Positions 1 to 64,000 of a stretch of DNA of 64,000 bases are shown here, in pieces. Both the position numbers and the translations under genes were made by a program. The stretch covers positions 1,324 to 65,323 of the forward strand of contig JAUYAV010000019.1 of assembly GCA_030693325.1 (NCBI GenBank). The letters are read 5' to 3'. The notes beneath the pieces are model-generated. The model made no database searches, was not told where the DNA came from, and worked only from the letters and a program-made list of their open reading frames with translations. The DNA comes from a bacterium (GTDB lineage Bacteria; Patescibacteriota; Minisyncoccia; UBA6257; MFKM01). Each line of letters opens with the position of its first letter. Within the stretch, counting starts at the first letter, position 1.

Positions 1-744
1 CAACATCGCCAAGGTCTTAACGGCCACCTCTTCGTCAATTTTCCCGTGAGAATAAACCTCGGTGAAATCCCGCGCTCTTTTCAAAAGCCGGTTAGCCACC
101 CGGGGCGTGAAACGCGAAGCCCGCGCCAAAATTTTCAAAGCCGGCGTATCTAATTCCACTCCCAGTAACCGCGCCGAACGCTGGAGGATTTTTTCAACGT
201 TTTCTAAATTATAATAGTCCAGCTTAAAAGTCGCTCCGAAACGGGAACGAAAAGGATTGGAAAGCAAACTGACTCTGACAGTTGCTCCCACTAAAGTGAA
301 GGGCGGCAAATCCAGGGAAAAACTCCGGGCCGATGGGCCTTTGCCGATAATTAAATGAATCTTCCGGCTTTCCATCGCCGGATAAAAAATTTCTTCAATT
401 AATTTATTAACGCGGTGAATTTCGTCAATAAAAAGAATATCGTTTGGCTCCAAATTGGTTAAAATCGCCACCAAGTCGCCGGCTTTTTCCAAAGCCGGAC
501 CGGTGGTGGTTTTGATATTCGTGCCCATTTCTTTAGCCAGTAAATTAGCCAAAGTGGTTTTACCCAAACCCGCCTGGCCGTAAAAAAGCAGGTGGTCGCA
601 GACCTCGCCCCGCTTTCTGGCCGCATCCATAATCATTTTCAAATTCTTTTTGACATTTTCCTGACCGACATAATCAGACCAGCTTGTCGGCCGCAGAATC
701 AAATCAATATTTTTATCCTCGTGATTATTTTTTTCTTTAGTCAT
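1..744 (-). CDS. ruvB: Holliday junction branch-migration helicase RuvB (C-terminus cut by window edge)
   Basis: Minus-strand translation from ATG at 744: MTKEKNNHEDKNIDLILRPTSWSDYVGQENVKK...; Walker A GQAGLGKTTLA; FIDEIHRV motif. ORF runs off the window start. Confidence 0.9.
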   Translation of the reverse strand, partial: MTKEKNNHEDKNIDLILRPTSWSDYVGQENVKKNLKMIMDAARKRGEVCDHLLFYGQAGLGKTTLANLLAKEMGTNIKTTTGPALEKAGDLVAILTNLEPNDILFIDEIHRVNKLIEEIFYPAMESRKIHLIIGKGPSARSFSLDLPPFTLVGATVRVSLLSNPFRSRFGATFKLDYYNLENVEKILQRSARLLGVELDTPALKILARASRFTPRVANRLLKRARDFTEVYSHGKIDEEVAVKTLAML

Positions 745-747
745 GAT

Positions 748-815
748 ATTTTTGGTAATTAAGTAATTATTGTAATTACGGCAATTGTTTAATTACTTAT
801 TTACCTGATTACTCA
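748..815. repeat. Degenerate array of GTAATTAC-type palindromic 9-mers (intergenic ruvB/pilB)
   Basis: ggtaattaagtaattattgtaattacggcaattgtttaattacttatt... read directly. Confidence 0.6.
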
Positions 816-823
816 ATTACTTT

Positions 824-2524
824 TTAAAAAACCAACGGCCCGGTCAATTTTTCCACCTCTTCAAAAGTGGTCAAGCCGGAAAGAACTTTAATAATGCCGT
901 CCTGCTGCATGTTCACCATATCTTGTTCTTTGGTCAATTTTTGAAGGTCTAAATCCGTGACTTTTTCTGAAATCGCTCTCATCACTTCCGGGGTCATCAA
1001 GAACAATTCAAAAATACCAAGCCGCCCCTGATAACCCAAACCACCGCACCACTGACAGCCCTCGGCTTCAAAAATTTTTCCGCCAGAGGCGGATCCGCCT
1101 TGGGCGGAGAAATTATCAAAACTGCTTTTATCCACCCTTGCCGGCAATTGGCTGATAAATTTTTTAATTTTCTTGGCCAATAAATCATCAATTTTTGCCT
1201 CTTTTCTGCAAACCGGACAAAGTTTTCTGACCAAACGCTGAGCGATAATCAGATTAATGGAAGGCGAAATCACCGAGGGCTGAACGCCCAAGTCAATCAA
1301 GCGGGGAATAGCGCCCACTGCTTCGTTGGTGTGAAGCGTGGAGAAAACCAAATGACCGGTCAAAGCCGCGTGCATGGCGATCTGGGCGGTTTCCAAGTCG
1401 CGAATTTCGCCGACTAAAATAACATCCGGGTCCTGCCGCAAAATTGAACGCAGACCGTTGGAAAAATCATAACCGGCTTTAGGGTTAACCTGCGTCTGTT
1501 CAATTCCTTCAATATGATATTCTATCGGGTCTTCAATGGTAATAATTTTTATTTCCGGCTGATAAATTTTTTTGAGGAAAGCATAAAGAGTGGTAGTTTT
1601 ACCCGAGCCGGTCGGGCCGGTATTGAGAATCATTCCATTGGGACGCTTTAATTCTTTTCCGATAATTTCCAAATCGTCTTTTCGCAAACCCAGTTTTGCA
1701 AAATCAACTTTTATAATAGCGGGGTCTAAAATCCTCAAAACAATGGTTTCGCCGAACTCCGAGGGAATAATTGAAGTCCTGATTTCAATATCCACATTTT
1801 CCAAACCGATGGTGAAACGGCCGTCCTGCGGCTGGTCATGAATATTTAATTTCATTTTTGAAAGAAGTTTTATCCGGGAAACCAGCGCCAAATAAACAGA
1901 GGAAGATAAATCATATAAATCATAAAGCAAACCGTCTATCCGCAGCCGCAGTTTGGCGTTGGCCCGGGCCGGTTCAAAATGAATATCCGAAGCCCGGCTG
2001 ACGAAAGCGCCGGCTAAAATAATTTCCAAAATCTGGGAAATCTGCGGCTCTTTGAATTCCTGAAGCTGAATTTTAAATTTTTCAAGGTCGCTTATTTTTT
2101 TTGTTAATTCCTTTATTCTGTCGGAGGCAATTTCCACCTTGCCGGTGATTTCTTTAGCATCCGGAGTGACAAATTGATAAAAAGTCCAGGCGTAATTCAA
2201 ACTTTCCTGGGAAACAATAAATATTTCCGGTTCATAGCCGTCAATTTTTAATTTGGCAATTATTTTTTTGGCTTCGGAAGTATTCGGGTCAAAAACCGCC
2301 AAACTTAATTGTTTTTTCTTTAAAAGAAACGCGGCCAATTTGGCTTCCTCCGCTTCTTTGTTGTTTATCAAACGCAGGGCTTTGGTCTGAACCGGCACGG
2401 TCGCCAAACTGATATAAGAATAATTTAATTTAGTCGCCCGGCGCTGGGCTTCCCGCTCCTGGGCTTCGTGGCGCTCTTTGGCCAATATTTCCCCTAAATT
2501 AGAATTTTTTTGTTCCCCGATCAT
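824..2524 (-). CDS. pilB: Type IV pilus assembly / type II secretion ATPase (PilB/GspE family)
   Basis: 566 aa; Walker A GPTGSGKTTTLYA; N-terminal GspII-like region; C-terminal CPVC...CQWC tetracysteine zinc motif typical of GspE/PilB. Confidence 0.85.
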   Translation of the reverse strand: MIGEQKNSNLGEILAKERHEAQEREAQRRATKLNYSYISLATVPVQTKALRLINNKEAEEAKLAAFLLKKKQLSLAVFDPNTSEAKKIIAKLKIDGYEPEIFIVSQESLNYAWTFYQFVTPDAKEITGKVEIASDRIKELTKKISDLEKFKIQLQEFKEPQISQILEIILAGAFVSRASDIHFEPARANAKLRLRIDGLLYDLYDLSSSVYLALVSRIKLLSKMKLNIHDQPQDGRFTIGLENVDIEIRTSIIPSEFGETIVLRILDPAIIKVDFAKLGLRKDDLEIIGKELKRPNGMILNTGPTGSGKTTTLYAFLKKIYQPEIKIITIEDPIEYHIEGIEQTQVNPKAGYDFSNGLRSILRQDPDVILVGEIRDLETAQIAMHAALTGHLVFSTLHTNEAVGAIPRLIDLGVQPSVISPSINLIIAQRLVRKLCPVCRKEAKIDDLLAKKIKKFISQLPARVDKSSFDNFSAQGGSASGGKIFEAEGCQWCGGLGYQGRLGIFELFLMTPEVMRAISEKVTDLDLQKLTKEQDMVNMQQDGIIKVLSGLTTFEEVEKLTGPLVF

Positions 2525-2699
2525 TTTAATTATTATACTCCGACTCTTAATTAAATAAAAAGGGCAGAATTAACCTTGTTTTCTCGCCAATATATCTTAT
2601 TTCGCCCTTAATATTGACAAACTTCTAAAAATATGTATTATTATAGATAGGCTCTATATTAAGTTCATTTACATAAACCAATAAAAACGGAGGTGGAAA

Positions 2700-2954
2700 A
2701 TGAAAAAAACAGGTTTAATCCTTAGTTTCGTGTTTTTCGTATTAACGCTAAGCGGCTGCGCGATAACAATGGGGCGGCCTCAAAGTCCTTTAATAATAGA
2801 TTTCAAACAACCCGAGATAACGTTTTGGGGAAATCCTAATCCTTACCCTTACTGGTATGGATATTACCCAAATACTTATGTCGTGCAAAAAACATTAATT
2901 TACAGAAACTATGGAAACTATCGTCCCCGCCACTATCCGCGCCACAGGAGATGA
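2700..2954 (+). CDS. Small lipoprotein, Tyr/Pro-rich (hypothetical)
   Basis: Signal peptide with lipobox LTLSGC; NPNPYPYWYGYYP low-complexity core; followed by a hairpin terminator. Confidence 0.55.
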   Translation: MKKTGLILSFVFFVLTLSGCAITMGRPQSPLIIDFKQPEITFWGNPNPYPYWYGYYPNTYVVQKTLIYRNYGNYRPRHYPRHRR

Positions 2955-2976
2955 CATCTCCGACAAAATCAATTTA

Positions 2977-3010
2977 CCCCGACTCAATTTAACGAGTCGG
3001 GGTTTTTATT
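2977..3010 (+). terminator. Rho-independent terminator
   Basis: ccccgactc-aatttaac-gagtcgggg followed by tttttatttt. Confidence 0.7.
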
Positions 3011-3058
3011 TTGAATAGATATTTTTGCGCTTTCGCTTAAAATTTATATAATTATGGC

Positions 3059-3583
3059 ATGTCAGGACATTCTCACTCTAAAACCATAAAACACGAAAAA
3101 AATGCCACCGACCAAAACCGCGGCCGGTTGTTCTCAAAATTGCTTAATGCGGTGGCAATTGCCGCCCGAGAAGAACCCAATCCCCAATTCAATCCCCGGT
3201 TGCGGACCACTATTGAAAAAGCCCGCCAAAACAATGTTCCCCAGGAAAATATTGAACGGGCGGTCAAACGCGCTTCGGAAGATAAAACTCTGGAAGAATT
3301 GATTATCGGCGCCTATGGCCCGGAAGGAGTCGCGGTTTTAGTTGAGGCCATCACTGATAATAAAAACCGCACCATCCCTGAAATAAAAAAAATCCTCAGC
3401 GACCATGATGCTAAGTTTACCGAGCCGGAAAGCGTTCTTTGGGCTTTTGAAAACAAAGACGGTCAATGGCAAGCCAAATTCAAACAACCGGTTTCCGAGG
3501 AAAGTAAAAACAAAATAAACGAACTTATTGAGACGCTGGAAGAGCAAGATGATGTTCAAAAAATAATAACGAATAGTAATTGA
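3059..3583 (+). CDS. yebC: YebC/PmpR-family DNA-binding regulatory protein (short form)
   Basis: N-terminus MSGHSHSKTIKHEKNATDQNRGRLFSKL matches the YebC signature MAGHSKWANIKHRK...RGKIFTKL. Only 174 aa, shorter than the canonical ~240. Sits immediately upstream of ruvC as in many bacteria. Confidence 0.75.
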   Translation: MSGHSHSKTIKHEKNATDQNRGRLFSKLLNAVAIAAREEPNPQFNPRLRTTIEKARQNNVPQENIERAVKRASEDKTLEELIIGAYGPEGVAVLVEAITDNKNRTIPEIKKILSDHDAKFTEPESVLWAFENKDGQWQAKFKQPVSEESKNKINELIETLEEQDDVQKIITNSN

Positions 3584-3627
3584 GTAATTGGGTAATTACT
3601 GTAATTACGGTAATTACTTAATTACTA
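3577..3627. repeat. GTAATTAC palindromic 9-mer array (yebC/ruvC spacer)
   Basis: tagtaattgagtaattgggtaattactgtaattacggtaattacttaattact. Confidence 0.7.
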
Positions 3628-3636
3628 AAATTTTCT

Positions 3637-4137
3637 ATGAAAATTTTAGGTATTGACCCCGGCAGTACTCGCATCGGTTACGGCTTAATTGATAAAAAGG
3701 GAAGTGATTTAAAATTTCTTAAAGCCGGCCTTTTAAAAATTTCATCTACAAACAAAAACCAGCGATTACTGGACTTGGAAAATTCATTTACTCAACTGCT
3801 TAAAAAAGAAAAACCTGACTTAGTCGCCTTGGAAAAACTTTATTTTGCCAAAAATCTAAAGACCGCCCTGGAAGTCAGCCAGTCGCGGGGAGTTTTGATT
3901 TTGATAATTTTAAAAAATAAACTGCCGCTGATTGAAATCTCTCCTTCCGAAGCCAAGCTGATAGTCGCCGGCGACGGCCGGGCCTCAAAAGAAGCCGTCG
4001 CTAAAATGGTTGGCCATTGTTTAAAAATTAATACCGCCAAACAAATTGATGATATTACCGACGCGCTCGCTTTAGCGATCGCCGCCGTCAATATTTACCG
4101 CAATTCCCTGCGGGGGTTGACCCCGTTAGAAGTCTAA
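3637..4137 (+). CDS. ruvC: Holliday junction resolvase RuvC
   Basis: MKILGIDPGSTRIGYGLID... RuvC N-terminal catalytic-Asp motif; 166 aa. The last codons and the stop lie inside a repeat element. Confidence 0.85.
   Translation: MKILGIDPGSTRIGYGLIDKKGSDLKFLKAGLLKISSTNKNQRLLDLENSFTQLLKKEKPDLVALEKLYFAKNLKTALEVSQSRGVLILIILKNKLPLIEISPSEAKLIVAGDGRASKEAVAKMVGHCLKINTAKQIDDITDALALAIAAVNIYRNSLRGLTPLEV
4112..4136. repeat. Inverted-repeat element arm GGGGGTTGACCCCGTTAGAAGTCTA
   Basis: Identical 25-mer at 38042..38066; partners at 4219..4236 and 4290..4311 in opposite orientation. Confidence 0.8.
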
Positions 4138-4289
4138 CTTAATCTGATGTAGCATAAAATAAATATTTAGATATAATTTAAGATTAATCCTAATAAATGC
4201 CAAGTATAAAAATTTAATAAACCCCGTTAGAAAGAGTAAGAATTTAAGTCTATCCGTCCTTTCCGAAAACAGAGCTATAAACTGAAAAA

Positions 4290-4331
4290 CTTTCTAACGG
4301 GGGTTGACAGGCGCTAGTTTATTAATATAAT
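4290..4331 (+). promoter_or_regulatory. Repeat arm CTTTCTAACGGGGGTTGACAGG carrying a sigma70-like promoter (TTGACA-16-TATAAT)
   Basis: TTGACA at 4304..4309, 16-nt spacer, TATAAT at 4326..4331, about 38 nt upstream of the ATG at 4370. Confidence 0.6.
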
Positions 4332-4369
4332 GACCGCAAAGAATAAAGGTCGTTAAAATTTTAAAACAT

Positions 4370-4489
4370 ATGGCCGAAGATATTTGCCCGGAATGCGGCA
4401 ACACATTAGCAAACAACTCCTGCCCTGTTTGCGGCTTTGAAAAAGAAACAGAGAAAGAAGAGCCAGTAGAAACCCAGGAGGCAGAATAA
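4370..4489 (+). CDS. Small zinc-ribbon protein (39 aa, CxxC...CxxC)
   Basis: MAEDICPECGNTLANNSCPVCGFEKETEKEEPVETQEAE. Not in the ORF track because it is short. Preceded by a consensus promoter and followed by a hairpin. Confidence 0.5.
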   Translation: MAEDICPECGNTLANNSCPVCGFEKETEKEEPVETQEAE

Positions 4490-4511
4490 TAAAAAAGAAT
4501 CAGGGACCAAG

Positions 4512-4560
4512 CCCCGTAGGTACCTTCCAAGCAGGACTACGGGGTAAGTTTTATAAAATG
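4512..4560. terminator. Hairpin between convergent small ORF and tyrS
   Basis: ccccgtag ... ctacgggg stem followed by taagtttt; overlaps the tyrS stop. Confidence 0.4.
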
Positions 4561-5709
4561 ATGCTTCCCTGCTTTTAAGATACTGGGTTTGTTGATAGAA
4601 ATTTTTTGACGCCAATCTTTAACGGTTTGGCCGTCTAAAGAAACCGCCCCCTGCTCAATTAATCGCTGGGCATCGGAAAGAGATTTAGCTAAATCGCATT
4701 TAACTAACAACTCTTTGGCCCCGATTGAGCAAGGGGTTATTTTTATGGTTTTGATTTGACTTGGGGGTTCTCCCTCTCTAAAAACTTTGATAAATTCTTC
4801 CTGGGCTTGGCCGGCTGTTTTATCTCCGTGATAAAATTTAACGATTTCCCGGGCTAATCTCAATTTTTGGTCTCGGGGGTTAAGACTGGCAATCTCTTCT
4901 TGCGACACATCGGTAAGTAATTCAAAATATCTGCTCATAATCTTATCCGGGATAGACATAATTTTTCCAAACATTTTAAACGGATCTTCGGTCAAGCCAA
5001 TATAATTATCGGAACTTTTACTCATTTTTTTTATCCCATCAATTCCCTCCAGTAAAGGCACCGTAATAATATCTTGCTCCGGCTGATTAAATTTCTGCTG
5101 GACTTTGCGGCCCATCAGCAGATTAAATTTTTGGTCTGTTCCTCCAATTTCCACGTCTGCCTTGAGTTCAACAGAGTCATAGCCCTGCAAAAGGGGATAA
5201 ATCAACTCTAAAAGGCTTATATCGGCTTTCGCTTCTATTCGGCGCTGGAATTCTTCTCTTTCAATTAATTGGGCGTAAGTAAAACGGGAAGTAATTTTAA
5301 CAACGAAATCCATTCCTTTTTTGGCATACCATTCGCTGTTGTAACGGATTTCAACTTTTTTTATATCTAAAATTTTAGCGGCCTGTTGGATATAATCCGC
5401 CATATTTTTTTGAACCTCGGCTTTCGTTAATGGTTTCCGGGCGTTGGCTCTGCCAGACGGATCGCCGATCATCGCCGTGAAATCGCCCACCAAAAGAATA
5501 ACCTGGTGGCCTAAATCCTGAAATTGTTTTAATTTCAAAAGAGAAACACTATGGCCCAAATGAAAATCTGGTGAAGTCGGGTCAATGCCGAATTTTACTC
5601 TCAATTTCGCTCCGGATTTTAATTTCTCTTCTAAGTGTTTTTTTAGAATCACCTCTTCCACTCCTTTGGTCAGTAAATTTTTAACTTTGTCCTCTAATTT
5701 ATCTTTCAT
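4537..5709 (-). CDS. tyrS: Tyrosyl-tRNA synthetase
   Basis: HIGH-type motif DFHLGH and KMSKS motif (KMSKSS); C-terminal S4-like region. Confidence 0.9.
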   Translation of the reverse strand: MKDKLEDKVKNLLTKGVEEVILKKHLEEKLKSGAKLRVKFGIDPTSPDFHLGHSVSLLKLKQFQDLGHQVILLVGDFTAMIGDPSGRANARKPLTKAEVQKNMADYIQQAAKILDIKKVEIRYNSEWYAKKGMDFVVKITSRFTYAQLIEREEFQRRIEAKADISLLELIYPLLQGYDSVELKADVEIGGTDQKFNLLMGRKVQQKFNQPEQDIITVPLLEGIDGIKKMSKSSDNYIGLTEDPFKMFGKIMSIPDKIMSRYFELLTDVSQEEIASLNPRDQKLRLAREIVKFYHGDKTAGQAQEEFIKVFREGEPPSQIKTIKITPCSIGAKELLVKCDLAKSLSDAQRLIEQGAVSLDGQTVKDWRQKISINKPSILKAGKHHFIKLTP

Positions 5710-5746
5710 TTTATTATTGTTATTATTAACAATAATAACACAACAA

Positions 5747-8212
5747 ATGAAGCCAAAAAAGAAAAAAATTATAAAAATATTCGGTTTGACAACGCTGGTT
5801 GTTTTAGTTTTAGCGGCAACCGGTTTAATATACCTGTCTTCGCTGATAAAAAATTTACCAGTTTTAGACCAAATCAGCGACTACCAACTGGCCCAGTCAA
5901 CTCAAATTTACGACCGGACAGGCAAAGTCCTGCTCTACGAAATCCACGGTCAGGAGAAAAGGACGGTCATTCCTTTTGAAGAAATCCCTGATTATGTCAA
6001 AAAAGCGACTATCGCTATTGAAGACCACGGTTTTTACAACCATCCTGCTTTTGACCTTAAAGCCATTGTCCGGGCCCTTTTTAATAATTTAATTCATGGC
6101 CAATCCAAGGGCGCATCCACTATTACCCAGCAATTAGCCAAAAATGCTTTCCTTTCGCCGGAAAAAACAATTCAAAGAAAAATAAAAGAACTCGCCTTGG
6201 CCATTGAGTTGGAGCGTTATTACGCCAAAGACGAAATTTTAACTTTTTATCTTAACCAAATCCCTTACGGCTCAAATATTTACGGCATTGAAGCCGCCGC
6301 CCAGGCCTATTTCGGCAAACCAGCCAAAGAACTTGACTTAGCCGAAGCCGCCGTTTTGGCCGCCGCGATCCAGGCGCCCAGTTATTATTCTCCCTGGGGT
6401 TCTCGTTTGGACGAACTTAAAAAACGCCAAGAACTTGTTTTGGACGAAATGTTAAAACAGGGTTTTATTGATGCCGGGCAAAAAGAACAAGCCATAAAAA
6501 CCAAACTGGTTTTCGCCTCTCCGTCTCTTAGCGGCATTAAAGCCCCGCATTTTGTTATGGAAGTGAAAGAATATCTGGTCAACCGCTACGGAGAAGAAAT
6601 GGTCCAAAAAGGCGGTTTAAAAGTTATCACGACACTTAATTACGAACTGCAGAAATCAGCGGAAACAGCGGTGACTGAAGGCGCCCAACGCAATGATACT
6701 CTCTATAAGGGAAAGAACGCCGCCTTGGTGGCTCAAGACGCTAAAACAGGCCAAATTTTAGCGCTGGTTGGCTCTCGCAACTATTATGATATTGAGAACG
6801 AGGGCAACTTTAATGTCGCTACCCAGGGCCTGCGCCAGCCCGGTTCCGCGCTCAAGCCCTTCGTTTATCTGACCGCTTTTGAAAGGGGGTATACTCCGGA
6901 CACGATATTATTTGATGTGCCTACTGAATTTACCGCCAACAATCCACTCTGTCCCGCGATAGTTGATTTCAACAATGAGAATCCGGTTTGTTTTCATCCT
7001 CGTAATTTCGATAAACAATTCCGTGGTCCGGTTGATTTAAAAAATGCCCTAGCTCAATCAATCAACATACCTGCGGTCAAGATGCTTTACCTGTCCGGTT
7101 TGGATAATGTTGTAAAAACTCTTCACAATTTCGGCATCACCACCTTGACCGATCCCCGGCGTTACGGCTTATCGCTGGTTTTAGGCGGCGGCGAAGTCAA
7201 GCTTATAGATTTAGTTGAGGCCTATTCCGTTTTAAGCCAGGAAGGGATCAAACATCCCCAGACCATAATTTTGGAAGTTAAAGACAGTAATGGAAAAATT
7301 CTGGAAGAATATCAAGACCGAAGTACAAAAATCGTTGATCCGCTTTATCCGCAATTAATAAACAATATTCTTTCCGACAAGGATTTGCGCCAGCCGCTTT
7401 TTTCTTCCAGTTTGAATCTCACGGTTTTCCCAGACCAGGAAGTCGCCTTGAAAACGGGAACCAGCAACAACTTCCACGATGCCTGGGCTTTGGGCTACAC
7501 CCCCTCTTTTGTGGTCGGGGTTTGGGCCGGAAATAATAATAATGCCCCGATGCAACAGCAAGCCGGCAGTATTCTGGCTGCCGTTCCTATCTGGCACGCT
7601 TTTATGGAAGAGATTTTAAAAAATGCGACCACTACCGAAACCTTCACCCGGCCGTATTCGATTTCAGCCGAAAAACCCATTCTCCGCGGCGAAGCCGTTA
7701 TTAACTATCAAGTCAATGGCGTGGAATATCCTCAAATTCATGACATTCTTTATTATATAGACAAAAACAACCCCCAAGGGCCAATCCCTCAAAACCCCCA
7801 AGACGATCCGCAATTTCAAAACTGGGAAGAAGAATTAATGGAATGGTTGAAACAGAATCTTCCGGATTTCAGCCGTTATAATCAAACGCCGCCGGGGTTA
7901 ACCCAGAATTCCAATACCGGACAAAATTCCAAACTGGAAATTGCCGCCTTTTCGCCTAATAATGGGGATTTCGTGAAAGACGCGATAAATATTAAGGCCA
8001 CAATAAAATCAGATGTTAATCTGGATAAAATTGAACTCTATTTTAATAATCAATTAATTGACCGCAAAAGTCCGGGGTCTCTTGGAGTATATGAATACCA
8101 ATACCAAATTGCCAATCAAAAATTTGATCTCCAAAATTCTCTTAAAATAAAAGTCAGTGATGTTTACGGAAATTCCGCCGAAAAAGAAGTAATAGTTTTT
8201 CAATTACTGTAA
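5747..8212 (+). CDS. Class A penicillin-binding protein (glycosyltransferase + transpeptidase) with C-terminal Ig-like extension
   Basis: Start moved to the in-frame ATG at 5747 (MKPKKKKIIKIFGLTTLVVL... TM anchor); the upstream part of the track ORF overlaps divergent tyrS. GT51 motifs (EDHGFYNH, QQLAKN); transpeptidase motif SALKP (Ser-x-x-Lys). Confidence 0.85.
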   Translation: MKPKKKKIIKIFGLTTLVVLVLAATGLIYLSSLIKNLPVLDQISDYQLAQSTQIYDRTGKVLLYEIHGQEKRTVIPFEEIPDYVKKATIAIEDHGFYNHPAFDLKAIVRALFNNLIHGQSKGASTITQQLAKNAFLSPEKTIQRKIKELALAIELERYYAKDEILTFYLNQIPYGSNIYGIEAAAQAYFGKPAKELDLAEAAVLAAAIQAPSYYSPWGSRLDELKKRQELVLDEMLKQGFIDAGQKEQAIKTKLVFASPSLSGIKAPHFVMEVKEYLVNRYGEEMVQKGGLKVITTLNYELQKSAETAVTEGAQRNDTLYKGKNAALVAQDAKTGQILALVGSRNYYDIENEGNFNVATQGLRQPGSALKPFVYLTAFERGYTPDTILFDVPTEFTANNPLCPAIVDFNNENPVCFHPRNFDKQFRGPVDLKNALAQSINIPAVKMLYLSGLDNVVKTLHNFGITTLTDPRRYGLSLVLGGGEVKLIDLVEAYSVLSQEGIKHPQTIILEVKDSNGKILEEYQDRSTKIVDPLYPQLINNILSDKDLRQPLFSSSLNLTVFPDQEVALKTGTSNNFHDAWALGYTPSFVVGVWAGNNNNAPMQQQAGSILAAVPIWHAFMEEILKNATTTETFTRPYSISAEKPILRGEAVINYQVNGVEYPQIHDILYYIDKNNPQGPIPQNPQDDPQFQNWEEELMEWLKQNLPDFSRYNQTPPGLTQNSNTGQNSKLEIAAFSPNNGDFVKDAINIKATIKSDVNLDKIELYFNNQLIDRKSPGSLGVYEYQYQIANQKFDLQNSLKIKVSDVYGNSAEKEVIVFQLL

Positions 8213-8240
8213 TTACGGTAATTACGGTAATTACGGTAAT
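8202..8240. repeat. GTAATTAC palindromic 9-mer array (PBP/dnaN spacer; includes PBP stop codon)
   Basis: caattactgtaattacggtaattacggtaattacggtaatt. Confidence 0.8.
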
Positions 8241-8241
8241 T

Positions 8242-9351
8242 TTAAGCCCTGATCGGCATCAGAATATAAAACCAATTTTTGTCAGCCGGAGACTTAACCA
8301 CCGCCGGTTGATTGTCATTATTGAATCCCAGGATAATTTCTTTGTCCTCCAATGATTTCAGCCCGTCAAGCAAATACCGGCCATTAAATGAAATATCCAG
8401 ATTATGCCCGTTAATTTTAGCCGGCAATAAATAATGGTTTTCCCCCACGGCGCTATCGGCGGAATAAATTTCCAAAAATTTTTTATTTTCTCCGATTTTT
8501 AATTTTATCTCGTTGACCCTGCCGGAAAAAATACTGGTCAATTTTAAAGCATTCACTAATTCGCTTTTATTAATCACTAATTCGCTTTTAAGCTCCTGAG
8601 GGATAATGCTTTGATAATCGGGAAATTTTCCTTCTATCAACCGCGAAATAATTTCCAATTCCCCTGTTTTGAAAAGTATCTGGTTTTGGTTTATAGAAAT
8701 ATCCAATTCGCTGTCATTAGGGACTGTTTTTAAAATCTCTTGAAGAGTTTTTAGGGGAATTATAATTTCAAACCCTTCTTCAAAATTACTTTTAAATTGG
8801 TCGGCGGAAATAATTTTCTCCGATAATCTAAAACTATCCGTGCCGGTCAATTTTAGATAATCAAGCTGATAACTAAATAAACACCCGTTGATTTCCGGCC
8901 GAATTTCAGAATACTGAATACTATTAATAATTTTTAATAAGGCTGATTTAAAAATCCCTGAATTTATTTTTATAAATTTATCAGTGTGGTTGATCTTTGG
9001 AATAATCGGAAAATCCTCGGGATTCAACCCTTGAATAGTCGCTTCGTAATTATCGGTTTTTATTAATAAATTAAAATCTTTATTTTCTAAGGTAATTCTC
9101 TCAGTTGTTAAATTATTGACGATATTGGAAAAAATATTTAAAGGGACCGTTATTAAGCCGCCTTCTATGATTTTCCCGGGCGCCCGATAATTAACCGCTA
9201 ATTCCAAATTAGTGCCCGAAAAATTAATTTTATTATCCTCGCTCTTAATGAGAATATTTTTTAAAATCGGCAAATTTAAGTTATCCCCAATTGCGCCCTC
9301 AATAGAACGCAATGCTTCTTTTAAATTATTATTTAATATAATTAATCTCAT
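8242..9351 (-). CDS. dnaN: DNA polymerase III beta sliding clamp
   Basis: 369 aa with three-domain length; MRLIILNNNLKEALRSIEGAIG...; directly downstream of dnaA. Confidence 0.85.
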   Translation of the reverse strand: MRLIILNNNLKEALRSIEGAIGDNLNLPILKNILIKSEDNKINFSGTNLELAVNYRAPGKIIEGGLITVPLNIFSNIVNNLTTERITLENKDFNLLIKTDNYEATIQGLNPEDFPIIPKINHTDKFIKINSGIFKSALLKIINSIQYSEIRPEINGCLFSYQLDYLKLTGTDSFRLSEKIISADQFKSNFEEGFEIIIPLKTLQEILKTVPNDSELDISINQNQILFKTGELEIISRLIEGKFPDYQSIIPQELKSELVINKSELVNALKLTSIFSGRVNEIKLKIGENKKFLEIYSADSAVGENHYLLPAKINGHNLDISFNGRYLLDGLKSLEDKEIILGFNNDNQPAVVKSPADKNWFYILMPIRA

Positions 9352-9554
9352 AATAGTAGTAGTGTTGGTTTAATTTGTGGAAATATTATTTTTTTTGTTT
9401 CTAAATATAGATTTTTACTTAAAATAACTTGTGGAAATTTATTGGAAAACCGGGGATAAAATAAATTATTTTTTTCCGCCCGCCGGCGGATATATTTTTT
9501 TATCCTCTTTTTATTAAGTTAATATTAACAATAAATTCACAACTTATCCAGATA
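9352..9554. promoter_or_regulatory. AT-rich dnaA-dnaN spacer with DnaA-box-like motifs (candidate oriC part)
   Basis: tttgtggaaat (x2; reverse complement ATTTCCACA), cacaacTTATCCAGA, ggggataaaat; strongly AT-rich. Confidence 0.5.
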
Positions 9555-10952
9555 TTAAACAGATTTATTTATTAATTCTTTTATTAAAATTATCTTTTGG
9601 TTTAAAACCGGATTTTGGTTAATTTCTTTGGAAATTTTTTCGCAGGCGTGAATAACAGTGGTGTGGTCTCTTTTCCCGAGTTTTTCTCCGATAAAAGGAT
9701 AGGAGGCGTTAAGCATTTCCCGAAGCAGGTACATGGCAATCTGGCGCGGTTCAACTACCTCTTTCTTTTTACATTTGGCGATTAAATCGGGTAGTGAGAT
9801 TTCAAAAAATTCAGCTACGGTTTTAACTACGTCATTGGGGTTGATGTTCTTTGTATTAACCCGCACCACTTCATTAATAATTTCTTCCAGTTTCTGGCCG
9901 TCAATTTTCTCTTTCCTGACATCCTCTAAAAAAACAACCTTATTTAAAACTCCTTCTAATTCCCGAATGTTCTTTTTAACCTTACTGGCTATTAATTCCA
10001 GGGTTTTGTCGTCTATTTGCCATCCATTTTCCTGGGATTTTGCCCTTAAAATGGCTAATCTGGTCTCATAATCGGGATAGCTGATATCAGCTATCATTCC
10101 GCCCTCAAAACGCGAGCGCAATCGTTCTTCAATAGTGGGGATGGCGGCCGGCGGGCGGTCTGAGGACATTATTATCTGTTTGTTGTTCTCATATAAAGCA
10201 TTAAACGTATGGAAAAATTCTTCTTCGGTTCTTTCTTTGCCGCCGATAAATTGAATATCGTCAATTATTAAAACATCAACATCCCGATATTTTCTTTTAA
10301 TATCGTCCATTTTTTTATTGCGAATCGCCCAAATAACATCATTGACGAATTTTTCCGAAGTGACATAAAAAACTTTTACTTTATTTTTATAAATACTTTT
10401 AATTTCATTGCCGACTGCCTGGAGAAGGTGGGTTTTGCCCAAGCCAACGCCGCCGTAAATAAAAAGAGGATTGTATTTTTTGCCAACATCTTTCATCACC
10501 GCCATCATCGCGGCATAAGCCAATTCATTGGAAGAGCCGACAATAAAAGATTTCAAGGTATAGCGGGGGTTGAGATTTGATTCCGGGTCAATTTTTAATT
10601 CAATCAGTGGTCTTTGATTGTCGGTTTCAATAATAGCTTCCGAATCAATCCCCTTCTTGATTTTTATCAAATTTTTTTGAGGCTGGCTTTCAACAGTGTA
10701 TTCAACAACCCTGATAGAACTGTCTAAATTTCTTAATGACCCTAAAATTAATTTATGATAACGGTTTTTTACCCACTCTTTCGCAAAATTATTCGGCAGT
10801 CCGACTAATACCGTGCCGTCGCCTTCTTTTTTATCAATAAGACGACTGTTCTTTAGCCAAGTGAGAAAATCCGGCCGCGAAAGTTGGATTTCGATTTCTC
10901 CTAAAACGCCTTGCCAGAGATCGTTAAGGTTTATGTCAGTCATTGTTTTCAT
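9555..10952 (-). CDS. dnaA: Chromosomal replication initiator DnaA
   Basis: Walker A GGVGLGKTHLLQAVG; Walker B VLIIDDIQF; C-terminal DNA-binding domain; divergent from rpmH. Confidence 0.93.
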   Translation of the reverse strand: MKTMTDINLNDLWQGVLGEIEIQLSRPDFLTWLKNSRLIDKKEGDGTVLVGLPNNFAKEWVKNRYHKLILGSLRNLDSSIRVVEYTVESQPQKNLIKIKKGIDSEAIIETDNQRPLIELKIDPESNLNPRYTLKSFIVGSSNELAYAAMMAVMKDVGKKYNPLFIYGGVGLGKTHLLQAVGNEIKSIYKNKVKVFYVTSEKFVNDVIWAIRNKKMDDIKRKYRDVDVLIIDDIQFIGGKERTEEEFFHTFNALYENNKQIIMSSDRPPAAIPTIEERLRSRFEGGMIADISYPDYETRLAILRAKSQENGWQIDDKTLELIASKVKKNIRELEGVLNKVVFLEDVRKEKIDGQKLEEIINEVVRVNTKNINPNDVVKTVAEFFEISLPDLIAKCKKKEVVEPRQIAMYLLREMLNASYPFIGEKLGKRDHTTVIHACEKISKEINQNPVLNQKIILIKELINKSV

Positions 10953-11047
10953 TTTAAACTATAAAATCCACAAAGCAAGATTGCAAAAAAATACCTTTTG
11001 TGATTTACTTGTTGATAAGTTGGGGATAAGTGTTAAAATTAAACAAA
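10953..11047. promoter_or_regulatory. dnaA-rpmH divergent spacer with DnaA-box-like motifs (candidate oriC / dnaA promoter)
   Basis: aaATCCACAaa; ttgttgataag (reverse complement TTATCAACA); ggggataagtg (reverse complement TTATCCCCA). Confidence 0.5.
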
Positions 11048-11182
11048 ATGTCAGTTACCTATCAGCCAAAAAAGAAAAAAAGAAGCAGATCTCACGGGTT
11101 TCTGAAAAGAAAGCGAACTGTTGGAGGCCGACGAACGATAACCAGGCGCCGACAAAAAAATCGGAAAAAATTAACGGTTTAA
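11048..11182 (+). CDS. rpmH: 50S ribosomal protein L34
   Basis: [44 protein letters not shown] (44 aa). Not in the ORF track because it is short; classic position next to dnaA. Confidence 0.9.
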
Positions 11183-11188
11183 TTCATT

Positions 11189-11875
11189 ATGTTTAATAAG
11201 CTGCTCTACCAGCCGATTCTTGAGTTTTTGATATTTATTTATAAATTTATCGCTTTTCATGATTTGGGCTTGGCTATTATTTTATTGACAATCTTCATAA
11301 GATTGTTGCTTTTGCCGTTTTTTTATCACGGGGCGAAGGAACAGACAAAAATTCAAAGATTGCAGCCCTTGGTTAAGAAAATCCAGGAAGACCACAAACA
11401 CGACAAAGAAAAACAAACTCAGGCCTTAATGGCGCTTTATAAAGAACACAGTATCAATCCCTTCTCCAGTATTTTGCTTTTGATTATTCAATTGCCGATT
11501 TTAATCGCTCTTTATCGGGTTTTTCTAACCGGACTTTCCAATACCATTTTTGATAGTCATAATTTTTTGGGGTTAATTAATTTAAACCAAAAAAGTTTAT
11601 TGATAACGGTTTTGGCGGTTTTGGCGCAATATCTGCAGGGACGAATGATGTTGCCGAAAAATACCGGTCAGGCCACAGGTGCTGACAAAACCAGCCAGGC
11701 AATGCTATTATATATCGGACCGGCGCTGACTCTTATTATCTTGACCAATCTTCCGTCTGCTCTCGGTCTTTATTGGTTGGTTTCTTCTGTTTTTTCTTTG
11801 GGTCAGCAAATTTTTATTAATAAAAATTTAGAAAAACATGGAACAATTATCGGAGAAAATAAAAAAACTGCTTGA
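11189..11875 (+). CDS. yidC: Membrane protein insertase YidC (short form)
   Basis: 228 aa polytopic protein; follows rpmH; conserved YidC/Oxa1 C-terminal helices. Confidence 0.8.
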   Translation: MFNKLLYQPILEFLIFIYKFIAFHDLGLAIILLTIFIRLLLLPFFYHGAKEQTKIQRLQPLVKKIQEDHKHDKEKQTQALMALYKEHSINPFSSILLLIIQLPILIALYRVFLTGLSNTIFDSHNFLGLINLNQKSLLITVLAVLAQYLQGRMMLPKNTGQATGADKTSQAMLLYIGPALTLIILTNLPSALGLYWLVSSVFSLGQQIFINKNLEKHGTIIGENKKTA

Positions 11876-12290
11876 GTTGATGGGAGCGGAGGATTTTGAA
11901 ATCAATTTTAATGAACCGTCTAAAAGATTTTCAATCACCACCAATGACCAGTTAATCGCTGAGAATTTGCAGGGTTTTCTGGAGGATTTTGAATATATGA
12001 TTAATCTGATCTCCCAGAAAGAAAACCAGCAAAAAGTGTGGCTGGATGTGAATAATTACCGCCGGGAGCGTGAACGATTAATCGCTGAATTAGCCAAAGC
12101 CGCCGCCCACAAAGCGATTATTAATAAGGAAGAAATTCAATTGCCGCCGATGAACGCTTATGAGCGCCGGCTGGTCCATTTAGAGATTGTCAATCATCCC
12201 GATTTAAAAACCGAGAGTGTCGGTGAGGGAAAAGAGAGGCACGTAATAATTAAACCGATAGAATTACAGCAATTACAGCAATTACAGTAA
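11838..12290 (+). CDS. jag: Jag/KhpB-like KH+R3H RNA-binding protein
   Basis: yidC-jag synteny; R3H-like C-terminal motif (YERRLVHLEIVNHPDLKTESVGEG). Start could instead be the in-frame ATG at 11880. Confidence 0.7.
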   Translation: MEQLSEKIKKLLELMGAEDFEINFNEPSKRFSITTNDQLIAENLQGFLEDFEYMINLISQKENQQKVWLDVNNYRRERERLIAELAKAAAHKAIINKEEIQLPPMNAYERRLVHLEIVNHPDLKTESVGEGKERHVIIKPIELQQLQQLQ

Positions 12291-12315
12291 TTACGGTAAT
12301 TGCTGTAATTACTCA
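12262..12315. repeat. GTAATTAC palindromic 9-mer array (jag end / convergent gene)
   Basis: gaattacagcaattacagcaattacagtaattacggtaattgctgtaattact; also encodes a QQL repeat at the jag C-terminus. Confidence 0.8.
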
Positions 12316-13421
12316 ACTTCCAAAGAATATAATTGATTATCGTAGCGATTGATGAAAAGAATTTGATCGCCGAGAATTTTTAAATCAGAGGCATCGATTA
12401 TTTTCCCTTCGGTAGGGGCGAAAATCAGTTCCGGGGCGACTAAGTTATTTAAGTTAAATTTATAAAGCGCGTCTATAGTGTAAATTGATTTTTGAAGATA
12501 ATCATCCGGCCAGTTTATTTTGGGATTAGCTGAGGTGAAAAGAAAGCAATAAAGAGAATCTGATTTTAAAACGCATTTATCCGGCAGAACCATTATTGAA
12601 AAATTATTTATTGTTTGCCCGGTCCAATTTATTAAACTGCTTTTTTGGTTTTGGAATTTCAGGCCCGAATCTTCTTTCAGCCATTTAATCATCAAACCGG
12701 TTCCCGGCGGGACAATTTCGGTAAAAGTTGTCTTAGTCGGCTTGGCAAAATTAAGACGCCAAGCCGAACCCATTACTGAATTAGACGGTTTGCCGGTAAA
12801 AATTATCTCATCCGGTATCAGCCAATTCATTTTTAAATCTTGAAGAGAAAAGTTTTTGACAATTGTTGTTGAGGACTTCGCTTTTTGCTTGGGATCGCTT
12901 GATAAATACTTGGCCAAATCAAGAATAATTAAATCGGTCTGGTTATTTTGGTTTATGATAGCGGCTAATCTTTTTCCTTCAGGCGACCAGGCCACAGATT
13001 TAATCTCCAAAGGCAGAGGCGACCAGGTACTGCTCGCTAAATCAAAAATACTGAATTGCGGTTGGCGAGAATCGCCGAAAGCGGCAATGACTTTTTGGCT
13101 GTCAGGCGACGGCAAGGCGAAATTGAGATTAGTAATTGTTTGTTCCGAGAGATAAGTATTTTGAGGAGCGCCGATTTTGGCGATTTTCCCTTCAGGAGTA
13201 ATATAAAAAATTTCTTGGCTCGTGGAGGCCGTCCAATAGTCAAAAACCGGTTCCTGGGAAACAATTTTTAGTTGGCTTGCCGCTTGTTGCGCGCTTGTTG
13301 ATTCTGTTTCCGGTTTAGCGGTGATAATCGGTGAAGCTGCTCGGCTTATAAAATAGTAAATAACCCAGCCAAGCGCTAGAACTCCGACTACCCCTATGAT
13401 GATTGCTAAAATTTTGCGCAT
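12309..13421 (-). CDS. Membrane-anchored protein with TolB-like beta-propeller repeats (hypothetical)
   Basis: N-terminal TM helix; WSPEGKRLAAII-type propeller repeat; last gene of the minus-strand block that follows the T4SS-like genes. Confidence 0.45.
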   Translation of the reverse strand: MRKILAIIIGVVGVLALGWVIYYFISRAASPIITAKPETESTSAQQAASQLKIVSQEPVFDYWTASTSQEIFYITPEGKIAKIGAPQNTYLSEQTITNLNFALPSPDSQKVIAAFGDSRQPQFSIFDLASSTWSPLPLEIKSVAWSPEGKRLAAIINQNNQTDLIILDLAKYLSSDPKQKAKSSTTIVKNFSLQDLKMNWLIPDEIIFTGKPSNSVMGSAWRLNFAKPTKTTFTEIVPPGTGLMIKWLKEDSGLKFQNQKSSLINWTGQTINNFSIMVLPDKCVLKSDSLYCFLFTSANPKINWPDDYLQKSIYTIDALYKFNLNNLVAPELIFAPTEGKIIDASDLKILGDQILFINRYDNQLYSLEVE

Positions 13422-13464
13422 ATTATCTTAAAGATTAAGAATTAAAAGCTCAGATAATAATTAT

Positions 13465-14178
13465 TTATTTAGGTGTTTTAGAAATACAAATTTTTCCTGA
13501 TCCTTTTGCAGAATTTCCTTGGCAAGCATCCGTCTCGATACTAGGACCATACATAAGTTCCCATCCCTCTTTTTTCAATTCGTTAAATTCTTTTTCAGTA
13601 ACCCAAGTATATTGAATTTCGCCTACTCTTGTTACTTCTGTTTCGCCTATTTTGTTTCCCAAAGAATCTCTAAGGGGTATCTTTTCGGTTCCTCCCACTG
13701 TTTCAAGAACCCCTGGTTTGACCTCTTTTAAATATTCCGGTAATTTATATTCCGGCAGTTTTATAATTTCAATATTAGGGTCGGTTAAACTGACTAATTT
13801 GGGGTCAATGGTGTAAAGAATCAGATAAGCGCCAAAAAGCAGGGCAATGCCCCAAAGCGCTTGGAAAATGCGGTCAGCGGCATCTTTCTGGGTAGTAGCG
13901 TTGCCGGCTGAAACAATGTATTGAATAGCGCCGAAAATTATCATTCCAAAGGCCAGCGCCCCGGAGATCATCAAAGCGAATTGGTAAAAACGGGCGATGT
14001 AGGCCGCCGGACTTTGGGCTGTCTGCTCGGCGGTCGGGCAGGTTCCGCCGGCTATCGGCGAACAAGGAAATTGATATTTTAATTCAGCCGCAAAAACAGG
14101 CGTAGAAAGTAGAAAATAGAAAGTAGAAAATAGAAAAATAGAAGCGAAAATTATAGATTTGTATTTATTGCTGGACAT
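13465..14178 (-). CDS. TrbC/VirB2-like pilin-type protein with C-terminal extension
   Basis: Signal peptide ...STPVFA/AEL followed by two hydrophobic helices (IARFYQFALMISGALAFGMIIFGAIQYIVSAGN ... IFQALWGIALLFGAYLIL), as in VirB2/TrbC pilins. Confidence 0.5.
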   Translation of the reverse strand: MSSNKYKSIIFASIFLFSTFYFLLSTPVFAAELKYQFPCSPIAGGTCPTAEQTAQSPAAYIARFYQFALMISGALAFGMIIFGAIQYIVSAGNATTQKDAADRIFQALWGIALLFGAYLILYTIDPKLVSLTDPNIEIIKLPEYKLPEYLKEVKPGVLETVGGTEKIPLRDSLGNKIGETEVTRVGEIQYTWVTEKEFNELKKEGWELMYGPSIETDACQGNSAKGSGKICISKTPK

Positions 14179-14854
14179 TTAAATTAATTTCTTTAGACCC
14201 TAATTCCAAATCATTTTTCAAATTTTGAGCGGTAATCTTGATATTGATGTTTTGGTTTGAAGGAATAGGCGGAGTTAGCGTCAGTCCTAAGAGATTATCT
14301 CCTTTGTTTGCGAATGTCTGGCCGTTTACCAGCCAAGTAAATAGTAGTTCTCCTAAATTATTTATATTAAAGAAATAAGGAATGGCTTGGAAATCATTTT
14401 TTTTACCCAAGGGAATGGAATTATTTGCCGGAGAAGGGGTTTGAATAACGATTTTGGGATTGGCGATCGGAATATCAGCCGTGCCGTCATATTCTTGCTG
14501 ATTATAATTGACCGCGGCCCGGACAAAATGAGAATTAGTCGCGCCTTTAGTCGCGGTAAAATTTATTTGTTTTAAACCCTGACCTCGCCCCAATAATTTT
14601 CCGTCAAGATACCAGAAAATGTCGGCTTTTGATAAATCTTGGATTTTATTTGTTATTACCAATTCCAAACCGAGTTTAATATTGGTGCCGGACGCGGGCA
14701 AAATTTTTCCTTGATATTCCGCCGGAACAAAACTTTGAGCCTGCCAGGTGATTAAAACTTGGGAAGCGGTTTGAGCGGTTGCGGACAAGACAGAAAGTAA
14801 AAAGCAAAAACTTGAAAGTATAAAAAGAAATAAAATTTTATTTTTTAAATTCAT
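14165..14854 (-). CDS. Secreted beta-rich protein (T4SS-like cluster, unknown function)
   Basis: Signal peptide; 14-nt overlap with the downstream gene, consistent with an operon. Confidence 0.4.
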   Translation of the reverse strand: MNLKNKILFLFILSSFCFLLSVLSATAQTASQVLITWQAQSFVPAEYQGKILPASGTNIKLGLELVITNKIQDLSKADIFWYLDGKLLGRGQGLKQINFTATKGATNSHFVRAAVNYNQQEYDGTADIPIANPKIVIQTPSPANNSIPLGKKNDFQAIPYFFNINNLGELLFTWLVNGQTFANKGDNLLGLTLTPPIPSNQNINIKITAQNLKNDLELGSKEINLNVQQ

Positions 14855-14865
14855 AATTTGAGTTT

Positions 14866-14910
14866 CAATTACTTAATTACCCAATTACTTAATTACTGTT
14901 TAGTAATTTT
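14866..14910. repeat. TAATTAC-type repeat array
   Basis: caattacttaattacccaattacttaattactgtttagtaatt. Confidence 0.6.
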
Positions 14911-15282
14911 TTCGGTAGCGGCCCCTATTTTACCACTAGCAACTGCCGCTACTTGTGTTATTTTGGGGTGGTTAGCTAAATAAATTGTCACATTCAAACT
15001 GACGGTTTTCCCGAAAGGAAGGTCAAGCCCTAAGAAATTAGCCGCCCCATCCAACAAACTGCCGCTTAAATACCACAACCCCTTTATTCCTTTCATTATA
15101 AGCCAAAACTGAATAATTAGCCAAGTGAACCCGGCCACAATCCATTTTACTACTAAAAGAATTTGTCCGAGCACCGGTATGGCTACCAAAAGAGTTGCCG
15201 CTAATTCAAACAAATCCGCCGGGATCACAATCATATTCATCAGAATTATTTCCACTAAACCAATTTTTGGGCTTTCCTCCAT
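14893..15282 (-). CDS. Small polytopic membrane protein (T4SS-like cluster)
   Basis: 129 aa with 3 predicted TM helices. Confidence 0.4.
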   Translation of the reverse strand: MEESPKIGLVEIILMNMIVIPADLFELAATLLVAIPVLGQILLVVKWIVAGFTWLIIQFWLIMKGIKGLWYLSGSLLDGAANFLGLDLPFGKTVSLNVTIYLANHPKITQVAAVASGKIGAATEKITKQ

Positions 15283-15304
15283 TTTTCTTAATTACTAATT
15301 ACTT

Positions 15305-17056
15305 TTATCCCTCAGCTTCTTTCTTTTCTAAAATTTGCTCCGGGTTGGTGGTAATCATTTGGTCTTCGGTGTAAGAAGCGACCACTTTTAAGGCGGCGTG
15401 TTTTTGGCCGGCGAAAAACAAACCTTCGCCTACCGCCGCTTCCAGAAGAAAAGTTTTTTCCACGTCTGTCAGACCGAAAGTTTTAGCGACCAAATCAATA
15501 GTGGCTGGCGCTTGTTTCATCAAAAATTGAAGCGAAGAGTTGTTGATAATCGGCCGGCCGTAAGGAGAGCCCAGAAAATCTTCCACATCTTGGGTGATAG
15601 TCGTCACGCCCAAATAATATTTTCTCGCTCTTTTGGCTAAGCCGAAAAGGAAAGAAGCGCTGTCGGCGTATTTCATCATCCACCAGGCCTCGTCAATGAC
15701 CACGATTCTCTTTTTAAGTTCGGTTCGGATGAGATTCCAGAGAAAATTAAGAATGATGTACATTGCAATCGGCCGCAGTTCGTCTTCCAGATCGCGGATG
15801 GAAAAAACTACCAGGCGGTTTTTGATATTGACGTTGGTCGGCTGATTGGTGAAGCCGGCGTAAGAACCGCGGGTGAATTTTTCCAGACGTTTTGCCAAGC
15901 CGGACCCGCCCTCGGTATTTTCCAGAATCGTCTGGAGATCTTCCATTAAAGGCGGCTGGGCTTGGGAAAAATCTTTTTCCGGAGTGATGTCGCGGGAAGC
16001 GTAGGTTTCCAAAATCGTCCGGTCCAATATCGCGTCTTCTTCCGGGCTGACTTCGCCAAGCATTAATTTAACCAAACCAACGAGATTAAGAACGTGCGAC
16101 TTGAATACTTCCGCCGGTTCTTCGTCCTGAGGAATAACAGGGATATCAAAAGGGTTGATATGACTGGCTGAGGTTAGGGAAATTTTGAAATAACTGCCGC
16201 CGATGGTATCCGCCAGGTTTTGGTATTCGTTTTCCGGGTCAATAATAATAACGTCCGTTCCCATCATCATTGAACGCAGGACTTCCAGTTTGGCAAAATA
16301 ACTTTTTCCGGCGCCGGCTTTGGCAAAAACGGTGAAATTCGCGTTTTCCAAAGAAAACCGGTCAAAAATCACCAGACTGTTATTACTTAGATTGACGCCG
16401 TAAAGAATACCTTCATCTGAAGTCAGATCCGCCGAAATAAACGGAAAAATAGAAGAAGCGGGTCCGGAATTAAGCGGCGTGCGAATCGCTATTTTGTCCG
16501 CGCCTAAAGGCAAAACCGAAGAGAAGGCCTCCGGCTGCTGGAAAAGCGCGGGCTTGATATAAACCAGTTTGCTTTCCAAAAGTGAGACAATGAGATTTTC
16601 CAAACGCGCCAATTCTTTGGGGTCGCTTCCGTAGATAGTAATATAAATTCCAACTTCAAAAAGTTTTTCCTGGGCTTGCTGGAGCGCGTCCCGAAGATTT
16701 TCCACGTCTTGGTAAGCGGTTTCAAGCATCGGGTCGCGGACCAGTCCTTTTTCTTCCCGTACCATTATTTGAGCTTGAATTTGAGCGGTTTTTTTTCGGA
16801 GATTTCGCAAGGCCAAAGCCGTATCAATGGGATGGATATGAACGGCGATATCAAGAACTTCCGCTAAATTAATTATCGGCGAGAACCAGCCGCTGGTTAA
16901 ATAGCGGGGGTAAGTGAAAAGGAAAAAAGTTTTGACATATTTTTCTCCGAGCTTAAGATAGCCGGCGTTAACTTCCAAACCCGCCGGGGCGATGATGTCT
17001 TTGATGTCTTTCCCTGAAGCCGTATAACCTTTTGGAATTTCTATTTTTTTAGGCAT
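15305..17056 (-). CDS. VirB4/TrbE/CagE-family conjugative-type ATPase, C-terminal ATPase part
   Basis: Walker A FAKAGAGKSYFAK; Walker B with the VirB4 hallmark RIVVIDEAWWMM; 583 aa. Confidence 0.75.
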   Translation of the reverse strand: MPKKIEIPKGYTASGKDIKDIIAPAGLEVNAGYLKLGEKYVKTFFLFTYPRYLTSGWFSPIINLAEVLDIAVHIHPIDTALALRNLRKKTAQIQAQIMVREEKGLVRDPMLETAYQDVENLRDALQQAQEKLFEVGIYITIYGSDPKELARLENLIVSLLESKLVYIKPALFQQPEAFSSVLPLGADKIAIRTPLNSGPASSIFPFISADLTSDEGILYGVNLSNNSLVIFDRFSLENANFTVFAKAGAGKSYFAKLEVLRSMMMGTDVIIIDPENEYQNLADTIGGSYFKISLTSASHINPFDIPVIPQDEEPAEVFKSHVLNLVGLVKLMLGEVSPEEDAILDRTILETYASRDITPEKDFSQAQPPLMEDLQTILENTEGGSGLAKRLEKFTRGSYAGFTNQPTNVNIKNRLVVFSIRDLEDELRPIAMYIILNFLWNLIRTELKKRIVVIDEAWWMMKYADSASFLFGLAKRARKYYLGVTTITQDVEDFLGSPYGRPIINNSSLQFLMKQAPATIDLVAKTFGLTDVEKTFLLEAAVGEGLFFAGQKHAALKVVASYTEDQMITTNPEQILEKKEAEG

Positions 17057-17726
17057 TTTCTTTGGTTATTTTCAATTCTCCCCTTTCAACTAATTGGGGG
17101 TTATAAAGATTGTAAACAAGCTCAATGGATTCTTCGGTGCCGAGCGGAATCGCCCGCAAACCGATTTGCTGAAGGCCGGCAACCACTTGGTCAGTTCTCT
17201 GGCTAAGTTGCTGGAGATTTTGCTGGAGATTTTCGGTTTGAGCGGCCTGGTTTTGGGAAGCCGAAGTTTTTTCCTGCCTGTCGGCAGGCAGGGCTTTTTT
17301 AATAAAACTAATTACGCCTTTGGCGGCTTTCGGCAAATAAACCGGGTCATAAGGGACTACCACAAAAAAAGTTTTATCCATAATGGCGTTATTCGCCACA
17401 AATGATTTTATAAATTCCAGGTATTCGGCAATCTGGGTTTTCAATAATTCATTGGATTCCTGCGAATGGCGTTCCTGGAGTTTTGAAAGATAGGATTCAA
17501 TATTCAGGCGGCGGGAATGAATGAAAATCTGGATTGAAAAGTCCAGGGCATTCAAGAGATTTTGATAACCGTAAGTCATCAAGTCCTGTTCTTGTTCTGA
17601 TTTTAAATCAAAATTCACTCCGCTTACCATTAACAACTGGCGCAAAGCGCCGTTTTTAAGAAAAATTACGCCGTCGCGGATTTCCTGAAGTTCCACGAAT
17701 TCCTGGGTTGATAATGTTTTGGGCAT
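17049..17726 (-). CDS. VirB4-family N-terminal domain protein (split from ATPase part, 8-nt ATGCCTAA overlap)
   Basis: IRDGVIFLKNGALRQLLMVSGVNFDLKSEQEQ resembles Gram-positive VirB4 (PrgJ/TcpF/Orf16-type) N-termini. Its stop overlaps the downstream start. Confidence 0.55.
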   Translation of the reverse strand: MPKTLSTQEFVELQEIRDGVIFLKNGALRQLLMVSGVNFDLKSEQEQDLMTYGYQNLLNALDFSIQIFIHSRRLNIESYLSKLQERHSQESNELLKTQIAEYLEFIKSFVANNAIMDKTFFVVVPYDPVYLPKAAKGVISFIKKALPADRQEKTSASQNQAAQTENLQQNLQQLSQRTDQVVAGLQQIGLRAIPLGTEESIELVYNLYNPQLVERGELKITKENA

Positions 17727-17748
17727 TTATTTAATTATAAATTTTTAA

Positions 17749-18252
17749 TTATCTATAGTCCACTCTTTTCGCCGCTTGTTTTTCACCGGTGGATTTTCGG
17801 AAAATTTGATAGCGTTCTTGAACGTTTCGCATGGCGGATTTTTCTCCGGGCAGAGGCAAACGGCTGGTTAAAATTTTTTGGCCGAGGGATTTGATTTTTT
17901 GCTGGAAGCTCAGTTCTTTTTTAATTTCTTCAATTTGCTTCGCTTCTTCTGGCAAAATTATTTCTTCTTTTTCAATTTCTCTTTTCCAAAAATAAACTCG
18001 CGGCCGCCAGTAATAAAATAGAGCGGAAAAAAGGATTTTGGTCAGTGATTGGCCGTTGATTTCTATCAAAGCCAGCGCGCTGGCCGCTCCGAGTAAAATA
18101 ATACTGGCCATAAACCAAAGCCAAAATTGAAAAATAAAAAACATAAGAAAACTCAACCCGCATGCTGCGGCGATATAAAAAAATTGCTGGAGGGTTAAAG
18201 GTCCGACAATTCTTTCTTTAACTTCGTAATATTGAGGAACTTGAAACTGCAT
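17749..18252 (-). CDS. PrgI/VirB3-like two-TM protein
   Basis: Two adjacent TM helices (FFYIAAACGLSFLMFFIFQFWLWFMASIILLGAASALALI) and a charged C-terminus; directly upstream of VirB4 as in Gram-positive T4SS. Confidence 0.5.
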   Translation of the reverse strand: MQFQVPQYYEVKERIVGPLTLQQFFYIAAACGLSFLMFFIFQFWLWFMASIILLGAASALALIEINGQSLTKILFSALFYYWRPRVYFWKREIEKEEIILPEEAKQIEEIKKELSFQQKIKSLGQKILTSRLPLPGEKSAMRNVQERYQIFRKSTGEKQAAKRVDYR

Positions 18253-18253
18253 A

Positions 18254-18287
18254 AATTACAGTAATTACAGTAATTACTGTAATTGTT
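18254..18287. repeat. GTAATTAC palindromic 9-mer array
   Basis: aaattacagtaattacagtaattactgtaattg. Confidence 0.8.
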
Positions 18288-19290
18288 TATTATTCTTTAG
18301 ATTAATAGTGTTTCCTTCCAGTTTCACTTCGTTTGGATTTTTGTTTTCTCTTGCCACGCTAAAAGAATCAAGATTAATGACCGGCGGCGCCGATGGCGTT
18401 ATTGGTTTTGGCAGTTCCGGTTTTATAATAGGCGTCTCAATTTTCTGAGGCGCGATTTCTTTTTGGGGTTGTTCTCTTTGTTTTCCAAAAGGATCGCCTT
18501 GAGTTTTACCGAAGGGAGTGGGGATATCCACTTCTCGGTAATGAATTATTCTCTGTTTCGGGGCTTCGGTTTTGGCAACGACTGGTTCTTTTTTCTCTTC
18601 GATTTTTTGGCCGAAAGTTTCCAATTCCACTTTAATCGGCGATTCCGGCGTTTTAGAGCTTTCTTTTTTAAACCAACCCATAGTCGGCATCGTTGTTTTC
18701 TTTTTTTCGGTAAACGCTTTGGTTTCGGTTTCCTGATGGATGATAAACGGCTGTTCGGCGGAAATTGGCTTCGGAGAAATAACCGGTTCAATTTTCGGCG
18801 GCTGGATTTCGGTTTTGGGCAATTGCGCGGCTTTCGGCAGGTCGGTTATCTCAATGGGTTTGGTTGTAGCTTCTGGTCTGAGGCCTGACGGTTTAAACTC
18901 AATTTCTTTTTCAACTTTCGTTTCCGGTTCGGATTTGATTGTTGGTTTTATTTCCGTCATCGCGCTAGCCGGGCTATAAACTTTTTCTAAATCTGTTCTA
19001 AGCGGGGCAAAAATTTTTCTATTAATTTCATGGCTGATAGGATTAACAATTTGAGGATTCAAATTGAGGGCTTCCTGGATTTCCCGAGCCAGGTCATCGG
19101 GATGAAGAAACCCGAAAATTACATCGCCGACTATCATCGCCATAGTAGAAATTTTTTCCTCAGACAGATGATTAAGGGTGCCGATTTGCCAAACAATATT
19201 GGCATTAATTTCAGAGAACAAAGCCTCTCTCAGGTTATCCGGTAAAGTATCCCATCTTTCTAAAACTTGTTGTCGTGAGATTTGAAGCAT
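18274..19290 (-). CDS. Pro/Lys/Glu-rich disordered protein with structured N-terminal domain (hypothetical)
   Basis: C-terminal half is low-complexity PKxE repeats. Confidence 0.4.
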   Translation of the reverse strand: MLQISRQQVLERWDTLPDNLREALFSEINANIVWQIGTLNHLSEEKISTMAMIVGDVIFGFLHPDDLAREIQEALNLNPQIVNPISHEINRKIFAPLRTDLEKVYSPASAMTEIKPTIKSEPETKVEKEIEFKPSGLRPEATTKPIEITDLPKAAQLPKTEIQPPKIEPVISPKPISAEQPFIIHQETETKAFTEKKKTTMPTMGWFKKESSKTPESPIKVELETFGQKIEEKKEPVVAKTEAPKQRIIHYREVDIPTPFGKTQGDPFGKQREQPQKEIAPQKIETPIIKPELPKPITPSAPPVINLDSFSVARENKNPNEVKLEGNTINLKNNKQLQ

Positions 19291-19309
19291 AAATACAAAT
19301 TATTAGTTA

Positions 19310-21250
19310 TTAAGTTGTAGGTGGCGGAGTCGCTGACCCCGAAGGTGTTATTTCTTCGGCGAATAATCGCTTCCCTAATGTTTTTTTATAAACCGCTCTT
19401 GCTTGCGCGCCTAATTTCCTCATTGCCTCGTCTTTGTTTTTTTCCATAAATGATATTTCTTTTTCGATAAGCGACTTATAATTATCAACAGTTCCTTCTT
19501 TAATGTGCGGCATAACCCTGCCAAACGCTCCGGGGGTCTTTCGGGCGAAAGCGCCAATTAACTGTTTTTGAATATTTTGAAGCTTAGAATCGGTTGTCGT
19601 TTTAAAAATTTCATTCCATTGCCCTTTCGCGTAATCTTTGGGATCAAGCGATTTAAGAAATTCGTCCGTAGCAGCCACTAATTCGTCGTTTGTTTTCGCG
19701 GACACCATTCCCACGCTACGCCCGATAGCTTTTGTTATATTTCCAAAATTAAGCCCTGTGGTTTTGAAATCTTTTTCAACATTAGCCATAGTTGCTCCAT
19801 TGGAGAAGTATTTTGATATTGTTTCCGTGCTTAAATCTTTTTTCTTGGCTAATTCTTCAAGAATAACAGCTCGTTTTATGCCGGTCGCAGCTTGAGCTTC
19901 AATGTTTAACCTCTGAGGTGACAGCCCCGCGACTTGTTTCCTATATTGTTCGGCGGGCACCCGTTCCGCTTGAGCGCCCAAACGATTAATGCCTTGGCCA
20001 ACCCATTTCGCCGGAGCGAATTTTGAATTGGCTAAATTCCTGGTCCAGCCTTTGACTTTCTCGGATCCGGTTACTTTCCCAACACCTTCCCAAGCTTTTC
20101 TGCCGGCGAATCCTTTGATCCCCTTGCCAGCCGCCGACGCCACATTCAAAAAGGTTTTTGCCCCGCCGATTCCCATTTTGTCGGAGATTATCAATCCGAA
20201 CATCAAAAATCCGCCCACTATAACTAAATTAATAACACTGCCGGCAAAATCTTTCATCGGAGTGCCGCCAAATCCCATAAGGTCGTTTAGCTTTCCAACG
20301 CCTTGAGCGTCAAGAGATATTCCGCCGGTGAATGTTTTGTAGTTGTTGGCGAGATAAACCGCCAGATAAAAGAAAAATGAAGCAACGGGAGCGAATATGA
20401 TCCATTTTATGAAATTTTTCCACCACTCTTTCCACATAGATTCGGTTGAAGGTAAAATCATGGAAAGGCAAGCTAAAGGGACCAAAACCAAAAGCACGCT
20501 CAAATTAAGATATCTTAATATAAACATCGCCGCCACCGCTATCAGGCACAATGCTACCAAAAGAGTGAAAACAACCGCGAAAACAAGGCCGGCAATTATT
20601 TTTACCGCTCCGCTGAAAGTGAGGATATTTGCTGCAAAATCGGCGGCGTCTTTCACGCCCAGAAATTGTCCGACATTAAAAGCCGCGGCAAGAGACGTTC
20701 CTAACCCCCCCACTCCCGCGCCGGTAATGTTTGAAATAAAATACTTGGTCAGCATATTGGAAAAATCAATAAAAACGCCGGCGAACATTAAACTGAAGTT
20801 GACCAAAAGCGCCACCGCGATTAATTTCCCCAAAGTGCTTTTGGCTTCGTATTGCTGCATCCGGAGAATGGTAGCGATGGCGATGATAATAATGAATAAA
20901 ACAAAACCTAGATTCGCCAGGTCCCTCGTGATTTTCCAGCCGACGTCAATAATGGGGTTTTGGATAACCGCGAAATTCAAACTGAGAGCAAAATTACTCA
21001 AAAATCCGCCTATCTGAACGGCAATACTGGCTATACTGCCGGCAATAAGACTGATTCCTATAATTGTTAAAGACAATGGCACTGCCGCAATGCCACCGAC
21101 CACATCTAATCCTGTTAAAACAGGGTTAGAAGAAGAATTAGAAGTTGCCGCTGGCGAATCGGCCGCGTAAATTTTCCCCGTATTTCCAATCAATAAAAAC
21201 ATAATCAGGCCTAAAGTGACAATCGCCAATATTTTTTGTTTTTTGTTCAT
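19310..21250 (-). CDS. VirB6/TrbL-like polytopic membrane protein with C-terminal soluble domain
   Basis: Signal peptide, then at least 6 TM helices over ~350 aa, then a ~250-aa hydrophilic C-terminus. Position and topology match VirB6-like T4SS channel proteins. Confidence 0.5.
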   Translation of the reverse strand: MNKKQKILAIVTLGLIMFLLIGNTGKIYAADSPAATSNSSSNPVLTGLDVVGGIAAVPLSLTIIGISLIAGSIASIAVQIGGFLSNFALSLNFAVIQNPIIDVGWKITRDLANLGFVLFIIIIAIATILRMQQYEAKSTLGKLIAVALLVNFSLMFAGVFIDFSNMLTKYFISNITGAGVGGLGTSLAAAFNVGQFLGVKDAADFAANILTFSGAVKIIAGLVFAVVFTLLVALCLIAVAAMFILRYLNLSVLLVLVPLACLSMILPSTESMWKEWWKNFIKWIIFAPVASFFFYLAVYLANNYKTFTGGISLDAQGVGKLNDLMGFGGTPMKDFAGSVINLVIVGGFLMFGLIISDKMGIGGAKTFLNVASAAGKGIKGFAGRKAWEGVGKVTGSEKVKGWTRNLANSKFAPAKWVGQGINRLGAQAERVPAEQYRKQVAGLSPQRLNIEAQAATGIKRAVILEELAKKKDLSTETISKYFSNGATMANVEKDFKTTGLNFGNITKAIGRSVGMVSAKTNDELVAATDEFLKSLDPKDYAKGQWNEIFKTTTDSKLQNIQKQLIGAFARKTPGAFGRVMPHIKEGTVDNYKSLIEKEISFMEKNKDEAMRKLGAQARAVYKKTLGKRLFAEEITPSGSATPPPTT

Positions 21251-21251
21251 T

Positions 21252-22811
21252 TTATGGAGTCGTGACTATACAGAGAGATAAGCGGGATTGAATTGATGAA
21301 AGCTCGGCTTGCTTGTTTTTGGATTCGTCTTCGCTGGCTTTTTTGGTTGTTTCCGGGCCCGGGGCAATTTCTAAAATAAGGGACTGATATTTTGTCAGAA
21401 AATCATTATAGTGCTGGGTCAAAAGAGCCATTTCCCGGTCTCGGAAATCAGCGGAAATATTAACAGCTTCAGTTATGCCGGCTTGATTTTCATTAACAAT
21501 GATTTGATAATTAGCAACTTCATTTGTCAAACGAGTAATTTCGTTTTGAGCGCTGGTTATGTCGCTGTCAGAAACCGGCGGCTGGCAGTTACGCGTTTTT
21601 AACGCATTTAAGTTCGTAACTATTTGCTGTTCGGAAGAAAGAGAGGATTTTTTATTGGCTAAAATTGCATTGAAATAAGCAAGGAATGCCTGATAATCAC
21701 TTTTTATCCGGTCTCTTTCTTGCCTTTTCGCCAAAAGAGCGGGGTCATAATTTCCATAAGGATTATAATTGCCGGAGGCGGAACTCTGGGGCGTGGTGCT
21801 CGGTTTCATTAAACTTAAACCCTCTGTAAAAAGACGATTGATGGTGGCGTTGACCAGGGCCGCTACCCAAGATTGGATATTCTGAGCCCATTGATAATCA
21901 GATGTAACGGCTTGAGCGGCTAACGCGCCGACAGTATCGCCTGGAGTAACAATTTCTTCTTTAATACACTTTATTGTCCCATCGGGTAACTGGGTTGAAG
22001 CTAAACATCTTTTAACCGATAAAAATCCCTTACCGGCTATGGCTTCGTTTTGAGCCGCTTCTTTGGCTTTGGCGCCCTGGATCATTGCTTCATCCATCGT
22101 CATATACAAAGAACCGTAATAATTATTTTCCGGCCACCAGGATTGTTCGTAAGCTATCCAACTGCCATTTCGGAAGTCGTCGTAGAAATTTTGAATATTG
22201 GCGACAATATCGTCAAGGGTGCAGGAAATCCGGTTTTGAAATCTTTGCACCGGCAACAAACTTATTCTGACTTGCAAGCCGAAGGGCTTACAGAGAAAAT
22301 TCAAATTGCTGTTATTGATAACTTCGCCCACCCCCGTGTTAAAAGCGTCGCCTAAAAATGTGTCCCAATTGGTGACGTATCTTGGCTGGCCGCCGCCCTG
22401 AATCCAGTTCACGGTTTCGTCAACAAGCCAGTCCAAGATCATTTTAGCAACGACATCGCGGACGCAATTTTTGGATTTCATAAGAGCGTCGGAGGTTTGT
22501 TGTTTGGAAATTTCGCTCGGCAGATTCACTACCGTTGTGGGCACGGTGAGCATTAAGACGCTTGTTGCCAATTCTGTGACATCCTCCACTTTATGAATAA
22601 TTTTAGATGCCAGTCCGGCGACGAAGTTTTCCAGTTGAATTCCCAAAAAACAGCTTACCCCCGCGCCTATGGCTTGGCCAACGGCTTCTCCTGGCGTGCT
22701 TGCTCCCGCTTGAGCCGCCGCTTTAGGCGTAAAAACATTGCCCAAGCCGCCGAAAATAAGCGAAGAAATGGTTATTGTTAGAATAATTTTTTTAAAAAAT
22801 AAAGATTTCAT
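21252..22811 (-). CDS. Secreted protein, coiled-coil C-terminus (T4SS-like cluster, unknown)
   Basis: Signal peptide MKSLFFKKIILTITISSLIFGGLG...AAAQA; 519 aa. Confidence 0.4.
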   Translation of the reverse strand: MKSLFFKKIILTITISSLIFGGLGNVFTPKAAAQAGASTPGEAVGQAIGAGVSCFLGIQLENFVAGLASKIIHKVEDVTELATSVLMLTVPTTVVNLPSEISKQQTSDALMKSKNCVRDVVAKMILDWLVDETVNWIQGGGQPRYVTNWDTFLGDAFNTGVGEVINNSNLNFLCKPFGLQVRISLLPVQRFQNRISCTLDDIVANIQNFYDDFRNGSWIAYEQSWWPENNYYGSLYMTMDEAMIQGAKAKEAAQNEAIAGKGFLSVKRCLASTQLPDGTIKCIKEEIVTPGDTVGALAAQAVTSDYQWAQNIQSWVAALVNATINRLFTEGLSLMKPSTTPQSSASGNYNPYGNYDPALLAKRQERDRIKSDYQAFLAYFNAILANKKSSLSSEQQIVTNLNALKTRNCQPPVSDSDITSAQNEITRLTNEVANYQIIVNENQAGITEAVNISADFRDREMALLTQHYNDFLTKYQSLILEIAPGPETTKKASEDESKNKQAELSSIQSRLSLCIVTTP

Positions 22812-23630
22812 TTAAGATCCGATTTCTTTTATTTTTTCTCCTAAAATGGTTTGAATTTTTTCACCGCTACTAACCAAGCTATCCATGGCTTCTAAAGCCA
22901 AACCTCCCTTAGGTGGGTCAGTGGGATAATAAGCCATTGCCCGATAGACAACCGCCGAGTTTTTGGCGTAAACAATCATCATTTTATGGATATCAACCCA
23001 ATCCGCCGGGACCGTCAGATTCAAGTATTGGTCAGCCAAGTTTTTATAAATACCGGCTAAACGATTAGCTGAAGAAGGATCGATTTTTTGGTAAGTATCA
23101 ACTATTACTTGTAAATAATTTTCGTTAAAGTCGCCAAAAGTTATTTTATTGATTTCTCCGATGGCTTTTAAGTATCGGGTTTTGGCTTCTTTTGAAATCT
23201 CCGATGAAATTTTTAAGTCAGCATTATTTACGGTTGATACTAATTTGAAATCTGATAAGCTGTCATTAATAACTTTATTTACTAAATTTTCCGATGCCGT
23301 GTTTATATCAGGAGACAGGGTTCTTTTTTCCTGGTTTACGAGATTATTATTTTGGATTTCCTCAAAAAGATTTTCCCCTAAGGCTTTTACGGTGTTATTT
23401 TTTTCGTCAAAATTATAAGGAGTTCTTGGTTCTGGCGTTGGAAGAGAAGTTAATTTAATTTCTGGCGAATTTTCGTTAGGAATAGATTGTTTTTTTGGAG
23501 TGGTAACGAAATAAGCCCCGGTTAAAAATGCGATTACTACCAAAATTATAAGCCCTGATTTTAGGGTTTTCATTAATTTAATTATAACAAATTCTATGAT
23601 ATTATTGTACCATAGAATATGGTTAAACAA
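22812..23630 (-). CDS. Membrane-anchored protein, first gene of T4SS-like operon (unknown)
   Basis: Single N-terminal TM; 272 aa. Confidence 0.4.
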   Translation of the reverse strand: MFNHILWYNNIIEFVIIKLMKTLKSGLIILVVIAFLTGAYFVTTPKKQSIPNENSPEIKLTSLPTPEPRTPYNFDEKNNTVKALGENLFEEIQNNNLVNQEKRTLSPDINTASENLVNKVINDSLSDFKLVSTVNNADLKISSEISKEAKTRYLKAIGEINKITFGDFNENYLQVIVDTYQKIDPSSANRLAGIYKNLADQYLNLTVPADWVDIHKMMIVYAKNSAVVYRAMAYYPTDPPKGGLALEAMDSLVSSGEKIQTILGEKIKEIGS

Positions 23631-23948
23631 TCTTTCACCTGCTTATTTTTAGGGATTGTTTTTTTATCTTTTGTTTTTTGGGCTAAACCAGCCGAAGCTA
23701 TTTTGGGTTTCGGGGGGAGGATATTGGAGATTACGCTTTGCGATGAAGGAGAATTAATCACTATTGGGCCTCCGCGACCAGGATTGTTTTTATTGACGCC
23801 CGGCAGTCTGATTTTTTCTTGGTATCAAATAAGAAAGGGGCCTTGGGCTTTTGGCGCTTATGTTCCGGGCGGGATTTGCACTATTTTGGGCTTCCCCGTC
23901 GCCTTTCCTTTGGGCACGATAACCATTATCGGGACCTCACTTTTTTAA
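23619..23948 (+). CDS. Small secreted/membrane protein (hypothetical), divergent from T4SS-like operon
   Basis: Signal peptide ...AKPAEA; 109 aa with a hydrophobic C-terminus. Confidence 0.35.
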   Translation: MVKQSFTCLFLGIVFLSFVFWAKPAEAILGFGGRILEITLCDEGELITIGPPRPGLFLLTPGSLIFSWYQIRKGPWAFGAYVPGGICTILGFPVAFPLGTITIIGTSLF

Positions 23949-23956
23949 TCTTATTG

Positions 23957-24826
23957 TTATAGCGCAAGCCACTGTCTTGTGTTTGCCAATCTTTTTATCT
24001 GCTCAATCGTTAAATCCTGCGGCCGGTCGCCGGGATTAATTCTTAATTTCTCCAAGATTTTTATAATTTCATTTTTTGATTTTCCCGTTCCTTCTAAATT
24101 ATTAACAATCGTTTTTCTCGGTTGCTTGAAAAGAATTTTTATTAATTTATAGTAGTCTTCGGCACTATCACGCGTGATAGTGCCGAAGGGTGTTAATTTT
24201 ATGACCGCGCTATCCACTTCCGGCCGGGGCTTAAAATCAGTTTTGGGAATATAATCAATAATTTTCGGTTCGGCCCAGAACTGGACGCTGGCCGCCAGGA
24301 GATTCATTTGCGGTGGCAGAGCGCAAATCCTTTCCGCCACTTCTTTTTGGACAGTCAAAACGACAAGCGAGGGTTTATTTTCCAACTCGCCGATGATTCG
24401 CAATAGATGGCCGGTGATATAATAAGGAATATTGCCGGCAATCTTATAATTCTCATTTTTTAGTTTATTATTTTCAGCAAGTTTTGGGATGATTTTTAAG
24501 GCATCGCCTTCAATAATCTCAATGTTTTTATCTAATTTGAATTTTTTTTGGAGAAATCGGACAAGTTCTCCGTCTTTTTCAATCGCAATTATTTGAAATT
24601 TGTCTCCCTTCGGGAGATGTCCCGCAGGGACAGAAATTATAACTTCTCTCCCCTCAGGGGGTCTCCTGCAGATAGAGAAGTTATCTGACAAAAGCAGAGT
24701 CAATTCTCCGCGCCCCGGTCCGATTTCAATAATCGTCTCGCCGGAGTTTGGGCTTAAAACCTCAATAATTTCCTCTAGTTTCTTTTTATTGATTAAAAAA
24801 TGTTGCCCTAATCTCTGTTTGCTCAT
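23957..24826 (-). CDS. rsmA: 16S rRNA (adenine1518/1519-N6) dimethyltransferase RsmA/KsgA, carrying a ~25-aa in-frame insertion
   Basis: QHFL...EIGPGRGELT SAM-binding motif; NIPYYIT motif. An extra segment, SICRRPPEGREVIISVPAGHLPKGD, sits between the SAM motif and IIAIEKD and is encoded by palindromic repeat DNA. Confidence 0.85.
   Translation of the reverse strand: MSKQRLGQHFLINKKKLEEIIEVLSPNSGETIIEIGPGRGELTLLLSDNFSICRRPPEGREVIISVPAGHLPKGDKFQIIAIEKDGELVRFLQKKFKLDKNIEIIEGDALKIIPKLAENNKLKNENYKIAGNIPYYITGHLLRIIGELENKPSLVVLTVQKEVAERICALPPQMNLLAASVQFWAEPKIIDYIPKTDFKPRPEVDSAVIKLTPFGTITRDSAEDYYKLIKILFKQPRKTIVNNLEGTGKSKNEIIKILEKLRINPGDRPQDLTIEQIKRLANTRQWLAL
24600..24690. repeat. In-frame palindromic double/triple-hairpin repeat insertion inside ksgA
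   Basis: tgtctcccttcgggagatgtcccgcagggaca + ataacttctct...agagaagttat hairpin. Shares its core with copies at 28146..28182 and 51463..51495. Confidence 0.7.
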
Positions 24827-24851
24827 ATTTTGTTTATTAGTTGCTCGTTTT

Positions 24852-24888
24852 TGCTATAACAATTTTTAGACGACCGCATTGTTTTTGT
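24852..24888. promoter_or_regulatory. Inverted-repeat operator-like site TATAACAA-N-TTGTTATA
   Basis: tataacaatttttagacgaccgcattgtttttgttata; a near-identical copy sits upstream of the regulator gene at 25491..25530. Confidence 0.5.
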
Positions 24889-25481
24889 TATAGAAGTTCT
24901 TTTTCGTCGTCTATTTCACCTACCGTAATCAATTTGATGTTTTGATACAAATTGCGATTTATAAGTTCTTCAAAAAGATCCTCTGCGAGGGGCTGCTTGC
25001 CTATAAAAACACTTTTTTGTAAAAGTTTATACTCAAGATTGGCAAGCCGGCTCCGGAGCCAGTTGCGGTCTTTGCGTCTTTTTTCGGGAATATCAAACAT
25101 TATTATCCGCCATTTATTGTCCCAGGGGATTTTTTTGTTTTCTTCTTGGTATCTTTTAATAAAATTCAGGCCTTTTAATGTTGGGAGATAACTACCTTTT
25201 TTATTTTCCACTAGCCCTTTCTTCTGAAGGCGCCATAAAATAGTTCGCGCGCTATTTTCTTTCAGTTCTTTCATTTCTCTGTAATAATCCCAAAAAGATT
25301 TTCCTTTTAATCCTTTTTCCATTGCTCCGGCCATTCCCATTCTTGGATGTTTAAGCTCCAATAAGTCAATTAAAGTTGAAGCGCCGCGTTCAGCCAGGCC
25401 TAAAAGCAGCGCCATACCGGCTGAACTTATTTTTGTCGGCAAACCTAATCTTTTTTCTGTTGGCATTTTTTGTTTTAGCAC
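24888..25481 (-). CDS. PaaX-like regulator (winged HTH + Cas2/VapD-like C-terminal domain)
   Basis: C-terminus WRIIMFDIPEKRRKDRNWLRSRLANLEYKLLQKSVFIG matches the Cas2-like fold signature in PaaX-family proteins. Flanked on both sides by the same palindrome. Confidence 0.5.
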   Translation of the reverse strand: MLKQKMPTEKRLGLPTKISSAGMALLLGLAERGASTLIDLLELKHPRMGMAGAMEKGLKGKSFWDYYREMKELKENSARTILWRLQKKGLVENKKGSYLPTLKGLNFIKRYQEENKKIPWDNKWRIIMFDIPEKRRKDRNWLRSRLANLEYKLLQKSVFIGKQPLAEDLFEELINRNLYQNIKLITVGEIDDEKELL

Positions 25482-25490
25482 ATGTCAATT

Positions 25491-25530
25491 ATATAACAAT
25501 TTTCAGACGACCGCACGAAAATTGTTATAT
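25491..25530. promoter_or_regulatory. Perfect 12-bp inverted repeat TATAACAATTTT-N14-AAAATTGTTATA (candidate autoregulatory operator)
   Basis: tataacaattttcagacgaccgcacgaaaattgttata, 10-50 nt upstream of the PaaX-like gene. Confidence 0.55.
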
Positions 25531-25562
25531 TTTAGGTTTAATATTTAGCACAAGAAATTTTT

Positions 25563-27080
25563 TTAAGAGATTATTTTTAAAACGCAATTATTAAATTGTT
25601 CGCCGCGGTCAAATTCGTTTTGAAAAAGATTGAAACTAGCCGCTCCCGGAGAAAGTAAAATTATATCCCCTGTTTGGGAAGTTTGGTAGGCTTTTTTAAC
25701 CGCTTCCTCCATGTTTTTGGCTTCGGAAAAATTTACCCCGTTAGAAGTTTTAGACAGAAAAAATTTCTTAAAAATTTTTTCTGTTCCTGAACGTTGAATT
25801 GAATTCCTATTTTGGATAAAACTCGGTAAGTTGTTGTTCGATTTAATGTTCGCCAGACTTCTAACGGGGTTTATCTTCAAATATTTTTTCAGTTTTTCCG
25901 TGGCGCTGCCTGGCAAAAGAATTAATTTTTTGACTTGGCGATTGATTTTTTCCGCCAAATTTTTATAATCAAGATTTTTATTCTCGCCTCCGGCAATCAA
26001 AATAATCGGCCGCTGATATTTTTTAGCCAAAAACTCAAGGCCTGTCAAAACCGCCGTGGGGTTAGTGGCGGTTGTGTCATTGATAAAAATTATATTTTTT
26101 AATGTTCTGATTATTTCCTGGCGTCCGGCCAACCCGCGAAAATTTTTGACCACTTTGGTAATTTCTTTTTTCGGCACCCCCAAAATTTTTGCCGCCTCGG
26201 CCGCCAAAGCGATATTAATTTCCAAGGGCAATAAATTTTTATTTTTAATAAAGTGTTTTTTAGCTTTAGCCCCGTTTAGCGGGACTTTGGCATTTTTTAT
26301 CAGTTTAACCAAAAATTTATCATTGCCGTTGATAATCAAATGGTCTTTCGGTTTTTGGTATAAAAATATGTTGGTTTTAGCTTTGGCATAATTTTTTAGC
26401 GAGGCATAACGGTTAAGATGATCGGGGAAAATATTGGTAATGATGGCAATTGGCGGACTCTTTTCTATCAAAGCCAAGTCTTCCAGTTGAAAACTGGAAA
26501 GCTCGGCTACCACGGCATCTTCAGGTTTGATTTTCGAAAGTTTTCCCAAAAATGATTCCCGGATATTTCCTAAAAGCCAAACTTTGGGGTATTTTTTCTT
26601 TAAAATCTCCGCCAAAAGAGCGGCGGTGGTTGATTTTCCCTTGGTTCCGGTGATGCCGACAATTAAAGCCGGTGCATGGCTGAAAAAAATAATAGTATCG
26701 GTGGTAATCGGTATGCCCTTGGCCCGGGCTTTTTCCAAAAAGGGGTCATCCCAGGGGATAGCCGGGTTTTTGACAATTAGATCGCTGGTTAAGAAGTTAA
26801 CCAAGCGGTGTTTGCCGAGTACATATTTAATATTGGGGAAACGAGCAAGCTCATTTAGTGAAGCAGAAAGGGCTTCTTTGGTTTTTAAGTCGGTTACTGT
26901 CACTTTAGCCCCCTGACGGCTGAAAAACTTGGCGATACCTATCCCGCCGCCGTTTAAACCCAGGCCGAAAATAAGGACTTTTTGAGGGCTACCTGCTCTG
27001 TTTACCGGACAGACAGGCGATAGGCGGGGAATATTGTCTTTCTGTTTAGTTTTGCTATAATAAAAGTTATTGGTACTCAT
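25563..27080 (-). CDS. murD: UDP-N-acetylmuramoylalanine--D-glutamate ligase MurD
   Basis: Mur ligase P-loop GITGTKGKSTTAALL; N-terminal Rossmann GLGLNGGG. The N-terminal ~35 aa may be over-called. Confidence 0.8.
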   Translation of the reverse strand: MSTNNFYYSKTKQKDNIPRLSPVCPVNRAGSPQKVLIFGLGLNGGGIGIAKFFSRQGAKVTVTDLKTKEALSASLNELARFPNIKYVLGKHRLVNFLTSDLIVKNPAIPWDDPFLEKARAKGIPITTDTIIFFSHAPALIVGITGTKGKSTTAALLAEILKKKYPKVWLLGNIRESFLGKLSKIKPEDAVVAELSSFQLEDLALIEKSPPIAIITNIFPDHLNRYASLKNYAKAKTNIFLYQKPKDHLIINGNDKFLVKLIKNAKVPLNGAKAKKHFIKNKNLLPLEINIALAAEAAKILGVPKKEITKVVKNFRGLAGRQEIIRTLKNIIFINDTTATNPTAVLTGLEFLAKKYQRPIILIAGGENKNLDYKNLAEKINRQVKKLILLPGSATEKLKKYLKINPVRSLANIKSNNNLPSFIQNRNSIQRSGTEKIFKKFFLSKTSNGVNFSEAKNMEEAVKKAYQTSQTGDIILLSPGAASFNLFQNEFDRGEQFNNCVLKIIS

Positions 27081-27098
27081 TTTAAAATTTTAACTCTT

Positions 27099-28130
27099 TT
27101 GAGGAGATTTTTGAAGCAAACCGCCTCCTGGTCGGTTATTTTGGTTTTAGTGAGCGTTTTGGCGGTTAATTTCGTTATTCATCTGGCAAAAGCCGACCAG
27201 AAACCGGTTTTGACTGCCGACGGTATTCTTGGGGGTCCTGAAAATCAATCGGAGCCAGTTTTGGCTGATTCTCTGAGTTTAAACGTCAATGGCGAATCGA
27301 GCTTTAATGGCTTTGCCGGATTTATATTATTAGATAGTTCAGTCATTTTAGACCCGGGCAATCCACTGAACAGTGTTTTACCTACCCGCGATAATTTGAT
27401 GATTTATCAGATCCAGTCCGGCGATACTGTTTCCAAAATCGCGGCCAAATTTGATATTTCAAAAAATTCCATTTTTTGGAACAACCCCGGCCTTATTTCT
27501 TCCTTTATCAAACCTGGCCAGGAAATAATCATTCTACCGGTTGAGGGAGTATTGCACGAAATTAAAACAGGCGACTCTTTAGATTCCATTGCCGGTTTAT
27601 ACGGAGTCAGTTCTGAAGACATTAAAAAATATAATCCAAATTTTCAAAAACTTCTTCAAGAGCCGGGTGATAAATTGATTATTCCACAGGGCCAGCCTTT
27701 AACAAAAAATAATGCTAATACTCAGGGTACCAGCTGGGCCGGCAATTTTTTGGTAGATTTAGGCAATAATTATTTTATCAGCCCCACCAAAGGTTGGAAT
27801 TGGGGTCGGCTTCATAATTATAATGCCGTTGATATTGCTAATAGTTGCGGAACGCCGGTTTACGCCGCGGCTGACGGCGTGGTTGTTGAGGTCGCTAACG
27901 ATAATGGATGGAACAGCGGCTATGGCAATTATATTAAAATTGAGCATGTGATGGATAAAATTTATACTCGCTATGCTCACTTGGATAAAGTTCTGGTAGA
28001 TAACGGCAAATATGTTTTACAAGGCGCCGAAATTGGTTTGATGGGCAAAACCGGAAATACTGATGGTCCTACTGGCTGTCATTTGCACTTTGAGGTCTAT
28101 GGCGCCAAAAATTCTTTCGGGAAATATTAA
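27099..28130 (+). CDS. Secreted LysM-LysM-M23 peptidoglycan endopeptidase
   Basis: Two LysM motifs (YQIQSGDTVSKIAAKF; HEIKTGDSLDSIAGLYGV); C-terminal M23/LytM motifs (GYGNYIKIEH; HLHFEV). Confidence 0.85.
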   Translation: MRRFLKQTASWSVILVLVSVLAVNFVIHLAKADQKPVLTADGILGGPENQSEPVLADSLSLNVNGESSFNGFAGFILLDSSVILDPGNPLNSVLPTRDNLMIYQIQSGDTVSKIAAKFDISKNSIFWNNPGLISSFIKPGQEIIILPVEGVLHEIKTGDSLDSIAGLYGVSSEDIKKYNPNFQKLLQEPGDKLIIPQGQPLTKNNANTQGTSWAGNFLVDLGNNYFISPTKGWNWGRLHNYNAVDIANSCGTPVYAAADGVVVEVANDNGWNSGYGNYIKIEHVMDKIYTRYAHLDKVLVDNGKYVLQGAEIGLMGKTGNTDGPTGCHLHFEVYGAKNSFGKY

Positions 28131-28145
28131 AGTAAGAAATTCGCG

Positions 28146-28182
28146 AAATTTTGTCCCTTTGGGACATCTCCCGCAGTGAGAC
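28146..28182. repeat. Intergenic copy of the double-hairpin element (GTCCCnnnGGGAC + TCTCCC...GAGACA)
   Basis: tttgtccctttgggacatctcccgcagtgagacaataa shares gggacatctcccg with the ksgA insertion. Confidence 0.65.
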
Positions 28183-28193
28183 AATAATTAAAA

Positions 28194-28225
28194 AGGCCGG
28201 AATTAATTCCGGTTTTTTATTTTTT
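28194..28225. terminator. Bidirectional rho-independent terminator
   Basis: ggccggaatt/aattccgg palindrome + tttttt on the plus side and aaaaa upstream; lies between convergent genes. Confidence 0.7.
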
Positions 28226-28245
28226 AAAGTCGGACTTATAAGTTA

Positions 28246-29790
28246 TTATCTGGTTTCTTCTCTGACTCGGTATTGATAGGCCTCGGCTAAATGGTCGGCG
28301 GTGATTTTTTCCGAATTTTCAAAATCGGCGATGGTCCGGCTGATTTTTAAAATCCGGTAATAACTGCGGCCGGAAAGAAAAGTTTTTTCCAAAACATTTT
28401 TCAAAAAGTTTTCCGCTGAAGCGTCAAAATTAGCCGCGGCTTCCACTTGCTTGGAAGTCATTTCGCTGTTGGTGTAAATTTTCGGCTGGAAATTTTGGAA
28501 ACGCCGGGCTTGGATTTCTCTGGCGGCCGCGATTTTCTCTTTTAAAGTTTTATTGGCTTCGCCGGCTGAGGAATTTTTATTTCTTAATTCGCTGATTTCC
28601 ACCCGCGGCACTTCAATCTGGATATCAATGCGGTCCAGGAGCGGTCCGGAGATTTTTTTTTGATAACGGAAAACATCATAAGCGCTGCAGCGGCATTCTT
28701 TTTGCGGGTCGCCGAAATAACCGCAGGGACAGGGATTCATCGCCGCTATCAGAGAAAAATTTGCCGGAAAAGTCAAAGATTTTTTGGCGCGGCTGATATT
28801 AATAAATCCGTTTTCAAGCGGCTGGCGCAGGCTTTCCAAAAGGTCGCGGTGGAATTCCGGAAATTCATCTAAAAATAACAGGCCGCGGTGGGCCAAACTG
28901 ATTTCTCCGGGTCTGGGATTGGTTCCGCCGCCGACAAGAGAAACCAAAGAAGAACTGTGATGCGGCGACCGGAAAGGCCGATAATTAATAAAAGAATTTT
29001 TTAAAGATAATCCCGCGGCGGAATAAATTTGATTGATTTCAATGGCTTCGCTTAAAGAAAGCGGCGGCAGAAGAGAAATTAAGGCCTGGGCCATCATGGT
29101 TTTGCCGGTGCCGGGCGGACCGATCATTAAAAGATTGTGGCCGCCTGCCGCGGCGATAGCCATGGCCCGTTTGGCGTTTTCCTGGCCCTTGATATCGCCA
29201 AAATCCGTCAGAGAAAATTGGTTGTCGGGAATAAAATCAGTGGCGGGTTGAGTCGGAATAATCGCCCGGTTTTCCAGATGATTGATTAAGTCGCAAAGAT
29301 TTTTTACGGGAATAACGGAAATTTCTTTAACAATCGCCGCTTCGGCGGCGTTGGCTTCTGGCGCAAAAACATATTTGAAACCCAATTTTTTTGCCAATTG
29401 GGCAATATTCAAACCGCCGTTGATGGGCCGCAGGCCGCCGTCTAACGAAAGTTCGCCCACAAAAATTTTGTCTTTGGTCTCAAACTCTTTGACTTGCTCG
29501 CTGGCTAAAAGATAAGCCAAGGCGATGGCCAAATCAAATTGCGAGCCGGTTTTTTTGATGTCCGCCGGCGCCAGATTAACGGTGATGCGCCGGTTTTCTT
29601 TAGTTGGCGGGTTAATGCCGCTGTTTTTCAAAGCCGAATTAACCCGCTCTTTAGCTTCGGAAACCGCTTTATCCGCCAAACCGACAATATTAAAAGCGTG
29701 GAGACCGACATTGATATCGGTCTCCACTTCAATTAATTCCGCGTTAATACCGTCAAGTTCGGCTGAAAATATTCTGGCCGGGCCTTTCAT
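28246..29790 (-). CDS. comM: YifB/ComM-family Mg-chelatase-like AAA+ ATPase
   Basis: Lon-like N-terminal domain; Walker A GPPGTGKT; 514 aa as typical for ComM. Confidence 0.85.
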   Translation of the reverse strand: MKGPARIFSAELDGINAELIEVETDINVGLHAFNIVGLADKAVSEAKERVNSALKNSGINPPTKENRRITVNLAPADIKKTGSQFDLAIALAYLLASEQVKEFETKDKIFVGELSLDGGLRPINGGLNIAQLAKKLGFKYVFAPEANAAEAAIVKEISVIPVKNLCDLINHLENRAIIPTQPATDFIPDNQFSLTDFGDIKGQENAKRAMAIAAAGGHNLLMIGPPGTGKTMMAQALISLLPPLSLSEAIEINQIYSAAGLSLKNSFINYRPFRSPHHSSSLVSLVGGGTNPRPGEISLAHRGLLFLDEFPEFHRDLLESLRQPLENGFINISRAKKSLTFPANFSLIAAMNPCPCGYFGDPQKECRCSAYDVFRYQKKISGPLLDRIDIQIEVPRVEISELRNKNSSAGEANKTLKEKIAAAREIQARRFQNFQPKIYTNSEMTSKQVEAAANFDASAENFLKNVLEKTFLSGRSYYRILKISRTIADFENSEKITADHLAEAYQYRVREETR

Positions 29791-30123
29791 TTATTTTTTT
29801 ACTAATTTTTTGCATTTTTGGCAAAGCCGGGATGCCGGATAGATTCTTAAAATAATCCAGGAAATTTTTTTGCCGCAACTTTCGCAGATTCCGTATTTGC
29901 CCATTTCTATTTTCTGCAGTGTTTCGTTGATGCCTTCCAGTTTGTTTCTTAAAACCTGCTGGATGCCGAGATGCGTTCCGAATTCTTCAGCTTCGTCGGT
30001 TTCTTCAGCGCCGCGGTCTATCTCATCGCCGAATTCCGGAGGCATAGCCAGGGATTTAATCTCGGTTTCAATCGCTTTCTTTTCTTTCTCCAATTTTGCT
30101 TTTATTGAATTTAATGAAAACAT
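29791..30123 (-). CDS. DksA/TraR-family C4 zinc-finger protein
   Basis: C-terminal CESCGKKI...CQKCKK; coiled-coil N-terminus. Confidence 0.7.
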   Translation of the reverse strand: MFSLNSIKAKLEKEKKAIETEIKSLAMPPEFGDEIDRGAEETDEAEEFGTHLGIQQVLRNKLEGINETLQKIEMGKYGICESCGKKISWIILRIYPASRLCQKCKKLVKK

Positions 30124-30124
30124 T

Positions 30125-31177
30125 TTATTGAAGTTTTTTTAGAATTTCTACAAGACCGGCGTAAGAGGTGCTGATAACAAGTTTATCGTTAACCCAGCCG
30201 TAATTTATAGCCGCTCCGGTTTTGGGAAAAACCAAATAGCGGGTATTAATTGTCGGGTTGCCGGCTTTGCCGTCTTTAAAAACCGCGACAATTGGGCTGG
30301 TGTTTTCAAGAAAGATATTTTGTAAGCTGGCTGATGCTTCTAGGTTTTGTTTCATTGAGGTCTGGGACTGGAATAAAGTGGAACTTGAAGTTAATTGGGC
30401 GACATAGCCGGGCCAGACTCCGTTTTGGTCAACAAAAACCATGGCGGTGAAATTTTCCTGGAAAATCGCGGCGATATCTTCGCTTTTTATTTCTGGCAAA
30501 AGAACGGGAATGAATTTATAGAAAGCGACCAATGATTGGTCCGGGTTCCGTAAAATTACTTCCTTGAGATTATTTGCCTGGGTGGTACTGGCCGCGTCGG
30601 TTAAGGCATTTTTAATATTATCCAAGGTTAGGATGGAAACAATTTTTTCTTCCTGGAGAGTGCTTGTTGTTTTTAACAAAGAAACATATTGGGGCGCGGG
30701 CGTTAGGGCCGGAGCTACTGCTACCGGAGGAATAACGGGAGGCGTTAGGGCCGGAGCCGCGATTTGTTTTTTGTTGATAAAATAATAAATTGCTCCCGCG
30801 GTAATCGCCGCCAAAATCAAAATTATTGAAGTTATTAAAACTTTTGATGTTTTTTTCTTGGGTTTATTTCCTATTTCTGCTTGAGCCGGTTTTTGTTTCG
30901 GCGGAAGAGGGCTGATAATAGCGCCGGGCTGAAAAATCGGTTCTTCGGGTCCGGTATATCCTGAAATATTTGACTCCAGTTCAGCCGGCTGAAAAGAAAT
31001 TTCTTCCGGCGCCGAGGTTTCTTTCTTTTGTCCTTGGCCCAGTTCAGTCGTGTAGGGCTGTGGAGCTTGGCCGCCGCTTTCTTGGATGGAGTTAATATCC
31101 GACTGCATGGTTCGCACACTTACTTTAGAAGGAGGAGGGCCTGGAATTTCTTTTTTTTCTTCAAATTGATTTTCCAT
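30125..31177 (-). CDS. Membrane-anchored Pro-rich hypothetical protein
   Basis: Central TM helix; a PALTPPV repeat encoded by a direct DNA repeat at ~30690..30760. Confidence 0.4.
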   Translation of the reverse strand: MENQFEEKKEIPGPPPSKVSVRTMQSDINSIQESGGQAPQPYTTELGQGQKKETSAPEEISFQPAELESNISGYTGPEEPIFQPGAIISPLPPKQKPAQAEIGNKPKKKTSKVLITSIILILAAITAGAIYYFINKKQIAAPALTPPVIPPVAVAPALTPAPQYVSLLKTTSTLQEEKIVSILTLDNIKNALTDAASTTQANNLKEVILRNPDQSLVAFYKFIPVLLPEIKSEDIAAIFQENFTAMVFVDQNGVWPGYVAQLTSSSTLFQSQTSMKQNLEASASLQNIFLENTSPIVAVFKDGKAGNPTINTRYLVFPKTGAAINYGWVNDKLVISTSYAGLVEILKKLQ

Positions 31178-31208
31178 AAAATTTAAAAGTAATTTTTAGT
31201 AATTTCGA

Positions 31209-33251
31209 CTACTTTAATGATAAACCAATTTTGCCTTCAGGGTCAACGCGGATAACTTTTGCCTTCACCCGGTCGCCGAGCTTGACTACGTCTTCAACTT
31301 TATTCACATATCCTTCTTTCAATTCCGAAACATGAATCATTCCGTCTCTTCCAGCGCCCAAATCCACAATCGCTCCGAAATCCAAAACTCTTATCACTTC
31401 GCCTTCAACAATTTCGCCGACTTTATATTCTTTGACAATAGCTTTTATCTGGTCTAACGCCATTTGAGCCTGTTCTTTATTGGGAGCGGAGATGAAAATT
31501 TTTCCGTCTTGTTCCACGTCAATAGTGGTTTCGCCGCCGGTTGCCTGAACGATGCCCTGAATAACCCGGCCTCCGGGGCCGATCACCGCTCCGATTTTTT
31601 TCGGTTCAATTTCAAAAGTTAAAACTGCCGGAGCGAAAGGAGAGAGTTCCGGCCGGGCCTGGGATAAAGTTTGTTCTATTAGTCCAAGAATTTCGCCGTG
31701 AGCTTTTTGGGCTTGCGCTAAAGTTTTTCCAAAAATTTCTTGATTGATGCCGTCAATTTTGACGTCCATTTGAATGGCGGTTAAACCGTTCCGGGTGCCG
31801 GCCACTTTCAAATCCATATCGCCGTAATGATCTTCCGGTCCTTGAATATCGGTCAAAATTTTATATTGGTTTTCGCCGATTATTAAACCCATGGCGATGC
31901 CAGCCGCAGGTTTTTTTATTGGCACGCCGGCGTCCATCAAAGAAAGCGAACCGGCGCAAACCGAAGCCATGGAGGAAGAGCCGTTGGAAGATAAAATTTC
32001 CGAAACCAACCTAATTGTGTAAGGGAATTCTTCAACCGGCGGAATCAAATAACGAAGAGCTTTTTCCGCCAAAAGTCCGTGTCCGATTTCTCGGCGGCCG
32101 GGACCGCGGGAAGAGCCGGTTTCACCGACCGAGTACGCCGGGAAATTATAATGAAGCATAAAACGTTTTTTTCCGGAAAATTCCATTGATTCCACTAATT
32201 GCTCCGCTCCGGGCGCCGCTAGAGTTGTGATAGCGAGGGATTGAGTGTCGCCTCGGACAAAAAGCGCTGAACCGTGAGTTCTTTTGAAAAGACCGGTTTC
32301 CGCGTAAAGCGGCCGCACTTCGTCCAGTTTTCGGCCATCCGGTCTTTGATCATTTTCTAAAATTTTTTGATGGACGATTTTGTCCACTTCTTCTTCAAGA
32401 ATTTTATCAGCCCAGTCTTTGGCGCCGATTTCTTCTTTTAAATAATCCAAAAGCTCGGCTTTAAGTTCGTCCGAAAGATTATTTCTTTGACTTTTTGAAT
32501 TTTGATAAACGGCTTTTTCCAAACGGTCGCTAAGAAAATCAAGAATTTTCTTTTTGAGTTCTTCCGGCGCTTCCGCTAATTTTAATTCGGCTTTTTCCTG
32601 CCCCAAAGTTTTGATTACTCCTTTTTGAAAAGTGATTAACTCTTTAATTTTTTTCTGGCTGGATTCAAAAAATTCAATAGCGGTGTCGGCGGAAATTTCT
32701 TCGGCGCCGAGTTCAATCATATTGATTTTATCTTCGGTGCCCGCGAAAAAAGCGTCCACCTTGGGCTGGTCTTTAACGATTTTTATGCCGGCTACCGGTC
32801 CGCTCCAGGGAATATTGGAAATCGCCAAAGCCGTTGAAGCGGTTAAAAGCGCGATAAAATCAGGGTCATTTTCTCCGTCATAAGACAAAACCGTGGCTAC
32901 TACCTGAATCGCCCGGCGGATTCTTTGATCAAAAAGCGGCCGGATGGTCCGGTCAATCAAGCGACCGGAAAGAATGGCGCTATCCGAGGCCCTGCCTTCG
33001 CGGCGGATAAAACGGCTGCCGCCAATTTTTCCGGCGGCATAAAATTTTTCTTCGTAATCAACCACGAGCGGCAAATAATTTTTGAGTTCGTCATTTTTGC
33101 CCATCACTACGGTAACCAAAACCGCGGTGTCGCCGTATTTTCCCAAAACGGCGGCGTTGGCTTGGCATCCGAGGTCGGATACTTCCAAACTTAAGTTTTT
33201 GTTTTCAAATTCAGTTTGAAAAACTTGTTTTTTAAATTCTTTTATCGTCAT
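31209..33251 (-). CDS. pnp: Polyribonucleotide nucleotidyltransferase (PNPase)
   Basis: 680 aa; two RNase PH domains + KH + S1 (C-terminal EGEVIRVLDFGAIVDLGAGRDGMIHVSEL); rpsO-pnp synteny. Confidence 0.93.
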   Translation of the reverse strand: MTIKEFKKQVFQTEFENKNLSLEVSDLGCQANAAVLGKYGDTAVLVTVVMGKNDELKNYLPLVVDYEEKFYAAGKIGGSRFIRREGRASDSAILSGRLIDRTIRPLFDQRIRRAIQVVATVLSYDGENDPDFIALLTASTALAISNIPWSGPVAGIKIVKDQPKVDAFFAGTEDKINMIELGAEEISADTAIEFFESSQKKIKELITFQKGVIKTLGQEKAELKLAEAPEELKKKILDFLSDRLEKAVYQNSKSQRNNLSDELKAELLDYLKEEIGAKDWADKILEEEVDKIVHQKILENDQRPDGRKLDEVRPLYAETGLFKRTHGSALFVRGDTQSLAITTLAAPGAEQLVESMEFSGKKRFMLHYNFPAYSVGETGSSRGPGRREIGHGLLAEKALRYLIPPVEEFPYTIRLVSEILSSNGSSSMASVCAGSLSLMDAGVPIKKPAAGIAMGLIIGENQYKILTDIQGPEDHYGDMDLKVAGTRNGLTAIQMDVKIDGINQEIFGKTLAQAQKAHGEILGLIEQTLSQARPELSPFAPAVLTFEIEPKKIGAVIGPGGRVIQGIVQATGGETTIDVEQDGKIFISAPNKEQAQMALDQIKAIVKEYKVGEIVEGEVIRVLDFGAIVDLGAGRDGMIHVSELKEGYVNKVEDVVKLGDRVKAKVIRVDPEGKIGLSLK

Positions 33252-33763
33252 TAAACTTGTTTTTTGAGTAAAATTTTAGGAATGTCTTCCACCGCGGTGA
33301 AAGAATCAGCGTGTTCCTTAAGAGAGCCGGAAGTGGTTTTGCTGAAAGCGGCGACCTCAACTTGCTTTCCCAAACCCCATTTCAGATATTCAATCAAAGG
33401 CACAAAATCGCCGTCTCCCGTCACCAAAATCACCACATCCATGGAATCAGCCATTCTGATGGCGTCTACCGCCAAACCTACGTCCCAATCGGCTTTTTTT
33501 TGCCCTCCCGGATAAATCTGGAGGTCTTTAGTTCTTAATTCCAGGCCCATCTGGCTCAACGCTTCAAAAAATGATTTTTCGCCCAAAGCGGTCTCACTTT
33601 TGACCACGTAAGCCACCGCCCGGATAAGTTTGCGGTTGCCGACTAAGGTTCTAATTAGTTCTTTGAAATTAACCCGCGCCCGGTAAAGATTTTTAGCCGA
33701 ATGATAAAGATTTTGGATATCAATAAAAACACCTACTCGTTGGTCCTTATAAGCTATAGACAT
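33251..33763 (-). CDS. NYN-domain (LabA/YacP-like) protein
   Basis: VGVFIDIQNLY...VILVTGDGDFVPLI acidic-residue pattern of NYN ribonuclease-like domains. Confidence 0.6.
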   Translation of the reverse strand: MSIAYKDQRVGVFIDIQNLYHSAKNLYRARVNFKELIRTLVGNRKLIRAVAYVVKSETALGEKSFFEALSQMGLELRTKDLQIYPGGQKKADWDVGLAVDAIRMADSMDVVILVTGDGDFVPLIEYLKWGLGKQVEVAAFSKTTSGSLKEHADSFTAVEDIPKILLKKQV

Positions 33764-33765
33764 TA

Positions 33766-34029
33766 TTATTTAAGATTTAATTCTTTAAAAATTTGGCCGC
33801 AGGTTTCTTTTTTATTTTTTCGCAGATAATCCATGAATCTTTTTCTTTGGCCGACCATTCTCAAAAGTCCCCGGCGGGAATGATGATCCTTGGGGCTGGT
33901 TTTTAAATGACCGATTAACTCTTCAATTTTTTTGGTCAAAAGTCCGACCTGAACTTCCGCCGAACCCGTGTCCGTTTCTTTCAATTGAAGTTTTCTGATA
34001 ATATTAATTCTCACTTGTTTCTTTAACAT
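33766..34029 (-). CDS. rpsO: 30S ribosomal protein S15
   Basis: 87 aa; ...HLKTSPKDHHSRRGLLRMVGQRKRFMDYL. Confidence 0.9.
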   Translation of the reverse strand: MLKKQVRINIIRKLQLKETDTGSAEVQVGLLTKKIEELIGHLKTSPKDHHSRRGLLRMVGQRKRFMDYLRKNKKETCGQIFKELNLK

Positions 34030-34134
34030 TATAGGTATTATATAATAGAGTTGCTCAAAGTCAAATTTTCCGCTAAAATTCAGTATTGTTTTTATGTAAT
34101 TTAGTTTTTTAAAGTGTTTGAAAATTGTGGTAAT

Positions 34135-34207
34135 GGCCCCATCATCTAGTGGTTAGGATATTGGGTTTTCATCCCAAAAACACCGGTTCGACTCCGGTTG
34201 GGGCTAC
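34135..34207 (+). tRNA. tRNA-Glu (TTC)
   Basis: Cloverleaf: acceptor ggcccca/tggggct; anticodon stem ttggg/cccaa with loop ttTTCat; T-loop ttcgact. No encoded CCA. Confidence 0.8.
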
Positions 34208-34217
34208 TATAAAATTT

Positions 34218-34730
34218 ATGGACGATATAAAACTCAATAAAAATATCAGAAGAGAAACTAAGGCCGACAATGAAATCACCTGGCAAGCGCCGGCTTTCAA
34301 GTATTACCACAAAGATGTTTCCTGGTATTGGATGAGTTTTATTATTGCCATTTTATTAATGGCCTTTGCCATTCTTCAGAAAAATTTTCTTTTCGCCGTT
34401 TTCATTTTTCTGGCGGAAATTTCGGTTTTAATTTTAGCCCGTCGCCAGCCGGAATTGCTTAAATTTAAAATTGACGATAAAGGCGTTACCGTCATTGATA
34501 AAACTTATCAATTTAACGATTTGGAAAAATTTTGTCTCCGGCCCGATATGGAAGACAAGAATTTTGAGGAGCTAATCCTTAAAAGGAAAACTCATTTTAA
34601 TCCTTATTTAAAGATTTTTATTGATATTAAAGTTTCTTCTCAGGTCCGCGATATTCTCAGCCAAAAATTAACAGAAGAAGAATATGAGGATTCTTTAATT
34701 GAAAGTATTTTCAAGTGGCTGAGGTTTTAA
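34218..34730 (+). CDS. Two-TM hypothetical membrane protein
   Basis: Start set at the ATG at 34218 (MDDIKLNK...), because the longer track ORF overlaps tRNA-Glu. Confidence 0.45.
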   Translation: MDDIKLNKNIRRETKADNEITWQAPAFKYYHKDVSWYWMSFIIAILLMAFAILQKNFLFAVFIFLAEISVLILARRQPELLKFKIDDKGVTVIDKTYQFNDLEKFCLRPDMEDKNFEELILKRKTHFNPYLKIFIDIKVSSQVRDILSQKLTEEEYEDSLIESIFKWLRF

Positions 34731-34821
34731 GGCCGGATTTGACAACAATTTCGCAGTTGCTATCATAAAAGCATTATTAAAGGTCGCCTCGAAGGGCGAC
34801 TATTTTTATAAAAAAATAAAA

Positions 34822-36069
34822 ATGGATTTAAAAACTTTAGGTTCGGCTGTCAATCAGATTGCCGAGGAAAGAGGAATTGAGCCAAAAGAGGTCTTGTCTG
34901 GCATTGAAGAAGCAATCGCCGCGGCTTATAAAAAGCAATATCGGGAGCGCTCGGAAATCATCAAATCAAAATTTAGTTTGAAAACCGGAGCCCTGAATTT
35001 CTGGCAGGTAAAAATTGTTGTCGACGAGACCACAGTCAGAATAGAAGAAGCCGTGCCGGGAGAAGTTGCGCCCCGTTTTTTTGACCCGAGCCAGGAAGAA
35101 GAAAAGCCCAGATACAATCCCAGCCGGCATATTCTATTAGATGAAGCTAAAAAAATTAAGAAAGACGCGGTTATTGGCGAGGAATTGGAATTCCCCTTGG
35201 AAGAACACGAGGACTTCGGCCGTATTGCCGCTCAAACCGCCAAACAGGTGATTCTTCAAAAATTGAAAGAATCCGAACGGGAAGCGGTCCGCGTTGAGTT
35301 CCAGGGCAAAGAAGGTGAGGTTATGAGCGGCGTTGTCCAGCGTTTTGACCGCGGCAATGTTTACGTTGAGTTGGGCCGCGCTATCGGCATTATGTTTCCC
35401 AATGAATGTATCCCCGGCGAACATTATCGCATCAATGAGCGCTTGAGATTTCTTGTTTTGGCGGTTCAGGAAGACGCCAAACTGCCGGGCATCATTCTTT
35501 CAAGAAGCCATCCCAAATTCGTTGCTAAGCTTTTTGAGCTGGAAGTTCCGGAAATCGCCGAAGGAACAGTTGAAATAAAAGAAATGGCGCGGGAAGCAGG
35601 CCACCGCACTAAAGTCGCGGTTTATTCCAAAGAAGAAAAAGTTGACCCGGTGGGAAGCTTGGTGGGCCAGCGGGGCATGCGGGTGATGGCCGTGACTAAT
35701 GAACTGGGCAATGAAAAAATTGACATTATTGAATGGGCGCCGGAAACCGAAAAATTCATCGCCAATTCTTTTTCGCCGGCCAAAGTGATTTCGGTTGAAG
35801 TTTTGCCGCGGCGCGAAGCCCGGGTTTTCGTGGCCGAAGACCAATTGAGTTTGGCTTTGGGTAAAGGCGGCGAAAACGTGCGTCTGGCCGCCAAATTAAC
35901 TGGCTGGAGACTTGACGTTCGTTCCCAGTCCCGACCCGAAGAAATCCAGGCGGAAGGCGTGGCTGAAATTGAAGAAGCGATGGAAGAAGCTCCGGACGGA
36001 GAAGCCCCAAAAGAAACAAAAATTTCTGAACCGGTTGAAGAAACCGAAAAACTTGAGAAAACCGAATAA
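34822..36069 (+). CDS. nusA: Transcription termination/antitermination factor NusA
   Basis: N-terminal RNAP-binding domain, then S1 and two KH domains (GxxG), then an acidic tail; 415 aa. Confidence 0.88.
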   Translation: MDLKTLGSAVNQIAEERGIEPKEVLSGIEEAIAAAYKKQYRERSEIIKSKFSLKTGALNFWQVKIVVDETTVRIEEAVPGEVAPRFFDPSQEEEKPRYNPSRHILLDEAKKIKKDAVIGEELEFPLEEHEDFGRIAAQTAKQVILQKLKESEREAVRVEFQGKEGEVMSGVVQRFDRGNVYVELGRAIGIMFPNECIPGEHYRINERLRFLVLAVQEDAKLPGIILSRSHPKFVAKLFELEVPEIAEGTVEIKEMAREAGHRTKVAVYSKEEKVDPVGSLVGQRGMRVMAVTNELGNEKIDIIEWAPETEKFIANSFSPAKVISVEVLPRREARVFVAEDQLSLALGKGGENVRLAAKLTGWRLDVRSQSRPEEIQAEGVAEIEEAMEEAPDGEAPKETKISEPVEETEKLEKTE

Positions 36070-36109
36070 TTGCGTTAAGAATAAAAATTAACTAAAATAG
36101 ATTAATCAG

Positions 36110-36152
36110 AAATTACAGCAATTACTGTAATTACAGTAATTACGGAAATTAA
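36110..36152. repeat. GTAATTAC palindromic 9-mer array (nusA/clpP spacer)
   Basis: aaattacagcaattactgtaattacagtaattacggaaattaat, ending just before the clpP ATG. Confidence 0.8.
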
Positions 36153-36153
36153 T

Positions 36154-36780
36154 ATGAACAAAAAAACAATCAATCAACAAGAGGAAGAGGTTTTTAATCA
36201 GTATTTAATCCCGACCGTCATTGAAAAAGTTCCCGGCGGCGAGCGGGCTTATGATATTTATTCCCGTTTACTGAAAGAAAGAATTATTTTTTTGGCCGGG
36301 CCCATCAACGATGCCGTGGCTAATATAGTTATCGCCCAGCTTTTGTTTTTACAACATGAAGACCCCAAAAAAGACATCAGTCTCTATATAAACAGTCCGG
36401 GCGGTTCAGCCACCGCCGCTATGGCGATTTATGACACCATGCAGCACGTCAAGCCGGACGTTTCCACAATTTGTGTCGGGATGGCCGCCTCAGCCGCCGC
36501 GATTATTTTGGCTGCCGGCCAAAAAGGCAAAAGAATGGCCTTGCCTAATTCCGAAATTTTAATTCACCAGGTGATGGGCGGAGTCGAAGGTCAGGCCACC
36601 GAAGTTCAGATTGCCGCCAAACATATCCTTCTGGTCAAAAATCGTCTTAACCAAATTTTAGCCAAACACACCGGCCAGCCTATAGGCAAAATCGAAAAAG
36701 ACACCGACCGCGATTTTTTTCTTAATCCTCAGGAAGCGAGGGAATACGGTTTGATAGATCAAATTATCAAGACAAAATAA
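36154..36780 (+). CDS. clpP: ATP-dependent Clp protease proteolytic subunit
   Basis: Catalytic-Ser context [11 protein letters not shown]; His context LIHQVMGG; 208 aa. Confidence 0.92.
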
Positions 36781-36857
36781 AAAATCATAAATCATGAAGC
36801 ATGGAGCGTAAAGCATAAAGCGCTTTTTCATGTTCTATGCTTCATGTTCCATGTTTT

Positions 36858-37682
36858 ATGTTCTATTATCTCAACGGAAAAATTGTTGAAAAAGACAAGG
36901 CCGTCATTCCAGTCAACGACCTCGGCCTGCTACGGGCTTACGGTGTTTTTGATTATTTAAAAACTTACAACCGGAGACCTTTTCATTCAGAAGACCATAT
37001 TAATCGGTTTTTCCGTTCCGCTTCCCGCTTTAATCTGAAAATTCCGGTTTCCAAAAAAGAATTACAGCGGATTATTTTTGAATTGCTCGCCAGGAATAAA
37101 TCTTTGGAAGAATTGAGTTTCCGGATGGTTTTGACCGGCGGCCAAACCGAAGACACCAAGACCTCCAAAAAACCCACCTTTTTTATTCTTGTTAACGAAG
37201 CCCATTCGTATCCCGAAGAAGTTTTTGAAAAGGGAATAAAATTGGCGACTCTGGATTACGGCCGGGAATTTCCGGAAATAAAAACCATTAATTATCTTTT
37301 GGCGGTTTCGCAATGGAAAAATATTTTGAAGAAAAAGGCTTCTGAAATTCTTTATATTTCCAAAGGAAAAGTTCTGGAGGCCTCCACTTCCAATTTCTTT
37401 ATGGTGAAAAATAAAGTTTTATTCACGCCGAAAAACGAAATTTTAGAAGGAGTCACCAGAAAATTAGTCATCAAACTGGCCAAAGAAAACAAAATCAAAG
37501 TTATTGAAAAAGATATTTCTTTGAAAGAAGTTTTAAAAGCCGATGAATGTTTTCTTACCGCTACCGACAAAGAAGTTTTGCCGGCAGTTAAAATTGATAA
37601 TCAAATTATCGGTAACGGCCGGCCCGGCGAACAAACCAAAAAACTCCTAAACTTATATAGAGAACTTAGAGATAATTTTTGA
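36858..37682 (+). CDS. Class IV aminotransferase (branched-chain / D-amino-acid aminotransferase family)
   Basis: Fold-type IV PLP-enzyme pattern (RAYGVFDY...; EASTSNFF). Start set at the second ATG, after the hairpin at 36790..36850. Confidence 0.7.
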   Translation: MFYYLNGKIVEKDKAVIPVNDLGLLRAYGVFDYLKTYNRRPFHSEDHINRFFRSASRFNLKIPVSKKELQRIIFELLARNKSLEELSFRMVLTGGQTEDTKTSKKPTFFILVNEAHSYPEEVFEKGIKLATLDYGREFPEIKTINYLLAVSQWKNILKKKASEILYISKGKVLEASTSNFFMVKNKVLFTPKNEILEGVTRKLVIKLAKENKIKVIEKDISLKEVLKADECFLTATDKEVLPAVKIDNQIIGNGRPGEQTKKLLNLYRELRDNF

Positions 37683-37752
37683 GCGGGTAACGGGAGTCGA
37701 ACCCGTGTTGTCTGATTGGCAACCAGACGTAATACCGTTATACGATACCCGC
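37682..37752 (-). tRNA. tRNA-Gly (GCC)
   Basis: Minus-strand cloverleaf: acceptor gcgggta/tacccgc; anticodon loop ttGCCaa; T-arm acggg-ttcgact-cccgt. Confidence 0.8.
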
Positions 37753-37801
37753 GTTTTCTTCTAATTGTTTGGCGGCACGCTTAGCGCGCCGTTTGCCACG
37801 C

Positions 37802-37999
37802 TTAGCGTGGCGATTGCTCCGTTGGTCCCTTTACCGAAGGAGCTCCGTCCGGACCTTTAAAGCCAGACGTTTCATTTTGGTTTTCCGGCGCCGGGACAGA
37901 TTTCTCTGCGGCGGTTTTCAACGACTGCGGCGTAAAAAAGAAATACAGGCCCAGCAAAACTATCAGAATAATAATATAAATAATAATTCTTTTCCACAT
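37802..37999 (-). CDS. Small single-TM protein (65 aa, hypothetical)
   Basis: MWKRIIIYIIILIVLLGLYFFF... hydrophobic helix; weak support. Confidence 0.3.
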   Translation of the reverse strand: MWKRIIIYIIILIVLLGLYFFFTPQSLKTAAEKSVPAPENQNETSGFKGPDGAPSVKGPTEQSPR

Positions 38000-38041
38000 A
38001 GTAGTTGATTATACCAATTCCGGATTTTTCTGAAAAGGCGC

Positions 38042-38066
38042 GGGGGTTGACCCCGTTAGAAGTCTA
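38042..38066. repeat. Inverted-repeat element arm GGGGGTTGACCCCGTTAGAAGTCTA (identical to 4112..4136)
   Basis: Exact 25-mer repeat; the partner arm GACTTCTAACGGGGTTGACA at 38169..38188 gives a 14-bp inverted repeat flanking ~100 bp. Confidence 0.8.
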
Positions 38067-38168
38067 TCAAATTCTGAGTTCAGTAATAATTAGCTGAGTC
38101 TTGCCTGAAATGGAAATTTAATTCATTATTCAGGAATAGAAAAAATTTATTAAATTTTTTCTGTCCAA

Positions 38169-38215
38169 GACTTCTAACGGGGTTGACAAAAATTTTATTT
38201 TTACTATACTATAAA
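38169..38215 (+). promoter_or_regulatory. Repeat arm with TTGACA -35 and downstream TATACT -10-like box
   Basis: gacttctaacggggTTGACAaaaattttatttttacTATACTat. Confidence 0.45.
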
Positions 38216-38271
38216 AATTATATAGATCTTTAAAAATTTTAAACTATCCGTTTTAAACGAAAGGAGAAAAG

Positions 38272-38508
38272 ATGAAAAAGCCGAACCTTAATTTAAATGA
38301 GAGTGAAATTCATCAAATACTGGGAGGTGAAAAAATAGAAGAAATTTGCAACCGTCATTTACTTGCAGGCAATGAGAAAAAAACGATTAATCTTTTTTTT
38401 CAGGAAATCAGATTAAATAATTTAGAAAGGGCGAAGAGGGTCATTGCGGACATTTCTGATTTAATCAGTTTTCCGAAAAAAGAGAAAACCAAAATTAGCT
38501 GTTCTTAA
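38272..38508 (+). CDS. Small protein with double-glycine-type leader (candidate bacteriocin/pheromone precursor)
   Basis: Strong RBS aaaggagaaaagATG. N-terminus MKKPNLNLNESEIHQILGG matches the LSxxELxxIxGG leader consensus. Hairpin terminator follows. Confidence 0.5.
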   Translation: MKKPNLNLNESEIHQILGGEKIEEICNRHLLAGNEKKTINLFFQEIRLNNLERAKRVIADISDLISFPKKEKTKISCS

Positions 38509-38539
38509 AAGGCGCTTCAGTGTTTTAAAATGGAATTTC

Positions 38540-38572
38540 GCCCCGTCAATAAAATGACGGGGTTTATTTTTT
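38540..38572 (+). terminator. Rho-independent terminator
   Basis: ccccgtca-ataaaa-tgacgggg + tttatttttt. Confidence 0.75.
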
Positions 38573-38580
38573 AATAAAAT

Positions 38581-38665
38581 GAACCCCGTTAGAAATTCCA
38601 GAGATTTAATTTCAGGAAATTTTAATTTTCAAGATTAGCCCATTTGTGATTTCTAACGGGGTGAA
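38581..38665. repeat. Third inverted pair of CCCCGTTAGAA / TTCTAACGGGG arms flanking ~50 bp
   Basis: gaaccccgttagaaattcc ... gatttctaacggggtgaa. Confidence 0.7.
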
Positions 38666-38702
38666 TTAAAATTATCCCTATAACATCTATAACATATAGA
38701 CA

Positions 38703-38775
38703 GGGCGCTTAGCTCAGCTGGTAGAGCGTCGCATTTACACTGCGAAGGCCTGAGGTTCGAACCCTCAAGCGCCCA
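38703..38775 (+). tRNA. tRNA-Val (TAC)
   Basis: gggcgct...agcgccca; D-loop agctggta; anticodon stem tcgca/tgcga with loop ttTACac; T-loop ttcgaac. Confidence 0.85.
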
Positions 38776-38979
38776 CTAATTCCGAAATAAAAATCAACTC
38801 CTTTTAATAGGTGAAATATTTAGGTTAAGATCTGGCGTCTTTTTCTGTTTGGATTTAGTTTACTGGGAAATTACGATTTTTCCTTAAATAAACCCTATTT
38901 TAAAAACAACTTTAAAATCTGATAGAAAGCTTAGGTTTTATCCACTTACTGAGGAATGTAGATAAAACCTACGTTTTTA

Positions 38980-39165
38980 AAATGTTTCACATAAAAGTGT
39001 GAAACATTGGTTTTTTACAAATTTTCGCAGACAGGTCAGTAATGCGATGAAATCTACGCTTTTGGGATTTTGGGCAAAAAATGAAAAAGTGAGTGTTTGC
39101 GCAGAAACATTATTTTTTGGAAAAAGCTTCAAAAATACAAAAAAGCGATGTTTCTGCGCAAACAT
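38980..39165. repeat. Cluster of three related palindromes AATGTTTC...GAAACATT / TGTTTGCGCAGAAACA
   Basis: aatgtttcacataaaagtgtgaaacatt (38982..39009); gtttgcgcagaaacat (39092..39107) and its reverse complement atgtttctgcgcaaac (39147..39162) within a larger hairpin. Confidence 0.6.
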
Positions 39166-39199
39166 CGCTTTTTGAAAATCTTGGAAGAGATTTTTAATT

Positions 39200-39682
39200 T
39201 TAGGGAAACAAATGAATATTTTTATCAAAAATTCCCCATTTATAAAGCCGGTATAATGATTTATACCTATCAGAAACATCCGGGTCGCTTCCGATTTTCT
39301 CTAACCAATCAATAAATTGTATGGCCTTATATCCCTTTAATTTTTTATAGAAAAAGGGGATTATAATATCTTTCAACTGCTCAAAATCTCTTACTACCAA
39401 CGCCGCCATTCTTCCTCTTTTATAGCCATCGCCAGTCCATGCTTTATGATTATAAATTGGATTTTTTAAATCTAAAGAATCTCTCACCATTTTTAACAAA
39501 TTTTCGTCTCGCTCATGCATTCCTATATAAAAAGTAGGCATTTTACACTTTCTACCGTTCTTTTGGCGCCATCCAGTATGGAAACTAAAACAGCCTTCGC
39601 CAGTAACTAAGCCCCTGATATAATCATTGGTTAAAGTTTTTTTGTTCAGGATGGTTTGTTTGTTGACGAACACTTCGCTCAT
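39200..39682 (-). CDS. Free-standing LAGLIDADG-type homing-endonuclease-like protein (single-motif, 160 aa)
   Basis: IRGLVTGEGCFSF matches the LAGLIDADG_3 motif (lAGfiDGEGsF); second conserved block IGMHERDENLLKMVRDSL; size fits homodimeric single-motif enzymes. Confidence 0.55.
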   Translation of the reverse strand: MSEVFVNKQTILNKKTLTNDYIRGLVTGEGCFSFHTGWRQKNGRKCKMPTFYIGMHERDENLLKMVRDSLDLKNPIYNHKAWTGDGYKRGRMAALVVRDFEQLKDIIIPFFYKKLKGYKAIQFIDWLEKIGSDPDVSDRYKSLYRLYKWGIFDKNIHLFP

Positions 39683-39728
39683 TTGATTTATTGTAGCACG
39701 GTGCTACACTATAATAAATAATAACACA

Positions 39729-40181
39729 ATGACTCAAAAAGCAGAATTAGGAAAATCAGGCGAAGATTTGGCCTGTGGGTATCTTGTGGATAAGGGTTAT
39801 AAGATTATTGAACGCAATTTCCGCAAACCCTGGGGAGAATTGGATATTATTGCCAAAAGCCCGGACAAAACCTTGGTTTTCGTGGAAGTTAAGACAATGA
39901 GGAAATTCGGCAATGAATTCGGCGACCAATCCGGCAATGATTTTGGAAGAGGGGCAAAATTGTCTTCCTACGGGAGGTCTGTTGTAGGGAGACCGGATTC
40001 AGGCATTGAGCCGGAAATGCAAATGACCCAGGCTAAAATAAAAAAAACAAAAAGAGCCGCTTCTTTATACGCCGGCGCCTTTCCGGAAAAAATAGACGAA
40101 AAGGCCGGCTGGAGGATTGATTTGCTTGCTTTGACAATCAACACAAAAGATTGTATAATAAATCATTATGAAAATATCTGA
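39729..40181 (+). CDS. yraN: YraN/UPF0102-family endonuclease-like protein with internal insertion
   Basis: GEDLACGYLVDKGYKIIERNFR...GELDIIA...LVFVEVKT matches the UPF0102 N-terminus. A ~40-aa Gly/Ser-rich insert follows. Confidence 0.6.
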   Translation: MTQKAELGKSGEDLACGYLVDKGYKIIERNFRKPWGELDIIAKSPDKTLVFVEVKTMRKFGNEFGDQSGNDFGRGAKLSSYGRSVVGRPDSGIEPEMQMTQAKIKKTKRAASLYAGAFPEKIDEKAGWRIDLLALTINTKDCIINHYENI

Positions 40182-40275
40182 AACGCGCAAGAAAGGCAGA
40201 CTAAAATTTTAATCTGCCTTTTTATATTCTCCTTCTATTTGATTTTAAAAATTATTGAAATATAATAAAATTAAT

Positions 40276-40350
40276 GGTGACCATGGTGTAATGGCAGCAC
40301 AAGGGTTTGTGGAGCCCTTCGAGGGAGTTCAATTCTCCTTGGTCACCCCA
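40276..40350 (+). tRNA. tRNA-His (GTG) with encoded G-1 and 3' CCA
   Basis: Anticodon stem agggt/gccct with loop ttGTGga. The extra 5' G pairs with C73 (8-bp acceptor). ...ggtcacc + cca is encoded. Confidence 0.8.
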
Positions 40351-40355
40351 AAAAA

Positions 40356-40688
40356 ATGAAAATATATAAAAAAATAATTCTCGGTTTTATTGTTGTGATT
40401 ATCATTTTGGGCTTGGTGGCTTTTTATTCTCCCATTCAGAATGTTTCCCAACCGCAACCCGCGCCTGAACCCGAAGAAAATTCTTCAGCTTCGCTTGATG
40501 CGCTTCCCGCAAGTTCAACTACTCCGGATTCTAATTCTATCAATCAAGTATCAACTTCTTCAGCTTCCGAGAAATCAAATTTTGAAGATATGTCCGGCTT
40601 TTCTGATTTGGATCAGGAAAGTGATTCGCTGAAAGAAATGGGAACCAGTAGCGACACAAGTATTGTTGATGATTTTTTAACGAACTAA
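40356..40688 (+). CDS. Membrane-anchored acidic Ser/Thr-rich protein (hypothetical)
   Basis: N-terminal TM helix; low-complexity S/T/D/E-rich tail. Confidence 0.4.
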   Translation: MKIYKKIILGFIVVIIILGLVAFYSPIQNVSQPQPAPEPEENSSASLDALPASSTTPDSNSINQVSTSSASEKSNFEDMSGFSDLDQESDSLKEMGTSSDTSIVDDFLTN

Positions 40689-40692
40689 ACAA

Positions 40693-41661
40693 GTGAAGAA
40701 AAAAGAGAATAAAAAGATTGTGGTTATCGGCGGCGGAACGGGAATTTTTGCTATTCTCAATGGTCTAAAAAATTATTTTGATGATATCTCAGCTGTTGTC
40801 ACTATGGCTGATGACGGAGGCTCTACCGGAATTTTGCGCGAGGAATTCGGGATTTTGCCCCCGGGCGATGCCCGCCGGGCGATTATCGCTTTGTCGCATT
40901 CAGACAATAAAATTTTTTCCGAGCTTTTTAATTATCGGTTTAAAGAAGGCAAGGGGCTGGCCGGCCATAGCTTAGGCAACTTGATGATCACGGCCTTGGA
41001 GCGGATTACAGGAAGCTTTGACGAGGCCGTCAGAGAAGCCAGTAAGATTTTCGGCTTGAAAGGAAAGGTGATTCCGGTGACTCTCCAGCAAACCCGGCTT
41101 TACGCCGAGCTGGAAAATGGAAAAATCGTCAGCCGGGAAACTAATATTGATATTCCCCAGCATGACGGCCATTTGAAAATAAAAAAGGTTTGGTTGAAAC
41201 CGGCGGTTAAAATAAATCCTGAAGCCGAAAAAGAAATCAAAAACGCTGACTTGATTATTATCGGTCCCGGCGATCTTTATACCAGTTTAATCCCTAATCT
41301 TTTGGTGAAAGGATTAAAAAATTCTTTAAAAAATAGCAAGGCTAAAATTATTTATTTTGTTAATTTGATGACCAAATACGGGGAGACCGACGGCTTTCGG
41401 ACTTCGGATTTTTTGAAAGTTTTGGAAAATTATTTAGGGGAAGGGGTCTTGGATTATATAGTGGTCAATAATAAAAAACCCGCTCCGGCCAGATTGCGGC
41501 CTTACGCTTTGGAGAAAGCTTATTGGGTGGAAAATGATTTCAAAAAAATAAACCGAAAGCCGGTTTTAATAAAAGCTGATCTCTTGCGGCCGCGGGGTTT
41601 TGCCAGGCACGACCCCGAAAAAACCGCTGCGGTCGTGAAAAAACTTTTCGCTATGTTATAA
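40693..41661 (+). CDS. yvcK: YvcK/CofD-like (UPF0052) gluconeogenesis-factor-family protein
   Basis: KIVVIGGGTG...VVTMADDGGSTG glycine-rich nucleotide-binding signature of the family. Confidence 0.8.
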   Translation: MKKKENKKIVVIGGGTGIFAILNGLKNYFDDISAVVTMADDGGSTGILREEFGILPPGDARRAIIALSHSDNKIFSELFNYRFKEGKGLAGHSLGNLMITALERITGSFDEAVREASKIFGLKGKVIPVTLQQTRLYAELENGKIVSRETNIDIPQHDGHLKIKKVWLKPAVKINPEAEKEIKNADLIIIGPGDLYTSLIPNLLVKGLKNSLKNSKAKIIYFVNLMTKYGETDGFRTSDFLKVLENYLGEGVLDYIVVNNKKPAPARLRPYALEKAYWVENDFKKINRKPVLIKADLLRPRGFARHDPEKTAAVVKKLFAML

Positions 41662-41707
41662 TATTGTTATGAAACTATTTCACTTCTTCCAATCTTTGTC
41701 ACAGGTC

Positions 41708-41758
<51 letters not shown>

Positions 41759-41927
41759 AAAGCGGAGCCAGTAAACAGGTCCGCCGCTTAGCGATAATCA
41801 ACCTCCTCCTGATTCTCACCGTGGCCTTTTTGGTCAAGGTGGTTTTTGATTTGAACAGCAGTTTGGCCAACCCGCCCCATCAGAGCGGGGTTTTTGTTTC
41901 CCCTTCTCAGGCAGCTAACTGATAATA

Positions 41928-41990
41928 GAAATTTTCAATTTCTAATTTTCAATTTCTAATGAATTTTCAATGATTTAATTTTCAATGTTT
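41928..41990. repeat. Direct repeats AATTTTCAAT(TTCT) x5 in pilin upstream region
   Basis: aattttcaatttctaattttcaatttctaatgaattttcaatgatttaattttcaatg. Confidence 0.7.
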
Positions 41991-42059
41991 AAAAATTAAA
42001 AATTTAGTCATTGATTAAAAATTTTAAATTTAAAATTGTTTTATTGTAGAAAAAGTAAT

Positions 42060-45000
42060 ATGAATAAATCTAATACAGGATATACTCTCATCGAACTATT
42101 AATCTACACCGTTATCTTTGCCATCTCCGTCGGCGTCTTCTCCGGCGTCCTCATTACTTTCACCAGAGTTCAGACCCAGACTTCGGCTGATTCCGAGCTC
42201 ACCCAGCAGTTGTCGTTCGTCCAGTCAACTATCCAGCGGCTCGTCCGGGACAGCGCCAATATCCAAAATCCGGCCGGAGTCGCTTCTTCCAGTTTGGTCT
42301 TAAGAATGGCTTCTTCCTCTTTAGACCCCACCGTTATCTCCTCCGACGCCAACGGCATCTATCTCCAACAGGGCACAGGAGAAGTCATTCCTATCACCAA
42401 CAGCCAGGTCAAGGTTGCCCAGTTTGAGGCCATCAAATACGAAAACCCTAATGCCCACGCCATTGTCCAAGTCAATATTGCCTTAACCTACAACAGTCAG
42501 AATCCCTACCAGCAGATAACGAGAGCCCTTAAGATCGCCATCGGCAGAGTGTCCGCCGCCACCTTTGACGATAGTTTGATTCCCAATACCAACAATTCTT
42601 TTTCCCTGGGTGATGCCACTTACAAATGGAAAGACATCAACATTTCCAATCTCCTCAACGTGGGCCAGTTGATCACCGACCCCGTGGCCGGAGCCCAGAA
42701 CGGGTCTATCTATTACAATACTTCCTCCAGCGCTTTCCGGGGTTATGCCAACAGCGTTTGGTCTGTTCTTGGAGGCGTGGGCTGGGCCGCTTCCTCCACC
42801 AATATCTACAACACCAATGCCGGGAACGTGGGGATCGGCACCGCCAGCCCGGGTGATACCTTGGATGTAAACGGCTCTATTGTGACAACCGGAATCCAAG
42901 ACACCGGGAAAACTACCAAGATGTGGCTGTCAGGCGCTATAGCAGCCAAAACTCTTGATTATATGGAATACTCCTCCGACGCCAATGCACAGGTGGCGTA
43001 TGTGAGTAATGCTACTATAGCTAATCCAATATCTCATTGGAAGATGAATGATAATGCTGCTACTACAGTTGTGGTAGATTCAATGAGTGCTAACGCAGGA
43101 ACTGCTGATGCTAATACAGATACATTAGATACAACAGGAAAAATAAATGGTGCACTTTTGTGCAGTGTTTCACCAGTAAGAGCAGTAGCGATTGGTTCTA
43201 CGGGTTTTCCTGCTGTCAATACAGCGAGGTCTGTTAGTCATTGGGTATATCTTACATCAAGAAATGCTATTGGTGGAACATTCAGTTTTGGATATGGAAC
43301 AGGAGATACTAATAAGGGGTGGGCTATAGACGCAGGCGGAACATCTTCCACTACTCCATTACGAGTTGCTGGCTATTCAAATGATTGGTCTACTAATTAT
43401 ACTTTACCTTTAAATGAATGGCACCTTATTACTGTAACTTATGATGGAACGAATCTATTAAAATTATATGTGGATGGCACATTACAAGATTCTACTACAA
43501 GTTATACATTTGCTACTGTTCTTTCTACGGCGTATATTGGAGGAAATTGGGATGGCAGTGCTGCATATAGATTTAATGGTTCAATAGATGATGTTCGTAT
43601 CTATAATTTTGTTTTAACTGCAACAGAAGTCTTAGGACTCTATAATAATAATGCTGGAACTGAATTACAAAATCCTCAAGGAAATCTCCAATCCTACTCC
43701 GAAGCCACAATCAAAACTCAAGGAAGTTATGCGTTGAAGGCGGTGGCAGCGATAACGACTTCACTCAACAAAACCCTCACCCGCACCGTATCGCCTACGA
43801 TAGATTTATCTAACCAAACTCAGATCAAGTTTGATATTCGTGCCTCAAGACCTGGAAGCAATATCAAGATAGGCATCCATGATAGCGGCGGAACGACCAC
43901 TGAAACAACGCCTAATATTGCTTCAGCAGACACATATCAAACTATTACTTGGGATATATCGACGGTAACCAATGCCAATAAAGATGCGATAGACCAGATT
44001 ATAGTTACTATCATTAATGCGGACGCTGCCAATACTTTCTATATAGACAATTTGTATTCGCCTTCTGTCGGGTCGCTTGCCGATATCATATTCACGACAG
44101 CCAGTTCGGAAAGAATGAGGATTGATTCCTCCGGCAACGTCGGCATCGGGACGACGGTGCCGGGGGCGAAATTGCAAATAAGTAATGCTGACCAAACTTA
44201 TGCTCTTACGCTTGAAGATGCGAGAACTGGAAATGGACATTGGGTTAGATTTACAGAAGGCGGAACTGAAAAATGGGTTTTGGGACAAGTCGGCAGTGGA
44301 GTTGCTGGACGAGCAGATAATTTTGAAATTGTAAGTGGAAACGGCACTACTCGGTTGGCGATTGCTTCAACAACTGGCAACGTCGGCATCGGGACGACGG
44401 GGCCGGGGAGCCTTTTACACGTCAAGCATCCAAGTGGGAATCTGACGACCAGATTTGAGGGTTTGTCTAATTCGTATTCTTCAAAAATGTATTTAAGTTC
44501 CGTTTCCTCTGGCGATGGCGGCATGATGTATGATGCGGCTAGTAATCTCAGCAATATATTTTCCTACGGTGACCTCAGATTTAATGTAGGTACAGCAAAT
44601 ATATCGGGAGCAATTGGAAACGAGAGAATGGTTATACAACAAGGCGGCAACGTCGGCATCGGGACGACGGGACCGGGGTCACGTTTTACTGTTTATCAGA
44701 ATGTTTCCGGCGCTACAACGGCAGGAATGGAACTGAGATATGATGGTACTATCCACAGAAAGATGTATATGAATTACTCCGGTGATATGTATTTCTATAA
44801 TGGCACTAATGAGGGTTATCTTTCCTCAGCGGGCGTTTGGACAAACGCTTCTGACATCTCCTTAAAATCCAACATTCGGCCAATTGAGTATGGTTTGGCC
44901 GATCTATTAAAACTTCAACCGCGTTCTTACGAAATGAACGCTGACGGATTGCCTCAAATTGGGTTCGTGGCTCAAGAGGTTGAAGGGATAATTCCGGAAC

Positions 45001-45326
45001 TTGTTTCTATAGGTGGGCAAGGGTTAAAGGGTCTTTCTTATGGCAACCTGACTGCAATCAATACTAAAGGTATCCAAGAGCTTTACCAAAAGGTGCGTGG
45101 AGTTGATACGGCAGAAAATGGGGATGTAGCAATAACCGGCAACGTCGGCATCGGGACGGCGGATCCGGGAAGTTATAAATTAAAAGTCGTTGGAACTGTA
45201 AGTGTAAATAGCGGCACTAATATTATTTACAGATGCACAACCGCGGGAACGCTTCCAATCGGAGCATTAACAATAAATTCAGGAAATTGTGGCGCGAGTG
45301 CTGATACGGGGTTAAGTGTGAATTAG
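42060..45326 (+). CDS. Giant type IV pilin-like protein: class III signal + LamG-like lectin domain + GNVGIGTTxPG tail-fibre-like repeats + C-terminal S74 intramolecular chaperone domain
   Basis: Start at ATG 42060: MNKSNTG/YTLIELLIYTVIFAISVG prepilin signature with Glu at +5. LamG_3-like block (WHLITVTYDG...LYVDG...FNGSIDDVRIYN). Five GNVGIGT(A/T)xPG repeats. C-terminal SDISLKSNIRPIEYGLADLLKLQPRSYEMNADGLPQIGFVAQEVEGIIPELV matches the endosialidase-chaperone (Peptidase S74) consensus SDxRxK...GfIAQEVeevlPelV. Confidence 0.75.
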   Translation: MNKSNTGYTLIELLIYTVIFAISVGVFSGVLITFTRVQTQTSADSELTQQLSFVQSTIQRLVRDSANIQNPAGVASSSLVLRMASSSLDPTVISSDANGIYLQQGTGEVIPITNSQVKVAQFEAIKYENPNAHAIVQVNIALTYNSQNPYQQITRALKIAIGRVSAATFDDSLIPNTNNSFSLGDATYKWKDINISNLLNVGQLITDPVAGAQNGSIYYNTSSSAFRGYANSVWSVLGGVGWAASSTNIYNTNAGNVGIGTASPGDTLDVNGSIVTTGIQDTGKTTKMWLSGAIAAKTLDYMEYSSDANAQVAYVSNATIANPISHWKMNDNAATTVVVDSMSANAGTADANTDTLDTTGKINGALLCSVSPVRAVAIGSTGFPAVNTARSVSHWVYLTSRNAIGGTFSFGYGTGDTNKGWAIDAGGTSSTTPLRVAGYSNDWSTNYTLPLNEWHLITVTYDGTNLLKLYVDGTLQDSTTSYTFATVLSTAYIGGNWDGSAAYRFNGSIDDVRIYNFVLTATEVLGLYNNNAGTELQNPQGNLQSYSEATIKTQGSYALKAVAAITTSLNKTLTRTVSPTIDLSNQTQIKFDIRASRPGSNIKIGIHDSGGTTTETTPNIASADTYQTITWDISTVTNANKDAIDQIIVTIINADAANTFYIDNLYSPSVGSLADIIFTTASSERMRIDSSGNVGIGTTVPGAKLQISNADQTYALTLEDARTGNGHWVRFTEGGTEKWVLGQVGSGVAGRADNFEIVSGNGTTRLAIASTTGNVGIGTTGPGSLLHVKHPSGNLTTRFEGLSNSYSSKMYLSSVSSGDGGMMYDAASNLSNIFSYGDLRFNVGTANISGAIGNERMVIQQGGNVGIGTTGPGSRFTVYQNVSGATTAGMELRYDGTIHRKMYMNYSGDMYFYNGTNEGYLSSAGVWTNASDISLKSNIRPIEYGLADLLKLQPRSYEMNADGLPQIGFVAQEVEGIIPELVSIGGQGLKGLSYGNLTAINTKGIQELYQKVRGVDTAENGDVAITGNVGIGTADPGSYKLKVVGTVSVNSGTNIIYRCTTAGTLPIGALTINSGNCGASADTGLSVN

Positions 45327-45351
45327 GAGTCACGGGAAAAAACAATTCTTC

Positions 45352-45376
45352 TATCAAGGTTGAGCCTCAATAATTT
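45352..45376. repeat. Cassette-boundary imperfect palindrome TATCAAGGTTGA(A/G)CCTCAATAAT (copy 1 of 5)
   Basis: Further copies at 45727..45746 (inverted), 46227..46250, 46448..46473 and 47260..47282 (inverted). Confidence 0.7.
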
Positions 45377-45650
45377 AGAATTTATAGGTAGTCCTAAAAC
45401 TCATCGCAGTCTCCATCCGCAAACCTACCCCTCGAAGCCTTTCAACGGAGACAGCCTGCCGCCTATAATTTAATCTTGCTTTTTATCCCCCTCTCCCGTT
45501 CCCTTCAATTTCCTTATCTCCTCCCCGATCTCATCAAAAAATCCCTCATAGAATTTCTTGTCTTCTACGGTTATTTCCCCTTCTTTCAATCTCTCCGCGG
45601 CTTTCTTTTAATCTCTTGGTGTTTTCACCCCCGCCACCGGGTAATAAGTT

Positions 45651-45682
45651 CCTCACTGATATACTTAAGTATATCAGTGAGG
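45651..45682. repeat. Perfect 32-bp palindrome CCTCACTGATATACTTAAGTATATCAGTGAGG
   Basis: Read directly; a 22-bp core copy is at 46358..46379. Confidence 0.9.
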
Positions 45683-45787
45683 AAGAATATCTTTTTATTT
45701 TATAATTATCTAAGAAGTACATTATCGAGGTCGAACCTTGATAATTCAAATTGACAAAAAGTTTTAACACGCTAAAATAATAATTAT

Positions 45788-46009
45788 ATGTCTAGACAAT
45801 TTACGGCAATATACAAAAAAAGCGGAAAATGGTATCTTGGCTGGATTGAAGAAATCCCGGGAGTGAATACACAAGGGAAAACCCTCAAAGAAACCAAAGA
45901 AAACCTCAAAGAGGCGGTTTTGTTGATTCTTGAAACCAACCGCGCTCTCGCGAAAAAAGAAGCTCGCGCCGGCGGAATAACTCGTGAATCAATTTCAGTT
46001 TCTTTATAG
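45788..46009 (+). CDS. hicB: HicB-family antitoxin
   Basis: TAIYKKSGKWYLGWIEEIPGVNTQGKTLKETKENLKEAVLLILE matches the HicB/UPF0150 fold signature. Promoter TTGACA-16-TAAAAT lies upstream. Confidence 0.7.
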   Translation: MSRQFTAIYKKSGKWYLGWIEEIPGVNTQGKTLKETKENLKEAVLLILETNRALAKKEARAGGITRESISVSL

Positions 46010-46019
46010 ATTATTTATA

Positions 46020-46217
46020 ATGAAGCGGAAAACCTTAATCAGTTATATTGTTAAAAACGGATGCATATTCATCAGAGAAGGCGCGAAACACAGCGTCTTT
46101 TTTAATCCCTTGATCAAACGTTCTTCTACCGTGCCGCGGCATAATGAAATTGATGATTTTTTAGCCAGAAAAATTTGCCGCGATTTAGGAGTTAGCGAGT
46201 TCAAAAAACAAAAATAG
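46020..46217 (+). CDS. hicA: HicA-family mRNA interferase toxin
   Basis: Start moved to MKRKTLISYIVKNGC... REGAKHSVFFNP...VPRHNEID fits the HicA (YcfA-like) pattern around the catalytic His. Directly follows hicB. Confidence 0.65.
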   Translation: MKRKTLISYIVKNGCIFIREGAKHSVFFNPLIKRSSTVPRHNEIDDFLARKICRDLGVSEFKKQK

Positions 46218-46473
46218 ATTGTAATATATCAAGGTTGAACCTCAATAGTTTCTAGAAGCGATTCAAAATTGTCCCGATTTCATCGAGGTCCGATGACTCG
46301 CGACTCCTGTCGGAGACTCTCGACAAAGTCGGAGCAAATCCATCGTAATCTACGAAGCTGATATACTTAAGTATATCAGTACGAATTAATGCGAGATTTC
46401 AAAATCAACGGCTCAACGGGAATTCCCGTTGAGCCGTTGAAATATTTTATCAAGGTTGAACCTCAATAATTTT

Positions 46474-46560
46474 TTGAGATTTTTATTATACTTTAGCCGG
46501 TGTTTGGGCTATTACTAAGGTCTGTTTTTTTATTTCTTCCAAAAGTTTTTTGTCTTCAAT
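46474..46560. repeat. Partial duplicate of the recA 3' end and downstream sequence (direct repeat with 47296..47395)
   Basis: 38 + 33 identical nt blocks (gagatttttattatactttagccggtgtttgggc ... tttttttatttcttccaaaagttttttgtcttc). Its minus-strand reading frame ends ...[23 protein letters not shown], like RecA. Confidence 0.85.
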
Positions 46561-46596
46561 TGACTTTCGATTTTTGGGTATGATAAAATAAGACAT

Positions 46597-46827
46597 ATGG
46601 TCACTATCACTATTCCTAAAAAAGAATATCAAAACATCATTCAGAGACAATCGCTTCTTGAAAAGGAAATGGGGTTTTTGAGAAAGACCCTTTTCGAGCT
46701 GGATGAGATAAATATTAAGCCGTCTGTCTTGCGCCGATGGGAGCGTATTAGCCGTGAGCTTGATCGGGGACACGGCCGTTCTTTTTCTTCGTTTAGTGAG
46801 ATGAAAGGATGGTTAAGAAATCTCTGA
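46597..46827 (+). CDS. Putative antitoxin of RelE/ParE-type module
   Basis: 76 aa; immediately upstream of the toxin with 1-nt spacing. Confidence 0.5.
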   Translation: MVTITIPKKEYQNIIQRQSLLEKEMGFLRKTLFELDEINIKPSVLRRWERISRELDRGHGRSFSSFSEMKGWLRNL

Positions 46828-46828
46828 T

Positions 46829-47122
46829 ATGGCCGAGAATGTCTATAGAGATATTGTAAGAATTATATATTCCCGTGAGGTTGAAGACGCTCTCAAGAAA
46901 CTCAAAAAGAGAAATAAAGATATATTTGATAGAGTCGAAAAACAGATAATCAAAATTCTTCGCGAGCCGAATATCGGCAAGCCGCTCCGCTACACTTTAA
47001 GAAACCGCCGACGGGTGCATGTCGGCTCTTTTGTTTTAATCTACGAATTTCATCAGGGCGAGTTGCGCTTTATTGATTTTGATCACCATGATTTAATTTA
47101 TAAGAAGTCCAAGCAGCAATAA
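46829..47122 (+). CDS. RelE/ParE-family toxin
   Basis: ...EPNIGKPLRYTLRNRRRVHVGSFVLIYEF... fits the RelE/StbE fold pattern; 97 aa. Confidence 0.6.
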   Translation: MAENVYRDIVRIIYSREVEDALKKLKKRNKDIFDRVEKQIIKILREPNIGKPLRYTLRNRRRVHVGSFVLIYEFHQGELRFIDFDHHDLIYKKSKQQ

Positions 47123-47317
47123 TTAAATGAGAAAGCCCGAATTTGCAAGCAAGAAATCAATATCGTACACAGCATATTGGGAACATCCGCGAAAATTAGG
47201 CAAACGTGCGGCAAACAAAAGCGAACGGCAGGGCGCGAAACGGAAATTATGGGTTTCTCTTGAGGTTAAACCTTGATAATAGATAACATTAATAGATGTT
47301 TCTTTTTGAGATTTTTA

Positions 47318-48319
47318 TTATACTTTAGCCGGTGTTTGGGCCGCGGTGAGGGTCTGTTTTTTTATTTCTTCCAAAAGTTTTTTGTCTTCTTTTAATTTTA
47401 ATTTGGCGGCTTCAAGACCGACACCTAATTTTTCTTTATTGAAACTGTAAGTGTTGCCGGATTTGATGACACTGCCGTATTTAATAGCGGTATTCAAAAC
47501 ATCGGCTTCCGGGACGATTCCTTCGCCGAAAATAATTTCAAACTCGGCGATTTTAAAAGGCGCTGCCACTTTATTTTTGACTACCTTAGCATGCACCAGC
47601 TGGCCGATTATTTCTTCGCCTTTTTTCAGTTTGGCTTTGGCCCGGATATCAATTCTAATTGAAGAGAAAAATTTCAAAGCGCGGCCGCCGGGAGTCGTTT
47701 CGGGATTGCCGAACATAATTCCGATTTTCATCCGGATTTGGTTGATAAAAATAATGACGGTTTTTGATTTGGAAGTAATGGCAGTTAATTTTCGCAGGGC
47801 CTGGCCCATCATCCGGGCTTGCAAGCCCATAAATTGATCGCCCATTTCGCCTTCAATTTCCGCGCGGGGAGTAAGAGCCGCCACCGAGTCCACTACGATT
47901 AAGTCAATTATTCCTGACCTTACCAGACTTTCAACGATATTCAGGGCCTCTTCGCCGCTGTCCGGCTGAGAAAGTAAGAGGTCGTCGGTTTTTACCCCAA
48001 GTTTTCTTGCGTAATCAATATCAAAAGCGTGTTCGGCGTCAATATAAGCGGCTTTGCCGCCTTTTTTTTGAAGCTCGGCAATGGCATGAAGAGTTAAAGT
48101 GCTTTTGCCCGACATTTCCGGGCCGTAAATTTCCACCATCCGGCCGCAGGGCAGACCGCCTACTCCCAAAGCCAAATCCAGAGAAAAAGAGCCGGAAGGG
48201 ATGACCTCGGTTTTGCCGATTTTTTTATCTCCGAGCCGCATTATAGATCCTTCGCCGAATTTAGTTTTTAAACTTTCAATTAAATCGGAAAAATCTTTGT
48301 CTTTATTGGTTTTGTCCAT
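47318..48319 (-). CDS. recA: Recombinase RecA
   Basis: Walker [11 protein letters not shown]; L1/L2 loop regions; 333 aa. Confidence 0.95.
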
Positions 48320-48331
48320 AATAGTGTTCGC

Positions 48332-48376
48332 GAATTACTGTAATTACTGTAATTGCTGTAATTGCTGTAATTACTT
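48332..48376. repeat. GTAATTAC/GTAATTGC palindromic 9-mer array
   Basis: gaattactgtaattactgtaattgctgtaattgctgtaattact. Confidence 0.8.
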
Positions 48377-48979
48377 TGGTAAGTATAAAACTTGTTTAGT
48401 AATTGTTATTTCCCGACCGAGAAATCTTTTTATTTGAAATTGAATATTGTTTTGCCCCGGCTGAAGAGGAAAATCTTTTTGAAAATATCCGTTTTCATCA
48501 ATATAAGTGTTTTCTTTATTTATCATTAATTGGTCTCCGGATTTCACGCGGCCTTCTATTTTGAGATTAGGGTCGGTAATCGGACTGGTTGAACTGGCTA
48601 ATTGGCCGAGAAGCGATAAGGTCGGTTTTCCCAAAAAAAAGTTGTATTGAAAAGCCAGATAGCCGGCTAAAATTACGAAAATCAGCGCGAAAATAATTTT
48701 TTTGTTTAAGGGCTTGGGGCTGAAGCGATTAATTGGCAGATGATCGTTTGTTCCGGATTTTCTAAGTTGGGTATTTTTTTGGTATTCCTGCCAAAGTTTT
48801 TGCCCGTCAACGTTCAAGGCATCCGCGATTTTAAAAAGATAACTTCGGATGTAAGGCGCCGCCGGCAATTTTTCGTATTTTTCTTCAATAAGCGCTTTTA
48901 AAAATCTTTCCGAGATGCCGGTTGATTCCGAAAGTTTGGCTAAATTAATATTTTTATCCTGAAGAATTTCGGTTAACAT
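48371..48979 (-). CDS. RodZ-like HTH (XRE) + TM cytoskeleton-associated protein
   Basis: N-terminal HTH (LAKLSESTGISERFLKALIE); central TM; C-terminal periplasmic domain. Confidence 0.6.
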   Translation of the reverse strand: MLTEILQDKNINLAKLSESTGISERFLKALIEEKYEKLPAAPYIRSYLFKIADALNVDGQKLWQEYQKNTQLRKSGTNDHLPINRFSPKPLNKKIIFALIFVILAGYLAFQYNFFLGKPTLSLLGQLASSTSPITDPNLKIEGRVKSGDQLMINKENTYIDENGYFQKDFPLQPGQNNIQFQIKRFLGREITITKQVLYLPK

Positions 48980-48984
48980 AGTAA

Positions 48985-49028
48985 AAATTACAGTAATTAC
49001 TGTAATTACGTAATTACAGTAATTGTTG
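48985..49028. repeat. GTAATTAC palindromic 9-mer array
   Basis: aaattacagtaattactgtaattacgtaattacagtaattg. Confidence 0.8.
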
Positions 49029-49047
49029 ATTTTGAATTTTACATTTA

Positions 49048-51156
49048 TTATAACGGGTTGCTGTCGTCGCTGTCCACTTTATCAAAATAAACCTCTCTCG
49101 GTTTTGCGCCTTCGCCCGGACCGATCAACCCTCTATTCTCCATAATATCCAAGAGCCGGGCCGCCCGGGCATAACCGACTTTCAAGCGGCGCTGGAGTAG
49201 TGAAGCCGACGCTTTTTGAGCCGCTTTGACCACTTCCAGGGCTTCGTCAAAAAGTTCATCATCGTCGTCTTCATCGGACCTATTAAAAATAGAAAAAGGC
49301 GATTCGTTATTATTCTGGTCATTGTCCGGTAATTCCAATTCTTTTTCCGAATCGCTTGCCTCCGGTTTATTATTGGTTTTGATAAAGTTGATGACTTTTT
49401 TTATTTCTTCTTCAGTGACATAACAGCTTTGGATTCTTTTCGGCTTGGAAAATTCCGAGGATACAAAAAGCAAATCGCCTCGGCCCAGAAGTTTTTCCGC
49501 GCCGGCGGTATCAAGAATCGTTCGTGAATCTATCTGGCTTGCCACCTGTAAGGCGATACGGCAGGTGATGTTGGCTTTGATGAGGCCGGTGACCACTTCA
49601 ACCGACGGCCTTTGAGTGGAAACAACCAGGTGTAAACCCGTGGCGCGGGCCATTTGCGCCAGGCGGATGATTAACCCTTCCACTTCCCGGCCATAGGTCG
49701 CCATCAAATCTGCCAGTTCATCTATTACGATTAAAATATAAGGCAGCGGTTCTTCGGCTTTGGCCCCGCTGAGCGAGGCTTTGGCATTATATCCTTGAAT
49801 GTCGCGGTTGCCGGCTTCCAAAAGAATTTTATAGCGCCGATCCATCTCCTCTATGGCCCAGCGGAAAACATTGATGGCTAATTTGCTTTCGGTGATGACC
49901 GGAGCGATAAGGTGGGGAATGCCGTCATAATTTGAAAGTTCCACTCTTTTTGGGTCAATTAAAATAAGTTTAAGGGTGGAAGGAGAATTTTTATAAAGCA
50001 GGGAAATTAGAAGCGAATGAATGATTACCGATTTGCCGCTACCGGTCGCGCCGGCGATAAGCAAATGAGGCATTTTATCAATATTGGAGAAAATCGGTTT
50101 GCCGTCAATATCTCTTCCCAAAACAAAACCTAAAGGCCCGGAATTTTGGAATTCCGGCGAAGCTATTAAACTGCCCAATCTCACTAAGGCCGCGGCTTTG
50201 TTCGGGACTTCAACGCCGACCAATGATTTGCCCGGTATCGGGGCTTCAATTCTTATGGGGTGGCTGGCCAAGGCTAAAGACAGGTCCTGGTTTAAGCCGG
50301 TGATTCTTGAAAGTTTGACGCCTTCAGCCGGTTTTAAGGTATAACGGGTTACCGCCGGCCCGACGGTGATTTCACCCATTTCCACCGGAATACCGAATCC
50401 CTCTAAAGTTCTTTTAATGATATTGGCGTTGGCCCGCAGGTCGCCGATGCTGGGTTTTTCGCTGAAAGATTTTAACAAATCCAACGGCGGCGCCACATAA
50501 TTTTTAAAAACCAAAGGTTTTTTAGGGATGATAATTTCCTCAGCTTCTTCTTTCTCTTCTTTTCTTTCTTTCTTTTCTTGTCTAGATAAAGGAATTTCCG
50601 AAGTTTTTGCTATAGCGACATGGGTTTCCTCAGCCGGTTCTTTCATATCCGGTTCCTCGGGTTCTTCTTCTATGTCTTTTTCCTTAACTCGCCGCGGAAT
50701 TCTTAAAGGAACGTTAAAAGTGATGATTATTGAAGCAATTAATAAAGTTGCAGTGATAACCAAACTGGCGGTTTTTCCGAAAGGAATTTCCAAGGCGCCG
50801 ACAAATTTTCCTATAAAACCTCCGCCGTCGCTCGCCAATAAATCAATTATGCCCAAACCGGAAAGCACAAACAAAACAGCGCCCACTAAAGTGTTACCGA
50901 CTATTTTTTTTTGCCTTGCAGTGAGAATGGCCAAAGCGGTCAATAATAAAATCATGGGCAGAAGATAATATCCCCAGCCCAGAAGATAATCCAAGGCGCG
51001 GTAAAGAAAATTGCCGGCCGGGCCGGCTTGTCTGAAACTGGCCAAAAGCAGAATTGCCGCCAGGCCGATGAAGATTATCGCGAAAACGCTTTTTTTGGCT
51101 TCGGGATGAAGCGAAGAATTCATTTCTTTCATCTTTGCTCTTTTTTCTTTTGCCAT
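49048..51156 (-). CDS. ftsK: DNA translocase FtsK/SpoIIIE
   Basis: N-terminal TM segments; Walker A GATGSGKSV; Walker B LIVIDELAD; C-terminal winged-helix gamma domain. Confidence 0.92.
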   Translation of the reverse strand: MAKEKRAKMKEMNSSLHPEAKKSVFAIIFIGLAAILLLASFRQAGPAGNFLYRALDYLLGWGYYLLPMILLLTALAILTARQKKIVGNTLVGAVLFVLSGLGIIDLLASDGGGFIGKFVGALEIPFGKTASLVITATLLIASIIITFNVPLRIPRRVKEKDIEEEPEEPDMKEPAEETHVAIAKTSEIPLSRQEKKERKEEKEEAEEIIIPKKPLVFKNYVAPPLDLLKSFSEKPSIGDLRANANIIKRTLEGFGIPVEMGEITVGPAVTRYTLKPAEGVKLSRITGLNQDLSLALASHPIRIEAPIPGKSLVGVEVPNKAAALVRLGSLIASPEFQNSGPLGFVLGRDIDGKPIFSNIDKMPHLLIAGATGSGKSVIIHSLLISLLYKNSPSTLKLILIDPKRVELSNYDGIPHLIAPVITESKLAINVFRWAIEEMDRRYKILLEAGNRDIQGYNAKASLSGAKAEEPLPYILIVIDELADLMATYGREVEGLIIRLAQMARATGLHLVVSTQRPSVEVVTGLIKANITCRIALQVASQIDSRTILDTAGAEKLLGRGDLLFVSSEFSKPKRIQSCYVTEEEIKKVINFIKTNNKPEASDSEKELELPDNDQNNNESPFSIFNRSDEDDDDELFDEALEVVKAAQKASASLLQRRLKVGYARAARLLDIMENRGLIGPGEGAKPREVYFDKVDSDDSNPL

Positions 51157-51253
51157 TAATTTAATTCTAATTTAGAATTAACAAGATGACAACAGATAAT
51201 AATAGCGACTAGTAACAAGTAATCAGTAACTAGGGAATAGGGACTAATAACAA

Positions 51254-51682
51254 ATGATTAAAATTAATCCTAACATCTTCAAGGCCAATGATATCAGGGG
51301 AAAATATCCGTCCGAGATTAATGAAAGAGTAATTTCGGAAATCGTTGGTAAATTGGCTGATTTTTTTCCGGAAGGAAAAATCGTAGTCGCCCATGATGCC
51401 CGTTTGAGTTCCCCTGTTTTATACAAAGCGGTTATAACGGGATTCAAAAATAAAAATTTATCCCTACGGGATATCTCCCGAAGGGAGACAAAACTCAAAA
51501 CTATTGAAGTGGGTTTGGCCACCACGCCGATGTTTTATTTTTTGGTGAAAAAATTAAAAGCCGGCGGCGGAATAATGATTACCGCTTCCCATAACCCGAA
51601 AAATTATAACGGCTTGAAAATTGTCGATAAAAACGCTTTGCCGATCAGCGGCTTGGAAGTAAAAAAATTATTTAAATTCTAA
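51254..51682 (+). pseudogene. Phosphoglucomutase/phosphomannomutase domain-I fragment (truncated), with in-frame repeat insertion
   Basis: Active-site loop GGIMITASHNP is present, but the ORF stops after ~140 aa; full enzymes are ~450 aa. The internal segment LSLRDISRRETK is encoded by the double-hairpin repeat at 51463..51495. Confidence 0.65.
51463..51495. repeat. In-frame copy of the double-hairpin element inside the PMM fragment
   Basis: atccctacgggatatctcccgaagggagacaaaa; the reverse complement of the ksgA copy reads ...tgtccctgcgggacatctcccgaagggagacaaa. Confidence 0.75.
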
Positions 51683-51701
51683 GATTCCCGAGATTGATTT
51701 T

Positions 51702-52625
51702 TTATAGATATTTTTGAGATAAAGCTTTTATCAAATCTTTTTCTTCCTCAATTTTTTTAAATCTTTTATAATTCCACTTGAATATCCTATCGTCGAAATA
51801 AATATTTTCCGCGCAGGCCAACATAGCCATTTGGGGTAAAATTTCTATGTCTTTTTTTGACAATTTAATTTTTTGAGAATAGTTTTTCAAAAAAAGCTCA
51901 AATTCGCTTTTTAAAAAAAAAGGTTTTGATATTTTTTCCATTTTCATTCCAAGTTTAGGAAAATCAAAAGGAATAATATTGAACATAAAAGCAATCATTA
52001 TCCCAAGATCATAAACAATCGGGCCCCACGATATATCATCAAGGTCAATTAAAAAAAGTTTTTTTCTGCCTAAAACATTGAAATAACTAATATCGCCATG
52101 GACTAAGCCGGTTGTTGCGCCAAATATGGGCGGAAATGAATCACAAAAAGAGATTATTTCTTTTCTGATTTTGATTTCTATCTTCTTTTTCGAAAAGGTT
52201 GCTCTCAGTCTTTTAATTTTTCCTTTAACATCTACTTCAGGAATTTTACTGTTTCCAATTTTAATTTTGTGTAATTCGCCGACAATGCGACCAAGCTCCG
52301 AAAAAAAATATCGCGATGGACGATTTTCTTTTTGATTAATAAATTTTGACAAAAATAAGATATCACCTGATTGCAAAAAATATTTTTTGTTTGATTTCGT
52401 GCTAATAATAGCAGGAAGATTAACGCCTTGTTTCTTAATTTTAGATACAAATTCCAATCTCTCAATCAATTCTTTGTTATTTGGAACAGCTTTAATAACA
52501 TATTTATTTTTGTCGTTTCCGATTAAAAAAGCGCTCCGTTTTCCTCGTGTCTCAAGTTTTTTCAAAAAAACAGGATTTTTGAGATTATATTCTTTTTTAA
52601 TTTTTTCAATTATCAGAGAAATCAT
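51702..52625 (-). CDS. APH/choline-kinase-family phosphotransferase
   Basis: Brenner motif LVHGDISYFN and DFG-like LIDLDD; 307 aa; very AT-rich. Confidence 0.7.
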   Translation of the reverse strand: MISLIIEKIKKEYNLKNPVFLKKLETRGKRSAFLIGNDKNKYVIKAVPNNKELIERLEFVSKIKKQGVNLPAIISTKSNKKYFLQSGDILFLSKFINQKENRPSRYFFSELGRIVGELHKIKIGNSKIPEVDVKGKIKRLRATFSKKKIEIKIRKEIISFCDSFPPIFGATTGLVHGDISYFNVLGRKKLFLIDLDDISWGPIVYDLGIMIAFMFNIIPFDFPKLGMKMEKISKPFFLKSEFELFLKNYSQKIKLSKKDIEILPQMAMLACAENIYFDDRIFKWNYKRFKKIEEEKDLIKALSQKYL

Positions 52626-52658
52626 TATTTTTAAATAATAACATTCTGCTTACTAAAT

Positions 52659-52696
52659 AAAAAATCGGGAAAGTGAATGAGCCACTTTCCCGATTT
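52659..52696 (-). terminator. Rho-independent terminator after rSAM-peptide pair
   Basis: Minus strand: aaatcgggaaagtggctcattcactttcccgatt + tttttt. Confidence 0.7.
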
Positions 52697-52712
52697 GCTG
52701 TTAGCGTAATTA

Positions 52713-52808
52713 CTACTTTGAGATATTACGCGAACGACATCCTCCATGGGAAGATGCCTTAGTCGATGACCAAACCGTTTTTACCGATTTTTTCACTGAC
52801 TTTTTCAT
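52713..52808 (-). CDS. 31-aa peptide co-transcribed with radical SAM/SPASM enzyme (candidate RiPP precursor)
   Basis: Perfect SD GAAAGGAGGcaaaaaATG. MKKSVKKSVKTVWSSTKASSHGGCRSRNISK. Start is 13 nt after the rSAM stop. Not in the ORF track because it is short. Confidence 0.5.
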   Translation of the reverse strand: MKKSVKKSVKTVWSSTKASSHGGCRSRNISK

Positions 52809-52821
52809 TTTTTGCCTCCTT

Positions 52822-54009
52822 TCATTTTTTGCAAAAATGCATTATCGCATTCAGCATATACTTTGGTTGTATTAACATATTCCCCGTATCGGTATAATTG
52901 ATACCCGGACAAAAATTAAAAACTTTTTTTGCCGGAATATCTTTCCATTTTAACGACCCGATTTTTAGCATGCTTTTCCCGTAAACAATTTCTTTGATTT
53001 TATTTTTCAAAAAAATATTCCCAACTGGCAAAGGCAACTGACCACACGGAAAAACATCGCCATTTCCCGATATTGCAAATATGGCTTTTCCAGCTTCACA
53101 AACATGCTCATTGCGATTAGAATTTTGTGTCTCCGAAATAAAACCCGGATTCTTCATTACAAAATCTCTTAGGTTCTCACTGGAAATATTTAATTGGCTC
53201 TTTTTTGCCTGACCATAATATTCATTGGTTATCGGCCAAGAAAAATTTTGAGCAATTTTATTTTCCTCAAAGAAAAGTTTAGTACTTTCCCACGAGTCAA
53301 AATTTCTTTTCATTAGAGGTGTTGCCACTTCAACAAAATATCCCATTTTTACCAGTGAATGAAGATTCCCGAGAGTACGCTTTAGCGACCCCGAACTTTT
53401 TGTTATATCATCATGAATTTTTGGAACAGAAGAATAAACTGATGTCTGTATTCTGCCTATTCTAAAATTTCCGCATTCATTAGATAGAAACCATCCAGGC
53501 AAGTATTGCAAATTACTAAATATTTCTACCAAAAACCCTTTTTCTGTCGCTATTTGCAATAGACTCCGAAGACTTTTGCTAATAAACGGCTCGCCGCCAC
53601 TTATAACAATAAGAAAAACTCCCAAAGCTTTAAGTTCGTCAAAAAAATCGCCGATACCAGATTCGTTCATCCGCTCAAGAAAGCCCAGTTCAGAAGAACA
53701 CAAATTTTTATTCCCAACGTAGCAATGGATACATCTTAATGAGCATCTTCGGCTTAATTCAATGTTTACCGTTGTCGGGAAATCAAACGCAAGACCAAGC
53801 TTAATCAAATTTTTTCGGCACAACCTAGAATTATATTGGCCGCTTATATTTTTGAAAAAGTTTTTGGTGTCGCTGTCAAATTCATAATCATCCGGCTTAT
53901 TTGCAATCCTTTTCGCTTTGATATCGTCTGCTTTAATTGAAACAATCTGTCCGTTTTTGCAATTCAAAAAATGAGTATGACTTCCTATATTCCGCCATAT
54001 AATAGACAT
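52822..54009 (-). CDS. Radical SAM enzyme with C-terminal SPASM/twitch-like Cys cluster and ~85-aa N-terminal extension (possible RRE)
   Basis: CSLRCIHCY = Cx3Cx2C at residues ~89-96; GGEP motif (ISGGEPF); C-terminal Cys cluster CEAGKAIFAISGNGDVFPCGQL ... FNFCPG. Confidence 0.75.
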   Translation of the reverse strand: MSIIWRNIGSHTHFLNCKNGQIVSIKADDIKAKRIANKPDDYEFDSDTKNFFKNISGQYNSRLCRKNLIKLGLAFDFPTTVNIELSRRCSLRCIHCYVGNKNLCSSELGFLERMNESGIGDFFDELKALGVFLIVISGGEPFISKSLRSLLQIATEKGFLVEIFSNLQYLPGWFLSNECGNFRIGRIQTSVYSSVPKIHDDITKSSGSLKRTLGNLHSLVKMGYFVEVATPLMKRNFDSWESTKLFFEENKIAQNFSWPITNEYYGQAKKSQLNISSENLRDFVMKNPGFISETQNSNRNEHVCEAGKAIFAISGNGDVFPCGQLPLPVGNIFLKNKIKEIVYGKSMLKIGSLKWKDIPAKKVFNFCPGINYTDTGNMLIQPKYMLNAIMHFCKK

Positions 54010-54161
54010 AACAATCTCCTTTTTAATTTTTAATGTTCAATCAAATACTTATATACCTATTTTTTAGTATCTAACAAATTAATTGTTTTGTCAAATTTTG
54101 TGGCTAAAACACCCAAAATATAGCCAAAACAAGAAAATTTGAGTATAATAACAGTATTCTT

Positions 54162-55430
54162 ATGCGCTATATTGCCGATTTTCACATTCATTCTCCTTAC
54201 TCGCGGGCGGTTTCCAAGGAAATGACTTTGGAAAATTTGGATATCTGGGCGCAGAAAAAAGGCATCACTATTTTAGGCACGGGCGACTTTACTCATCCCG
54301 CCTGGTTTAAAGAAATTCAAAAAAAACTTGAGGAACGCGAGCCGGGACTTTTTGCTTTAAAATCCAACAAATCGGCGGACGCCACTCGATTTATTTTAAC
54401 TTCCGAGATTTCCAGTATTTATACCAAATATAATAAAGGACGGCGCGTTCATAATCTGATTTTTGCGCCGAATTTGGAAGCGGTTAAAAAAATAAATACT
54501 CAGCTCGGCTTTATAGGCAATATTAAATCTGACGGCCGGCCGATTTTGGGCCTTGACCCCAAAGAACTTTTGAAAATTATTTTAGAGGTTGACCCGAAAT
54601 GTTTTTTAATACCTTGCCATGCCTGGACGCCCTGGTTCTCCATTTTTGGTTCAATGTCCGGTTTTAATTCGGTTGAAGAATGTTTTGAGGAAATGTCCGG
54701 TGAAATTTTCGCCTTAGAGACTGGCCTTTCCAGCGACCCGGCCATGAACTGGCGTTTGTCTCAATTGGATAAATACACTTTGATTTCCAATTCAGACGCT
54801 CACAGCTTGCCTAATCTCGGCCGCGAGGCCTGCGTTTTTGAAATCAAGCCGGAAAAACTTTCTTTTGACGAAATTAAAAGAATTCTCAAAGAGAAAGACA
54901 AAGAAAAATTTTTATACACCATTGAATTTTTTCCCGAAGAAGGAAAATATCATTACGACGGCCATCGGCTTTGCCAGGTGAGATTGTCTCCTAAAGAAAC
55001 CAAAAAATGCCACGGCCTCTGCCCTGTTTGCGGCAAACGATTAACTATCGGCGTAATGTCGCGGGTGGAGGAATTGGCGGATCGCGAAGAAAATTTTAAG
55101 CCCAAAAACCCGATTCCTTTCAAAAGTTTGGTGCCTTTGCGGGAAATTATTGCCGAATCTTTGGGTCGTGGCAAAGCGACAAAATTAGTGGTGGAAGAAT
55201 ATGAAAATTTGGTTTTCAAAGGCGGCAATGAATTTAAAATCCTTTTGGATTTAGCCGAAGCCGAGCTGTCAAAAATAACTTTGCCGAAAATCGTTGAAGG
55301 AATTATGAAAGTCAGAAAAAAAGAATTATTTGTTTTGCCCGGCTATGACGGCGAATACGGCACTGTCAAAATTTTTTCCGAGGGAGAAAAAAATAAACCG
55401 CCTTTGGCTCAAAAAAATTTGTTTGGCTAA
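54162..55430 (+). CDS. PHP-domain nuclease of the TIGR00375 / endonuclease Q-like family
   Basis: N-terminal PHP signature ADFHIHSPYSRAVS; internal zinc-finger CHGLCPVCGKRL; 422 aa. Confidence 0.55.
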   Translation: MRYIADFHIHSPYSRAVSKEMTLENLDIWAQKKGITILGTGDFTHPAWFKEIQKKLEEREPGLFALKSNKSADATRFILTSEISSIYTKYNKGRRVHNLIFAPNLEAVKKINTQLGFIGNIKSDGRPILGLDPKELLKIILEVDPKCFLIPCHAWTPWFSIFGSMSGFNSVEECFEEMSGEIFALETGLSSDPAMNWRLSQLDKYTLISNSDAHSLPNLGREACVFEIKPEKLSFDEIKRILKEKDKEKFLYTIEFFPEEGKYHYDGHRLCQVRLSPKETKKCHGLCPVCGKRLTIGVMSRVEELADREENFKPKNPIPFKSLVPLREIIAESLGRGKATKLVVEEYENLVFKGGNEFKILLDLAEAELSKITLPKIVEGIMKVRKKELFVLPGYDGEYGTVKIFSEGEKNKPPLAQKNLFG

Positions 55431-55516
55431 AAATAAAAGCCCCGATTTAATCGGGGCTTTTTAAATTATTGTTCGTAGTTAAAATCTTTTTTTTTGAGGC
55501 CTGCCAGAATTTCCGG

Positions 55517-56767
55517 TCAGTTTGCTATTTTTTCCGCTATTTTATAAACATCACCCGCGCCCAAGGTTAGGATAATCAATTTTGAGTTAATTTTCTTTAA
55601 TTTCCTTACCTCATTAGCAAAAAATTTGGTTTCAAAAGGCGTGGATTTGGCCTGGGTATGGTGTTTTCTTACTTCTTTCAAAAGAAGCCCATCTATATTT
55701 TTTTTCGGTTTTTGTTCGCGGGCCGAAGCAAAAGTGGGCAAAAGATAAACAAAATCGGCTTTTTGGAAACATCGGCCGAATTCTTTAAGCAGAATTTTGG
55801 TGCGCGAAAAAGTGTGAGGCTGGAAAATCGCTAAAAGTTTGTAATCAGGATATTTTTCTTTAAGCGCGGCTAAAGTAGCCTTGATTTCTTCTGGATGATG
55901 GGCGTAATCATCAACAATTATTATTTTTTGTTTTTTGATATAAAATTCCAGCCGGCGTTTTACTCCTTTGAAAGTTTCAAAAGCGGTTTTGATTTTACGG
56001 TCAGGGATTTTCAATTCTTTGGCCAGCCGATAAACCAAGAAAGCGTTTTCTTTGTTTTTATCTCCCAATAAAGGAAAATCAATTTTCGTCAAGAATTTTT
56101 TGAAGGCCGGAGAAATTTTTTGACCGGCCAAAACTTTTTTCGCGGTTTGTTTTTTTAATTGTTCAAAAGCCAGCCGGTATTCCTTTCTATTTTTGAAAGA
56201 ATCCGGATGGTCAAAGTCAATATTGGTAATTAAAAGATAATCGGGTTTCAAGAAAAGAAATTTTTTCTGGTATTCATCGCCCTCGGCAACCAGCCATTTA
56301 TTTTCTCCTTTTTTAAAATTGCTTTGCCAATTATTACTTACGCCGCCCAGAAAAATAGTTGGTTTGAAGCCGGAAGCGCTTAAAAGATACCCTGCTAAAG
56401 CCGTGGTCGTGGTTTTGCCGTGAGAGCCGGCGATTAAAATTTTATTTTCTCCTTGATTAAAAATTTCCGCCAAGGTCTGGCCGTAGTTTTTTAAAGGAAT
56501 TCCCAGTTTAACGGCTTTTTTGATTTCGGGATGATTTTGATTATAAGCCGAAGAATAAACGACCAAATCAAGGCTTGGATTGATATTTTTGGGAGAAAAT
56601 GAATTTATCGGTATTTTCAGCCGTTTGAGAGCGGCGTCAGCCGGAAATTTTTCCTTGCTGTCTGAGCCGGTTATTTTAGCTCCGGCTTTCGCAAAAAACT
56701 GCGCTAAAGCCGAAATCCCGATTCCTTTGACTCCGATTATATGGATTTTTTCGCCTTTTGTTTGCAT
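55517..56767 (-). CDS. murC: UDP-N-acetylmuramate--L-alanine ligase MurC
   Basis: N-terminal IHIIGVKGIGISALAQFF; P-loop GSHGKTTTTAL. Confidence 0.85.
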   Translation of the reverse strand: MQTKGEKIHIIGVKGIGISALAQFFAKAGAKITGSDSKEKFPADAALKRLKIPINSFSPKNINPSLDLVVYSSAYNQNHPEIKKAVKLGIPLKNYGQTLAEIFNQGENKILIAGSHGKTTTTALAGYLLSASGFKPTIFLGGVSNNWQSNFKKGENKWLVAEGDEYQKKFLFLKPDYLLITNIDFDHPDSFKNRKEYRLAFEQLKKQTAKKVLAGQKISPAFKKFLTKIDFPLLGDKNKENAFLVYRLAKELKIPDRKIKTAFETFKGVKRRLEFYIKKQKIIIVDDYAHHPEEIKATLAALKEKYPDYKLLAIFQPHTFSRTKILLKEFGRCFQKADFVYLLPTFASAREQKPKKNIDGLLLKEVRKHHTQAKSTPFETKFFANEVRKLKKINSKLIILTLGAGDVYKIAEKIAN

Positions 56768-56850
56768 TTCTCTTTATTCTACTTTATAATTTTTAAAAGT
56801 CGAAACTTTTTATTTTTTATTAATGAATTTTTTAATTAACAATCATATTT

Positions 56851-58374
56851 ATGACTCTAACCCCTTTGTTAGCGGGAGGTTTGGTAGTGGTGGGGTTGAT
56901 TTTGGGTTATCTTATCAGGCAATTCTTCGCGCTTCGCCAGCTGGATTCAACCGAAGTCAAACTCCGGGAGCAGGTCAAAACCGCCAAATCTCAGGCTGAA
57001 GAAATAATTTCAGCCGCCAAAGATAGGGCGATAAATCTCTTAGAAGAAGCCCAGCAGGAAGACAAAAATCACAAGGTTCAACTTGACCGAGTTGAAGAAA
57101 GATTACTAAAAAAAGAAGACCTTTTAGACCAACGAGGCTTGGATGTTGACGGCCGGGAAAAAAATCTGGGAATAGGATTGGAGGAATTGAAGGTCGCGAA
57201 AACCAAGATTGAAGAACTGGAAAAAGACGCCGTTGGAAAATTGGAAAAAATTTCCGGGCTCAGCCATCAGGAAGCCCGCGAGCAACTTCTTAAAAATTTG
57301 GAAAATTTTCATCACGATGAATTGGTTTCTGTGCTACAGAAATTTGAAAAAGAAAAAAGGGATGTAGTTGAAAAGAAGTCCCTGGAGGTAATCACGACGG
57401 CGCTCCAGCGTTATAGCCGTTCTCATGTGGCTGACCTGACAACCAGCACGGTAACTATCCCCAATGAAGAACTTAAGGGTAAAATTATCGGCCGGGAAGG
57501 CAGAAATATCAGGGCTTTGGAGCGTTTAACCGGAGTTGAAGTGATTATTGACGAAACTCCCGAAAGCATCACCATCTCTTCTTTTGATCCATTGCGGCGT
57601 GAAATCGCCAAAATGGCTTTAGAGAAATTGATTCGCGACGGCCGCATTCAGCCGGTGAAAATTGAAGAAAAAGTTGAAGAAGCCAAACAGGAGCTTGACC
57701 AGCGCATCAAAGAAATCGGAGAAGCCGCGGCTTATGAGGTTGGCATTCTTGATTTGCCCAAAGAAATTATTTTCCTTTTGGGAAAACTTAATTATCGCAC
57801 CAGTTACGGCCAGAATGTCTTGCTTCATTCCATTGAAATGACTTATTTGTCCGGAATGATGGCTTCGGAACTGGGCGTTAACGTAGAAGTAGCGAAGAAA
57901 GGAGCCCTGCTTCATGACATCGGCAAGGCCATTGACCACGAAGTTGAAGGCAGTCACGTGGAATTAGGCAGGAAAATTTTGAAAAAATACGGCATCAGCG
58001 AGGATGTAATCAAGGCGATGGAATCTCATCATGAGGATTATCCTTTCGCAACATCTGAATCTTACATCGTGGCCGCGGCCGATGTTCTTTCTACCGCGCG
58101 TCCGGGCGCCCGGCGCGACACTCTGGAAAATTATCTGCGGCGTCTTGAAGAATTGGAAAAATTAGTTTTAGGTTTTGAAGGCGTGAAAATGGCTTACGCG
58201 GTTTCCGGCGGCCGGGAAGTCAGGGTTTTCGTGGTTCCGGAAAAAATTGACGACTTCGGAGCTTTGCGTTTGGCGAAAGACATCGCCACCAAGATTCAAT
58301 CAGAATTGCAATATCCCGGCGAGATTAAGATTAATGTTATCAGAGAAATCAGGGCGGTGGAGTACGCCAGATAG
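56851..58374 (+). CDS. rny: Ribonuclease Y
   Basis: N-terminal TM, coiled coil, KH domain (IIGREGRNIRALE), HD domain (LLHDIGKAID). Confidence 0.9.
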   Translation: MTLTPLLAGGLVVVGLILGYLIRQFFALRQLDSTEVKLREQVKTAKSQAEEIISAAKDRAINLLEEAQQEDKNHKVQLDRVEERLLKKEDLLDQRGLDVDGREKNLGIGLEELKVAKTKIEELEKDAVGKLEKISGLSHQEAREQLLKNLENFHHDELVSVLQKFEKEKRDVVEKKSLEVITTALQRYSRSHVADLTTSTVTIPNEELKGKIIGREGRNIRALERLTGVEVIIDETPESITISSFDPLRREIAKMALEKLIRDGRIQPVKIEEKVEEAKQELDQRIKEIGEAAAYEVGILDLPKEIIFLLGKLNYRTSYGQNVLLHSIEMTYLSGMMASELGVNVEVAKKGALLHDIGKAIDHEVEGSHVELGRKILKKYGISEDVIKAMESHHEDYPFATSESYIVAAADVLSTARPGARRDTLENYLRRLEELEKLVLGFEGVKMAYAVSGGREVRVFVVPEKIDDFGALRLAKDIATKIQSELQYPGEIKINVIREIRAVEYAR

Positions 58375-58602
58375 GATTCGGGCGATTTTTCCCAAAACCT
58401 TTTCCGCCAGCCATTTCCGTTCAGATAAATTATCCTCGCTCGTCCTTAGAAGTCAACGAAAAATATCGAACTCAACCTCATCCGCCAACTGGCGGATTCG
58501 GGATTCAAACAGCGATATTTTTCTACTTCTTTCGTCCTCGCTCAGTAATTTATGGCTTCACTTCAACAGGCTGGCTAAGAAAAGATTTTGTGGAAAAAAT
58601 AA

Positions 58603-58749
58603 CAGCAAACCAAACTTGTCTGAGAAAATATCCCGCAGGCGCTGAAAGCTTGGTTTCGCCGCAGGCGAATTTCAGCGCCGAGGGAAAAGAAATTCCGACC
58701 GCTGGAGTCGGAATATTCTGGTTTTCGAAGGCAAGTTTGGTTTGCTGGA
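58603..58749 (+). ncRNA. Candidate structured RNA (three-stem junction) in rny-hup spacer
   Basis: Closing stem cagcaaaccaaacttg / caagtttggtttgctg (16 bp), enclosing hairpin ggcgctgaaa...tttcagcgcc (with inner ttcgcc-gcag-gcgaa) and hairpin attccgac-cgctggag-tcggaat. Function unknown. Confidence 0.35.
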
Positions 58750-58771
58750 ATCCAAGGAGACCTTACTAAAA

Positions 58772-58800
58772 CTTTGCAAACTTGTGTTTTTCTAGTATTA
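58772..58800 (+). promoter_or_regulatory. sigma70-like promoter for hup (TTGCAA-16-TATTAT)
   Basis: ttgcaaacttgtgtttttctagtattat, ~60 nt upstream of the hup ATG. Confidence 0.5.
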
Positions 58801-58859
58801 TGCTATGCTTTTAAGGCCAAAGGTCGATAAGCATTACTAAAAAGCGAATAAATTCTATT

Positions 58860-59135
58860 ATGAAAAAAGACGGATTAGTAGAAGCAGTAATGAGCGCGGC
58901 CGGCCTTGAGACCAAAAAACAATCCCAAGAGGTGGTTGATGCTCTTTTTGATACTATTGTTAAAACTTTAGCCAAAGGGGAAGAGGTGGCTATCACGGGA
59001 TTTGGCGCTTTTCGCGTAGTCAAAAGAGCGGCTCGAATGGGAGTCAATCCTAAAACTGGCGAAAAAATTCAAATTGCCGCCTCAATTAAACCAAAATTCA
59101 AAGCTGGAAAAGTTTTTAAAGAAGCGGTTAAATAA
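58860..59135 (+). CDS. hup: DNA-binding protein HU
   Basis: 91 aa; ...GFGAFRVVKRAARMGVNPKTGEKIQIAASIKPKFKAGK HU/IHF arm signature. Confidence 0.93.
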   Translation: MKKDGLVEAVMSAAGLETKKQSQEVVDALFDTIVKTLAKGEEVAITGFGAFRVVKRAARMGVNPKTGEKIQIAASIKPKFKAGKVFKEAVK

Positions 59136-59152
59136 ATCCGTGAAATAACTAA

Positions 59153-59186
59153 AAACCCCTCCGATATAATGTCGGAAGGGTTTTTA
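59153..59186. terminator. Rho-independent terminator after hup
   Basis: aaaacccctccgat-ataat-gtcggaaggg + ttttt. Confidence 0.7.
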
Positions 59187-59244
59187 GTTTTGTTTGAGTA
59201 GCTTCCTCACAAAGCTACTTATTATCAAAGGACGCTGAGCGTCC

Positions 59245-60234
59245 TCAAATGAGCAACTTTTTGACAAGATTACTCATTTCAATAAAAATCTGATAAGTTT
59301 CTTTAATTTTACTTAAAGAATTTCCTACCAGACCTTTGATTGACAAAAATTGGTCCTCAATTGAAATTGAGGGGGTGGAAGTGCTGTTAGTCGAGCTGGT
59401 ATTCTCAATTGAAACGGATATTTCCGGAACAATTATTTTTTCGGTGGAAGAAGTGGTAATCGGAGTTGAAGCGCCGGTGAGCGTTGAGCTGGCGACGGAA
59501 AGTTTTTCTTCAATCAGCCAAAATCCGTCTTTAGCTTTTTGATAAAAATCCTTGGCTTCTTTGAGGGAATCGGCGGCCAAGTTTAATAGTTTTTCTAATC
59601 CGTCAACGCCTTCAAGGTTGGCTTTTTTAAGTTTTTTCACATCTGAAGATATTTTAGCGAATCTGTTTCCTGCCATTTCTAAGGTGGCTTTTTGCCGGTT
59701 TATCAAAAGAAAAGCGGTGGCGGCGGCTAATTCGGAATTATAATTCGTCTCCCGCCAATCCTTGAAAGATTGAGCCATTTCTTTTATTTTTGCCAGATTG
59801 ATTTCTTCGGGTTTTCCCAAAATATCTTTTTGTTCATTATAAAACTTGAGGAATCCTTCAAATTCTCCGAGGAATTGTTCTCTCAAAGAAATGGCTCTTT
59901 CTTCCAGATTATTCAAGGCCTTGAGTTGGCTGATAGTGTCTTCGGCTTCCTTGATTGAAAGGTCTAAAATTTTTGCGAAAATATCCAATCGCTGGTTCAA
60001 TTCCTGCTGCGCTTTTTCTTCGGGACTTAAGGCATTTGAATCTTTGGTGGTTATTAAATTTGTTGTGCTGTCCTTAACTCCCTGAACGCTTTCTTTGATG
60101 GTGTCAAAAGATTGTTGGAGATTGGCGGAAGCGAAATTTACCGTTATTAAACTAGCGGCGGAAACCAGGATAAAATATGTCAGGACGCTTAGCGTCCTTT
60201 TGGCAACGCTTAGCGTTTGCAGGATTTTCTTCAT
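59245..60234 (-). CDS. Secreted coiled-coil protein with Ser/Thr-rich C-terminus (hypothetical)
   Basis: Signal/TM N-terminus, encoded partly by ACGCTTAGCGT palindromes (TLSVAKRTLSVL). Confidence 0.4.
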   Translation of the reverse strand: MKKILQTLSVAKRTLSVLTYFILVSAASLITVNFASANLQQSFDTIKESVQGVKDSTTNLITTKDSNALSPEEKAQQELNQRLDIFAKILDLSIKEAEDTISQLKALNNLEERAISLREQFLGEFEGFLKFYNEQKDILGKPEEINLAKIKEMAQSFKDWRETNYNSELAAATAFLLINRQKATLEMAGNRFAKISSDVKKLKKANLEGVDGLEKLLNLAADSLKEAKDFYQKAKDGFWLIEEKLSVASSTLTGASTPITTSSTEKIIVPEISVSIENTSSTNSTSTPSISIEDQFLSIKGLVGNSLSKIKETYQIFIEMSNLVKKLLI

Positions 60235-60818
60235 AATAAAATTTGGTCTAAAAGATTATCTATATCTTTATTATTTGAGGTATCGCTGTTTAATTGAGTT
60301 TGTTCTGACTCCAAAATAATCGGATTAAGGTGGCTGGTTTGTTTTGATGTTATCTCTTTAAGAGCCAGCGAAACCGTTTCACTGGTTTTCTGCGAATAAT
60401 CAATTTTAGCCAGTTGAATGTCAATATTTAAATTTTTAAATTCGGTTTCCAGGGCTTGAGCGTTAAGATTGGGAGCCGTGGGTTTCAAATTTGAATTATG
60501 CATCAGATTGCCGGAAATCAGGACCAAAAGCAGTCCGGCCACGGTAAAAACCAGCTGTCTATTAAACAATGGAAGTTTTCGATAAACAACCGGAGCGGCC
60601 AAAATAGCCGCTTTTGAAATTCGGCTGTATCCGGGGTCCGGTTGTATTTGCCTGAATTTTTTTAGGCTCTCAATGATATTTTCTAAGAATTTGAACCTCG
60701 CCCCGGGTTCATCTGAGGAAAAGGACGTAGCCAAAATAACCAGTTTGGAGCGCTGGCTGTATTCCGCGTCTGGCAGAATTTTTTTAAACTTCTTTAATTT
60801 TTCTATTATATTTTTCAT
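60231..60818 (-). CDS. Putative anti-sigma factor (single-TM) downstream of ECF sigma
   Basis: Start moved to MKNIIEKLKK..., giving a ~35-nt overlap with the sigma-factor stop. Central TM LVFTVAGLLLVLISG. Confidence 0.45.
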   Translation of the reverse strand: MKNIIEKLKKFKKILPDAEYSQRSKLVILATSFSSDEPGARFKFLENIIESLKKFRQIQPDPGYSRISKAAILAAPVVYRKLPLFNRQLVFTVAGLLLVLISGNLMHNSNLKPTAPNLNAQALETEFKNLNIDIQLAKIDYSQKTSETVSLALKEITSKQTSHLNPIILESEQTQLNSDTSNNKDIDNLLDQILL

Positions 60819-61335
60819 TGACGATTTTTCTAATGTTTTCAAGAGATCGGTGTTGGGCAGTCCTAATCGCTCCTTCATTTTTTCCAAGAGCTACGGCGAT
60901 TTCTTCGTTAGTCATATCTTCCACAAATCTCATGATGATAATTGATTGCTGTTCTTCCGGAAGTTCCTTAAGGGCAGCCTTTATAATGTTCAATTCAAAT
61001 TCCTGATCTATTTTTTCTTCTAAATTATTAACAGCCGCGGTTTCTGCAATACTCTCCAGATTAAGATTCTTTTTATCGGTCCGGTAATAATCAATTACGG
61101 CGTTATGGGCGATCCGGTAAAGCCAGCTTGAGAAAGGGAAACCCTGGATTTTATATTTTTCAATATTTTGCCAGGCGCTCAGGAAAACTTGATGGGCCAG
61201 GTCTTCGGTCGTGACTTTATCCCCGATTTTTAATAGAATAAACCGATAAATAGCCGGCAAGTATTGGTCATAAAGCAAACCAAAAGCTTCCGGATCTCGG
61301 GTTTGGGCCTTTTTGATTAATTCTTCTTCTTTCAT
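60784..61335 (-). CDS. ECF-type RNA polymerase sigma factor
   Basis: Region 2 (YRFILLKIGDKVTTEDLAHQVFLSAWQ; FSSWLYRIAHNAVIDYYR) and region 4 HTH (EEQQSIIIMRFVEDMTNEEIAVALG). Confidence 0.85.
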   Translation of the reverse strand: MKEEELIKKAQTRDPEAFGLLYDQYLPAIYRFILLKIGDKVTTEDLAHQVFLSAWQNIEKYKIQGFPFSSWLYRIAHNAVIDYYRTDKKNLNLESIAETAAVNNLEEKIDQEFELNIIKAALKELPEEQQSIIIMRFVEDMTNEEIAVALGKNEGAIRTAQHRSLENIRKIVNEKYNRKIKEV

Positions 61336-61370
61336 AGGTTAAAACGATAGAGCTGGGGATAAGTTACCGG

Positions 61371-61441
61371 AGCGGGTAGGGGGAATCGAACCCCCGGCAT
61401 CAGCTTGGAAAGCTGAGGTATTGCCACTATACGATACCCGC
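61371..61441 (-). tRNA. tRNA-Gly (TCC)
   Basis: Minus-strand cloverleaf: gcgggta/tacccgc; anticodon stem tcagc/gctga with loop ttTCCaa; T-arm ccggggg-ttcgatt-ccccc. Confidence 0.8.
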
Positions 61442-61563
61442 AAGTATAATCTTATTATCTTTATTGTAGTGCGGGATTTTTTCCCTCTTTATTATGACAC
61501 GATTATTGGATATAATCTATAAATACTATAAATAATAGTTTAGAAGTCAACCCCCATACTAAA

Positions 61564-62181
61564 ATGAACAAAAAATTTTTAAGAAAAACATCGAACTGGG
61601 TTATATCAATTATCATTTTGGTTTTATTGGCCGTCATTGGCTGTGGAATTTGGTTTTTGGTGAGCAGAACTCCGGCTAAGCCGCCGGTTGAATTTTTGAC
61701 TGCCCGCGAACGGGGAGCGGAAATCAGCCAAAAAATTGCCGAATTGTCTTCAGCTACCGCCGAAAAAATCGCAGAGATTAATTCTTTGGATTTAAGCAAC
61801 GATTACGATAAAGCATTGAGCTTAAGTGAGGATGCTCAAACTAAAAACCGGGAGGTGCGGAATCAAGCCGTCAAATTGGGCAATGAAGTGCAGAAAATGG
61901 CGGAATTTTTGGATAAAGTTCCTTCTTCTAAAAGTCAGGAATTGGCGATGAAAGCCATCACTACGGAAATGTCCTTGTTAACCAATCTTATGCAATACAG
62001 CTCAATTCTTGACCAGTTTTTGGGCAATCTTAATTTGGCCTTTGCCACCTCCAAATCCGAGTATCGGCAAGCCGCCGCAAATAATCTTTCCGACCTTAAT
62101 CTTAAAACCAATACTATCAACAATCTTAACCGGCAATTCAGCGACCAGATGCGGGAATTTGATGAATCTTTTTCCCGTTAA
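61564..62181 (+). CDS. Membrane-anchored coiled-coil protein (hypothetical)
   Basis: N-terminal TM; helical remainder. Confidence 0.4.
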   Translation: MNKKFLRKTSNWVISIIILVLLAVIGCGIWFLVSRTPAKPPVEFLTARERGAEISQKIAELSSATAEKIAEINSLDLSNDYDKALSLSEDAQTKNREVRNQAVKLGNEVQKMAEFLDKVPSSKSQELAMKAITTEMSLLTNLMQYSSILDQFLGNLNLAFATSKSEYRQAAANNLSDLNLKTNTINNLNRQFSDQMREFDESFSR

Positions 62182-63618
62182 CTAGAAAAGTTGATTGAGA
62201 CGAATCTGATTTCCTTGAGGCGCGTCATTAACCACAATCCCTTTCCCCATTAATTGGTTTCTGATTTTATCGGCTTCCGAATATTTTTTTTCTTTTCTCA
62301 ATTTATCCCTTTTCTCCAATAAAGATTGGATATTTTTGTTTTTGAGCAATTCAGTTTTCTTGGCTTGATATTCTTTATAAGAAGGCTCAATAAAGCCCAA
62401 AACCGAGTCAATCTCAAAAATAAACTTTTTGATTTCTTTTGTCTGGCCGGCATTAAGATTGCCCATTAAATTATTAATTCCATTCATAAAATTAAATAAT
62501 TCCGCCAGCGCCGCGCTGATGTTCAAATCGTCATCAAACGCTTCTTCAAATTTTGTCCGGCAGTCGGTTATCAGTGGTTTTATTTTCAGATTGTTTTTTT
62601 CTTTATTTTTTACGAAATCCAACTCAATGAGAAAATTCAAAAATTTTGAAGCAATGGCTTTGGCTTCGTCAAAATTTTTGAAAGAAAAATCCAAAGTTTG
62701 CCGATAATGGGTTTTTAACAAAATTAATCTTAATAATAAAGGATTTATTTTTTTCGCTTCAATATCCTGGAGCGTGTAAAAATTGCCGAGCGACTTGGAC
62801 ATTTTTTGCCCTTCCACGATTAAATGGGCGTTATGAAGCCAATAATTCACGAATTTTTTGCCGGTGGCCGCTTCGGATTGGGCGATTTCATTGGTGTGGT
62901 GGGGGAAAATCAAATCAATGCCGCCGCCATGAATATCAAAATGCGGACTCAGATATTTCATAGACATTGCCGAACATTCAATGTGCCAGCCCGGCCGGCC
63001 TTTGCCCAAATCGGTCTGCCAAAAAACTTTGCCGTCGCTCGGCTTCCATGCCTTCCATAAAACAAAATCATTGATATTTTCTTTATTGTATTCATCTTGG
63101 GCGTTCAATCTATTTTCAATGTTCGGCTTTAAATCTTGTTTTTCAATTTGGGCCAGTTCTCCGTATTGCGGAAATTTTGATATTTTAAAATAAACCGACC
63201 CGTCTTCAGCTTTATAAGCGAATCCTTTTTTGAGCAATATTTTTATAAGATTAATCATTTCTCGGACATGCTCGGTGGCTTTCGGCATAACATCGGGCAG
63301 TTTGATATTTAAGGATTTTAAATCGCCGATAAAACCCCGCAAATAAAAATCAGTGAACGCTTTGAGAGTTTTTTTCTGATTTTGGCTTTCGCGGATTGTT
63401 TTATCGTCAACATCGGTGATATTCATCACGTATTTGATTTTCAAATTGCGATATTCAAAAAAGCGTCTTAAAAGGTCGGCAAAAATATAAGCGCGGAGAT
63501 TACCGATGGTGGCATAGTTGTAAACCGTGGGGCCGCAGACATAAAGTTTAACCAAGCCGGCTTTGATGGGTTTAAATTTTTCTATTTTATGGGTTAGGGT
63601 ATTAAATAGACGCAGCAT
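62182..63618 (-). CDS. cysS: Cysteinyl-tRNA synthetase
   Basis: CGPTVYNYATIGNLRAY (HIGH region); KMSKSLGN; zinc-ligand Cys/His pattern; 478 aa. Confidence 0.9.
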   Translation of the reverse strand: MLRLFNTLTHKIEKFKPIKAGLVKLYVCGPTVYNYATIGNLRAYIFADLLRRFFEYRNLKIKYVMNITDVDDKTIRESQNQKKTLKAFTDFYLRGFIGDLKSLNIKLPDVMPKATEHVREMINLIKILLKKGFAYKAEDGSVYFKISKFPQYGELAQIEKQDLKPNIENRLNAQDEYNKENINDFVLWKAWKPSDGKVFWQTDLGKGRPGWHIECSAMSMKYLSPHFDIHGGGIDLIFPHHTNEIAQSEAATGKKFVNYWLHNAHLIVEGQKMSKSLGNFYTLQDIEAKKINPLLLRLILLKTHYRQTLDFSFKNFDEAKAIASKFLNFLIELDFVKNKEKNNLKIKPLITDCRTKFEEAFDDDLNISAALAELFNFMNGINNLMGNLNAGQTKEIKKFIFEIDSVLGFIEPSYKEYQAKKTELLKNKNIQSLLEKRDKLRKEKKYSEADKIRNQLMGKGIVVNDAPQGNQIRLNQLF

Positions 63619-63728
63619 ACTTAGTATTGGTATTTCAAATGTGATTATTAATTCTTATTTTTATTTACTATTGTGATTCCACGATCGCGGAATTACAATA
63701 GTAATCTGAAAATTTGGTTTGTTTCAAT

Positions 63729-63802
63729 TGGTCGGGGCGCCGAGATTCGAACTCGGACTAAATCTTCCCAAAAGACTCGTGCGGCCACTACACTACGCCC
63801 CG
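63729..63802 (-). tRNA. tRNA-Pro (TGG) with encoded CCA
   Basis: Minus strand: cggggcg...cgccccg; anticodon stem agtct/agatt with loop ttTGGga; T-arm ccgag-ttcgaat-ctcgg; then a-cca. Confidence 0.8.
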
Positions 63803-63931
63803 TTTCTGATGAGTGAAATCAAACCACCTATTGAAATTTTAGGTTAAAAATTTTAAACTGTAAAATGAATTCTTGTGTTTCCCTCGTAGCTTAGCGGGCC
63901 AAGAAGTGTTTTTTCCTGTTTGCTAAAATAT

Positions 63932-64000
63932 CTCCCCGTAGTTCAACGGATAGAACGGAGGACTTCTAATCCTTCGATCGAGGTTCGATTCCTCGCGGGG
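63932..64000 (+). tRNA. tRNA-Arg (TCT), 3' end cut by window edge
   Basis: ctccccg; D-arm gttc-aacggata-gaac; anticodon stem gagga/tcctt with loop ctTCTaa; T-arm cgagg-ttcgatt-cctcg. Confidence 0.75.

Follow-up and report, generated by a model that had tools for sequence, protein, structure and literature searches.

Ten intergenic arrays share one short repeat unit

The window, by which we mean the entire 64,000-nt stretch of DNA analyzed, comes from a Paceibacteria-type CPR bacterium, a tiny and uncultured organism. It contains ten arrays of two to six units each, which span positions 754 to 49025. These arrays (A1-A10) and two further occurrences of related sequence are as follows.

A1, 754..821: degenerate, reading GTAATTAA GTAATTAT T GTAATTAC G GCAATTGT TTAATTAC and then decayed units ending in TTAC; fills the 79-bp spacer from the RuvB start (744, minus strand) to the stop of a PilB-like gene (824, minus strand), which is 3 nt from the array (RuvB and T2SSE Pfam matches)
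A2, 3575..3626: six units, GTAATTGA GTAATTGG GTAATTACT GTAATTACG GTAATTACT TAATTAC; the YebC TGA stop lies in unit 1 and the RuvC ATG 11 nt past the last unit
A3, 8201..8241: 4.4 units, consensus AATTACNGT, 96% match; convergent PBP / DnaN junction, where the PBP stop is the TAA of a unit and the DnaN stop adjoins the array
A4, 12261..12313: 5.7 units, including two of GCAATTAC and one of GTAATTGC; between convergent Jag (R3H) and a 370-aa gene, where the opening units encode the final 9 codons of Jag (ELQQLQQLQ*) and the TAA of a unit is also the stop of the 370-aa gene
A5, 14865..14897: period 8, four half-site units (CAATTAC TTAATTAC CCAATTAC TTAATTAC); the coding strand reads GTAATTRR
A6, 15287..15303: two half-site units with 7-nt spacing (TTAATTAC TAATTAC), between the start of a 129-aa gene and the stop of a TraG/VirB4-like gene
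A7, 18253..18285: 3.4 units; a 338-aa gene ends ...CAA TTA CAG TAA within the array, and a PrgI-like ATG is 1 nt away
A8, 36107..36151: five units, GAAATTAC A GCAATTAC T GTAATTAC A GTAATTAC G GAAATTAAT; begins 38 nt past the NusA stop and reaches the ClpP ATG
A9, 48332..48375: 4.8 units; the stop of an HTH_25 gene (AAG TAA) lies in a unit, and the RecA ATG is 12 nt away
A10, 48985..49025: 4.4 units, one step without the spacer base (GTAATTACGTAATTAC); the FtsK stop is 24 nt away and the ATG of the HTH_25 gene 5 nt away
Possible remnant or proto-array (weak), 31189..31205: GTAATTT twice (10-nt spacing) within the 31 bp that separate a 350-aa gene from PNPase; left out of the count of ten
Lone GTAATTAC, 52706..52713: in a 196-bp intergenic region; the sole perfect octamer outside an array, in a part of the window (3' of 49.0 kb) that holds no array

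The conserved core of the unit is the hexamer AATTAC/GTAATT, which with a 3-nt spacer, NGT, gives the palindrome GTAATTAC. This octamer is present in 19 copies in the window against 0.70 expected, a count that none of 100 shuffles reached, and the two-unit GTAATTACNGTAATTAC, with up to three mismatches allowed, has 27 matches against 0.22 expected. The arrays are thus real and far above chance. Every one of the ten loci named in the original prediction was recovered, as were its variants GCAATTAC and GTAATTGC, and the arrays have no spacers of the CRISPR kind, as it had stated. Tandem Repeats Finder returned period-9 arrays at 3592, 8202, 12262, 18254, 36107, 48333 and 48986, together with a mixed array (755-822). 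The GTAATTAC arrays are the sole multi-locus repeat family of the window. Within a scope of the window and about 470 bases beyond it, the initial label genome-wide is not supported.

The 9-bp periodicity is not strict, contrary to what had first been claimed. The period is 9 nt in eight arrays; A5 (8 nt) and A6 (7 nt) repeat only the half-site AATTAC and contain no perfect octamer. Further departures are the 8-nt stretches inside the arrays at 754 and 3575 and a spacerless step within 49002-49017.

Arrays follow stop codons and avoid divergent junctions

None of the 19 perfect octamers lies within a gene, and all ten arrays are in intergenic DNA, which makes up 11.4% of the window. Of the junctions, 38 are tandem, 13 convergent and 13 divergent, and arrays occupy eight, two and none of these, respectively; the earlier statement that all three kinds of junction are used alike therefore holds for the first two and fails for the third.

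All ten arrays sit in very short spacers just past a stop codon. An array unit supplies the stop codon of seven genes, in the context NNG-TAA-TTA for six of these, and the stop codons of three further genes are 0-3 nt from an array. The case noted at the outset, PBP, does end ...CAA TTA CTG TAA inside its array. On the other side, the distance from array end to start codon is 1-12 nt in eight of the ten arrays. Shine-Dalgarno sites precede none of the eight genes that follow arrays, versus 5 of 57 others, and are rare throughout.

Arrays are absent from syntenic relatives

The relative L093 is syntenic with the window over 3-22 kb at 73-85% nucleotide identity (most blocks 77-85%). Across syntenic relatives the neighboring proteins are up to 91% identical, a value reached by the HTH protein, and no array was present at any of the nine comparable junctions (A2-A10). 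The L093 spacers at the A2-A7 junctions measure 0, 138, -11, 9, 8 and 14 bp, and none contains an array: at the A3 site there is instead a 138-bp GC-rich inverted repeat, at the A4 site the flanking genes overlap by 11 bp, and the 14-bp spacer at the A7 site holds a single AATTACTG in a G-TAA-TT stop context. Another relative, L087, has TAATTAATTAC past the HTH stop. A8 has no counterpart upstream of clpP in L070-L076 and A9 none in L073, L075 and L079-L091, while the A10 site in relatives has either a spacer of 14 bp or a TATAAT that resembles a promoter. Jag homologues among the matches listed are mostly 141-144 aa, typically covering about 94% of the 150-aa query, and in these the 9 array-encoded codons are missing.

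No syntenic relative examined carries the arrays, and comparative sequence evidence therefore indicates that they are young, lineage-specific gains and not a conserved signal. Of the functions suggested originally, a selfish microsatellite-like element fits this absence best. An uptake or recombination signal is unlikely, as such signals are common to related genomes and found inside genes, neither of which is true here.

Intergenic arrays of the GTAATTAC unit, built with the same sub-architecture, occur as well in metagenome contigs of Bacteroidota and in a MAG of Saccharibacteria. The Bacteroidota arrays have the same arms (GTAATTGG... / ...CCAATTAC), for example in a SusC-SusD spacer, and the Saccharibacteria array lies in the atpA-atpG spacer. 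A Logan contig assembled independently matches the window at 100% identity, with both of its ends within arrays. The arrays are thus no feature of a single assembly, and their behavior is that of DNA that is repeated or varies in length.

Relation to known repeat families

The exact sequence was not found in the literature, in keeping with the initial view that the element is undescribed; its class, however, has been described, in the form of the short tandemly repeated repetitive (STRR) heptamers of cyanobacteria (PMC2670836) and the TAACTGA repeats of giant sulfur bacteria. We regard the arrays as a new example of the poorly understood class of short intergenic tandem repeats, not as a new kind of system.

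Beggiatoaceae have 169 sets of intergenic TAACTGA repeats with 2-6 copies each, and these repeats are found in marine Beggiatoaceae and also in some Cyanobacteria and Bacteroidetes (MacGregor 2015, PMC4679880). As in the window, each set consists of two to six head-to-tail copies of one short unit, and such sets occur at many loci, almost wholly in intergenic DNA and mostly a few nucleotides upstream of starts lacking Shine-Dalgarno sites; some extend into the end of the preceding ORF. Their occurrence is likewise patchy across phyla, the close relative B. alba having none (PMC4679880). The unit described here differs in being 9 nt with a palindromic 8-nt core, whereas TAACTGA is a non-palindromic heptamer; array orientation relative to the gene is consequently mostly undefined here, unlike that of TAACTGA. 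The arrays also occur at convergent junctions, can fold into hairpins and belong to a CPR host. STRRs similarly repeat one short unit in tandem at numerous intergenic positions and can form hairpins in operons, e.g. hupS-hupL, with proposed roles in transcript stability or translational coupling (PMC2670836), and in Nostoc the expression of reporters is affected by heptamer repeats close to start codons (bioRxiv 10.1101/2022.06.06.494920). The cyanobacterial units are 7 nt, of other sequence and from another phylum, and are not palindromic singly.

REP/BIME/REPIN elements resemble the arrays in being extragenic, palindromic and hairpin-forming, in lying at gene 3' ends and in operons and not in promoter regions, and in being species-specific; they are thought to be selfish and sometimes co-opted (PMC3116915). 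REP units, however, are imperfect palindromes of ~20-60 bp linked to RAYT, in contrast to tandem 9-mers, and the REP-type conserved tetranucleotide is absent from the arrays.

Mycobacterial interspersed repetitive units (MIRU) are also tandem repeats within operons whose ends overlap the flanking stop and start codons, but each of their units measures 40-100 bp and includes small ORFs. Short sites in contiguous copies are further known from the metboxes of MetJ (AGACGTCT, 2-5 tandem 8-bp copies) and the contiguous heptads of the omega repressor. These 7-8 bp sites, palindromic in the case of MetJ, are bound cooperatively with one dimer per unit. Such operators overlap promoters and are conserved with their repressor, whereas the arrays avoid divergent promoter regions, lack any known partner protein and do not occur in close relatives.

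Origin and possible roles of the arrays

We favor, at a probability of roughly one in two, the explanation that the arrays are a self-expanding family of short tandem repeats, seeded in stop-codon contexts, expanded through slippage and tolerated where spacers lack Shine-Dalgarno sites. Any gene end in the common context G-TAA-TT(A) could serve as a seed. A 9-nt duplication would create AATT...AATT direct repeats, between which replication slippage could then gain or lose units, probably helped by hairpins of the self-complementary units. Arrays would persist only where harmless, namely past stop codons and in spacers rich in A/U, Shine-Dalgarno sites being hardly used by this genome, and reading frames and divergent promoter regions would be kept free of them; no function would be required. 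The arrays have AATT at both ends (first AATTAC, last GTAATT), as slippage between AATT repeats predicts.

Seeding is supported by AATTACTG at the A7 site of L093 and TAATTAATTAC in L087, but a recognizable seed is present at only ~2 of the ~6 orthologous sites compared. By-eye comparison showed the spacer base N to be no more alike within arrays than between them, though simple recent in-place duplication predicts that it should be. Moreover, slippage amplifies any local sequence, which leaves one unit at 10 or more loci in a short time unexplained, and by itself gives no reason for an identical unit with the same arm variants in unrelated phyla. A sequence-specific driver, be it a protein, an enzyme or selection, may therefore be needed.

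Alternatively, the arrays could be cis-regulatory sites along which a protein polymerizes to co-regulate the downstream genes, the binder being either a dimeric DNA binder on 9-bp-phased palindromes, in the manner of MetJ or the omega repressor, or an S1/cold-shock-type single-strand RNA/DNA binder on mRNA; taking both options together, we consider this less likely, though plausible. The palindromic octamers are phased, the arrays mostly end just ahead of a start codon, and wherever arrays or array parts are not palindromic (A5, A6 and the 5' portions of A1 and A2), the coding strand always carries the hexamer as GTAATT. Arm units contain ATTGG/CCAAT, the Y-box core. Array-preceded genes include ruvB, ruvC and recA, all three homologous-recombination genes of the window, together with the HTH gene beside recA. 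This hint of a regulon, which also counts against self-expansion, is post hoc, and it does not extend to the other organisms, whose arrays lie at susC-susD and atpA-atpG. Such action has been proposed, and partly shown, for TAACTGA repeats and Nostoc heptamers (PMC4679880; bioRxiv 10.1101/2022.06.06.494920). However, no divergent promoter region has an array, and at the two convergent junctions there is no initiation to regulate. Relatives that share these genes and the HTH protein are array-free, which would require an entire regulon to have arisen within a single lineage; no lineage-specific candidate binding protein was found in the window, and one-armed Bacteroidota arrays that precede starts are oriented the other way. 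The dimeric DNA-binding array first suggested is no more than a possibility, and the avoidance of divergent promoter regions and the two arrays of non-palindromic half-site repeats speak against it.

Selection for REP-like RNA or DNA hairpins has somewhat poorer prospects. At convergent ends these would serve as attenuators or terminators working in both directions and, between cistrons, as mRNA stabilizers, RNase III sites or elements of translational coupling. Classic REP/BIME elements lie at gene 3' ends and inside operons, never between divergent genes, and the arrays show the same placement. Hairpins of -8 to -25 kcal/mol are predicted in eight arrays, with z-scores of -2 to -9 relative to shuffles, but any palindromic tandem repeat folds well and the z-scores therefore carry little weight. 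In A4, GCAATTAC pairs with GTAATTGC; the PBP / DnaN array takes the place of the inverted repeat of L093; a heptamer-built hairpin is present elsewhere in the window (36782-36866); and STRR hairpins in the hupS-hupL spacer offer a precedent (PMC2670836). On the other hand, A5 (-1.0/-2.7 kcal/mol) and A6 have essentially no hairpin (0 to -2.7 kcal/mol), and the transcribed strand is not consistently the better folder (sense in A1, A2 and A5, antisense in A8 and A9, equal in A7 and A10). A terminator-like pattern occurs in A2 only, and the genome elsewhere uses terminators with a GC-rich stem and T-run. Relatives with the same operons have no arrays, and Rfam gave no match.

That a sequence-specific DNA enzyme makes or uses the arrays is improbable. 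It might be an HUH transposase of the IS200/IS605 or RAYT type, which cleaves single-stranded DNA 3' of TTAC and could excise units of 9n nt and insert them again, or the arrays might reflect repeated 9-bp target-site duplication at a symmetric TTAC-N-GTAA. Bacterial cut-and-paste excision normally leaves no duplicated footprints. The case draws on resemblance: TTAC is on both strands of every unit, which can be read as a symmetric 9-bp site, and an identical unit at many loci in several phyla would suit a sequence-specific driver. IS608 inserts 3' of TTAC and also requires it for excision (PMC5027513), and REPs are palindromes mobilized by related enzymes (PMC3116915, PMC8266576). Yet the 64-kb window has no transposase, RAYT or HUH genes, TTAC or GTAA is present at only one of six orthologous L093 sites, and known HUH elements need subterminal hairpins of at least ~20 nt.

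Mis-assembly, chimeric joins or vector sequence can be set aside with near certainty: the window is from a metagenome-assembled genome and short-read contigs break at two arrays, but gene order across nine arrays agrees with that of syntenic relatives sampled elsewhere, every array shows variants of its own and is in register with flanking stop codons and reading frames, separately assembled Logan contigs (SRR13727537; 100% identical) span A3 and A8 uninterrupted, and unrelated assemblies hold similar arrays.

If the arrays are indeed self-expanding tandem repeats, their growth would have side effects on the genes that they adjoin. It would create new stop codons, alter or extend C-termini and lengthen the stop-to-start distance from 0-14 nt to 21-53 nt, and would place AU-rich hairpins between cistrons in both DNA and mRNA.

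Arrays of a short palindromic unit

The window holds ten arrays of 2-6 tandem copies each within 64 kb (A1-A10), and these AATTAC-unit arrays are its sole multi-locus repeat family. The repeat unit is (N)GTAATTAC / AATTACNNN. Its conserved part is the hexamer AATTAC, which reads GTAATT on the opposite strand and recurs with a 9-nt period and three variable bases; the palindromic octamer GTAATTAC arises where the three variable bases are NGT.

Table. Arrays and related sites in the window
A1, 754-821: array that opens with 8-nt units
A2, 3575-3626: array that opens with 8-nt units
A3, 8201-8241: array at the convergent PBP/DnaN junction
A4, 12261-12313: array at the convergent junction of Jag and a 370-aa gene
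A5, 14865-14897: array of period 8, half-site AATTAC only
A6, 15287-15303: array of period 7, half-site AATTAC only
A7, 18253-18285: array of period 9
A8, 36107-36151: array of period 9
A9, 48332-48375: array of period 9
A10, 48985-49025: array with one step that has no spacer base
31189-31205: doubtful remnant
52706: lone octamer GTAATTAC

The arrays are real and highly non-random. The 64-kb window has 19 copies of the octamer, where dinucleotide-preserving shuffles predict 0.70, and the two-unit pattern GTAATTACNGTAATTAC, at no more than three mismatches, appears 27 times against 0.22, which bears out the original view that the arrays are far too frequent for chance. Outside them the hexamer shows no enrichment (17 copies of AATTAC and 22 of GTAATT, with about 29 and 32 expected). 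Tandem Repeats Finder reported period-9 arrays at 3592, 8202, 12262, 18254, 36107, 48333 and 48986 and a mixed array at 755-822. The periodicity is looser than the strict 9 bp first proposed: eight arrays have period 9, one has 8 (A5) and one has 7 (A6), the initial 8-nt units of A1 and A2 are GTAATTGA and GTAATTGG, and A10 contains the spacerless step.

Separately assembled Logan contigs of SRR13727537 are 100% identical to the window, and the gene order across nine arrays is the same in relatives from other samples; this shows that the arrays are no artefact of assembly or vector. One Logan contig, spanning 3596-12291, reads through A3 and ends inside A2 and A4, and a second covers A8 completely and stops in a (GA)23 run. 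This perfect run (41710-41756) lies about 280 bp upstream of the gene for a 1096-aa pilin-like protein (42036-45326) with an N-terminal methylation motif, Laminin_G_3 and Peptidase_S74, and could be a contingency locus.

Placement at gene ends

On a mechanical gene map, intergenic DNA makes up 11.4% of the window, and all ten arrays are intergenic, filling most or all of spacers 18-84 bp long. Eight lie at same-strand gene junctions and two at convergent ones (PBP/DnaN and Jag/370-aa gene). None of the 13 divergent junctions in the window carries an array, though the largest share of non-coding DNA is found there, and the claim that convergent, divergent and tandem junctions are occupied alike is not supported.

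Every array is downstream of a stop codon, and at 10 of the 12 adjacent gene ends the stop is within 0-3 nt of the array. Seven genes, the PBP gene included, terminate within an array unit, in line with the original view that arrays supply stop codons, and three more end 0-3 nt away. The stop is NNG-TAA-TTA in six genes (PBP, Jag, 370-aa, 129-aa, 338-aa and HTH) and, for YebC, the TGA of the GTAATTGA variant. Jag is translated through two GCAATTAC units (CAA instead of TAA), which add nine codons and give the C-terminus ELQQLQQLQ; most of the homologues listed are 141-144 aa long, with a typical coverage of about 94% of the 150-aa window protein. For eight arrays a start codon follows 1-12 nt past the array end.

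An array directly precedes each of ruvB, ruvC and recA (1-744, 3637-4137 and 47318-48319), all three recombination genes of the window, a post hoc association of three genes with an uncorrected probability of about 0.001 by our own arithmetic. This link was not seen in the other array-carrying organisms. The HTH gene upstream of recA is likewise preceded by an array. Seven of the ten arrays lie no more than 9.5 kb from dnaA, also a post hoc observation (p of about 0.01 by our own arithmetic); no weight is placed on either of these two patterns. Both dnaA and dnaN are in the window, and the cumulative GC skew reaches its minimum near 8-12 kb. Clusters of DnaA-box-like sequences (TGTGGAAA and TTATCCAC-like) on either side of dnaA, at 9352-9554 and 10953-11188, mark a likely oriC, with rpmH inside the 10953-11188 spacer. 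The minus strand carries every gene from 12 to 34 kb, which sets these genes head-on to the inferred fork.

Absence of the arrays from syntenic relatives

The best matches of ClpP, Jag and the HTH protein come from Paceibacterota / Parcubacteria MAGs, near Jorgensenbacteria; exact window proteins are on record as MDP3052747.1 and MDP3052760.1 ('MAG: bacterium'). The relative L093 (ENA ERZ27247363; Jag 87% identical) is syntenic with 3.0-22.4 kb of the window at 73-85% nucleotide identity, most aligned blocks falling at 77-85%. It has no array at any of the six junctions orthologous to A2-A7. YebC and RuvC abut (TAA ATG), three junctions of a type IV secretion-like gene cluster measure 9, 8 and 14 bp, Jag shares 11 bp with its convergent neighbour, and a GC-rich inverted repeat of 138 bp lies at the PBP/DnaN junction. 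Flanking conservation extends to the very edges of the arrays: all 24 of the 24 bases before A7, for instance, are identical in L093. A8 is absent in L070-L076 (ClpP 86-92% identical), and A9 and A10 are absent in L073, L075 and L079-L091 (HTH protein up to 91% identical), where ftsK and the HTH gene are separated by 14 bp or by a TATAAT sequence resembling a promoter, and the HTH gene overlaps recA or stands 22 bp from it.

No array is thus present at any of the nine testable orthologous junctions, so all nine testable arrays are gains in the window lineage, inserted between formerly tightly packed stop and start codons. Possible seeds are a lone AATTACTG at the A7 site of L093, in the stop context CAG-TAA-TT, and TAATTAATTAC past the HTH stop in L087.

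Other elements in the window

The GC-rich inverted repeat of L093 is similar to a clade-wide inverted-repeat element, GGGGTTGACCCCGTTAGAAGTCTA ... TCTAACGGGG(T)T, found at 4110-4147 and 38040-38077, with inverted partners near 4290, 38215 and 38590 and further copies in L087 and L088 upstream of the HTH gene. It sometimes overlaps a TTGACA -35 box and may be MITE-like or a regulatory palindrome.

Next to recA, 46471-46567 is a near-exact copy of 47303-47399, the recA 3' end. Small toxin-antitoxin-like genes lie between and around the two copies (UPF0150/HicB-like, 45788-46009; HicA, 45984-46217; ParE, 46829-47122), as do four copies of the hairpin motif ATCAAGGTTGAACCTCAATAAT, and the whole (45327-47400) resembles an islet that integrated at the 3' end of recA. 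Between clpP and an aminotransferase gene (36782-36866), six RAAGCAT heptamers are followed by their inverted complement (ATGCTTC/ATGTTCT), and the resulting repeat-built hairpin runs into the start of the next gene; relatives have heptamer arrays of their own, such as L070 5044-5077. The gene at 24888-25481 encodes a PaaX-like protein that combines a Cas2-like domain with a winged helix, and an inverted repeat, TATAACAATTTT...AAAATTGTTATA around GACGACCGCA, lies on both sides of this gene (24827-25562) as a likely operator.

The same unit in other organisms

A search of 185,579 species-representative genomes gave only eight places with three perfect units in a row; metagenomes gave 60 such stretches and viral contigs one, a single match that is uninformative. 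None of these is from the window's own genome. The matches include Bacteroidota, a Saccharibacteria MAG and Marinobacter, and many are intergenic arrays within gene-dense contigs. Twelve of the metagenome stretches are from CXWJ01 and fifteen from WBZQ01. One metagenome array separates SusC from SusD, a setting indicative of Bacteroidota. These intergenic arrays are built like A1, A2 and A5, with a left arm of GTAATTGG(N) or GTAATTGA units, a perfect GTAATTACN centre and a right arm of (C/T)(C/T)CAATTAC. They reach up to 19 copies, with arms that are sometimes 100% uniform. The three units of the Saccharibacteria MAG include the atpA stop (AAG TAA in unit 1), and atpG starts 7 nt past the last unit. 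Of the 26 arrays in these loci that could be classified, 22 fall at tandem junctions, 3 at convergent and 1 at divergent ones; the background ratio is 220:58:46.

Some matches proved to be something else. For example, that in L007 is coding sequence for a Gly-Asn-Tyr repeat protein, and those in L048 and L068 are other minisatellites. A cyanobacterial origin of the GC-rich array-bearing contigs was rejected, as the cyanobacterial palindrome HIP1 (GCGATCGC) is essentially absent from them and their SusC/SusD genes indicate Bacteroidota. The Bacteroidota-like loci L021, L036, L037, L042, L044 and L058, from CXWJ01 and WBZQ01 alike, hold further multi-locus families of 8-10-nt tandem repeats, each with its inverted complement (GTTGATAAAG/TTATCAACCC, GGTTTCAG/AACCCTGA and GGTTGGAA/TCCAACCA). 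An 'uncultured archaeon' MAG of GC 0.30 (L002 6290-6650; also L017 and L061) has 10-12 GGTAATTAC sites in about 400 bp, both dispersed and in tandem, beside a tRNA gene; the cluster, which is iteron-like and lies upstream of an ORF, may serve an integrated element as its origin or operator.

Relation to known repeat classes

Short tandem repeats at many intergenic sites, such as the cyanobacterial STRR heptamers and the TAACTGA repeats of Beggiatoaceae, have been known for decades. Like these, the window arrays have a unit of at most 10 nt repeated head to tail at least twice (periods 9, 8 and 7; 2-6 copies), present at many loci of one genome (ten in 64 kb), overwhelmingly intergenic near gene starts or ends (10/10 arrays) and patchy in distribution, being absent in close relatives (9/9 junctions empty) and present in unrelated phyla. 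The named STRR1-3 and TAACTGA units (CCCCAGT, TTGGTCA, CAACAGT and TAACTGA) are not the window unit (N)GTAATTAC / AATTACNNN. The arrays therefore belong to the STRR/TAACTGA class with a unit of their own and not to its named families; the kind is ordinary, and the unit, host and recency are unusual.

In marine Beggiatoaceae, TAACTGA direct repeats form 169 intergenic sets of 2-6 copies each, mostly a few nucleotides upstream of start codons that lack a Shine-Dalgarno (SD) sequence and in some cases overlapping the end of the upstream ORF; the close relative B. alba has none, Cyanobacteria and Bacteroidetes show a scattering of them, and no function is known (PMC4679880). STRR heptamers that lie between the genes of an operon form hairpins (PMC2670836), and in Nostoc the expression of reporters is affected by heptamer repeats close to start codons (bioRxiv 10.1101/2022.06.06.494920). 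The literature search found the array sequence in no paper and nothing on palindromic intergenic tandem repeats in CPR bacteria. The original view that this is not a described element thus stands for the exact sequence and falls for the class. As far as the searchable literature shows, the palindromic nonamer family is new and is first noted here in a CPR genome.

Other identities were rejected. CRISPR repeats are 23-50 bp with unique spacers of similar length, whereas these units are 8 bp and 0-1 nt apart, in agreement with the initial reading. DNA uptake sequences (DUS/USS), which that reading had also offered, are dispersed single copies, also found in genes and common to relatives; the present copies are tandem, never within genes and absent in relatives. 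No Rfam family matched over any array. In the scanned 1-20 kb, only A2 among seven arrays resembles an intrinsic terminator (a GC-rich stem-loop followed by a T run); array stems are AU-rich, with two G-C pairs per unit, and ordinary GC-rich terminators occur elsewhere in the genome. A promoter element was discarded as well: a sigma-70-like scan (51 found, 44.6 expected) puts no promoter in the arrays above chance level, and TAATTA, in our own reading, lacks the conserved final T of the -10 hexamer. An SD-like 4-mer 3-13 nt upstream of the start is found in 5 of 57 genes without an array and 0 of 8 with one; SD sites are rare genome-wide regardless of arrays, so the arrays are no substitute for them. 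Over all gene starts, just 5 of 65 genes have the SD-like 4-mer, upstream regions are mostly A/T-rich, and several genes have TATAAT 6-8 nt before the ATG, which suggests leaderless or SD-independent initiation in this genome.

Origin of the arrays

The best-supported reading, to which we give a probability of roughly one half, is a young, self-expanding tandem-repeat family. Arrays would arise where a gene ends in the G-TAA-TT stop context, lengthen by slippage between the AATT repeats found at both ends of every array, and last only past stop codons, in A/U-rich spacers that contain no promoter and have no need of an SD sequence. Such a family would account for the recency, the placement, the supply of stop codons, the altered C-termini and the uniform arms elsewhere. 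It leaves unexplained one unit with identical arm variants at many loci and in several phyla, and three other explanations are therefore retained.

Foremost among these, and still unlikely, is an array of binding sites for a protein. Arrays of the MetJ, omega, ParR or parS type have a cognate protein and lie over promoters or near an origin. No partner was identified in the window, and 0 of 13 divergent regions have an array; candidate binders would be S1, Csp, HU (58860-59135) and the HTH_25 protein (48371-48979). Canonical parS has no match in the window at up to three mismatches, and a Pfam scan of about 60 window proteins found no transposase, RAYT (the REP-linked transposase) or evident lineage-specific DNA-binding gene; a free-standing LAGLIDADG gene (39200-39682) is also present in array-less relatives.

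We consider a selected, REP-like hairpin a somewhat poorer candidate. Folding energies of eight arrays run from -8 to -25 kcal/mol, well under those of shuffles, but the same holds for any palindromic tandem repeat, and these energies are not distinctive; A5 and A6 do not fold. Nor is the transcribed strand consistently the better folder (sense for A1, A2 and A5, antisense for A8 and A9, equal for A7 and A10), and RNA-specific selection, as would be visible in G-U versus A-C asymmetry, was rejected for want of a consistent energy bias. The REP, BIME or REPIN unit is an imperfect palindrome of about 20-60 bp, whereas the window unit is 8-9 bp; only a whole array (33-68 bp) is an imperfect palindrome, A5 and A6 being non-palindromic. 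Those elements have an associated RAYT (TnpA-REP) gene, and none is among the roughly 60 window proteins scanned. An enzyme-driven origin at TTAC, the site 3' of which IS608 inserts (PMC5027513), is very improbable, and the scanned window proteins include no transposase or RAYT.

Implications

The gain of the arrays can be followed here in a before-and-after comparison: the relatives' junctions without arrays (0-14 bp) show directly what was added, how C-termini and stop codons changed, and that tightly coupled gene pairs were pushed apart. The host of this minimal palindromic unit is a CPR bacterium whose genome is very small and gene-dense, so that each base of a spacer matters. In practice, such arrays break short-read assemblies of these genomes and cause annotation artefacts at gene ends.

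The same unit and arm variants in unrelated phyla argue for a sequence-specific driver, which should be findable. It is a long shot that the arrays, in place of passive microsatellites, are the trace of a sequence-specific agent moving between phyla (CPR, Bacteroidota and Gammaproteobacteria), either an HUH-driven minimal mobile element composed solely of its own cleavage and target sites, with the enzyme acting at TTAC, or a mobile repeat-binding protein. If a mobile repeat-binding protein does select its sites, the arrays would mark a new post-transcriptional or SOS-like regulon (ruvB, ruvC, recA and clpP) in one species-level lineage.

Follow-up and report, generated by a model that had tools for sequence, protein, structure and literature searches.

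The 64-kb stretch of DNA analysed here (the window), which belongs to a Patescibacteria (CPR) MAG, carries ruvC with a 39-aa zinc-ribbon ORF (4370-4489) downstream of it, murD on the minus strand and a tRNA-Val gene, together with four short elements, E1 to E4, one of which (E1) is composite. Each has the inverted repeat CCCCGTTAGAA(R)(Y) at its ends and a 4-bp direct repeat on either side (Table 1); the elements measure 78-182 bp, contain no ORF of their own, and amount to 4-5 copies per 64 kb. The 11-nt core CCCCGTTAGAA has nine exact matches in the window, against an expectation of 1.4 even with one mismatch permitted; no shuffled window out of 100 attained nine copies, and matches with exactly one mismatch are absent from the window. 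The 25-mer GGGGGTTGACCCCGTTAGAAGTCTA, which an earlier note on this DNA had reported as identical at 4112 and 38042, does occur at these two positions and nowhere else in the window, the expected number being 0. The inverse-arm partners listed for the two copies, as well as a third pair placed at 38581/38648, correspond to E1, E3 and E4, and the coordinates given needed correction by no more than a few bases. The arms had been given as a 14-bp inverted repeat; pairing is 100% complementary over 16 nt in E3 (38050/38168) and over 13 nt in both E1b (4222/4302) and E4 (38584/38661), whereas the outer arms of E1 (4121/4302) match over only 11-12 nt and diverge after nt 11. Predicted folds are strong (z = -4 to -6.7).

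Table 1. Coordinates of the repeat elements, their target-site duplications and associated features. Positions refer to the window, except for the two full-length units, which are numbered within their own loci.
Feature	Position	Strand	Length	Remarks
ruvC	3637-4137			ends ...RGLTPLEV, stop
E1 left target-site duplication	4117..4120			TTGA, in RuvC codons ...GGG TTG A
E1, composite	4121..4302		182 bp	arms 4121(+), 4222(+) (extra internal left arm), 4302(-)
E1 left part	4121-4221		101 bp	homologous to the ~130-bp subfamily (clustering)
Element-derived ruvC end	4121..4137	+		most of the last five codons (TPLEV) and TAA
E1b, complete element	4222-4302		81 bp	arms match 13/13
E1 right side	4303..4309	+		extra G, then TTGA (4304-4307), then host CA
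E2	25736..25869		134 bp	inside murD (25563-27080, minus strand)
E2 target-site duplication	25732..25735 (left), 25870-25873 (right)			TTTA
E3	38051..38182		132 bp	intergenic, between two divergent promoters
E3 repeats				16-nt perfect terminal inverted repeats and subterminal hairpin AGAAAAAATTT/AAATTTTTTCT; fold z = -6.7
E3 target-site duplication	38047-38050 and 38183-38186			TTGA
Host promoter beside E3	38183-38210			TTGACA-16-TATACT
E4	38584..38661		78 bp	between the terminator of ORF 38272-38508 and tRNA-Val (38703-38776)
E4 target-site duplication	38580-38583 and 38662-38665			TGAA
Full-length unit in L092	6221-6502		282 bp	duplication TGAA
Full-length unit in L048	6919-7199		281 bp	variant repeat in both arms

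E1 lies at the 3' end of ruvC, and the earlier observation that its left arm encodes the last RuvC residues and the TAA was confirmed by the extent of the ORF. Excision of E1 on paper yields a RuvC tail that would read ...RGLTGASLLI before the stop. Past the sequence DALALAIAA, RuvC tails are hypervariable, nearly every relative having a different one, and comparison of the ruvC 3' ends revealed quite different tails in relatives. In relative L122, which is 96% identical, a different inverted-repeat element occupies the same TTGA and likewise supplies the stop codon. Empty ruvC sites are found at the DNA level in relatives L127 and L128, both of which have a single uninterrupted TTGACA. Comparison with these relatives thus shows a ruvC 3' end that was truncated by E1 and given a new tail and stop codon.

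A promoter matching the consensus at 12/12 positions (TTGACA-16-TATAAT, 4304-4331) lies upstream of the zinc-ribbon ORF, and the right arm of E1 had been regarded as its source. This view has to be abandoned. The TTGA is duplicated target sequence and the following CA belongs to the host; because the same promoter is present in the element-free L127 and L128, where the end of ruvC overlaps the TTGACA-16-TATAAT of the zinc-ribbon gene, the -35 box is host DNA. The relatives indicate that E1 landed in a promoter and brought none. The broader idea that the element had been exapted for gene ends and promoters is accordingly retained only weakly, for the replaced RuvC tail, and is lost for the promoter, which is host-derived.

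E2, the in-frame murD copy, was not part of the earlier note, nor was any link to a GIY-YIG nuclease. Together with its duplication E2 amounts to 138 bp, that is, 46 codons that are in frame and stop-free (INPVRS...TSNGV), and exactly these 46 residues are missing from MurD in 14/14 of the closest homologues. An empty murD site, AAAATAAATTTTTC, is found at the DNA level in relative L219, in which TAAA occurs just once in place of the window's TAAA-E2-TAAA. Since relatives show DNA-level empty sites both at the ruvC 3' end and in murD, E1 and E2 are true insertions. Other MurD alleles contain a 32-bp copy at the same codon or a 65-66-bp copy at another position; the MurD loop that contains E2 is variable, and E2 is presumably translated. 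Over its full length E2 is 73% identical to E3. The sequence GCGGGGGTTGA, common to the left flanks of E1 and E3, was considered as a part of the element and rejected in the case of E1, where GGGGGTTGACA is host ruvC/promoter sequence in relatives; beside E3, GCGGGGGTTGA may be what is left of an older element next to it.

The motif was also searched beyond the window, and core pairs were found to recur in more than 100 species-level genomes. The scan drew on a collection of 185,579 species genomes, one per species, and retained stretches with two cores 53-113 nt apart, a spacing shorter than that of the full-length units described below; there were at least 120 such stretches, compared with approximately 4 matches expected by chance according to our own estimate from the size of the collection and the 22 specified bases. 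The ORF-less copies compiled number more than 130, measure 29-185 bp and come mostly from Patescibacteria and also from Desulfobacterota, Planctomycetota, Omnitrophota, Nitrospirota, KSB1 and others, on contigs that in some cases reach 0.1-1.2 Mb; the GC content of the elements tends to track that of their hosts. The terminal inverted repeat spans 13-15 bp, CCCCGTTAGAA(A/G)(C/T); in the 134 copies analysed in detail it measures 13 nt, and its positions 12-13 differ among copies and agree between both arms of one copy. Perfect 4-bp duplications flank 83/134 copies and duplications with one mismatch a further 15, the chance expectation being 1 in 256 per copy; approximately 40% of the copies have no perfect duplication, and some flanks are inverted instead of direct. 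Across the 134 copies the targets conform to a consensus T-N-N-A, in which T and A each reach 90%. A 2-bp duplication with a repeat starting A...T was considered as well and rejected, as the duplications TATG, CATA, CAAG and CTGG exist. Tandem or nested copies resembling E1 occur in other genomes, and many CPR genomes harbour the ~130-bp subfamily to which E2, E3 and the left part of E1 belong.

The positions of these copies relative to host genes follow a pattern. About 12 lie in long open frames, and the reading frame is kept in 10/12 of them. Outside long ORFs, the duplication overlaps the start of an ORF in 23/51 copies, compared with 8.8% for control T..A sites (p = 1e-11), and where the duplication is TTGA, the copy is found within a host TTGAC(A) -35 box that has a -10 box 16-17 nt away. 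Short and bounded by inverted repeats, flanked by a duplication of fixed length with empty sites in relatives, non-coding and dispersed, the window repeats are, on sequence grounds, miniature inverted-repeat transposable elements (MITEs), the ORF-less and non-autonomous copies of a transposable-element family. The inverted repeats, the 4-bp duplications, the empty sites and the >130 copies in other genomes all bear out the small non-autonomous mobile element that had been proposed from the window.

Two long copies found by chance, in L092 and L048 (Table 1), were the first to be seen filled by a GIY-YIG ORF. As an independent test, 80 metagenome loci were picked solely by similarity to the 86-93-aa GIY-YIG nuclease. 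At least one repeat arm was located in the expected place in 80/80 of these loci and both arms in 73/80. Every complete unit (73/73) is 281-285 bp long and has the nuclease gene, which fills it, as its sole gene; a perfect 4-bp duplication surrounds 51/73, and the preferred tetramers are the same as those of the ORF-less copies. The two kinds of element therefore coincide in their identical ends, in the length of the duplication and in target preference. The units occupy approximately 63 distinct flank contexts, and because near-identical ones (88-95%) are found in unrelated flanks and can carry different duplications, the duplication derives from the target. All data of this analysis come from metagenome assemblies.

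A protein search returned 956 relatives of the nuclease. Among the best 120 of these, approximately 80 start with (M)NPVR[SN] or TPLE and most end in [DG]F followed by the stop, termini that are translated repeats, with the left repeat at the start and the TTC-TAA of the right repeat at the end. The protein matches Pfam PF01541 (E = 2e-17) with invariant catalytic-type residues, and its best matches in sequence and fold are UPF0213 (BH0048, EF2693, YhbQ-like) and the SLX1 domain, ahead of I-TevI and UvrC. Judging from codon-level comparison, the nuclease ORF is functional and under purifying selection: 56% of the differences fall at third codon positions and 24/26 ORFs are intact. Searches against PADLOC and PHROGs gave weak generic GIY-YIG matches only. 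The 64-kb window itself contains no GIY-YIG homologue. Elsewhere the two forms co-occur, with 18 ORF-less copies within 206 kb around full-length units; in L092 the distance between a 131-bp copy and the full-length unit is 470 bp. With repeats masked, the interiors of the ORF-less copies had no significant similarity to full-length units, and a nhmmer profile gave one marginal match; a match to an internal inverted repeat of the nuclease ORF is no more than suggestive of an origin of the ORF-less copies by deletion between its arms.

The full-length units are closely fitted to host start codons. In 31/63 contexts the nuclease ORF is fused to a flanking host start codon (A|TGAA), in a layout in which the host ATG, often overlapping the TGA of the upstream gene, is followed by AA from the target and then by the left repeat, translated as N-P-V-R, to give a protein that starts MNPVR. 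The nuclease ORF stops at a TAA within the right repeat, 8 nt before the right end, and the terminal G of the element together with the duplicated TGAA recreates a GTG 4 nt past this stop, which opens a host ORF of 89-499 codons; where the ends are of the TCCC...GGGA variants, an ATG is produced instead of the GTG. Orientation is strictly biased, with TGAA in 26 cases and TTCA in 0. The start-codon preference could reflect sequence preference, selection, or both. In such an arrangement host signals would drive expression of the nuclease, and translational coupling could re-initiate the host gene after the nuclease stop.

Taken together, it is likely that the window repeats are MITEs of a family whose 281-285-bp GIY-YIG units would supply the mobilising nuclease. 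Whether the units go further and constitute a new class of autonomous prokaryotic transposon, mobilised by a ~90-aa SLX1/UPF0213-like nuclease and with the window repeats as non-autonomous derivatives, is a question on which we are evenly divided. Under this scheme the nuclease would mobilise full-length units and, in trans, ORF-less copies; it would act on a hairpin or cruciform formed by the repeats and make 4-nt staggered cuts at TNNA, and host enzymes would perform the joining and fill-in. A unit inserting on a host start codon would borrow its RBS and ATG and return translation through TAA-N4-GTG. The substrate that SLX1 cuts is branched DNA, in keeping with element ends able to fold into a hairpin or cruciform, and for this reason we favour cutting by the nuclease followed by joining by the host. 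The joining step is not accounted for by the nuclease, because GIY-YIG enzymes are hydrolytic and have no known strand-transfer activity, and because known examples leave 1-2-nt 3' overhangs and not 4-nt staggers.

The same difficulty lends some weight to a different source of mobility, namely a conventional DDE transposase encoded elsewhere (for instance, IS1380/piggyBac-like) that would move the MITEs while the GIY-YIG gene is a passenger, either selfish or stabilising. Duplication by staggered cuts is a hallmark of DDE chemistry, and DNA joining is not a known activity of GIY-YIG nucleases; moreover, the 4-bp duplications and CC(CC) ends fit IS1380 (4-5 bp, CC), and the ends resemble piggyBac, with its TTAA duplication and repeat CCCTAGAAAGATA, as compared with CCCCGTTAGAAAGAG here. 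However, in 120 + 80 loci no pair of repeats 0.25-8 kb apart encloses a transposase, the few such pairs with duplications enclosing glycolysis or pilin genes and no transposon. An all-against-all clustering of the ORFs around 120 loci likewise detected no gene family that recurs beside the copies. Nothing other than the nuclease gene is carried by the complete units (73/73), the repeats incorporate the start and stop of this gene, and variation in the repeats goes along with nuclease lineage, as in L048. We consider a DDE transposase acting from elsewhere unlikely but still a serious contender, and mobilisation through the GIY-YIG units remains the preferred reading.

Two further explanations were given much less credence. 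Were the paired arms a host cis-element (either a structured RNA, such as a hairpin sRNA or a processing site, or paired operators bound by a protein) instead of a mobile one, this would suit the 11-nt core, which is perfectly conserved while the interiors diverge, as well as the strong folds and the subterminal AT-rich hairpin of the ~130-bp class, which has been kept by compensatory changes. The target-site duplications and DNA-level empty sites contradict it, and copies lie in frame inside genes and at unrelated loci in several phyla, with no common neighbour; at the gathering threshold, Rfam recognised only tRNAs in the window and in three full-length loci. This explanation is thus very improbable. 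Still less probable is that the repeats are REP/REPIN or IS200/IS605-derived palindromes moved by a tyrosine (HUH) transposase, or integron attC sites. Their palindromic architecture, the resemblance of GTTAGAA/TTCTAAC to the attC cores GTTRRRY/RYYYAAC and a Y1 transposase gene ~1 kb away at one locus (L137) are all that we can cite in its favour, whereas 4-bp duplications, which those systems are not known to make, dominate here, the order of the motifs is the reverse of that in attC (GTTAGAA ... TTCTAAC versus RYYYAAC ... GTTRRRY), and the copies are dispersed with no integrase or RAYT recurrent nearby.

The repeats and the full-length units can be set against several known systems. Like bacterial MITEs such as Correia of Neisseria and RUP/BOX of Streptococcus, they are short, ORF-less and multicopy, have inverted repeats and duplications, and are often situated near gene ends, where they can change gene termini. 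They differ from these in their TNNA 4-bp duplication (that of Correia is TA), in their distribution over several phyla, in a nearly invariant 13-nt end, in ORF-bearing relatives that encode a GIY-YIG nuclease and no known transposase, and in the host origin of the promoter. Rickettsia palindromic elements (RPE) are also palindromic mini-elements that form translated, in-frame insertions in essential genes, but they are probably unrelated in sequence family and differ in host range, and the present family has clear inverted-repeat ends with duplications as well as an ORF-bearing relative. The full-length units share with the free-standing GIY-YIG homing genes (T4 Seg) and I-TevI a selfish, nuclease-only character, insertion in the gaps between host genes or at gene edges, and a presumed use of host signals. 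Homing genes are not known to have inverted-repeat ends or duplications and depend on recombination to home to one cognate site; the units, by contrast, occupy at least 63 different sites and possess both inverted-repeat ends and 4-bp duplications. Their nuclease is without any added DNA-binding domain and is nearer in fold to UPF0213/SLX1 than to I-TevI, and a nuclease ORF of the kind that defines homing genes is present in the full-length relatives only, the window copies having none. UPF0213 and SLX1 have themselves been described as cellular repair or unknown-function proteins and not as the cargo of a repeat-bounded mobile unit. With IS1380/piggyBac the family shares a 4-bp duplication, CC(C) ends and a repeat that slightly resembles piggyBac CCCTAGAAAG; it differs in having no DDE transposase in the fetched loci, in the size of its units (282 bp versus 1.5-2 kb) and in its target (TNNA versus TTAA). 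No recognised transposase class (DDE, DEDD, HUH, serine, tyrosine or Cas1) was found between the ends, where the sole ORF is GIY-YIG.

Our literature searches found no paper on the motif (primer coincidences only), on MITEs in CPR/Patescibacteria, or on a repeat-bounded GIY-YIG element, and the ~282-base GIY-YIG mobile units are apparently undescribed. In a review of how transposable elements are classified (PMC5718144), GIY-YIG is mentioned solely among the homing endonucleases and as the endonuclease of Penelope-like retroelements. CPR bacteria have been reported to carry short insertions other than introns, and stray GIY-YIG ORFs, in their rRNA genes (PMC11270868), and these rRNA-gene insertions may be the same elements. 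The nuclease had no match in plasmids by tblastn and a single weak one among phages, to an uncultured phage; this may be the reason that the family has been overlooked.

If the nuclease does move the units, it would represent a sixth or seventh chemistry among transposase types, and the lower size limit of a self-sufficient mobile element would fall to ~280 bp, making these units the smallest autonomous elements known. The consequences for host proteins are of several kinds. The family rewrites protein termini, as in RuvC, inserts peptide loops in essential enzymes, as in MurD, and splits overlapping gene pairs with stop and start codons preserved. For annotation, many of the spurious or unusual termini (…NPVR…, …TPLE…, …SNGV, …LTG) of proteins derived from metagenomes are accounted for by it. 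Irrespective of mechanism, the family has a widespread and apparently overlooked influence on the streamlined genomes of uncultivated bacteria.

In the full-length units, whose only gene encodes a GIY-YIG nuclease, KRIL and LKFFF stand out as the protein's two best-conserved peptide motifs (80 loci picked by nuclease similarity, L139-L218). The DNA stretches that encode them are reverse-complementary to each other (AAAAGAATTTTAA and TTAAAATTCTTTT), and compensatory double changes in this pairing are found in L194 and L162. As read from sequence, the pairing would give these units an internal long-range stem besides their terminal repeats. In L143, L148, L164 and L177 both terminal bases of the unit are altered, a change coordinated between the two arms that yields the ends TCCC...GGGA; in these units ATG, not GTG, is re-formed at the right junction. 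One full-length unit (L129-L138) is inserted where a 65-aa and a 94-aa gene overlap by ATGA. It adjoins HicAB and ParE toxin-antitoxin genes and recurs across several groundwater samples, on at least 25 contigs.

Some ORF-less copies directly abut full-length units or one another and have the 4-bp repeat in common, which suggests that elements insert preferentially at the junctions of copies already in place. About a dozen copies from the genome scan have inverted rather than direct flanks, such as TTCA...TGAA or TTTA...TAAA, an outcome that would be expected if copies had recombined with each other or if insertion had followed another route.

The TTGA that E1 occupies at the ruvC 3' end in the window is occupied in L122, a 96%-identical relative, by a different inverted-repeat element, from which the last residues of RuvC and its stop codon come too. 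Directly left of the intergenic element E3 lies a degenerate arm-like sequence.

Locations of the features described
Feature	Location	Remarks
Complementary stretches encoding KRIL and LKFFF	units in L139-L218, nt ~88-102 and ~246-260	
Abutting copies	L144 1371-1787; L189, L190, L196, L216 about 1350-1780; L141/L142 about 2480-3120	
Copies with inverted flanks (examples)	L045, L022, L002, L005, L078, L085, L100	
Inverted-repeat element, 126 bp	L122 3486-3611	arms ACCCCCGCACCAATTAAGTTT / AAACTCAATTGGCGTGGGGGT
Degenerate arm-like sequence CCCCCGCGCCTTTTCAG	window 38030-38046	
AT-rich palindromic repeat runs	window 3575-3630, 12261-12320, 36111-36150, 48995-49024	
160-aa ORF	window 39200-39682, minus strand	LAGLIDADG-like-looking motif LVTGEGCFSF
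GC-rich palindrome AATTTTTCCGCCAGAGGCGGATCCGCCTTGGGCGGAGAAATT	window 1073-1114	inside ORF 824-2524 (minus strand)
GC-rich palindrome GCCTGCCTGCCGGCAGGTAGGCCTGCCTGCCGACAGGCAGG	L127 2030-2080	5' leader of zinc-ribbon gene (relative)

Short repeats of the GTAATTAC / AATTACAGC type, which are a family separate from the E1-E4 elements, occur in runs, and these make up long AT-rich palindromes between genes at several places in the window, one of them immediately 5' of ruvC. The 160-aa ORF, near which inverted repeats lie at 39094-39164, may be the remnant of a homing endonuclease.

Within a type II secretion ATPase-like gene, the AATTTTTCCGCCAGAGGCGGATCCGCCTTGGGCGGAGAAATT palindrome is in frame and translates as SAQGGSASGGKIF, and the MurD homologue P0015 carries a similar insert, SAKGGSASGGK. 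A second family of in-frame palindromic elements may be represented here. The variable inserts at MurD N-termini (in the window at about 26979-27023), for instance CLPAGRP or PVCPVNRAGSP, look like translated GC-rich repeats of the GCCTGCCTGCCGGCAGGTAGGCCTGCCTGCCGACAGGCAGG kind.

Follow-up and report, generated by a model that had tools for sequence, protein, structure and literature searches.

A chromosomal type IV secretion gene cluster of the Patescibacteria type next to the replication origin

The gene cluster described here is real. It belongs to the Gram-positive (MPF-FATA) lineage of type IV secretion systems (T4SSs) and matches the T4SS of Patescibacteria reported by Quinonero-Coronel et al. 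2025 (PMC12102498). This type of T4SS was described in 2023-2025 (PMC10633639, PMC12102498) and is chromosomal, lying beside the replication origin in most ultra-small Patescibacteria. It is highly likely that the locus is a chromosomal, vertically inherited member of this Patescibacteria clade, that is, a derivative of monoderm MPF-FATA conjugation machinery minus the DNA-processing parts. Its job is probably to provide a pilus or channel for dealings with a host cell. An initial annotation of the window (the whole 64-kb stretch of DNA analysed) had proposed a T4SS of Gram-positive type, and this interpretation is upheld, as the ATPase belongs to VirB4 and not only to FtsK or AAA_10. The same annotation called such gene sets poorly characterised; the system had already been surveyed for Patescibacteria, including the missing relaxase and the dnaA/dnaN/ksgA position (PMC12102498, PMC10633639). 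The present locus makes modest additions to this known system: a division into core and accessory genes, a large unannotated extracellular protein family (g10), and a variable C-terminal extension of the pilin.

Layout of the operon and its core components

ORF calling (table 11) revealed an operon of 11 minus-strand ORFs, from g11 (first) to g01 (last). All the ORFs listed initially were recovered on the minus strand with identical coordinates, and the count of ten genes is corrected to 11 because the "VirB4 gene" at 15305..17726 consists of two ORFs. The proposed operon range of 12309-23948 stands up to 23630, but 23631..23948 lies inside a plus-strand ORF (23619..23948). Overlaps of 14 nt (14165..14854 with 13465..14178) and 8 nt (17049..17726 with 15305..17056) were confirmed, and the remaining intergenic gaps are 0-43 nt; therefore, the packing is as tight as had been claimed. 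As a modest addition to the known system, a core set is proposed that comprises the VirB6-like protein (g09), g08, PrgI (g07), TrsD/VirB4 (g06/g05), g04, and the pilin (g02), together with a lineage-variable accessory set of g10, g11, g03, g01, and g12. The roles suggested for g01, g03, g04, g08, g10, and g11 are drawn from topology, gene position, and the domain fusions seen in relatives.

Regarding the ATPase, the first reading of 15305..17726 as a VirB4-family protein with a Walker A motif and DEAW was correct, but the region holds two ORFs in different frames instead of one gene. g06 (17049..17726, minus strand) encodes the VirB4 N-terminal domain as a TrsD-like polypeptide of 225 aa, and g05 (15305..17056, minus strand; 583 aa) encodes the middle and C-terminal P-loop domains. 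g06 ends in KENA followed by its stop codon and g05 begins with ATGCCTAAA; the frame of g05 is +1 relative to that of g06, and the shared 8 nt are ATGCCTAA, in which the g06 stop lies over the g05 start. Walker A (AKAGAGKS) is located at window positions 16301..16324 and Walker B/DEAW (VVIDEAW) at 15683..15703, both in g05. This protein scores 370.3 bits over positions 181-730 of the NCBIfam model NF045971, "VirB4-like conjugal transfer ATPase, CD1110 family" (conju_CD1110; curated cut-off, 325 bits), and matches the solved VirB4 C-terminal domain (PDB 4ag5) with E=5.6e-43. In Pfam, it matches P-loop_TraG (93.7 bits) as well as AAA_10, DUF87, and TraC_F_IV. On its sequence, g05 is thus assigned to VirB4, not merely to FtsK or AAA_10. 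g06 is matched by TIGR00929 VirB4_CagE (positions 19-176, E 5e-8), NF045971 (positions 2-116), and NF041427 TrsD/TraD (E 4.8e-6), while precomputed Pfam assignments give PF26593 TraC-like and, faintly, PF27097 VirB4_TrbE_N. It aligns with residues 9-225 of fused 792-aa VirB4 proteins from sister species.

Directly upstream of the TrsD/VirB4 pair, g07 (17749..18252, minus strand; 167 aa) encodes a PrgI/VirB3-like protein with a transmembrane (TM) hairpin at residues 22-67. Its assignment as a two-TM PrgI/VirB3-like protein upstream of VirB4 is confirmed by Pfam PF12666 PrgI (30.6 bits, E=5e-7, above the cut-off of 27), and homologues occur in 77 of the 81 loci compared. g09 (19310..21250, minus strand; 646 aa) is a VirB6-like polytopic membrane protein of the "extended VirB6" type: a signal peptide precedes no fewer than six hydrophobic segments, and the C-terminal ~290 aa form a hydrophilic tail. 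g09 itself has no significant Pfam match (a weak TrwC match, E 0.079, is under the cut-off); the VirB6-like reading is supported by its orthologues, three of 30 of which match PF04610 TrbL/VirB6 (best E 1.3e-7) and one TrbL_4, with a faint TrbL_3 match in the orthologue of locus L085. Homologues are found in 56/81 loci and, separately, in the minimal clusters L082 and L083. g08 (18274..19290, minus strand; 338 aa) is a putative cytoplasmic core component for which hydropathy indicates neither a TM segment nor a signal peptide; it has no Pfam match. Alignment revealed a conserved N-terminal domain of ~105 aa and then a variable, low-complexity tail rich in Pro/Lys/Glu; homologues are present in 40/81 loci, as well as in L082 and L084. 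g04 (14893..15282, minus strand; 129 aa) is a small polytopic membrane protein and a candidate core component, a positional analogue of which lies directly downstream of VirB4 in most loci. None of 22 members has a significant Pfam match; the motifs conserved in the alignment (KIS-PE, D, QFW..KG, E-IP...LP-T-G, and N-P) also occur in L082 and L083.

The pilin, g02 (13465..14178, minus strand; 237 aa), is composed of a signal peptide (14089..14178), a two-helix hydrophobic core at residues 58-124 (13807..14007), and a non-conserved C-terminal extension of ~110 aa (13468..13806). Its own match to Pfam PF18895 T4SS_pilin (E=2.4e-4, 21.5 bits) is below the cut-off of 26.6, and the proposal of a TrbC/VirB2-like pilin is borne out by homologues with 54-66% identity that carry PF18895. 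In the alignment, the core is conserved and the flanks are variable, and two orthologues lack the extension (L085, 138 aa; L083, 85 aa). The AF2 model contains a helical hairpin at residues 57-124 (pLDDT ~75-82), which Foldseek cannot distinguish from any other helical hairpin. No VirB8-like protein was detected in the cluster.

Conserved context, and conjugation or decay as alternatives

The locus is situated between jag/yidC/dnaA/dnaN and ksgA, next to the replication origin. For comparison, 81 loci were used: 80 GTDB species loci (Paceibacteria), all from uncultured MAGs, most titled as Patescibacteria-group taxa and some simply as "bacterium", and a Logan contig (L001) with the window's own sequence, an independent assembly that is 100% identical over 11,922 nt. 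In the synteny comparison that had been suggested as a check, both the gene order and the jag-to-ksgA context recur in the 80 species loci, as ksgA-g11-g10-g09-g08-PrgI-TrsD-VirB4-g04-g03-pilin-g01-jag-yidC-dnaA-dnaN. Recurring in 80 species-level genomes, this arrangement is far beyond chance. The flanks consist of core genes (dnaA, dnaN, yidC, jag, ksgA, and murD), the wider neighbourhood (PBP, RuvC, YebC, and PilB) is also kept in relatives, and the cluster has the same GC content as its flanks (0.40-0.44). As the context is conserved across 80 Paceibacteria species, the cluster is regarded as a fixed part of the chromosome that is passed on vertically, and not as a mobile element. All taxon-labelled proteins (~11) among the best 120 VirB4 matches are from Patescibacteria/Parcubacteria.

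Two other readings of the locus are conjugation and decay. In the first, the cluster would supply mating-pair formation to an integrated conjugative element and serve conjugative DNA export, with a relaxase and coupling protein encoded elsewhere. VirB4, PrgI, and TrsD do have homologues on conjugative plasmids and ICEs in Firmicutes and Actinobacteria, VirD4 homologues exist in most Patescibacteria genomes, albeit rarely near virB4 (PMC12102498), and a coupling protein or relaxase could sit beyond the 64 kb. Against this, when 51 window ORFs were scanned with Pfam, neither a relaxase nor a VirD4/TcpA coupling protein nor an integrase was found in the 64 kb, in line with the initial annotation regarding VirD4 and relaxase, and no tRNA gene, a potential integration target, lies less than 10 kb from the cluster. 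Moreover, only 103 of 3,035 Patescibacteria genomes encode a relaxase (PMC12102498). Together with the core-gene flanks, the synteny across 80 species, and the GC content, these points make the conjugative reading very improbable. Even less credence is given to a decaying remnant, in which a frameshifted VirB4 would be a pseudogene and the cluster non-working. A stop codon and a frame change do interrupt VirB4, adjoining an A7 run; however, each half is a full-length ORF with its own ATG, and the halves are separate in 73/77 loci, with a spacing that varies from -29 to +486 nt and, in five loci, unrelated small genes inserted between them. Because 73 of 77 related species share the split, with varied junctions and inserted genes, the two-ORF organization is judged from sequence comparison to be genuine; the 100% identical sequence of the independent Logan assembly also speaks for this. 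In addition, ~20 VirB4 protein clusters at 83-93% identity are alike in length (577-590 aa), none of the 11 genes is disrupted, a relative with an 89% identical VirB4 has the same layout, and a separate TrsD protein is also encoded on pGO1-type plasmids (PMC12102498). For practical purposes, the conservation data refute the pseudogene reading.

Accessory and neighbouring genes

The largest accessory gene, g10 (21252..22811, minus strand; 519 aa), encodes a secreted or anchored protein that is probably surface-exposed. It consists of a conserved, Cys/Trp-rich, mainly helical domain at approximately residues 100-330 and a C-terminal four-helix bundle. Neither Pfam nor NCBIfam gave a match for g10. 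A phmmer search (E <= 1e-5) retrieved 160 homologues, and the 120 listed have no Pfam domain and, where their sources name them, are called "hypothetical protein". The family comprises 4,916 clusters (50% identity, E<=1e-3), and BNR, fn3, discoidin, or Ig-like domains are found in its longer members. The 23 invariant columns of the alignment include six Cys residues: C174, C197, C282, C409, C514, and the nearly invariant C269. In the AF2 model, pLDDT is >90 for residues 360-519 only, and Foldseek returned no match at E<=0.001. g10 adjoins the g09 homologue on its upstream side in 41/81 loci and in L084.

For g11 (22812..23573, minus strand), the start chosen in the Logan contig, the ATG at 23573 (253 aa), is more likely than the TTG at 23630 (272 aa). 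The protein has one N-terminal TM anchor, is mostly hydrophilic and predicted to be extracellular, and has no Pfam match; homologues in the same position occur in seven of the 81 loci and separately in L084. g03 (14165..14854, minus strand; 229 aa) appears to be a secreted protein with a signal-peptide-like N-terminus and two Ig-like (beta-sandwich) repeats. Its own matches to BiPBP_C and PKD_3 are weak, BiPBP_C is found in three of 30 orthologues (best E 1.7e-5) and Ig_3 in one, and 54/81 loci have a homologue. The last operon gene, g01 (12309..13421, minus strand; 370 aa), is convergent with jag and encodes a putative membrane-anchored protein (N-terminal TM) with an extracellular beta-propeller-like domain; propeller matches of g01 are weak, and orthologues match the PD40, DPPIV_N, and YqgU-like propeller families. 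Homologues in the same position are present in 33/81 loci.

On the opposite strand, the small divergent ORF g12 (23619..23948, plus strand; 109 aa), also called as a gene in L001, has a signal peptide, a hydrophobic C-terminus, and no Pfam match. An orthologue with the same position and orientation occurs in L085 (E=1.6e-17) and three other loci, and the association of g12 with the T4SS is uncertain. The operon contains no VirB1-like hydrolase. At 3.5 kb from the operon, a gene for a LysM and M23 peptidase (27099..28130, plus strand; Pfam Peptidase_M23 and LysM) is a conserved neighbour, found next to ksgA and the cluster in L082, L083, and L085 as well, and it is a candidate for a cell-wall-opening VirB1 surrogate. 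In Paceibacteria, VirB1-type homologues with M23/LysM domains are associated with virB4 (PMC12102498).

Related systems and probable function

The nearest known system is the Patescibacteria-clade T4SS (PMC12102498), exemplified by SEML1_0006-0019 of Ca. Southlakia epibionticum ML1 (Wang et al. 2023, PMC10633639). Both have an MPF-FATA-related VirB4, a TrsD homologue adjoining virB4, PrgI/VirB3, a VirB6-like protein, and a VirB2-like pilin; neither has a relaxase or an adjacent coupling protein (T4CP), and the dnaA/dnaN/ksgA position has been reported for Paceibacteria. In contrast to the array of six short pilins in Saccharibacteria, the locus has one pilin with its ~110-aa extension, and it lacks the peptidase and lysozyme genes that directly follow virB4 in S. 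epibionticum. The extracellular accessory genes g10, g11, g03, and g01 of the locus are unnamed in the PMC12102498 survey. Among classical systems, pGO1/pSK41-type staphylococcal conjugation (TrsC, TrsD, and TrsE) is the only MPF-FATA subclass with a separate TrsD, which resembles the VirB4 N-terminus and adjoins the VirB3-like TrsC, following the same three-gene logic as PrgI - TrsD-like - VirB4. Unlike the locus, this system is plasmid-borne and conjugative, possesses a relaxase, a T4CP, and a cell-wall hydrolase, and has no VirB2-type pilin; g06 scores 26.5 bits against NF041427 (TrsD), far under the cut-off of 200. g05 clears the equivalog cut-off of NF045971 for CD1110-family VirB4s (CTn2 and clostridial plasmids), and its alignment with the Thermoanaerobacter VirB4 C-terminal domain (4ag5) spans 335 residues. 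CD1110-type and 4ag5 VirB4s are single polypeptides of ~750-800 aa on mobile elements, whereas the locus is chromosomal and immobile with the first ~225 residues separate. The nearest plasmid VirB4s, from Firmicutes (Bacillota) and Actinobacteria (Actinomycetota), share 30-36% identity with g05, which agrees with the "Gram-positive type" label of the initial annotation.

Regarding the direction and cargo of transport, the cluster might be a machine for DNA or nucleic-acid import, supplying nucleotides to a cell unable to make them. This is a sub-case of the explanation preferred here, differing in transport direction only, and it is a tentative option with a probability well below even. A T4SS without relaxase and T4CP fits an importer, as in H. 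pylori ComB and crenarchaeal Ced, relaxase-free importers that combine a VirB4-type ATPase with membrane components (Ced also with a pilus) and are work-alikes of the locus, not relatives. The window also holds recA, a ComM-like Mg-chelatase ATPase, and PNPase; the import idea has been raised (PMC11665869), and feeding on host RNA was reported for a cultivated relative, with VirB4 discussed (bioRxiv 10.64898/2026.06.21.733656). The ATPase weakly matches the Ced importer ATPase CedB (E 5e-13), but its 48.5 bits compare with a cut-off of 700, and therefore it is not a Ced orthologue (CedD, E=0.0015). No DNA-binding or ComEC-type channel model of Pfam or NCBIfam matched any cluster protein. In Ca. 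S. epibionticum, competence is comEC-dependent and dispensable and the T4SS is essential, which neither proves nor excludes other import (PMC12857230). Slightly less probable, and likewise unlikely, is a role in injecting effector proteins into the host cell, as pathogen T4SSs do. Other T4SSs without relaxases are effector translocators, and such a role has been speculated for Saccharibacteria (PMC11665869, PMC10633639); however, most effector systems need a T4CP, and none was found in the window; within the operon and next to it, Pfam recognised no gene that is a candidate for an effector or immunity protein.

For the preferred reading as a host-directed pilus or channel, a mechanism can be proposed by analogy with studied T4SSs and the Saccharibacteria literature. 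PrgI and the TrsD-like domain would keep a VirB4 hexamer attached to the VirB6-like platform of the cytoplasmic membrane, and ATP-driven VirB4 would pull membrane-inserted pilin from the bilayer and polymerise it, so that a thin pilus or a conduit crosses the wall. As decoration or anchors of this structure, the variable C-terminal extension of the pilin and the accessory extracellular proteins may make contact with the host surface. The structure would serve a host-dependent life, not by exporting DNA for conjugation but by attaching to the host and letting macromolecules pass to or from it. In Ca. Southlakia epibionticum, the T4SS is essential, as are the pilins (PMC10633639, PMC12857230), and tubular structures seen at a parasite-host interface may be T4SS pili (bioRxiv 10.64898/2026.06.21.733656).

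Layout of the cluster and its type IV secretion proteins

The ORF listing (translation table 11) places a tightly packed minus-strand cluster at 12309 to ~23573, in which the spacers are 0-43 nt apart from two overlaps, of 14 nt (14165..14854 with 13465..14178) and 8 nt (17049..17726 with 15305..17056), the same two that the initial annotation had reported. The operon comprises 11 minus-strand genes, designated g11 (first) to g01 (last), rather than the ten previously counted, because the presumed VirB4 gene at 15305..17726 consists of two ORFs in different frames; its VirB4 identity holds, and its description as a single ORF does not. The upstream ORF ends in ...GAA AAT GCC TAA and the downstream ORF starts at the ATG within AAATGCC, the 8 nt common to both being ATGCCTAA. 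The range formerly assigned to the operon, 12309-23948, is right for the minus-strand cluster and wrong for its final 318 nt (23631..23948), which are occupied by a plus-strand ORF, g12 (23619..23948), encoding 109 aa with a signal peptide; g12 is called as a gene in an independent assembly and has an orthologue in the same place in a close relative. The start of g11 is more likely ATG 23573 (253 aa, as in the independent assembly) than TTG 23630. The first description of the locus is thus partly confirmed, with gene count, VirB4 coordinates and range end corrected. No paralogues of the cluster proteins were found elsewhere in the window.

The divergent region of 45 nt between the ATG of g11 (23573, minus strand) and that of g12 (23619, plus strand), at 23574..23618, contains an 8-bp inverted repeat, ATTCTATG...CATAGAAT, and an extended -10-like element, TGTTATAAT, which ends just 7 nt ahead of the g11 ATG. 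These elements suggest an operator site and a transcript whose leader is very short or missing. A promoter scan was uninformative (29 promoter-like sites against 27.6 expected).

The downstream ORF of the VirB4 region (g05, 583 aa) scores 370.3 bits against NF045971, the NCBI curated equivalog model for the VirB4-like conjugal transfer ATPase of the CD1110 family (cut-off 325; model positions 181-730), and matches the solved VirB4 C-terminal domain (PDB 4ag5) with E=5.6e-43. Its Pfam matches are P-loop_TraG (93.7 bits), AAA_10, DUF87 and TraC_F_IV, and it carries both a Walker A motif (AKAGAGKS) and the motif VVIDEAW. The upstream ORF (g06, 225 aa) aligns with the N-terminal part of three VirB4 models, including NF045971 (2-116) and TIGR00929 (19-176); it also matches the TrsD/TraD model with E 4.8e-6, under the cut-off of that model, and its precomputed Pfam annotation is PF26593 TraC-like. 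Positioned 22 nt upstream of this TrsD-like ORF, g07 (167 aa) matches PF12666 PrgI with 30.6 bits (cut-off 27) and has a transmembrane hairpin at residues 22-67. The pilin encoded by g02 (237 aa, 13465..14178) reaches 21.5 bits against PF18895 T4SS_pilin, below the cut-off of 26.6, and proteins 54-66% identical to it carry this domain. The pilin has a signal peptide and a two-helix hydrophobic core, and its AlphaFold model is a helical hairpin with pLDDT ~80. A Foldseek search with the model gave no match at E<=0.001 (best E 1.2; archaeal conjugation pilus 8dfu, E=4.9), such hairpins not being discriminated by the search. The VirB6-like protein g09 (646 aa, with at least six hydrophobic segments) has no direct HMM match; among its orthologues (19-36% identity), 3 of 30 match PF04610 TrbL/VirB6 (best E 1.3e-7), with further matches to TrbL_4 and, faintly, to TrbL_3.

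The four family assignments proposed from the sequence alone are therefore upheld, though by different routes: VirB4 and PrgI/VirB3 through models exceeded by the window's own proteins, together with the VirB4 structural match and motifs and with the hairpin of g07 and its position upstream of the TrsD-like/VirB4 pair; the TrbC/VirB2-like pilin through its relatives, g02 itself being below the cut-off; and the VirB6-like protein transitively, through its orthologues. With the ATPase inside the VirB4 family and matches to other type IV secretion proteins beside it, a secretion apparatus of type IV is the supported interpretation. Profile searches against PDB sequences with g09, g10, the pilin and PrgI gave nothing significant. 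No cluster protein has a Pfam or NCBIfam match of VirB8-like or VirB1-like type, structures having been modelled for two proteins, so that g11, g08 or g03 may still have a VirB8-like fold; an M23/LysM peptidase is encoded 3.5 kb from the cluster.

A two-cistron VirB4

A break between two VirB4 ORFs might be attributed to a sequencing error, to a pseudogene or to a programmed +1 frameshift joining the ORFs at GCC-TAA-A. When the two ORFs were concatenated as a query, ~20 protein clusters at 83-93% identity were retrieved, all of 577-590 aa and aligned with no more than its C-terminal 72%; at 57-66% identity there are many proteins of ~790 aa, which span 99-100% of the query. In a comparison set of 80 species-representative genomes, fetched around VirB4, the N- and C-terminal parts are separate ORFs in 73 loci and a single ORF in 4, and separate TrsD-like and VirB4 ORFs overlap by up to 29 nt or lie up to 486 nt apart. 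In five loci, the space between them holds an unrelated small gene, either of the '23S rRNA IVS protein' type or of the GxxExxY type. On the fused VirB4s, g06 aligns to residues 9-225 and g05 to residues 218-791, with nothing missing, and the window matches the Logan assembly of run SRR13727537 at 100% identity across 11,922 nt, including the VirB4 junction. The gaps, other overlaps and inserted genes of the relatives rule out the frameshift. Because of the counts of split and fused forms, the varied spacing, the inserted genes, the full alignment and the independent assembly, the split is a genuine and common arrangement of two cistrons, and all three alternatives are rejected. Fused and split forms both occur in sister species, and 'TrsD' in this lineage is nothing other than the N-terminal domain of VirB4, encoded separately. 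The sole classical precedent for a separate VirB4 N-terminal domain is the pGO1-type TrsD (PMC12102498).

Small inserted genes within the T4SS clusters of relatives lie at L003:5214-5678, L017:9564-9997, L025:2156-2643, L033:9431-9919 and L035:4312-4756 (L numbers denoting homologous loci), and further small unrelated inserts are present in another cluster (L084:15344-15757 and L084:16338-16718). The inserted genes encode either a four-helix-bundle '23S rRNA intervening-sequence protein' (PF05635) or a PD-(D/E)XK protein of the GxxExxY type. They look like selfish or mobile genes that repeatedly target the T4SS operon.

Core and accessory components

Comparison of the window with the minimal clusters of relatives with fused VirB4 (L082 and L083) separates a core set, consisting of the VirB6-like g09, g08, PrgI, TrsD/VirB4, g04 and the pilin, from an accessory set consisting of g10, g11, g03, g01 and g12. 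The core protein g04 is a small membrane protein encoded always directly after VirB4, with conserved motifs and no Pfam family; a lone match that would make it TraL (E=0.037) was judged to be noise. The other core protein without a family, g08, has neither a transmembrane segment nor a signal peptide and consists of an N-terminal domain of 105 aa, which is conserved, and a tail rich in Pro and Lys. In the pilin, the core is conserved and the flanks are not: the window version has a C-terminal extension of ~110 aa, the pilin of a relative with an 89% identical VirB4 is only 138 aa long, and others exceed 400 aa with Cys-rich tails. Among the accessory proteins, g03 is secreted and consists of tandem Ig-like repeats, and g01 is a beta-propeller protein anchored in the membrane. 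A chimeric query of g03 and the pilin gave 16 matches, of which 3 were for g03, too shallow to model it.

The accessory protein g10 belongs to a very large family, with 4,916 clusters at 50% identity (E<=1e-3) and invariant cysteines and tryptophans. No Pfam domain is present in the 120 g10 homologues listed, and any source name is 'hypothetical protein'. Fusions to BNR, fn3, discoidin or Ig-like domains occur in some of the longer members and argue for a surface-exposed protein. Its AlphaFold2 model, built from a 48-sequence alignment, has a pLDDT of 63.7 and a pTM of 0.38 and is confident only in the C-terminal helical bundle; Foldseek against the PDB returned nothing at E<=0.001, the matches being designed helical bundles and axonemal proteins. 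DUF4141, a Bacteroides conjugative-transposon protein adjoining the VirB6-like traJ, is matched by 1 of 30 aligned g10 orthologues (alignment A2; E 1.9e-7), by 0 of 40 long members (alignment A8) and not by g10 itself. As a weak lead, g10 might be a very distant relative of the DUF4141 protein, in an equivalent position beside the VirB6-like gene.

The residual interest of the locus resides in its unnamed core and accessory proteins. A possible, if somewhat doubtful, reading is that these are real lineage-specific T4SS subunits missing from current T4SS schemes. Under this reading, the persistence of g04 and g08 even in the minimal six-gene clusters would make them new core components of the membrane complex, and an extracellular host-contact module would be built by g10 together with g11, g03 (Ig-like), g01 (propeller) and the variable pilin extension. 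Such a module, if real, would take over the roles that VirB8, VirB1 and adhesins have in Gram-positive systems and would determine host specificity.

In a working model drawn by analogy from T4SSs already studied, PrgI and the TrsD-like domain would keep a hexamer of VirB4 docked to the VirB6-like platform, and VirB4 would pull the Sec-inserted pilin from the membrane and then polymerise it. Both pilin termini, hence the variable extension, would lie on the outer face of the filament, and the accessory extracellular proteins would provide its anchor, cap or surface decoration and make contact with the host.

Chromosomal setting, relatives and possible function

The cluster is flanked on one side by dnaN (8242..9351), dnaA (9555..10952), yidC (11189..11875) and jag (11838..12290) and on the other by ksgA (23957..24826), and therefore lies at the replication origin; the ksgA side also has a PaaX/Cas2-like gene, murD and the M23/LysM peptidase gene. 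The order ksgA-g11-g10-g09-g08-PrgI-TrsD-VirB4-g04-g03-pilin-g01-jag-yidC-dnaA-dnaN recurs in related genomes, and the dnaA/dnaN/ksgA context is kept in most of the 80 species loci, so that the comparative synteny suggested as a check bears out both cluster order and core-gene flanks. The wider conserved neighbourhood includes PBP, RuvC, YebC and a PilB-type ATPase on one side and M23/LysM and a ComM-like ATPase on the other. The GC content of the cluster equals that of its flanks.

The best 120 database hits of the window VirB4 have 57-100% identity, and those with a taxon name, a minority, are all Patescibacteria/Parcubacteria; the named close relatives are MAGs of Jorgensen-, Wolfe-, Kaiser-, Colwell- and Nomurabacteria and others. 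The best 80 GTDB species loci are all from uncultured MAGs, the titles of which give a Patescibacteria-group taxon in most cases and just 'bacterium' in some. The plasmid-borne VirB4s nearest to g05 are from Bacillota and Actinomycetota, at 30-36% identity. Judged by nearest neighbours only, the window VirB4 appears to belong to a Patescibacteria-specific clade. In the 64-kb window, neither a relaxase nor VirD4/TcpA nor an integrase was detected by Pfam scans of 51 ORFs; the FtsK at 49048..51156 is of the chromosomal translocase type, with alpha and gamma domains, and the T2SSE ATPase at 824..2524 (566 aa) is PilB-sized, not VirB11-sized, in agreement with the earlier remark that no relaxase, VirD4 or VirB11 is visible. 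Conjugative MPF-FATA systems (pCF10, pGO1, CTn2, ICESaNEM316) differ in having a relaxase and T4CP, neither found in the 64-kb window, and in being plasmid-borne or integrative, whereas the window cluster lies between core genes, in an order kept in 80 species, with no integrase. The cluster is not a mobile element but a chromosomal system that the class Paceibacteria inherits vertically.

The archaeal Ced DNA-import system also differs, as the window ATPase is not of the CedB/CedD type (NF041017 CedB, 48.5 bits against 700; NF053655 CedD, 17.3 bits against 600). The likeness is to the Patescibacteria-clade T4SS, shared features being the MPF-FATA/CD1110-type VirB4, the TrsD homologue, PrgI beside virB4, a nearby VirB6-like protein and VirB2-like pilin, the lack of relaxase and coupling protein in the window and the origin-proximal chromosomal site. 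Quinonero-Coronel et al. (2025) describe the same system, with VirB4 in 2,417 of 3,035 Patescibacteria genomes, where it forms a clade inside MPF-FATA, with TrsD as the commonest virB4 companion (adjoining virB4 in 1,664 cases), and PrgI/VirB3, VirB6 and VirB2-like pilins near virB4; relaxases occur in just 103 of the surveyed genomes, T4CP is rarely adjacent, and the Paceibacteria T4SS is located near dnaA, dnaN and ksgA (PMC12102498). The cluster is a further example, from the MAG of an uncultivated Paceibacterium, of this published system, and its novelty is therefore low.

Conjugative DNA export by the cluster is unlikely because no relaxase or coupling protein is nearby. The cargo may move either inward (host nucleic acids or other macromolecules) or outward (effectors); reviews call the function of the T4SS 'completely unknown' and propose effector delivery or uptake from the host (PMC11665869, PMC12857230). 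In Ca. Southlakia epibionticum, the equivalent cluster and its pilins are essential by Tn-seq (Wang et al. 2023, PMC10633639), the only organism in which the requirement for host-dependent growth is established. A 2026 preprint reports tubular structures, possibly T4SS pili, at a parasite-host interface (bioRxiv 10.64898/2026.06.21.733656). Few machines are known to be essential to the epibiotic lifestyle of the Patescibacteria, which are very abundant and for the most part uncultivated, and the T4SS is one of them. The present locus does not answer the cargo question; its value is comparative, since it displays the full 11-gene Paceibacteria layout and sets six core families apart from extracellular accessory proteins that vary. 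The core proteins g04 and g08 and the very large g10 family are targets for structural and genetic work in cultivable relatives.

Several other genes of the window deserve mention. The 1,096-aa protein encoded at 42036..45326 (+) combines Laminin_G_3 (a concanavalin-like lectin domain) with a C-terminal Peptidase_S74 intramolecular-chaperone domain, an architecture typical of phage tail fibres or spikes; its setting here is nevertheless chromosomal. A role as a surface adhesin is possible. The PilB/GspE-type T2SSE ATPase (824..2524 (-)) is of the type IV pilus kind, and the minus strand encodes a ComM-like Mg-chelatase ATPase (28246..29790), PNPase (31209..33251) with an adjacent NYN-domain RNase (33251..33763), and RecA (47318..48319); such functions are discussed together with T4SSs for host attachment, DNA uptake and RNA scavenging. 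Between ksgA and murD, 24888..25481 (-) encodes a 197-aa winged-helix and PaaX-type Cas2-like protein, which may be a local regulator; the gene is also present in the close relative L085 and in L017 and L057. The segment 38046..38187 (+), between tRNA genes, may be a gene fragment: translated, it shows 49-81% identity over 16-35 aa to the C-terminal end of the MurD-like ligase (25563..27080). No significant Pfam match was obtained for five ORFs of 205-422 aa (54162..55430 (+), 30125..31177 (-), 59245..60234 (-), 60231..60887 (-) and 61564..62181 (+)), and an ECF-type sigma factor gene (60784..61335) lies just upstream of two of them.
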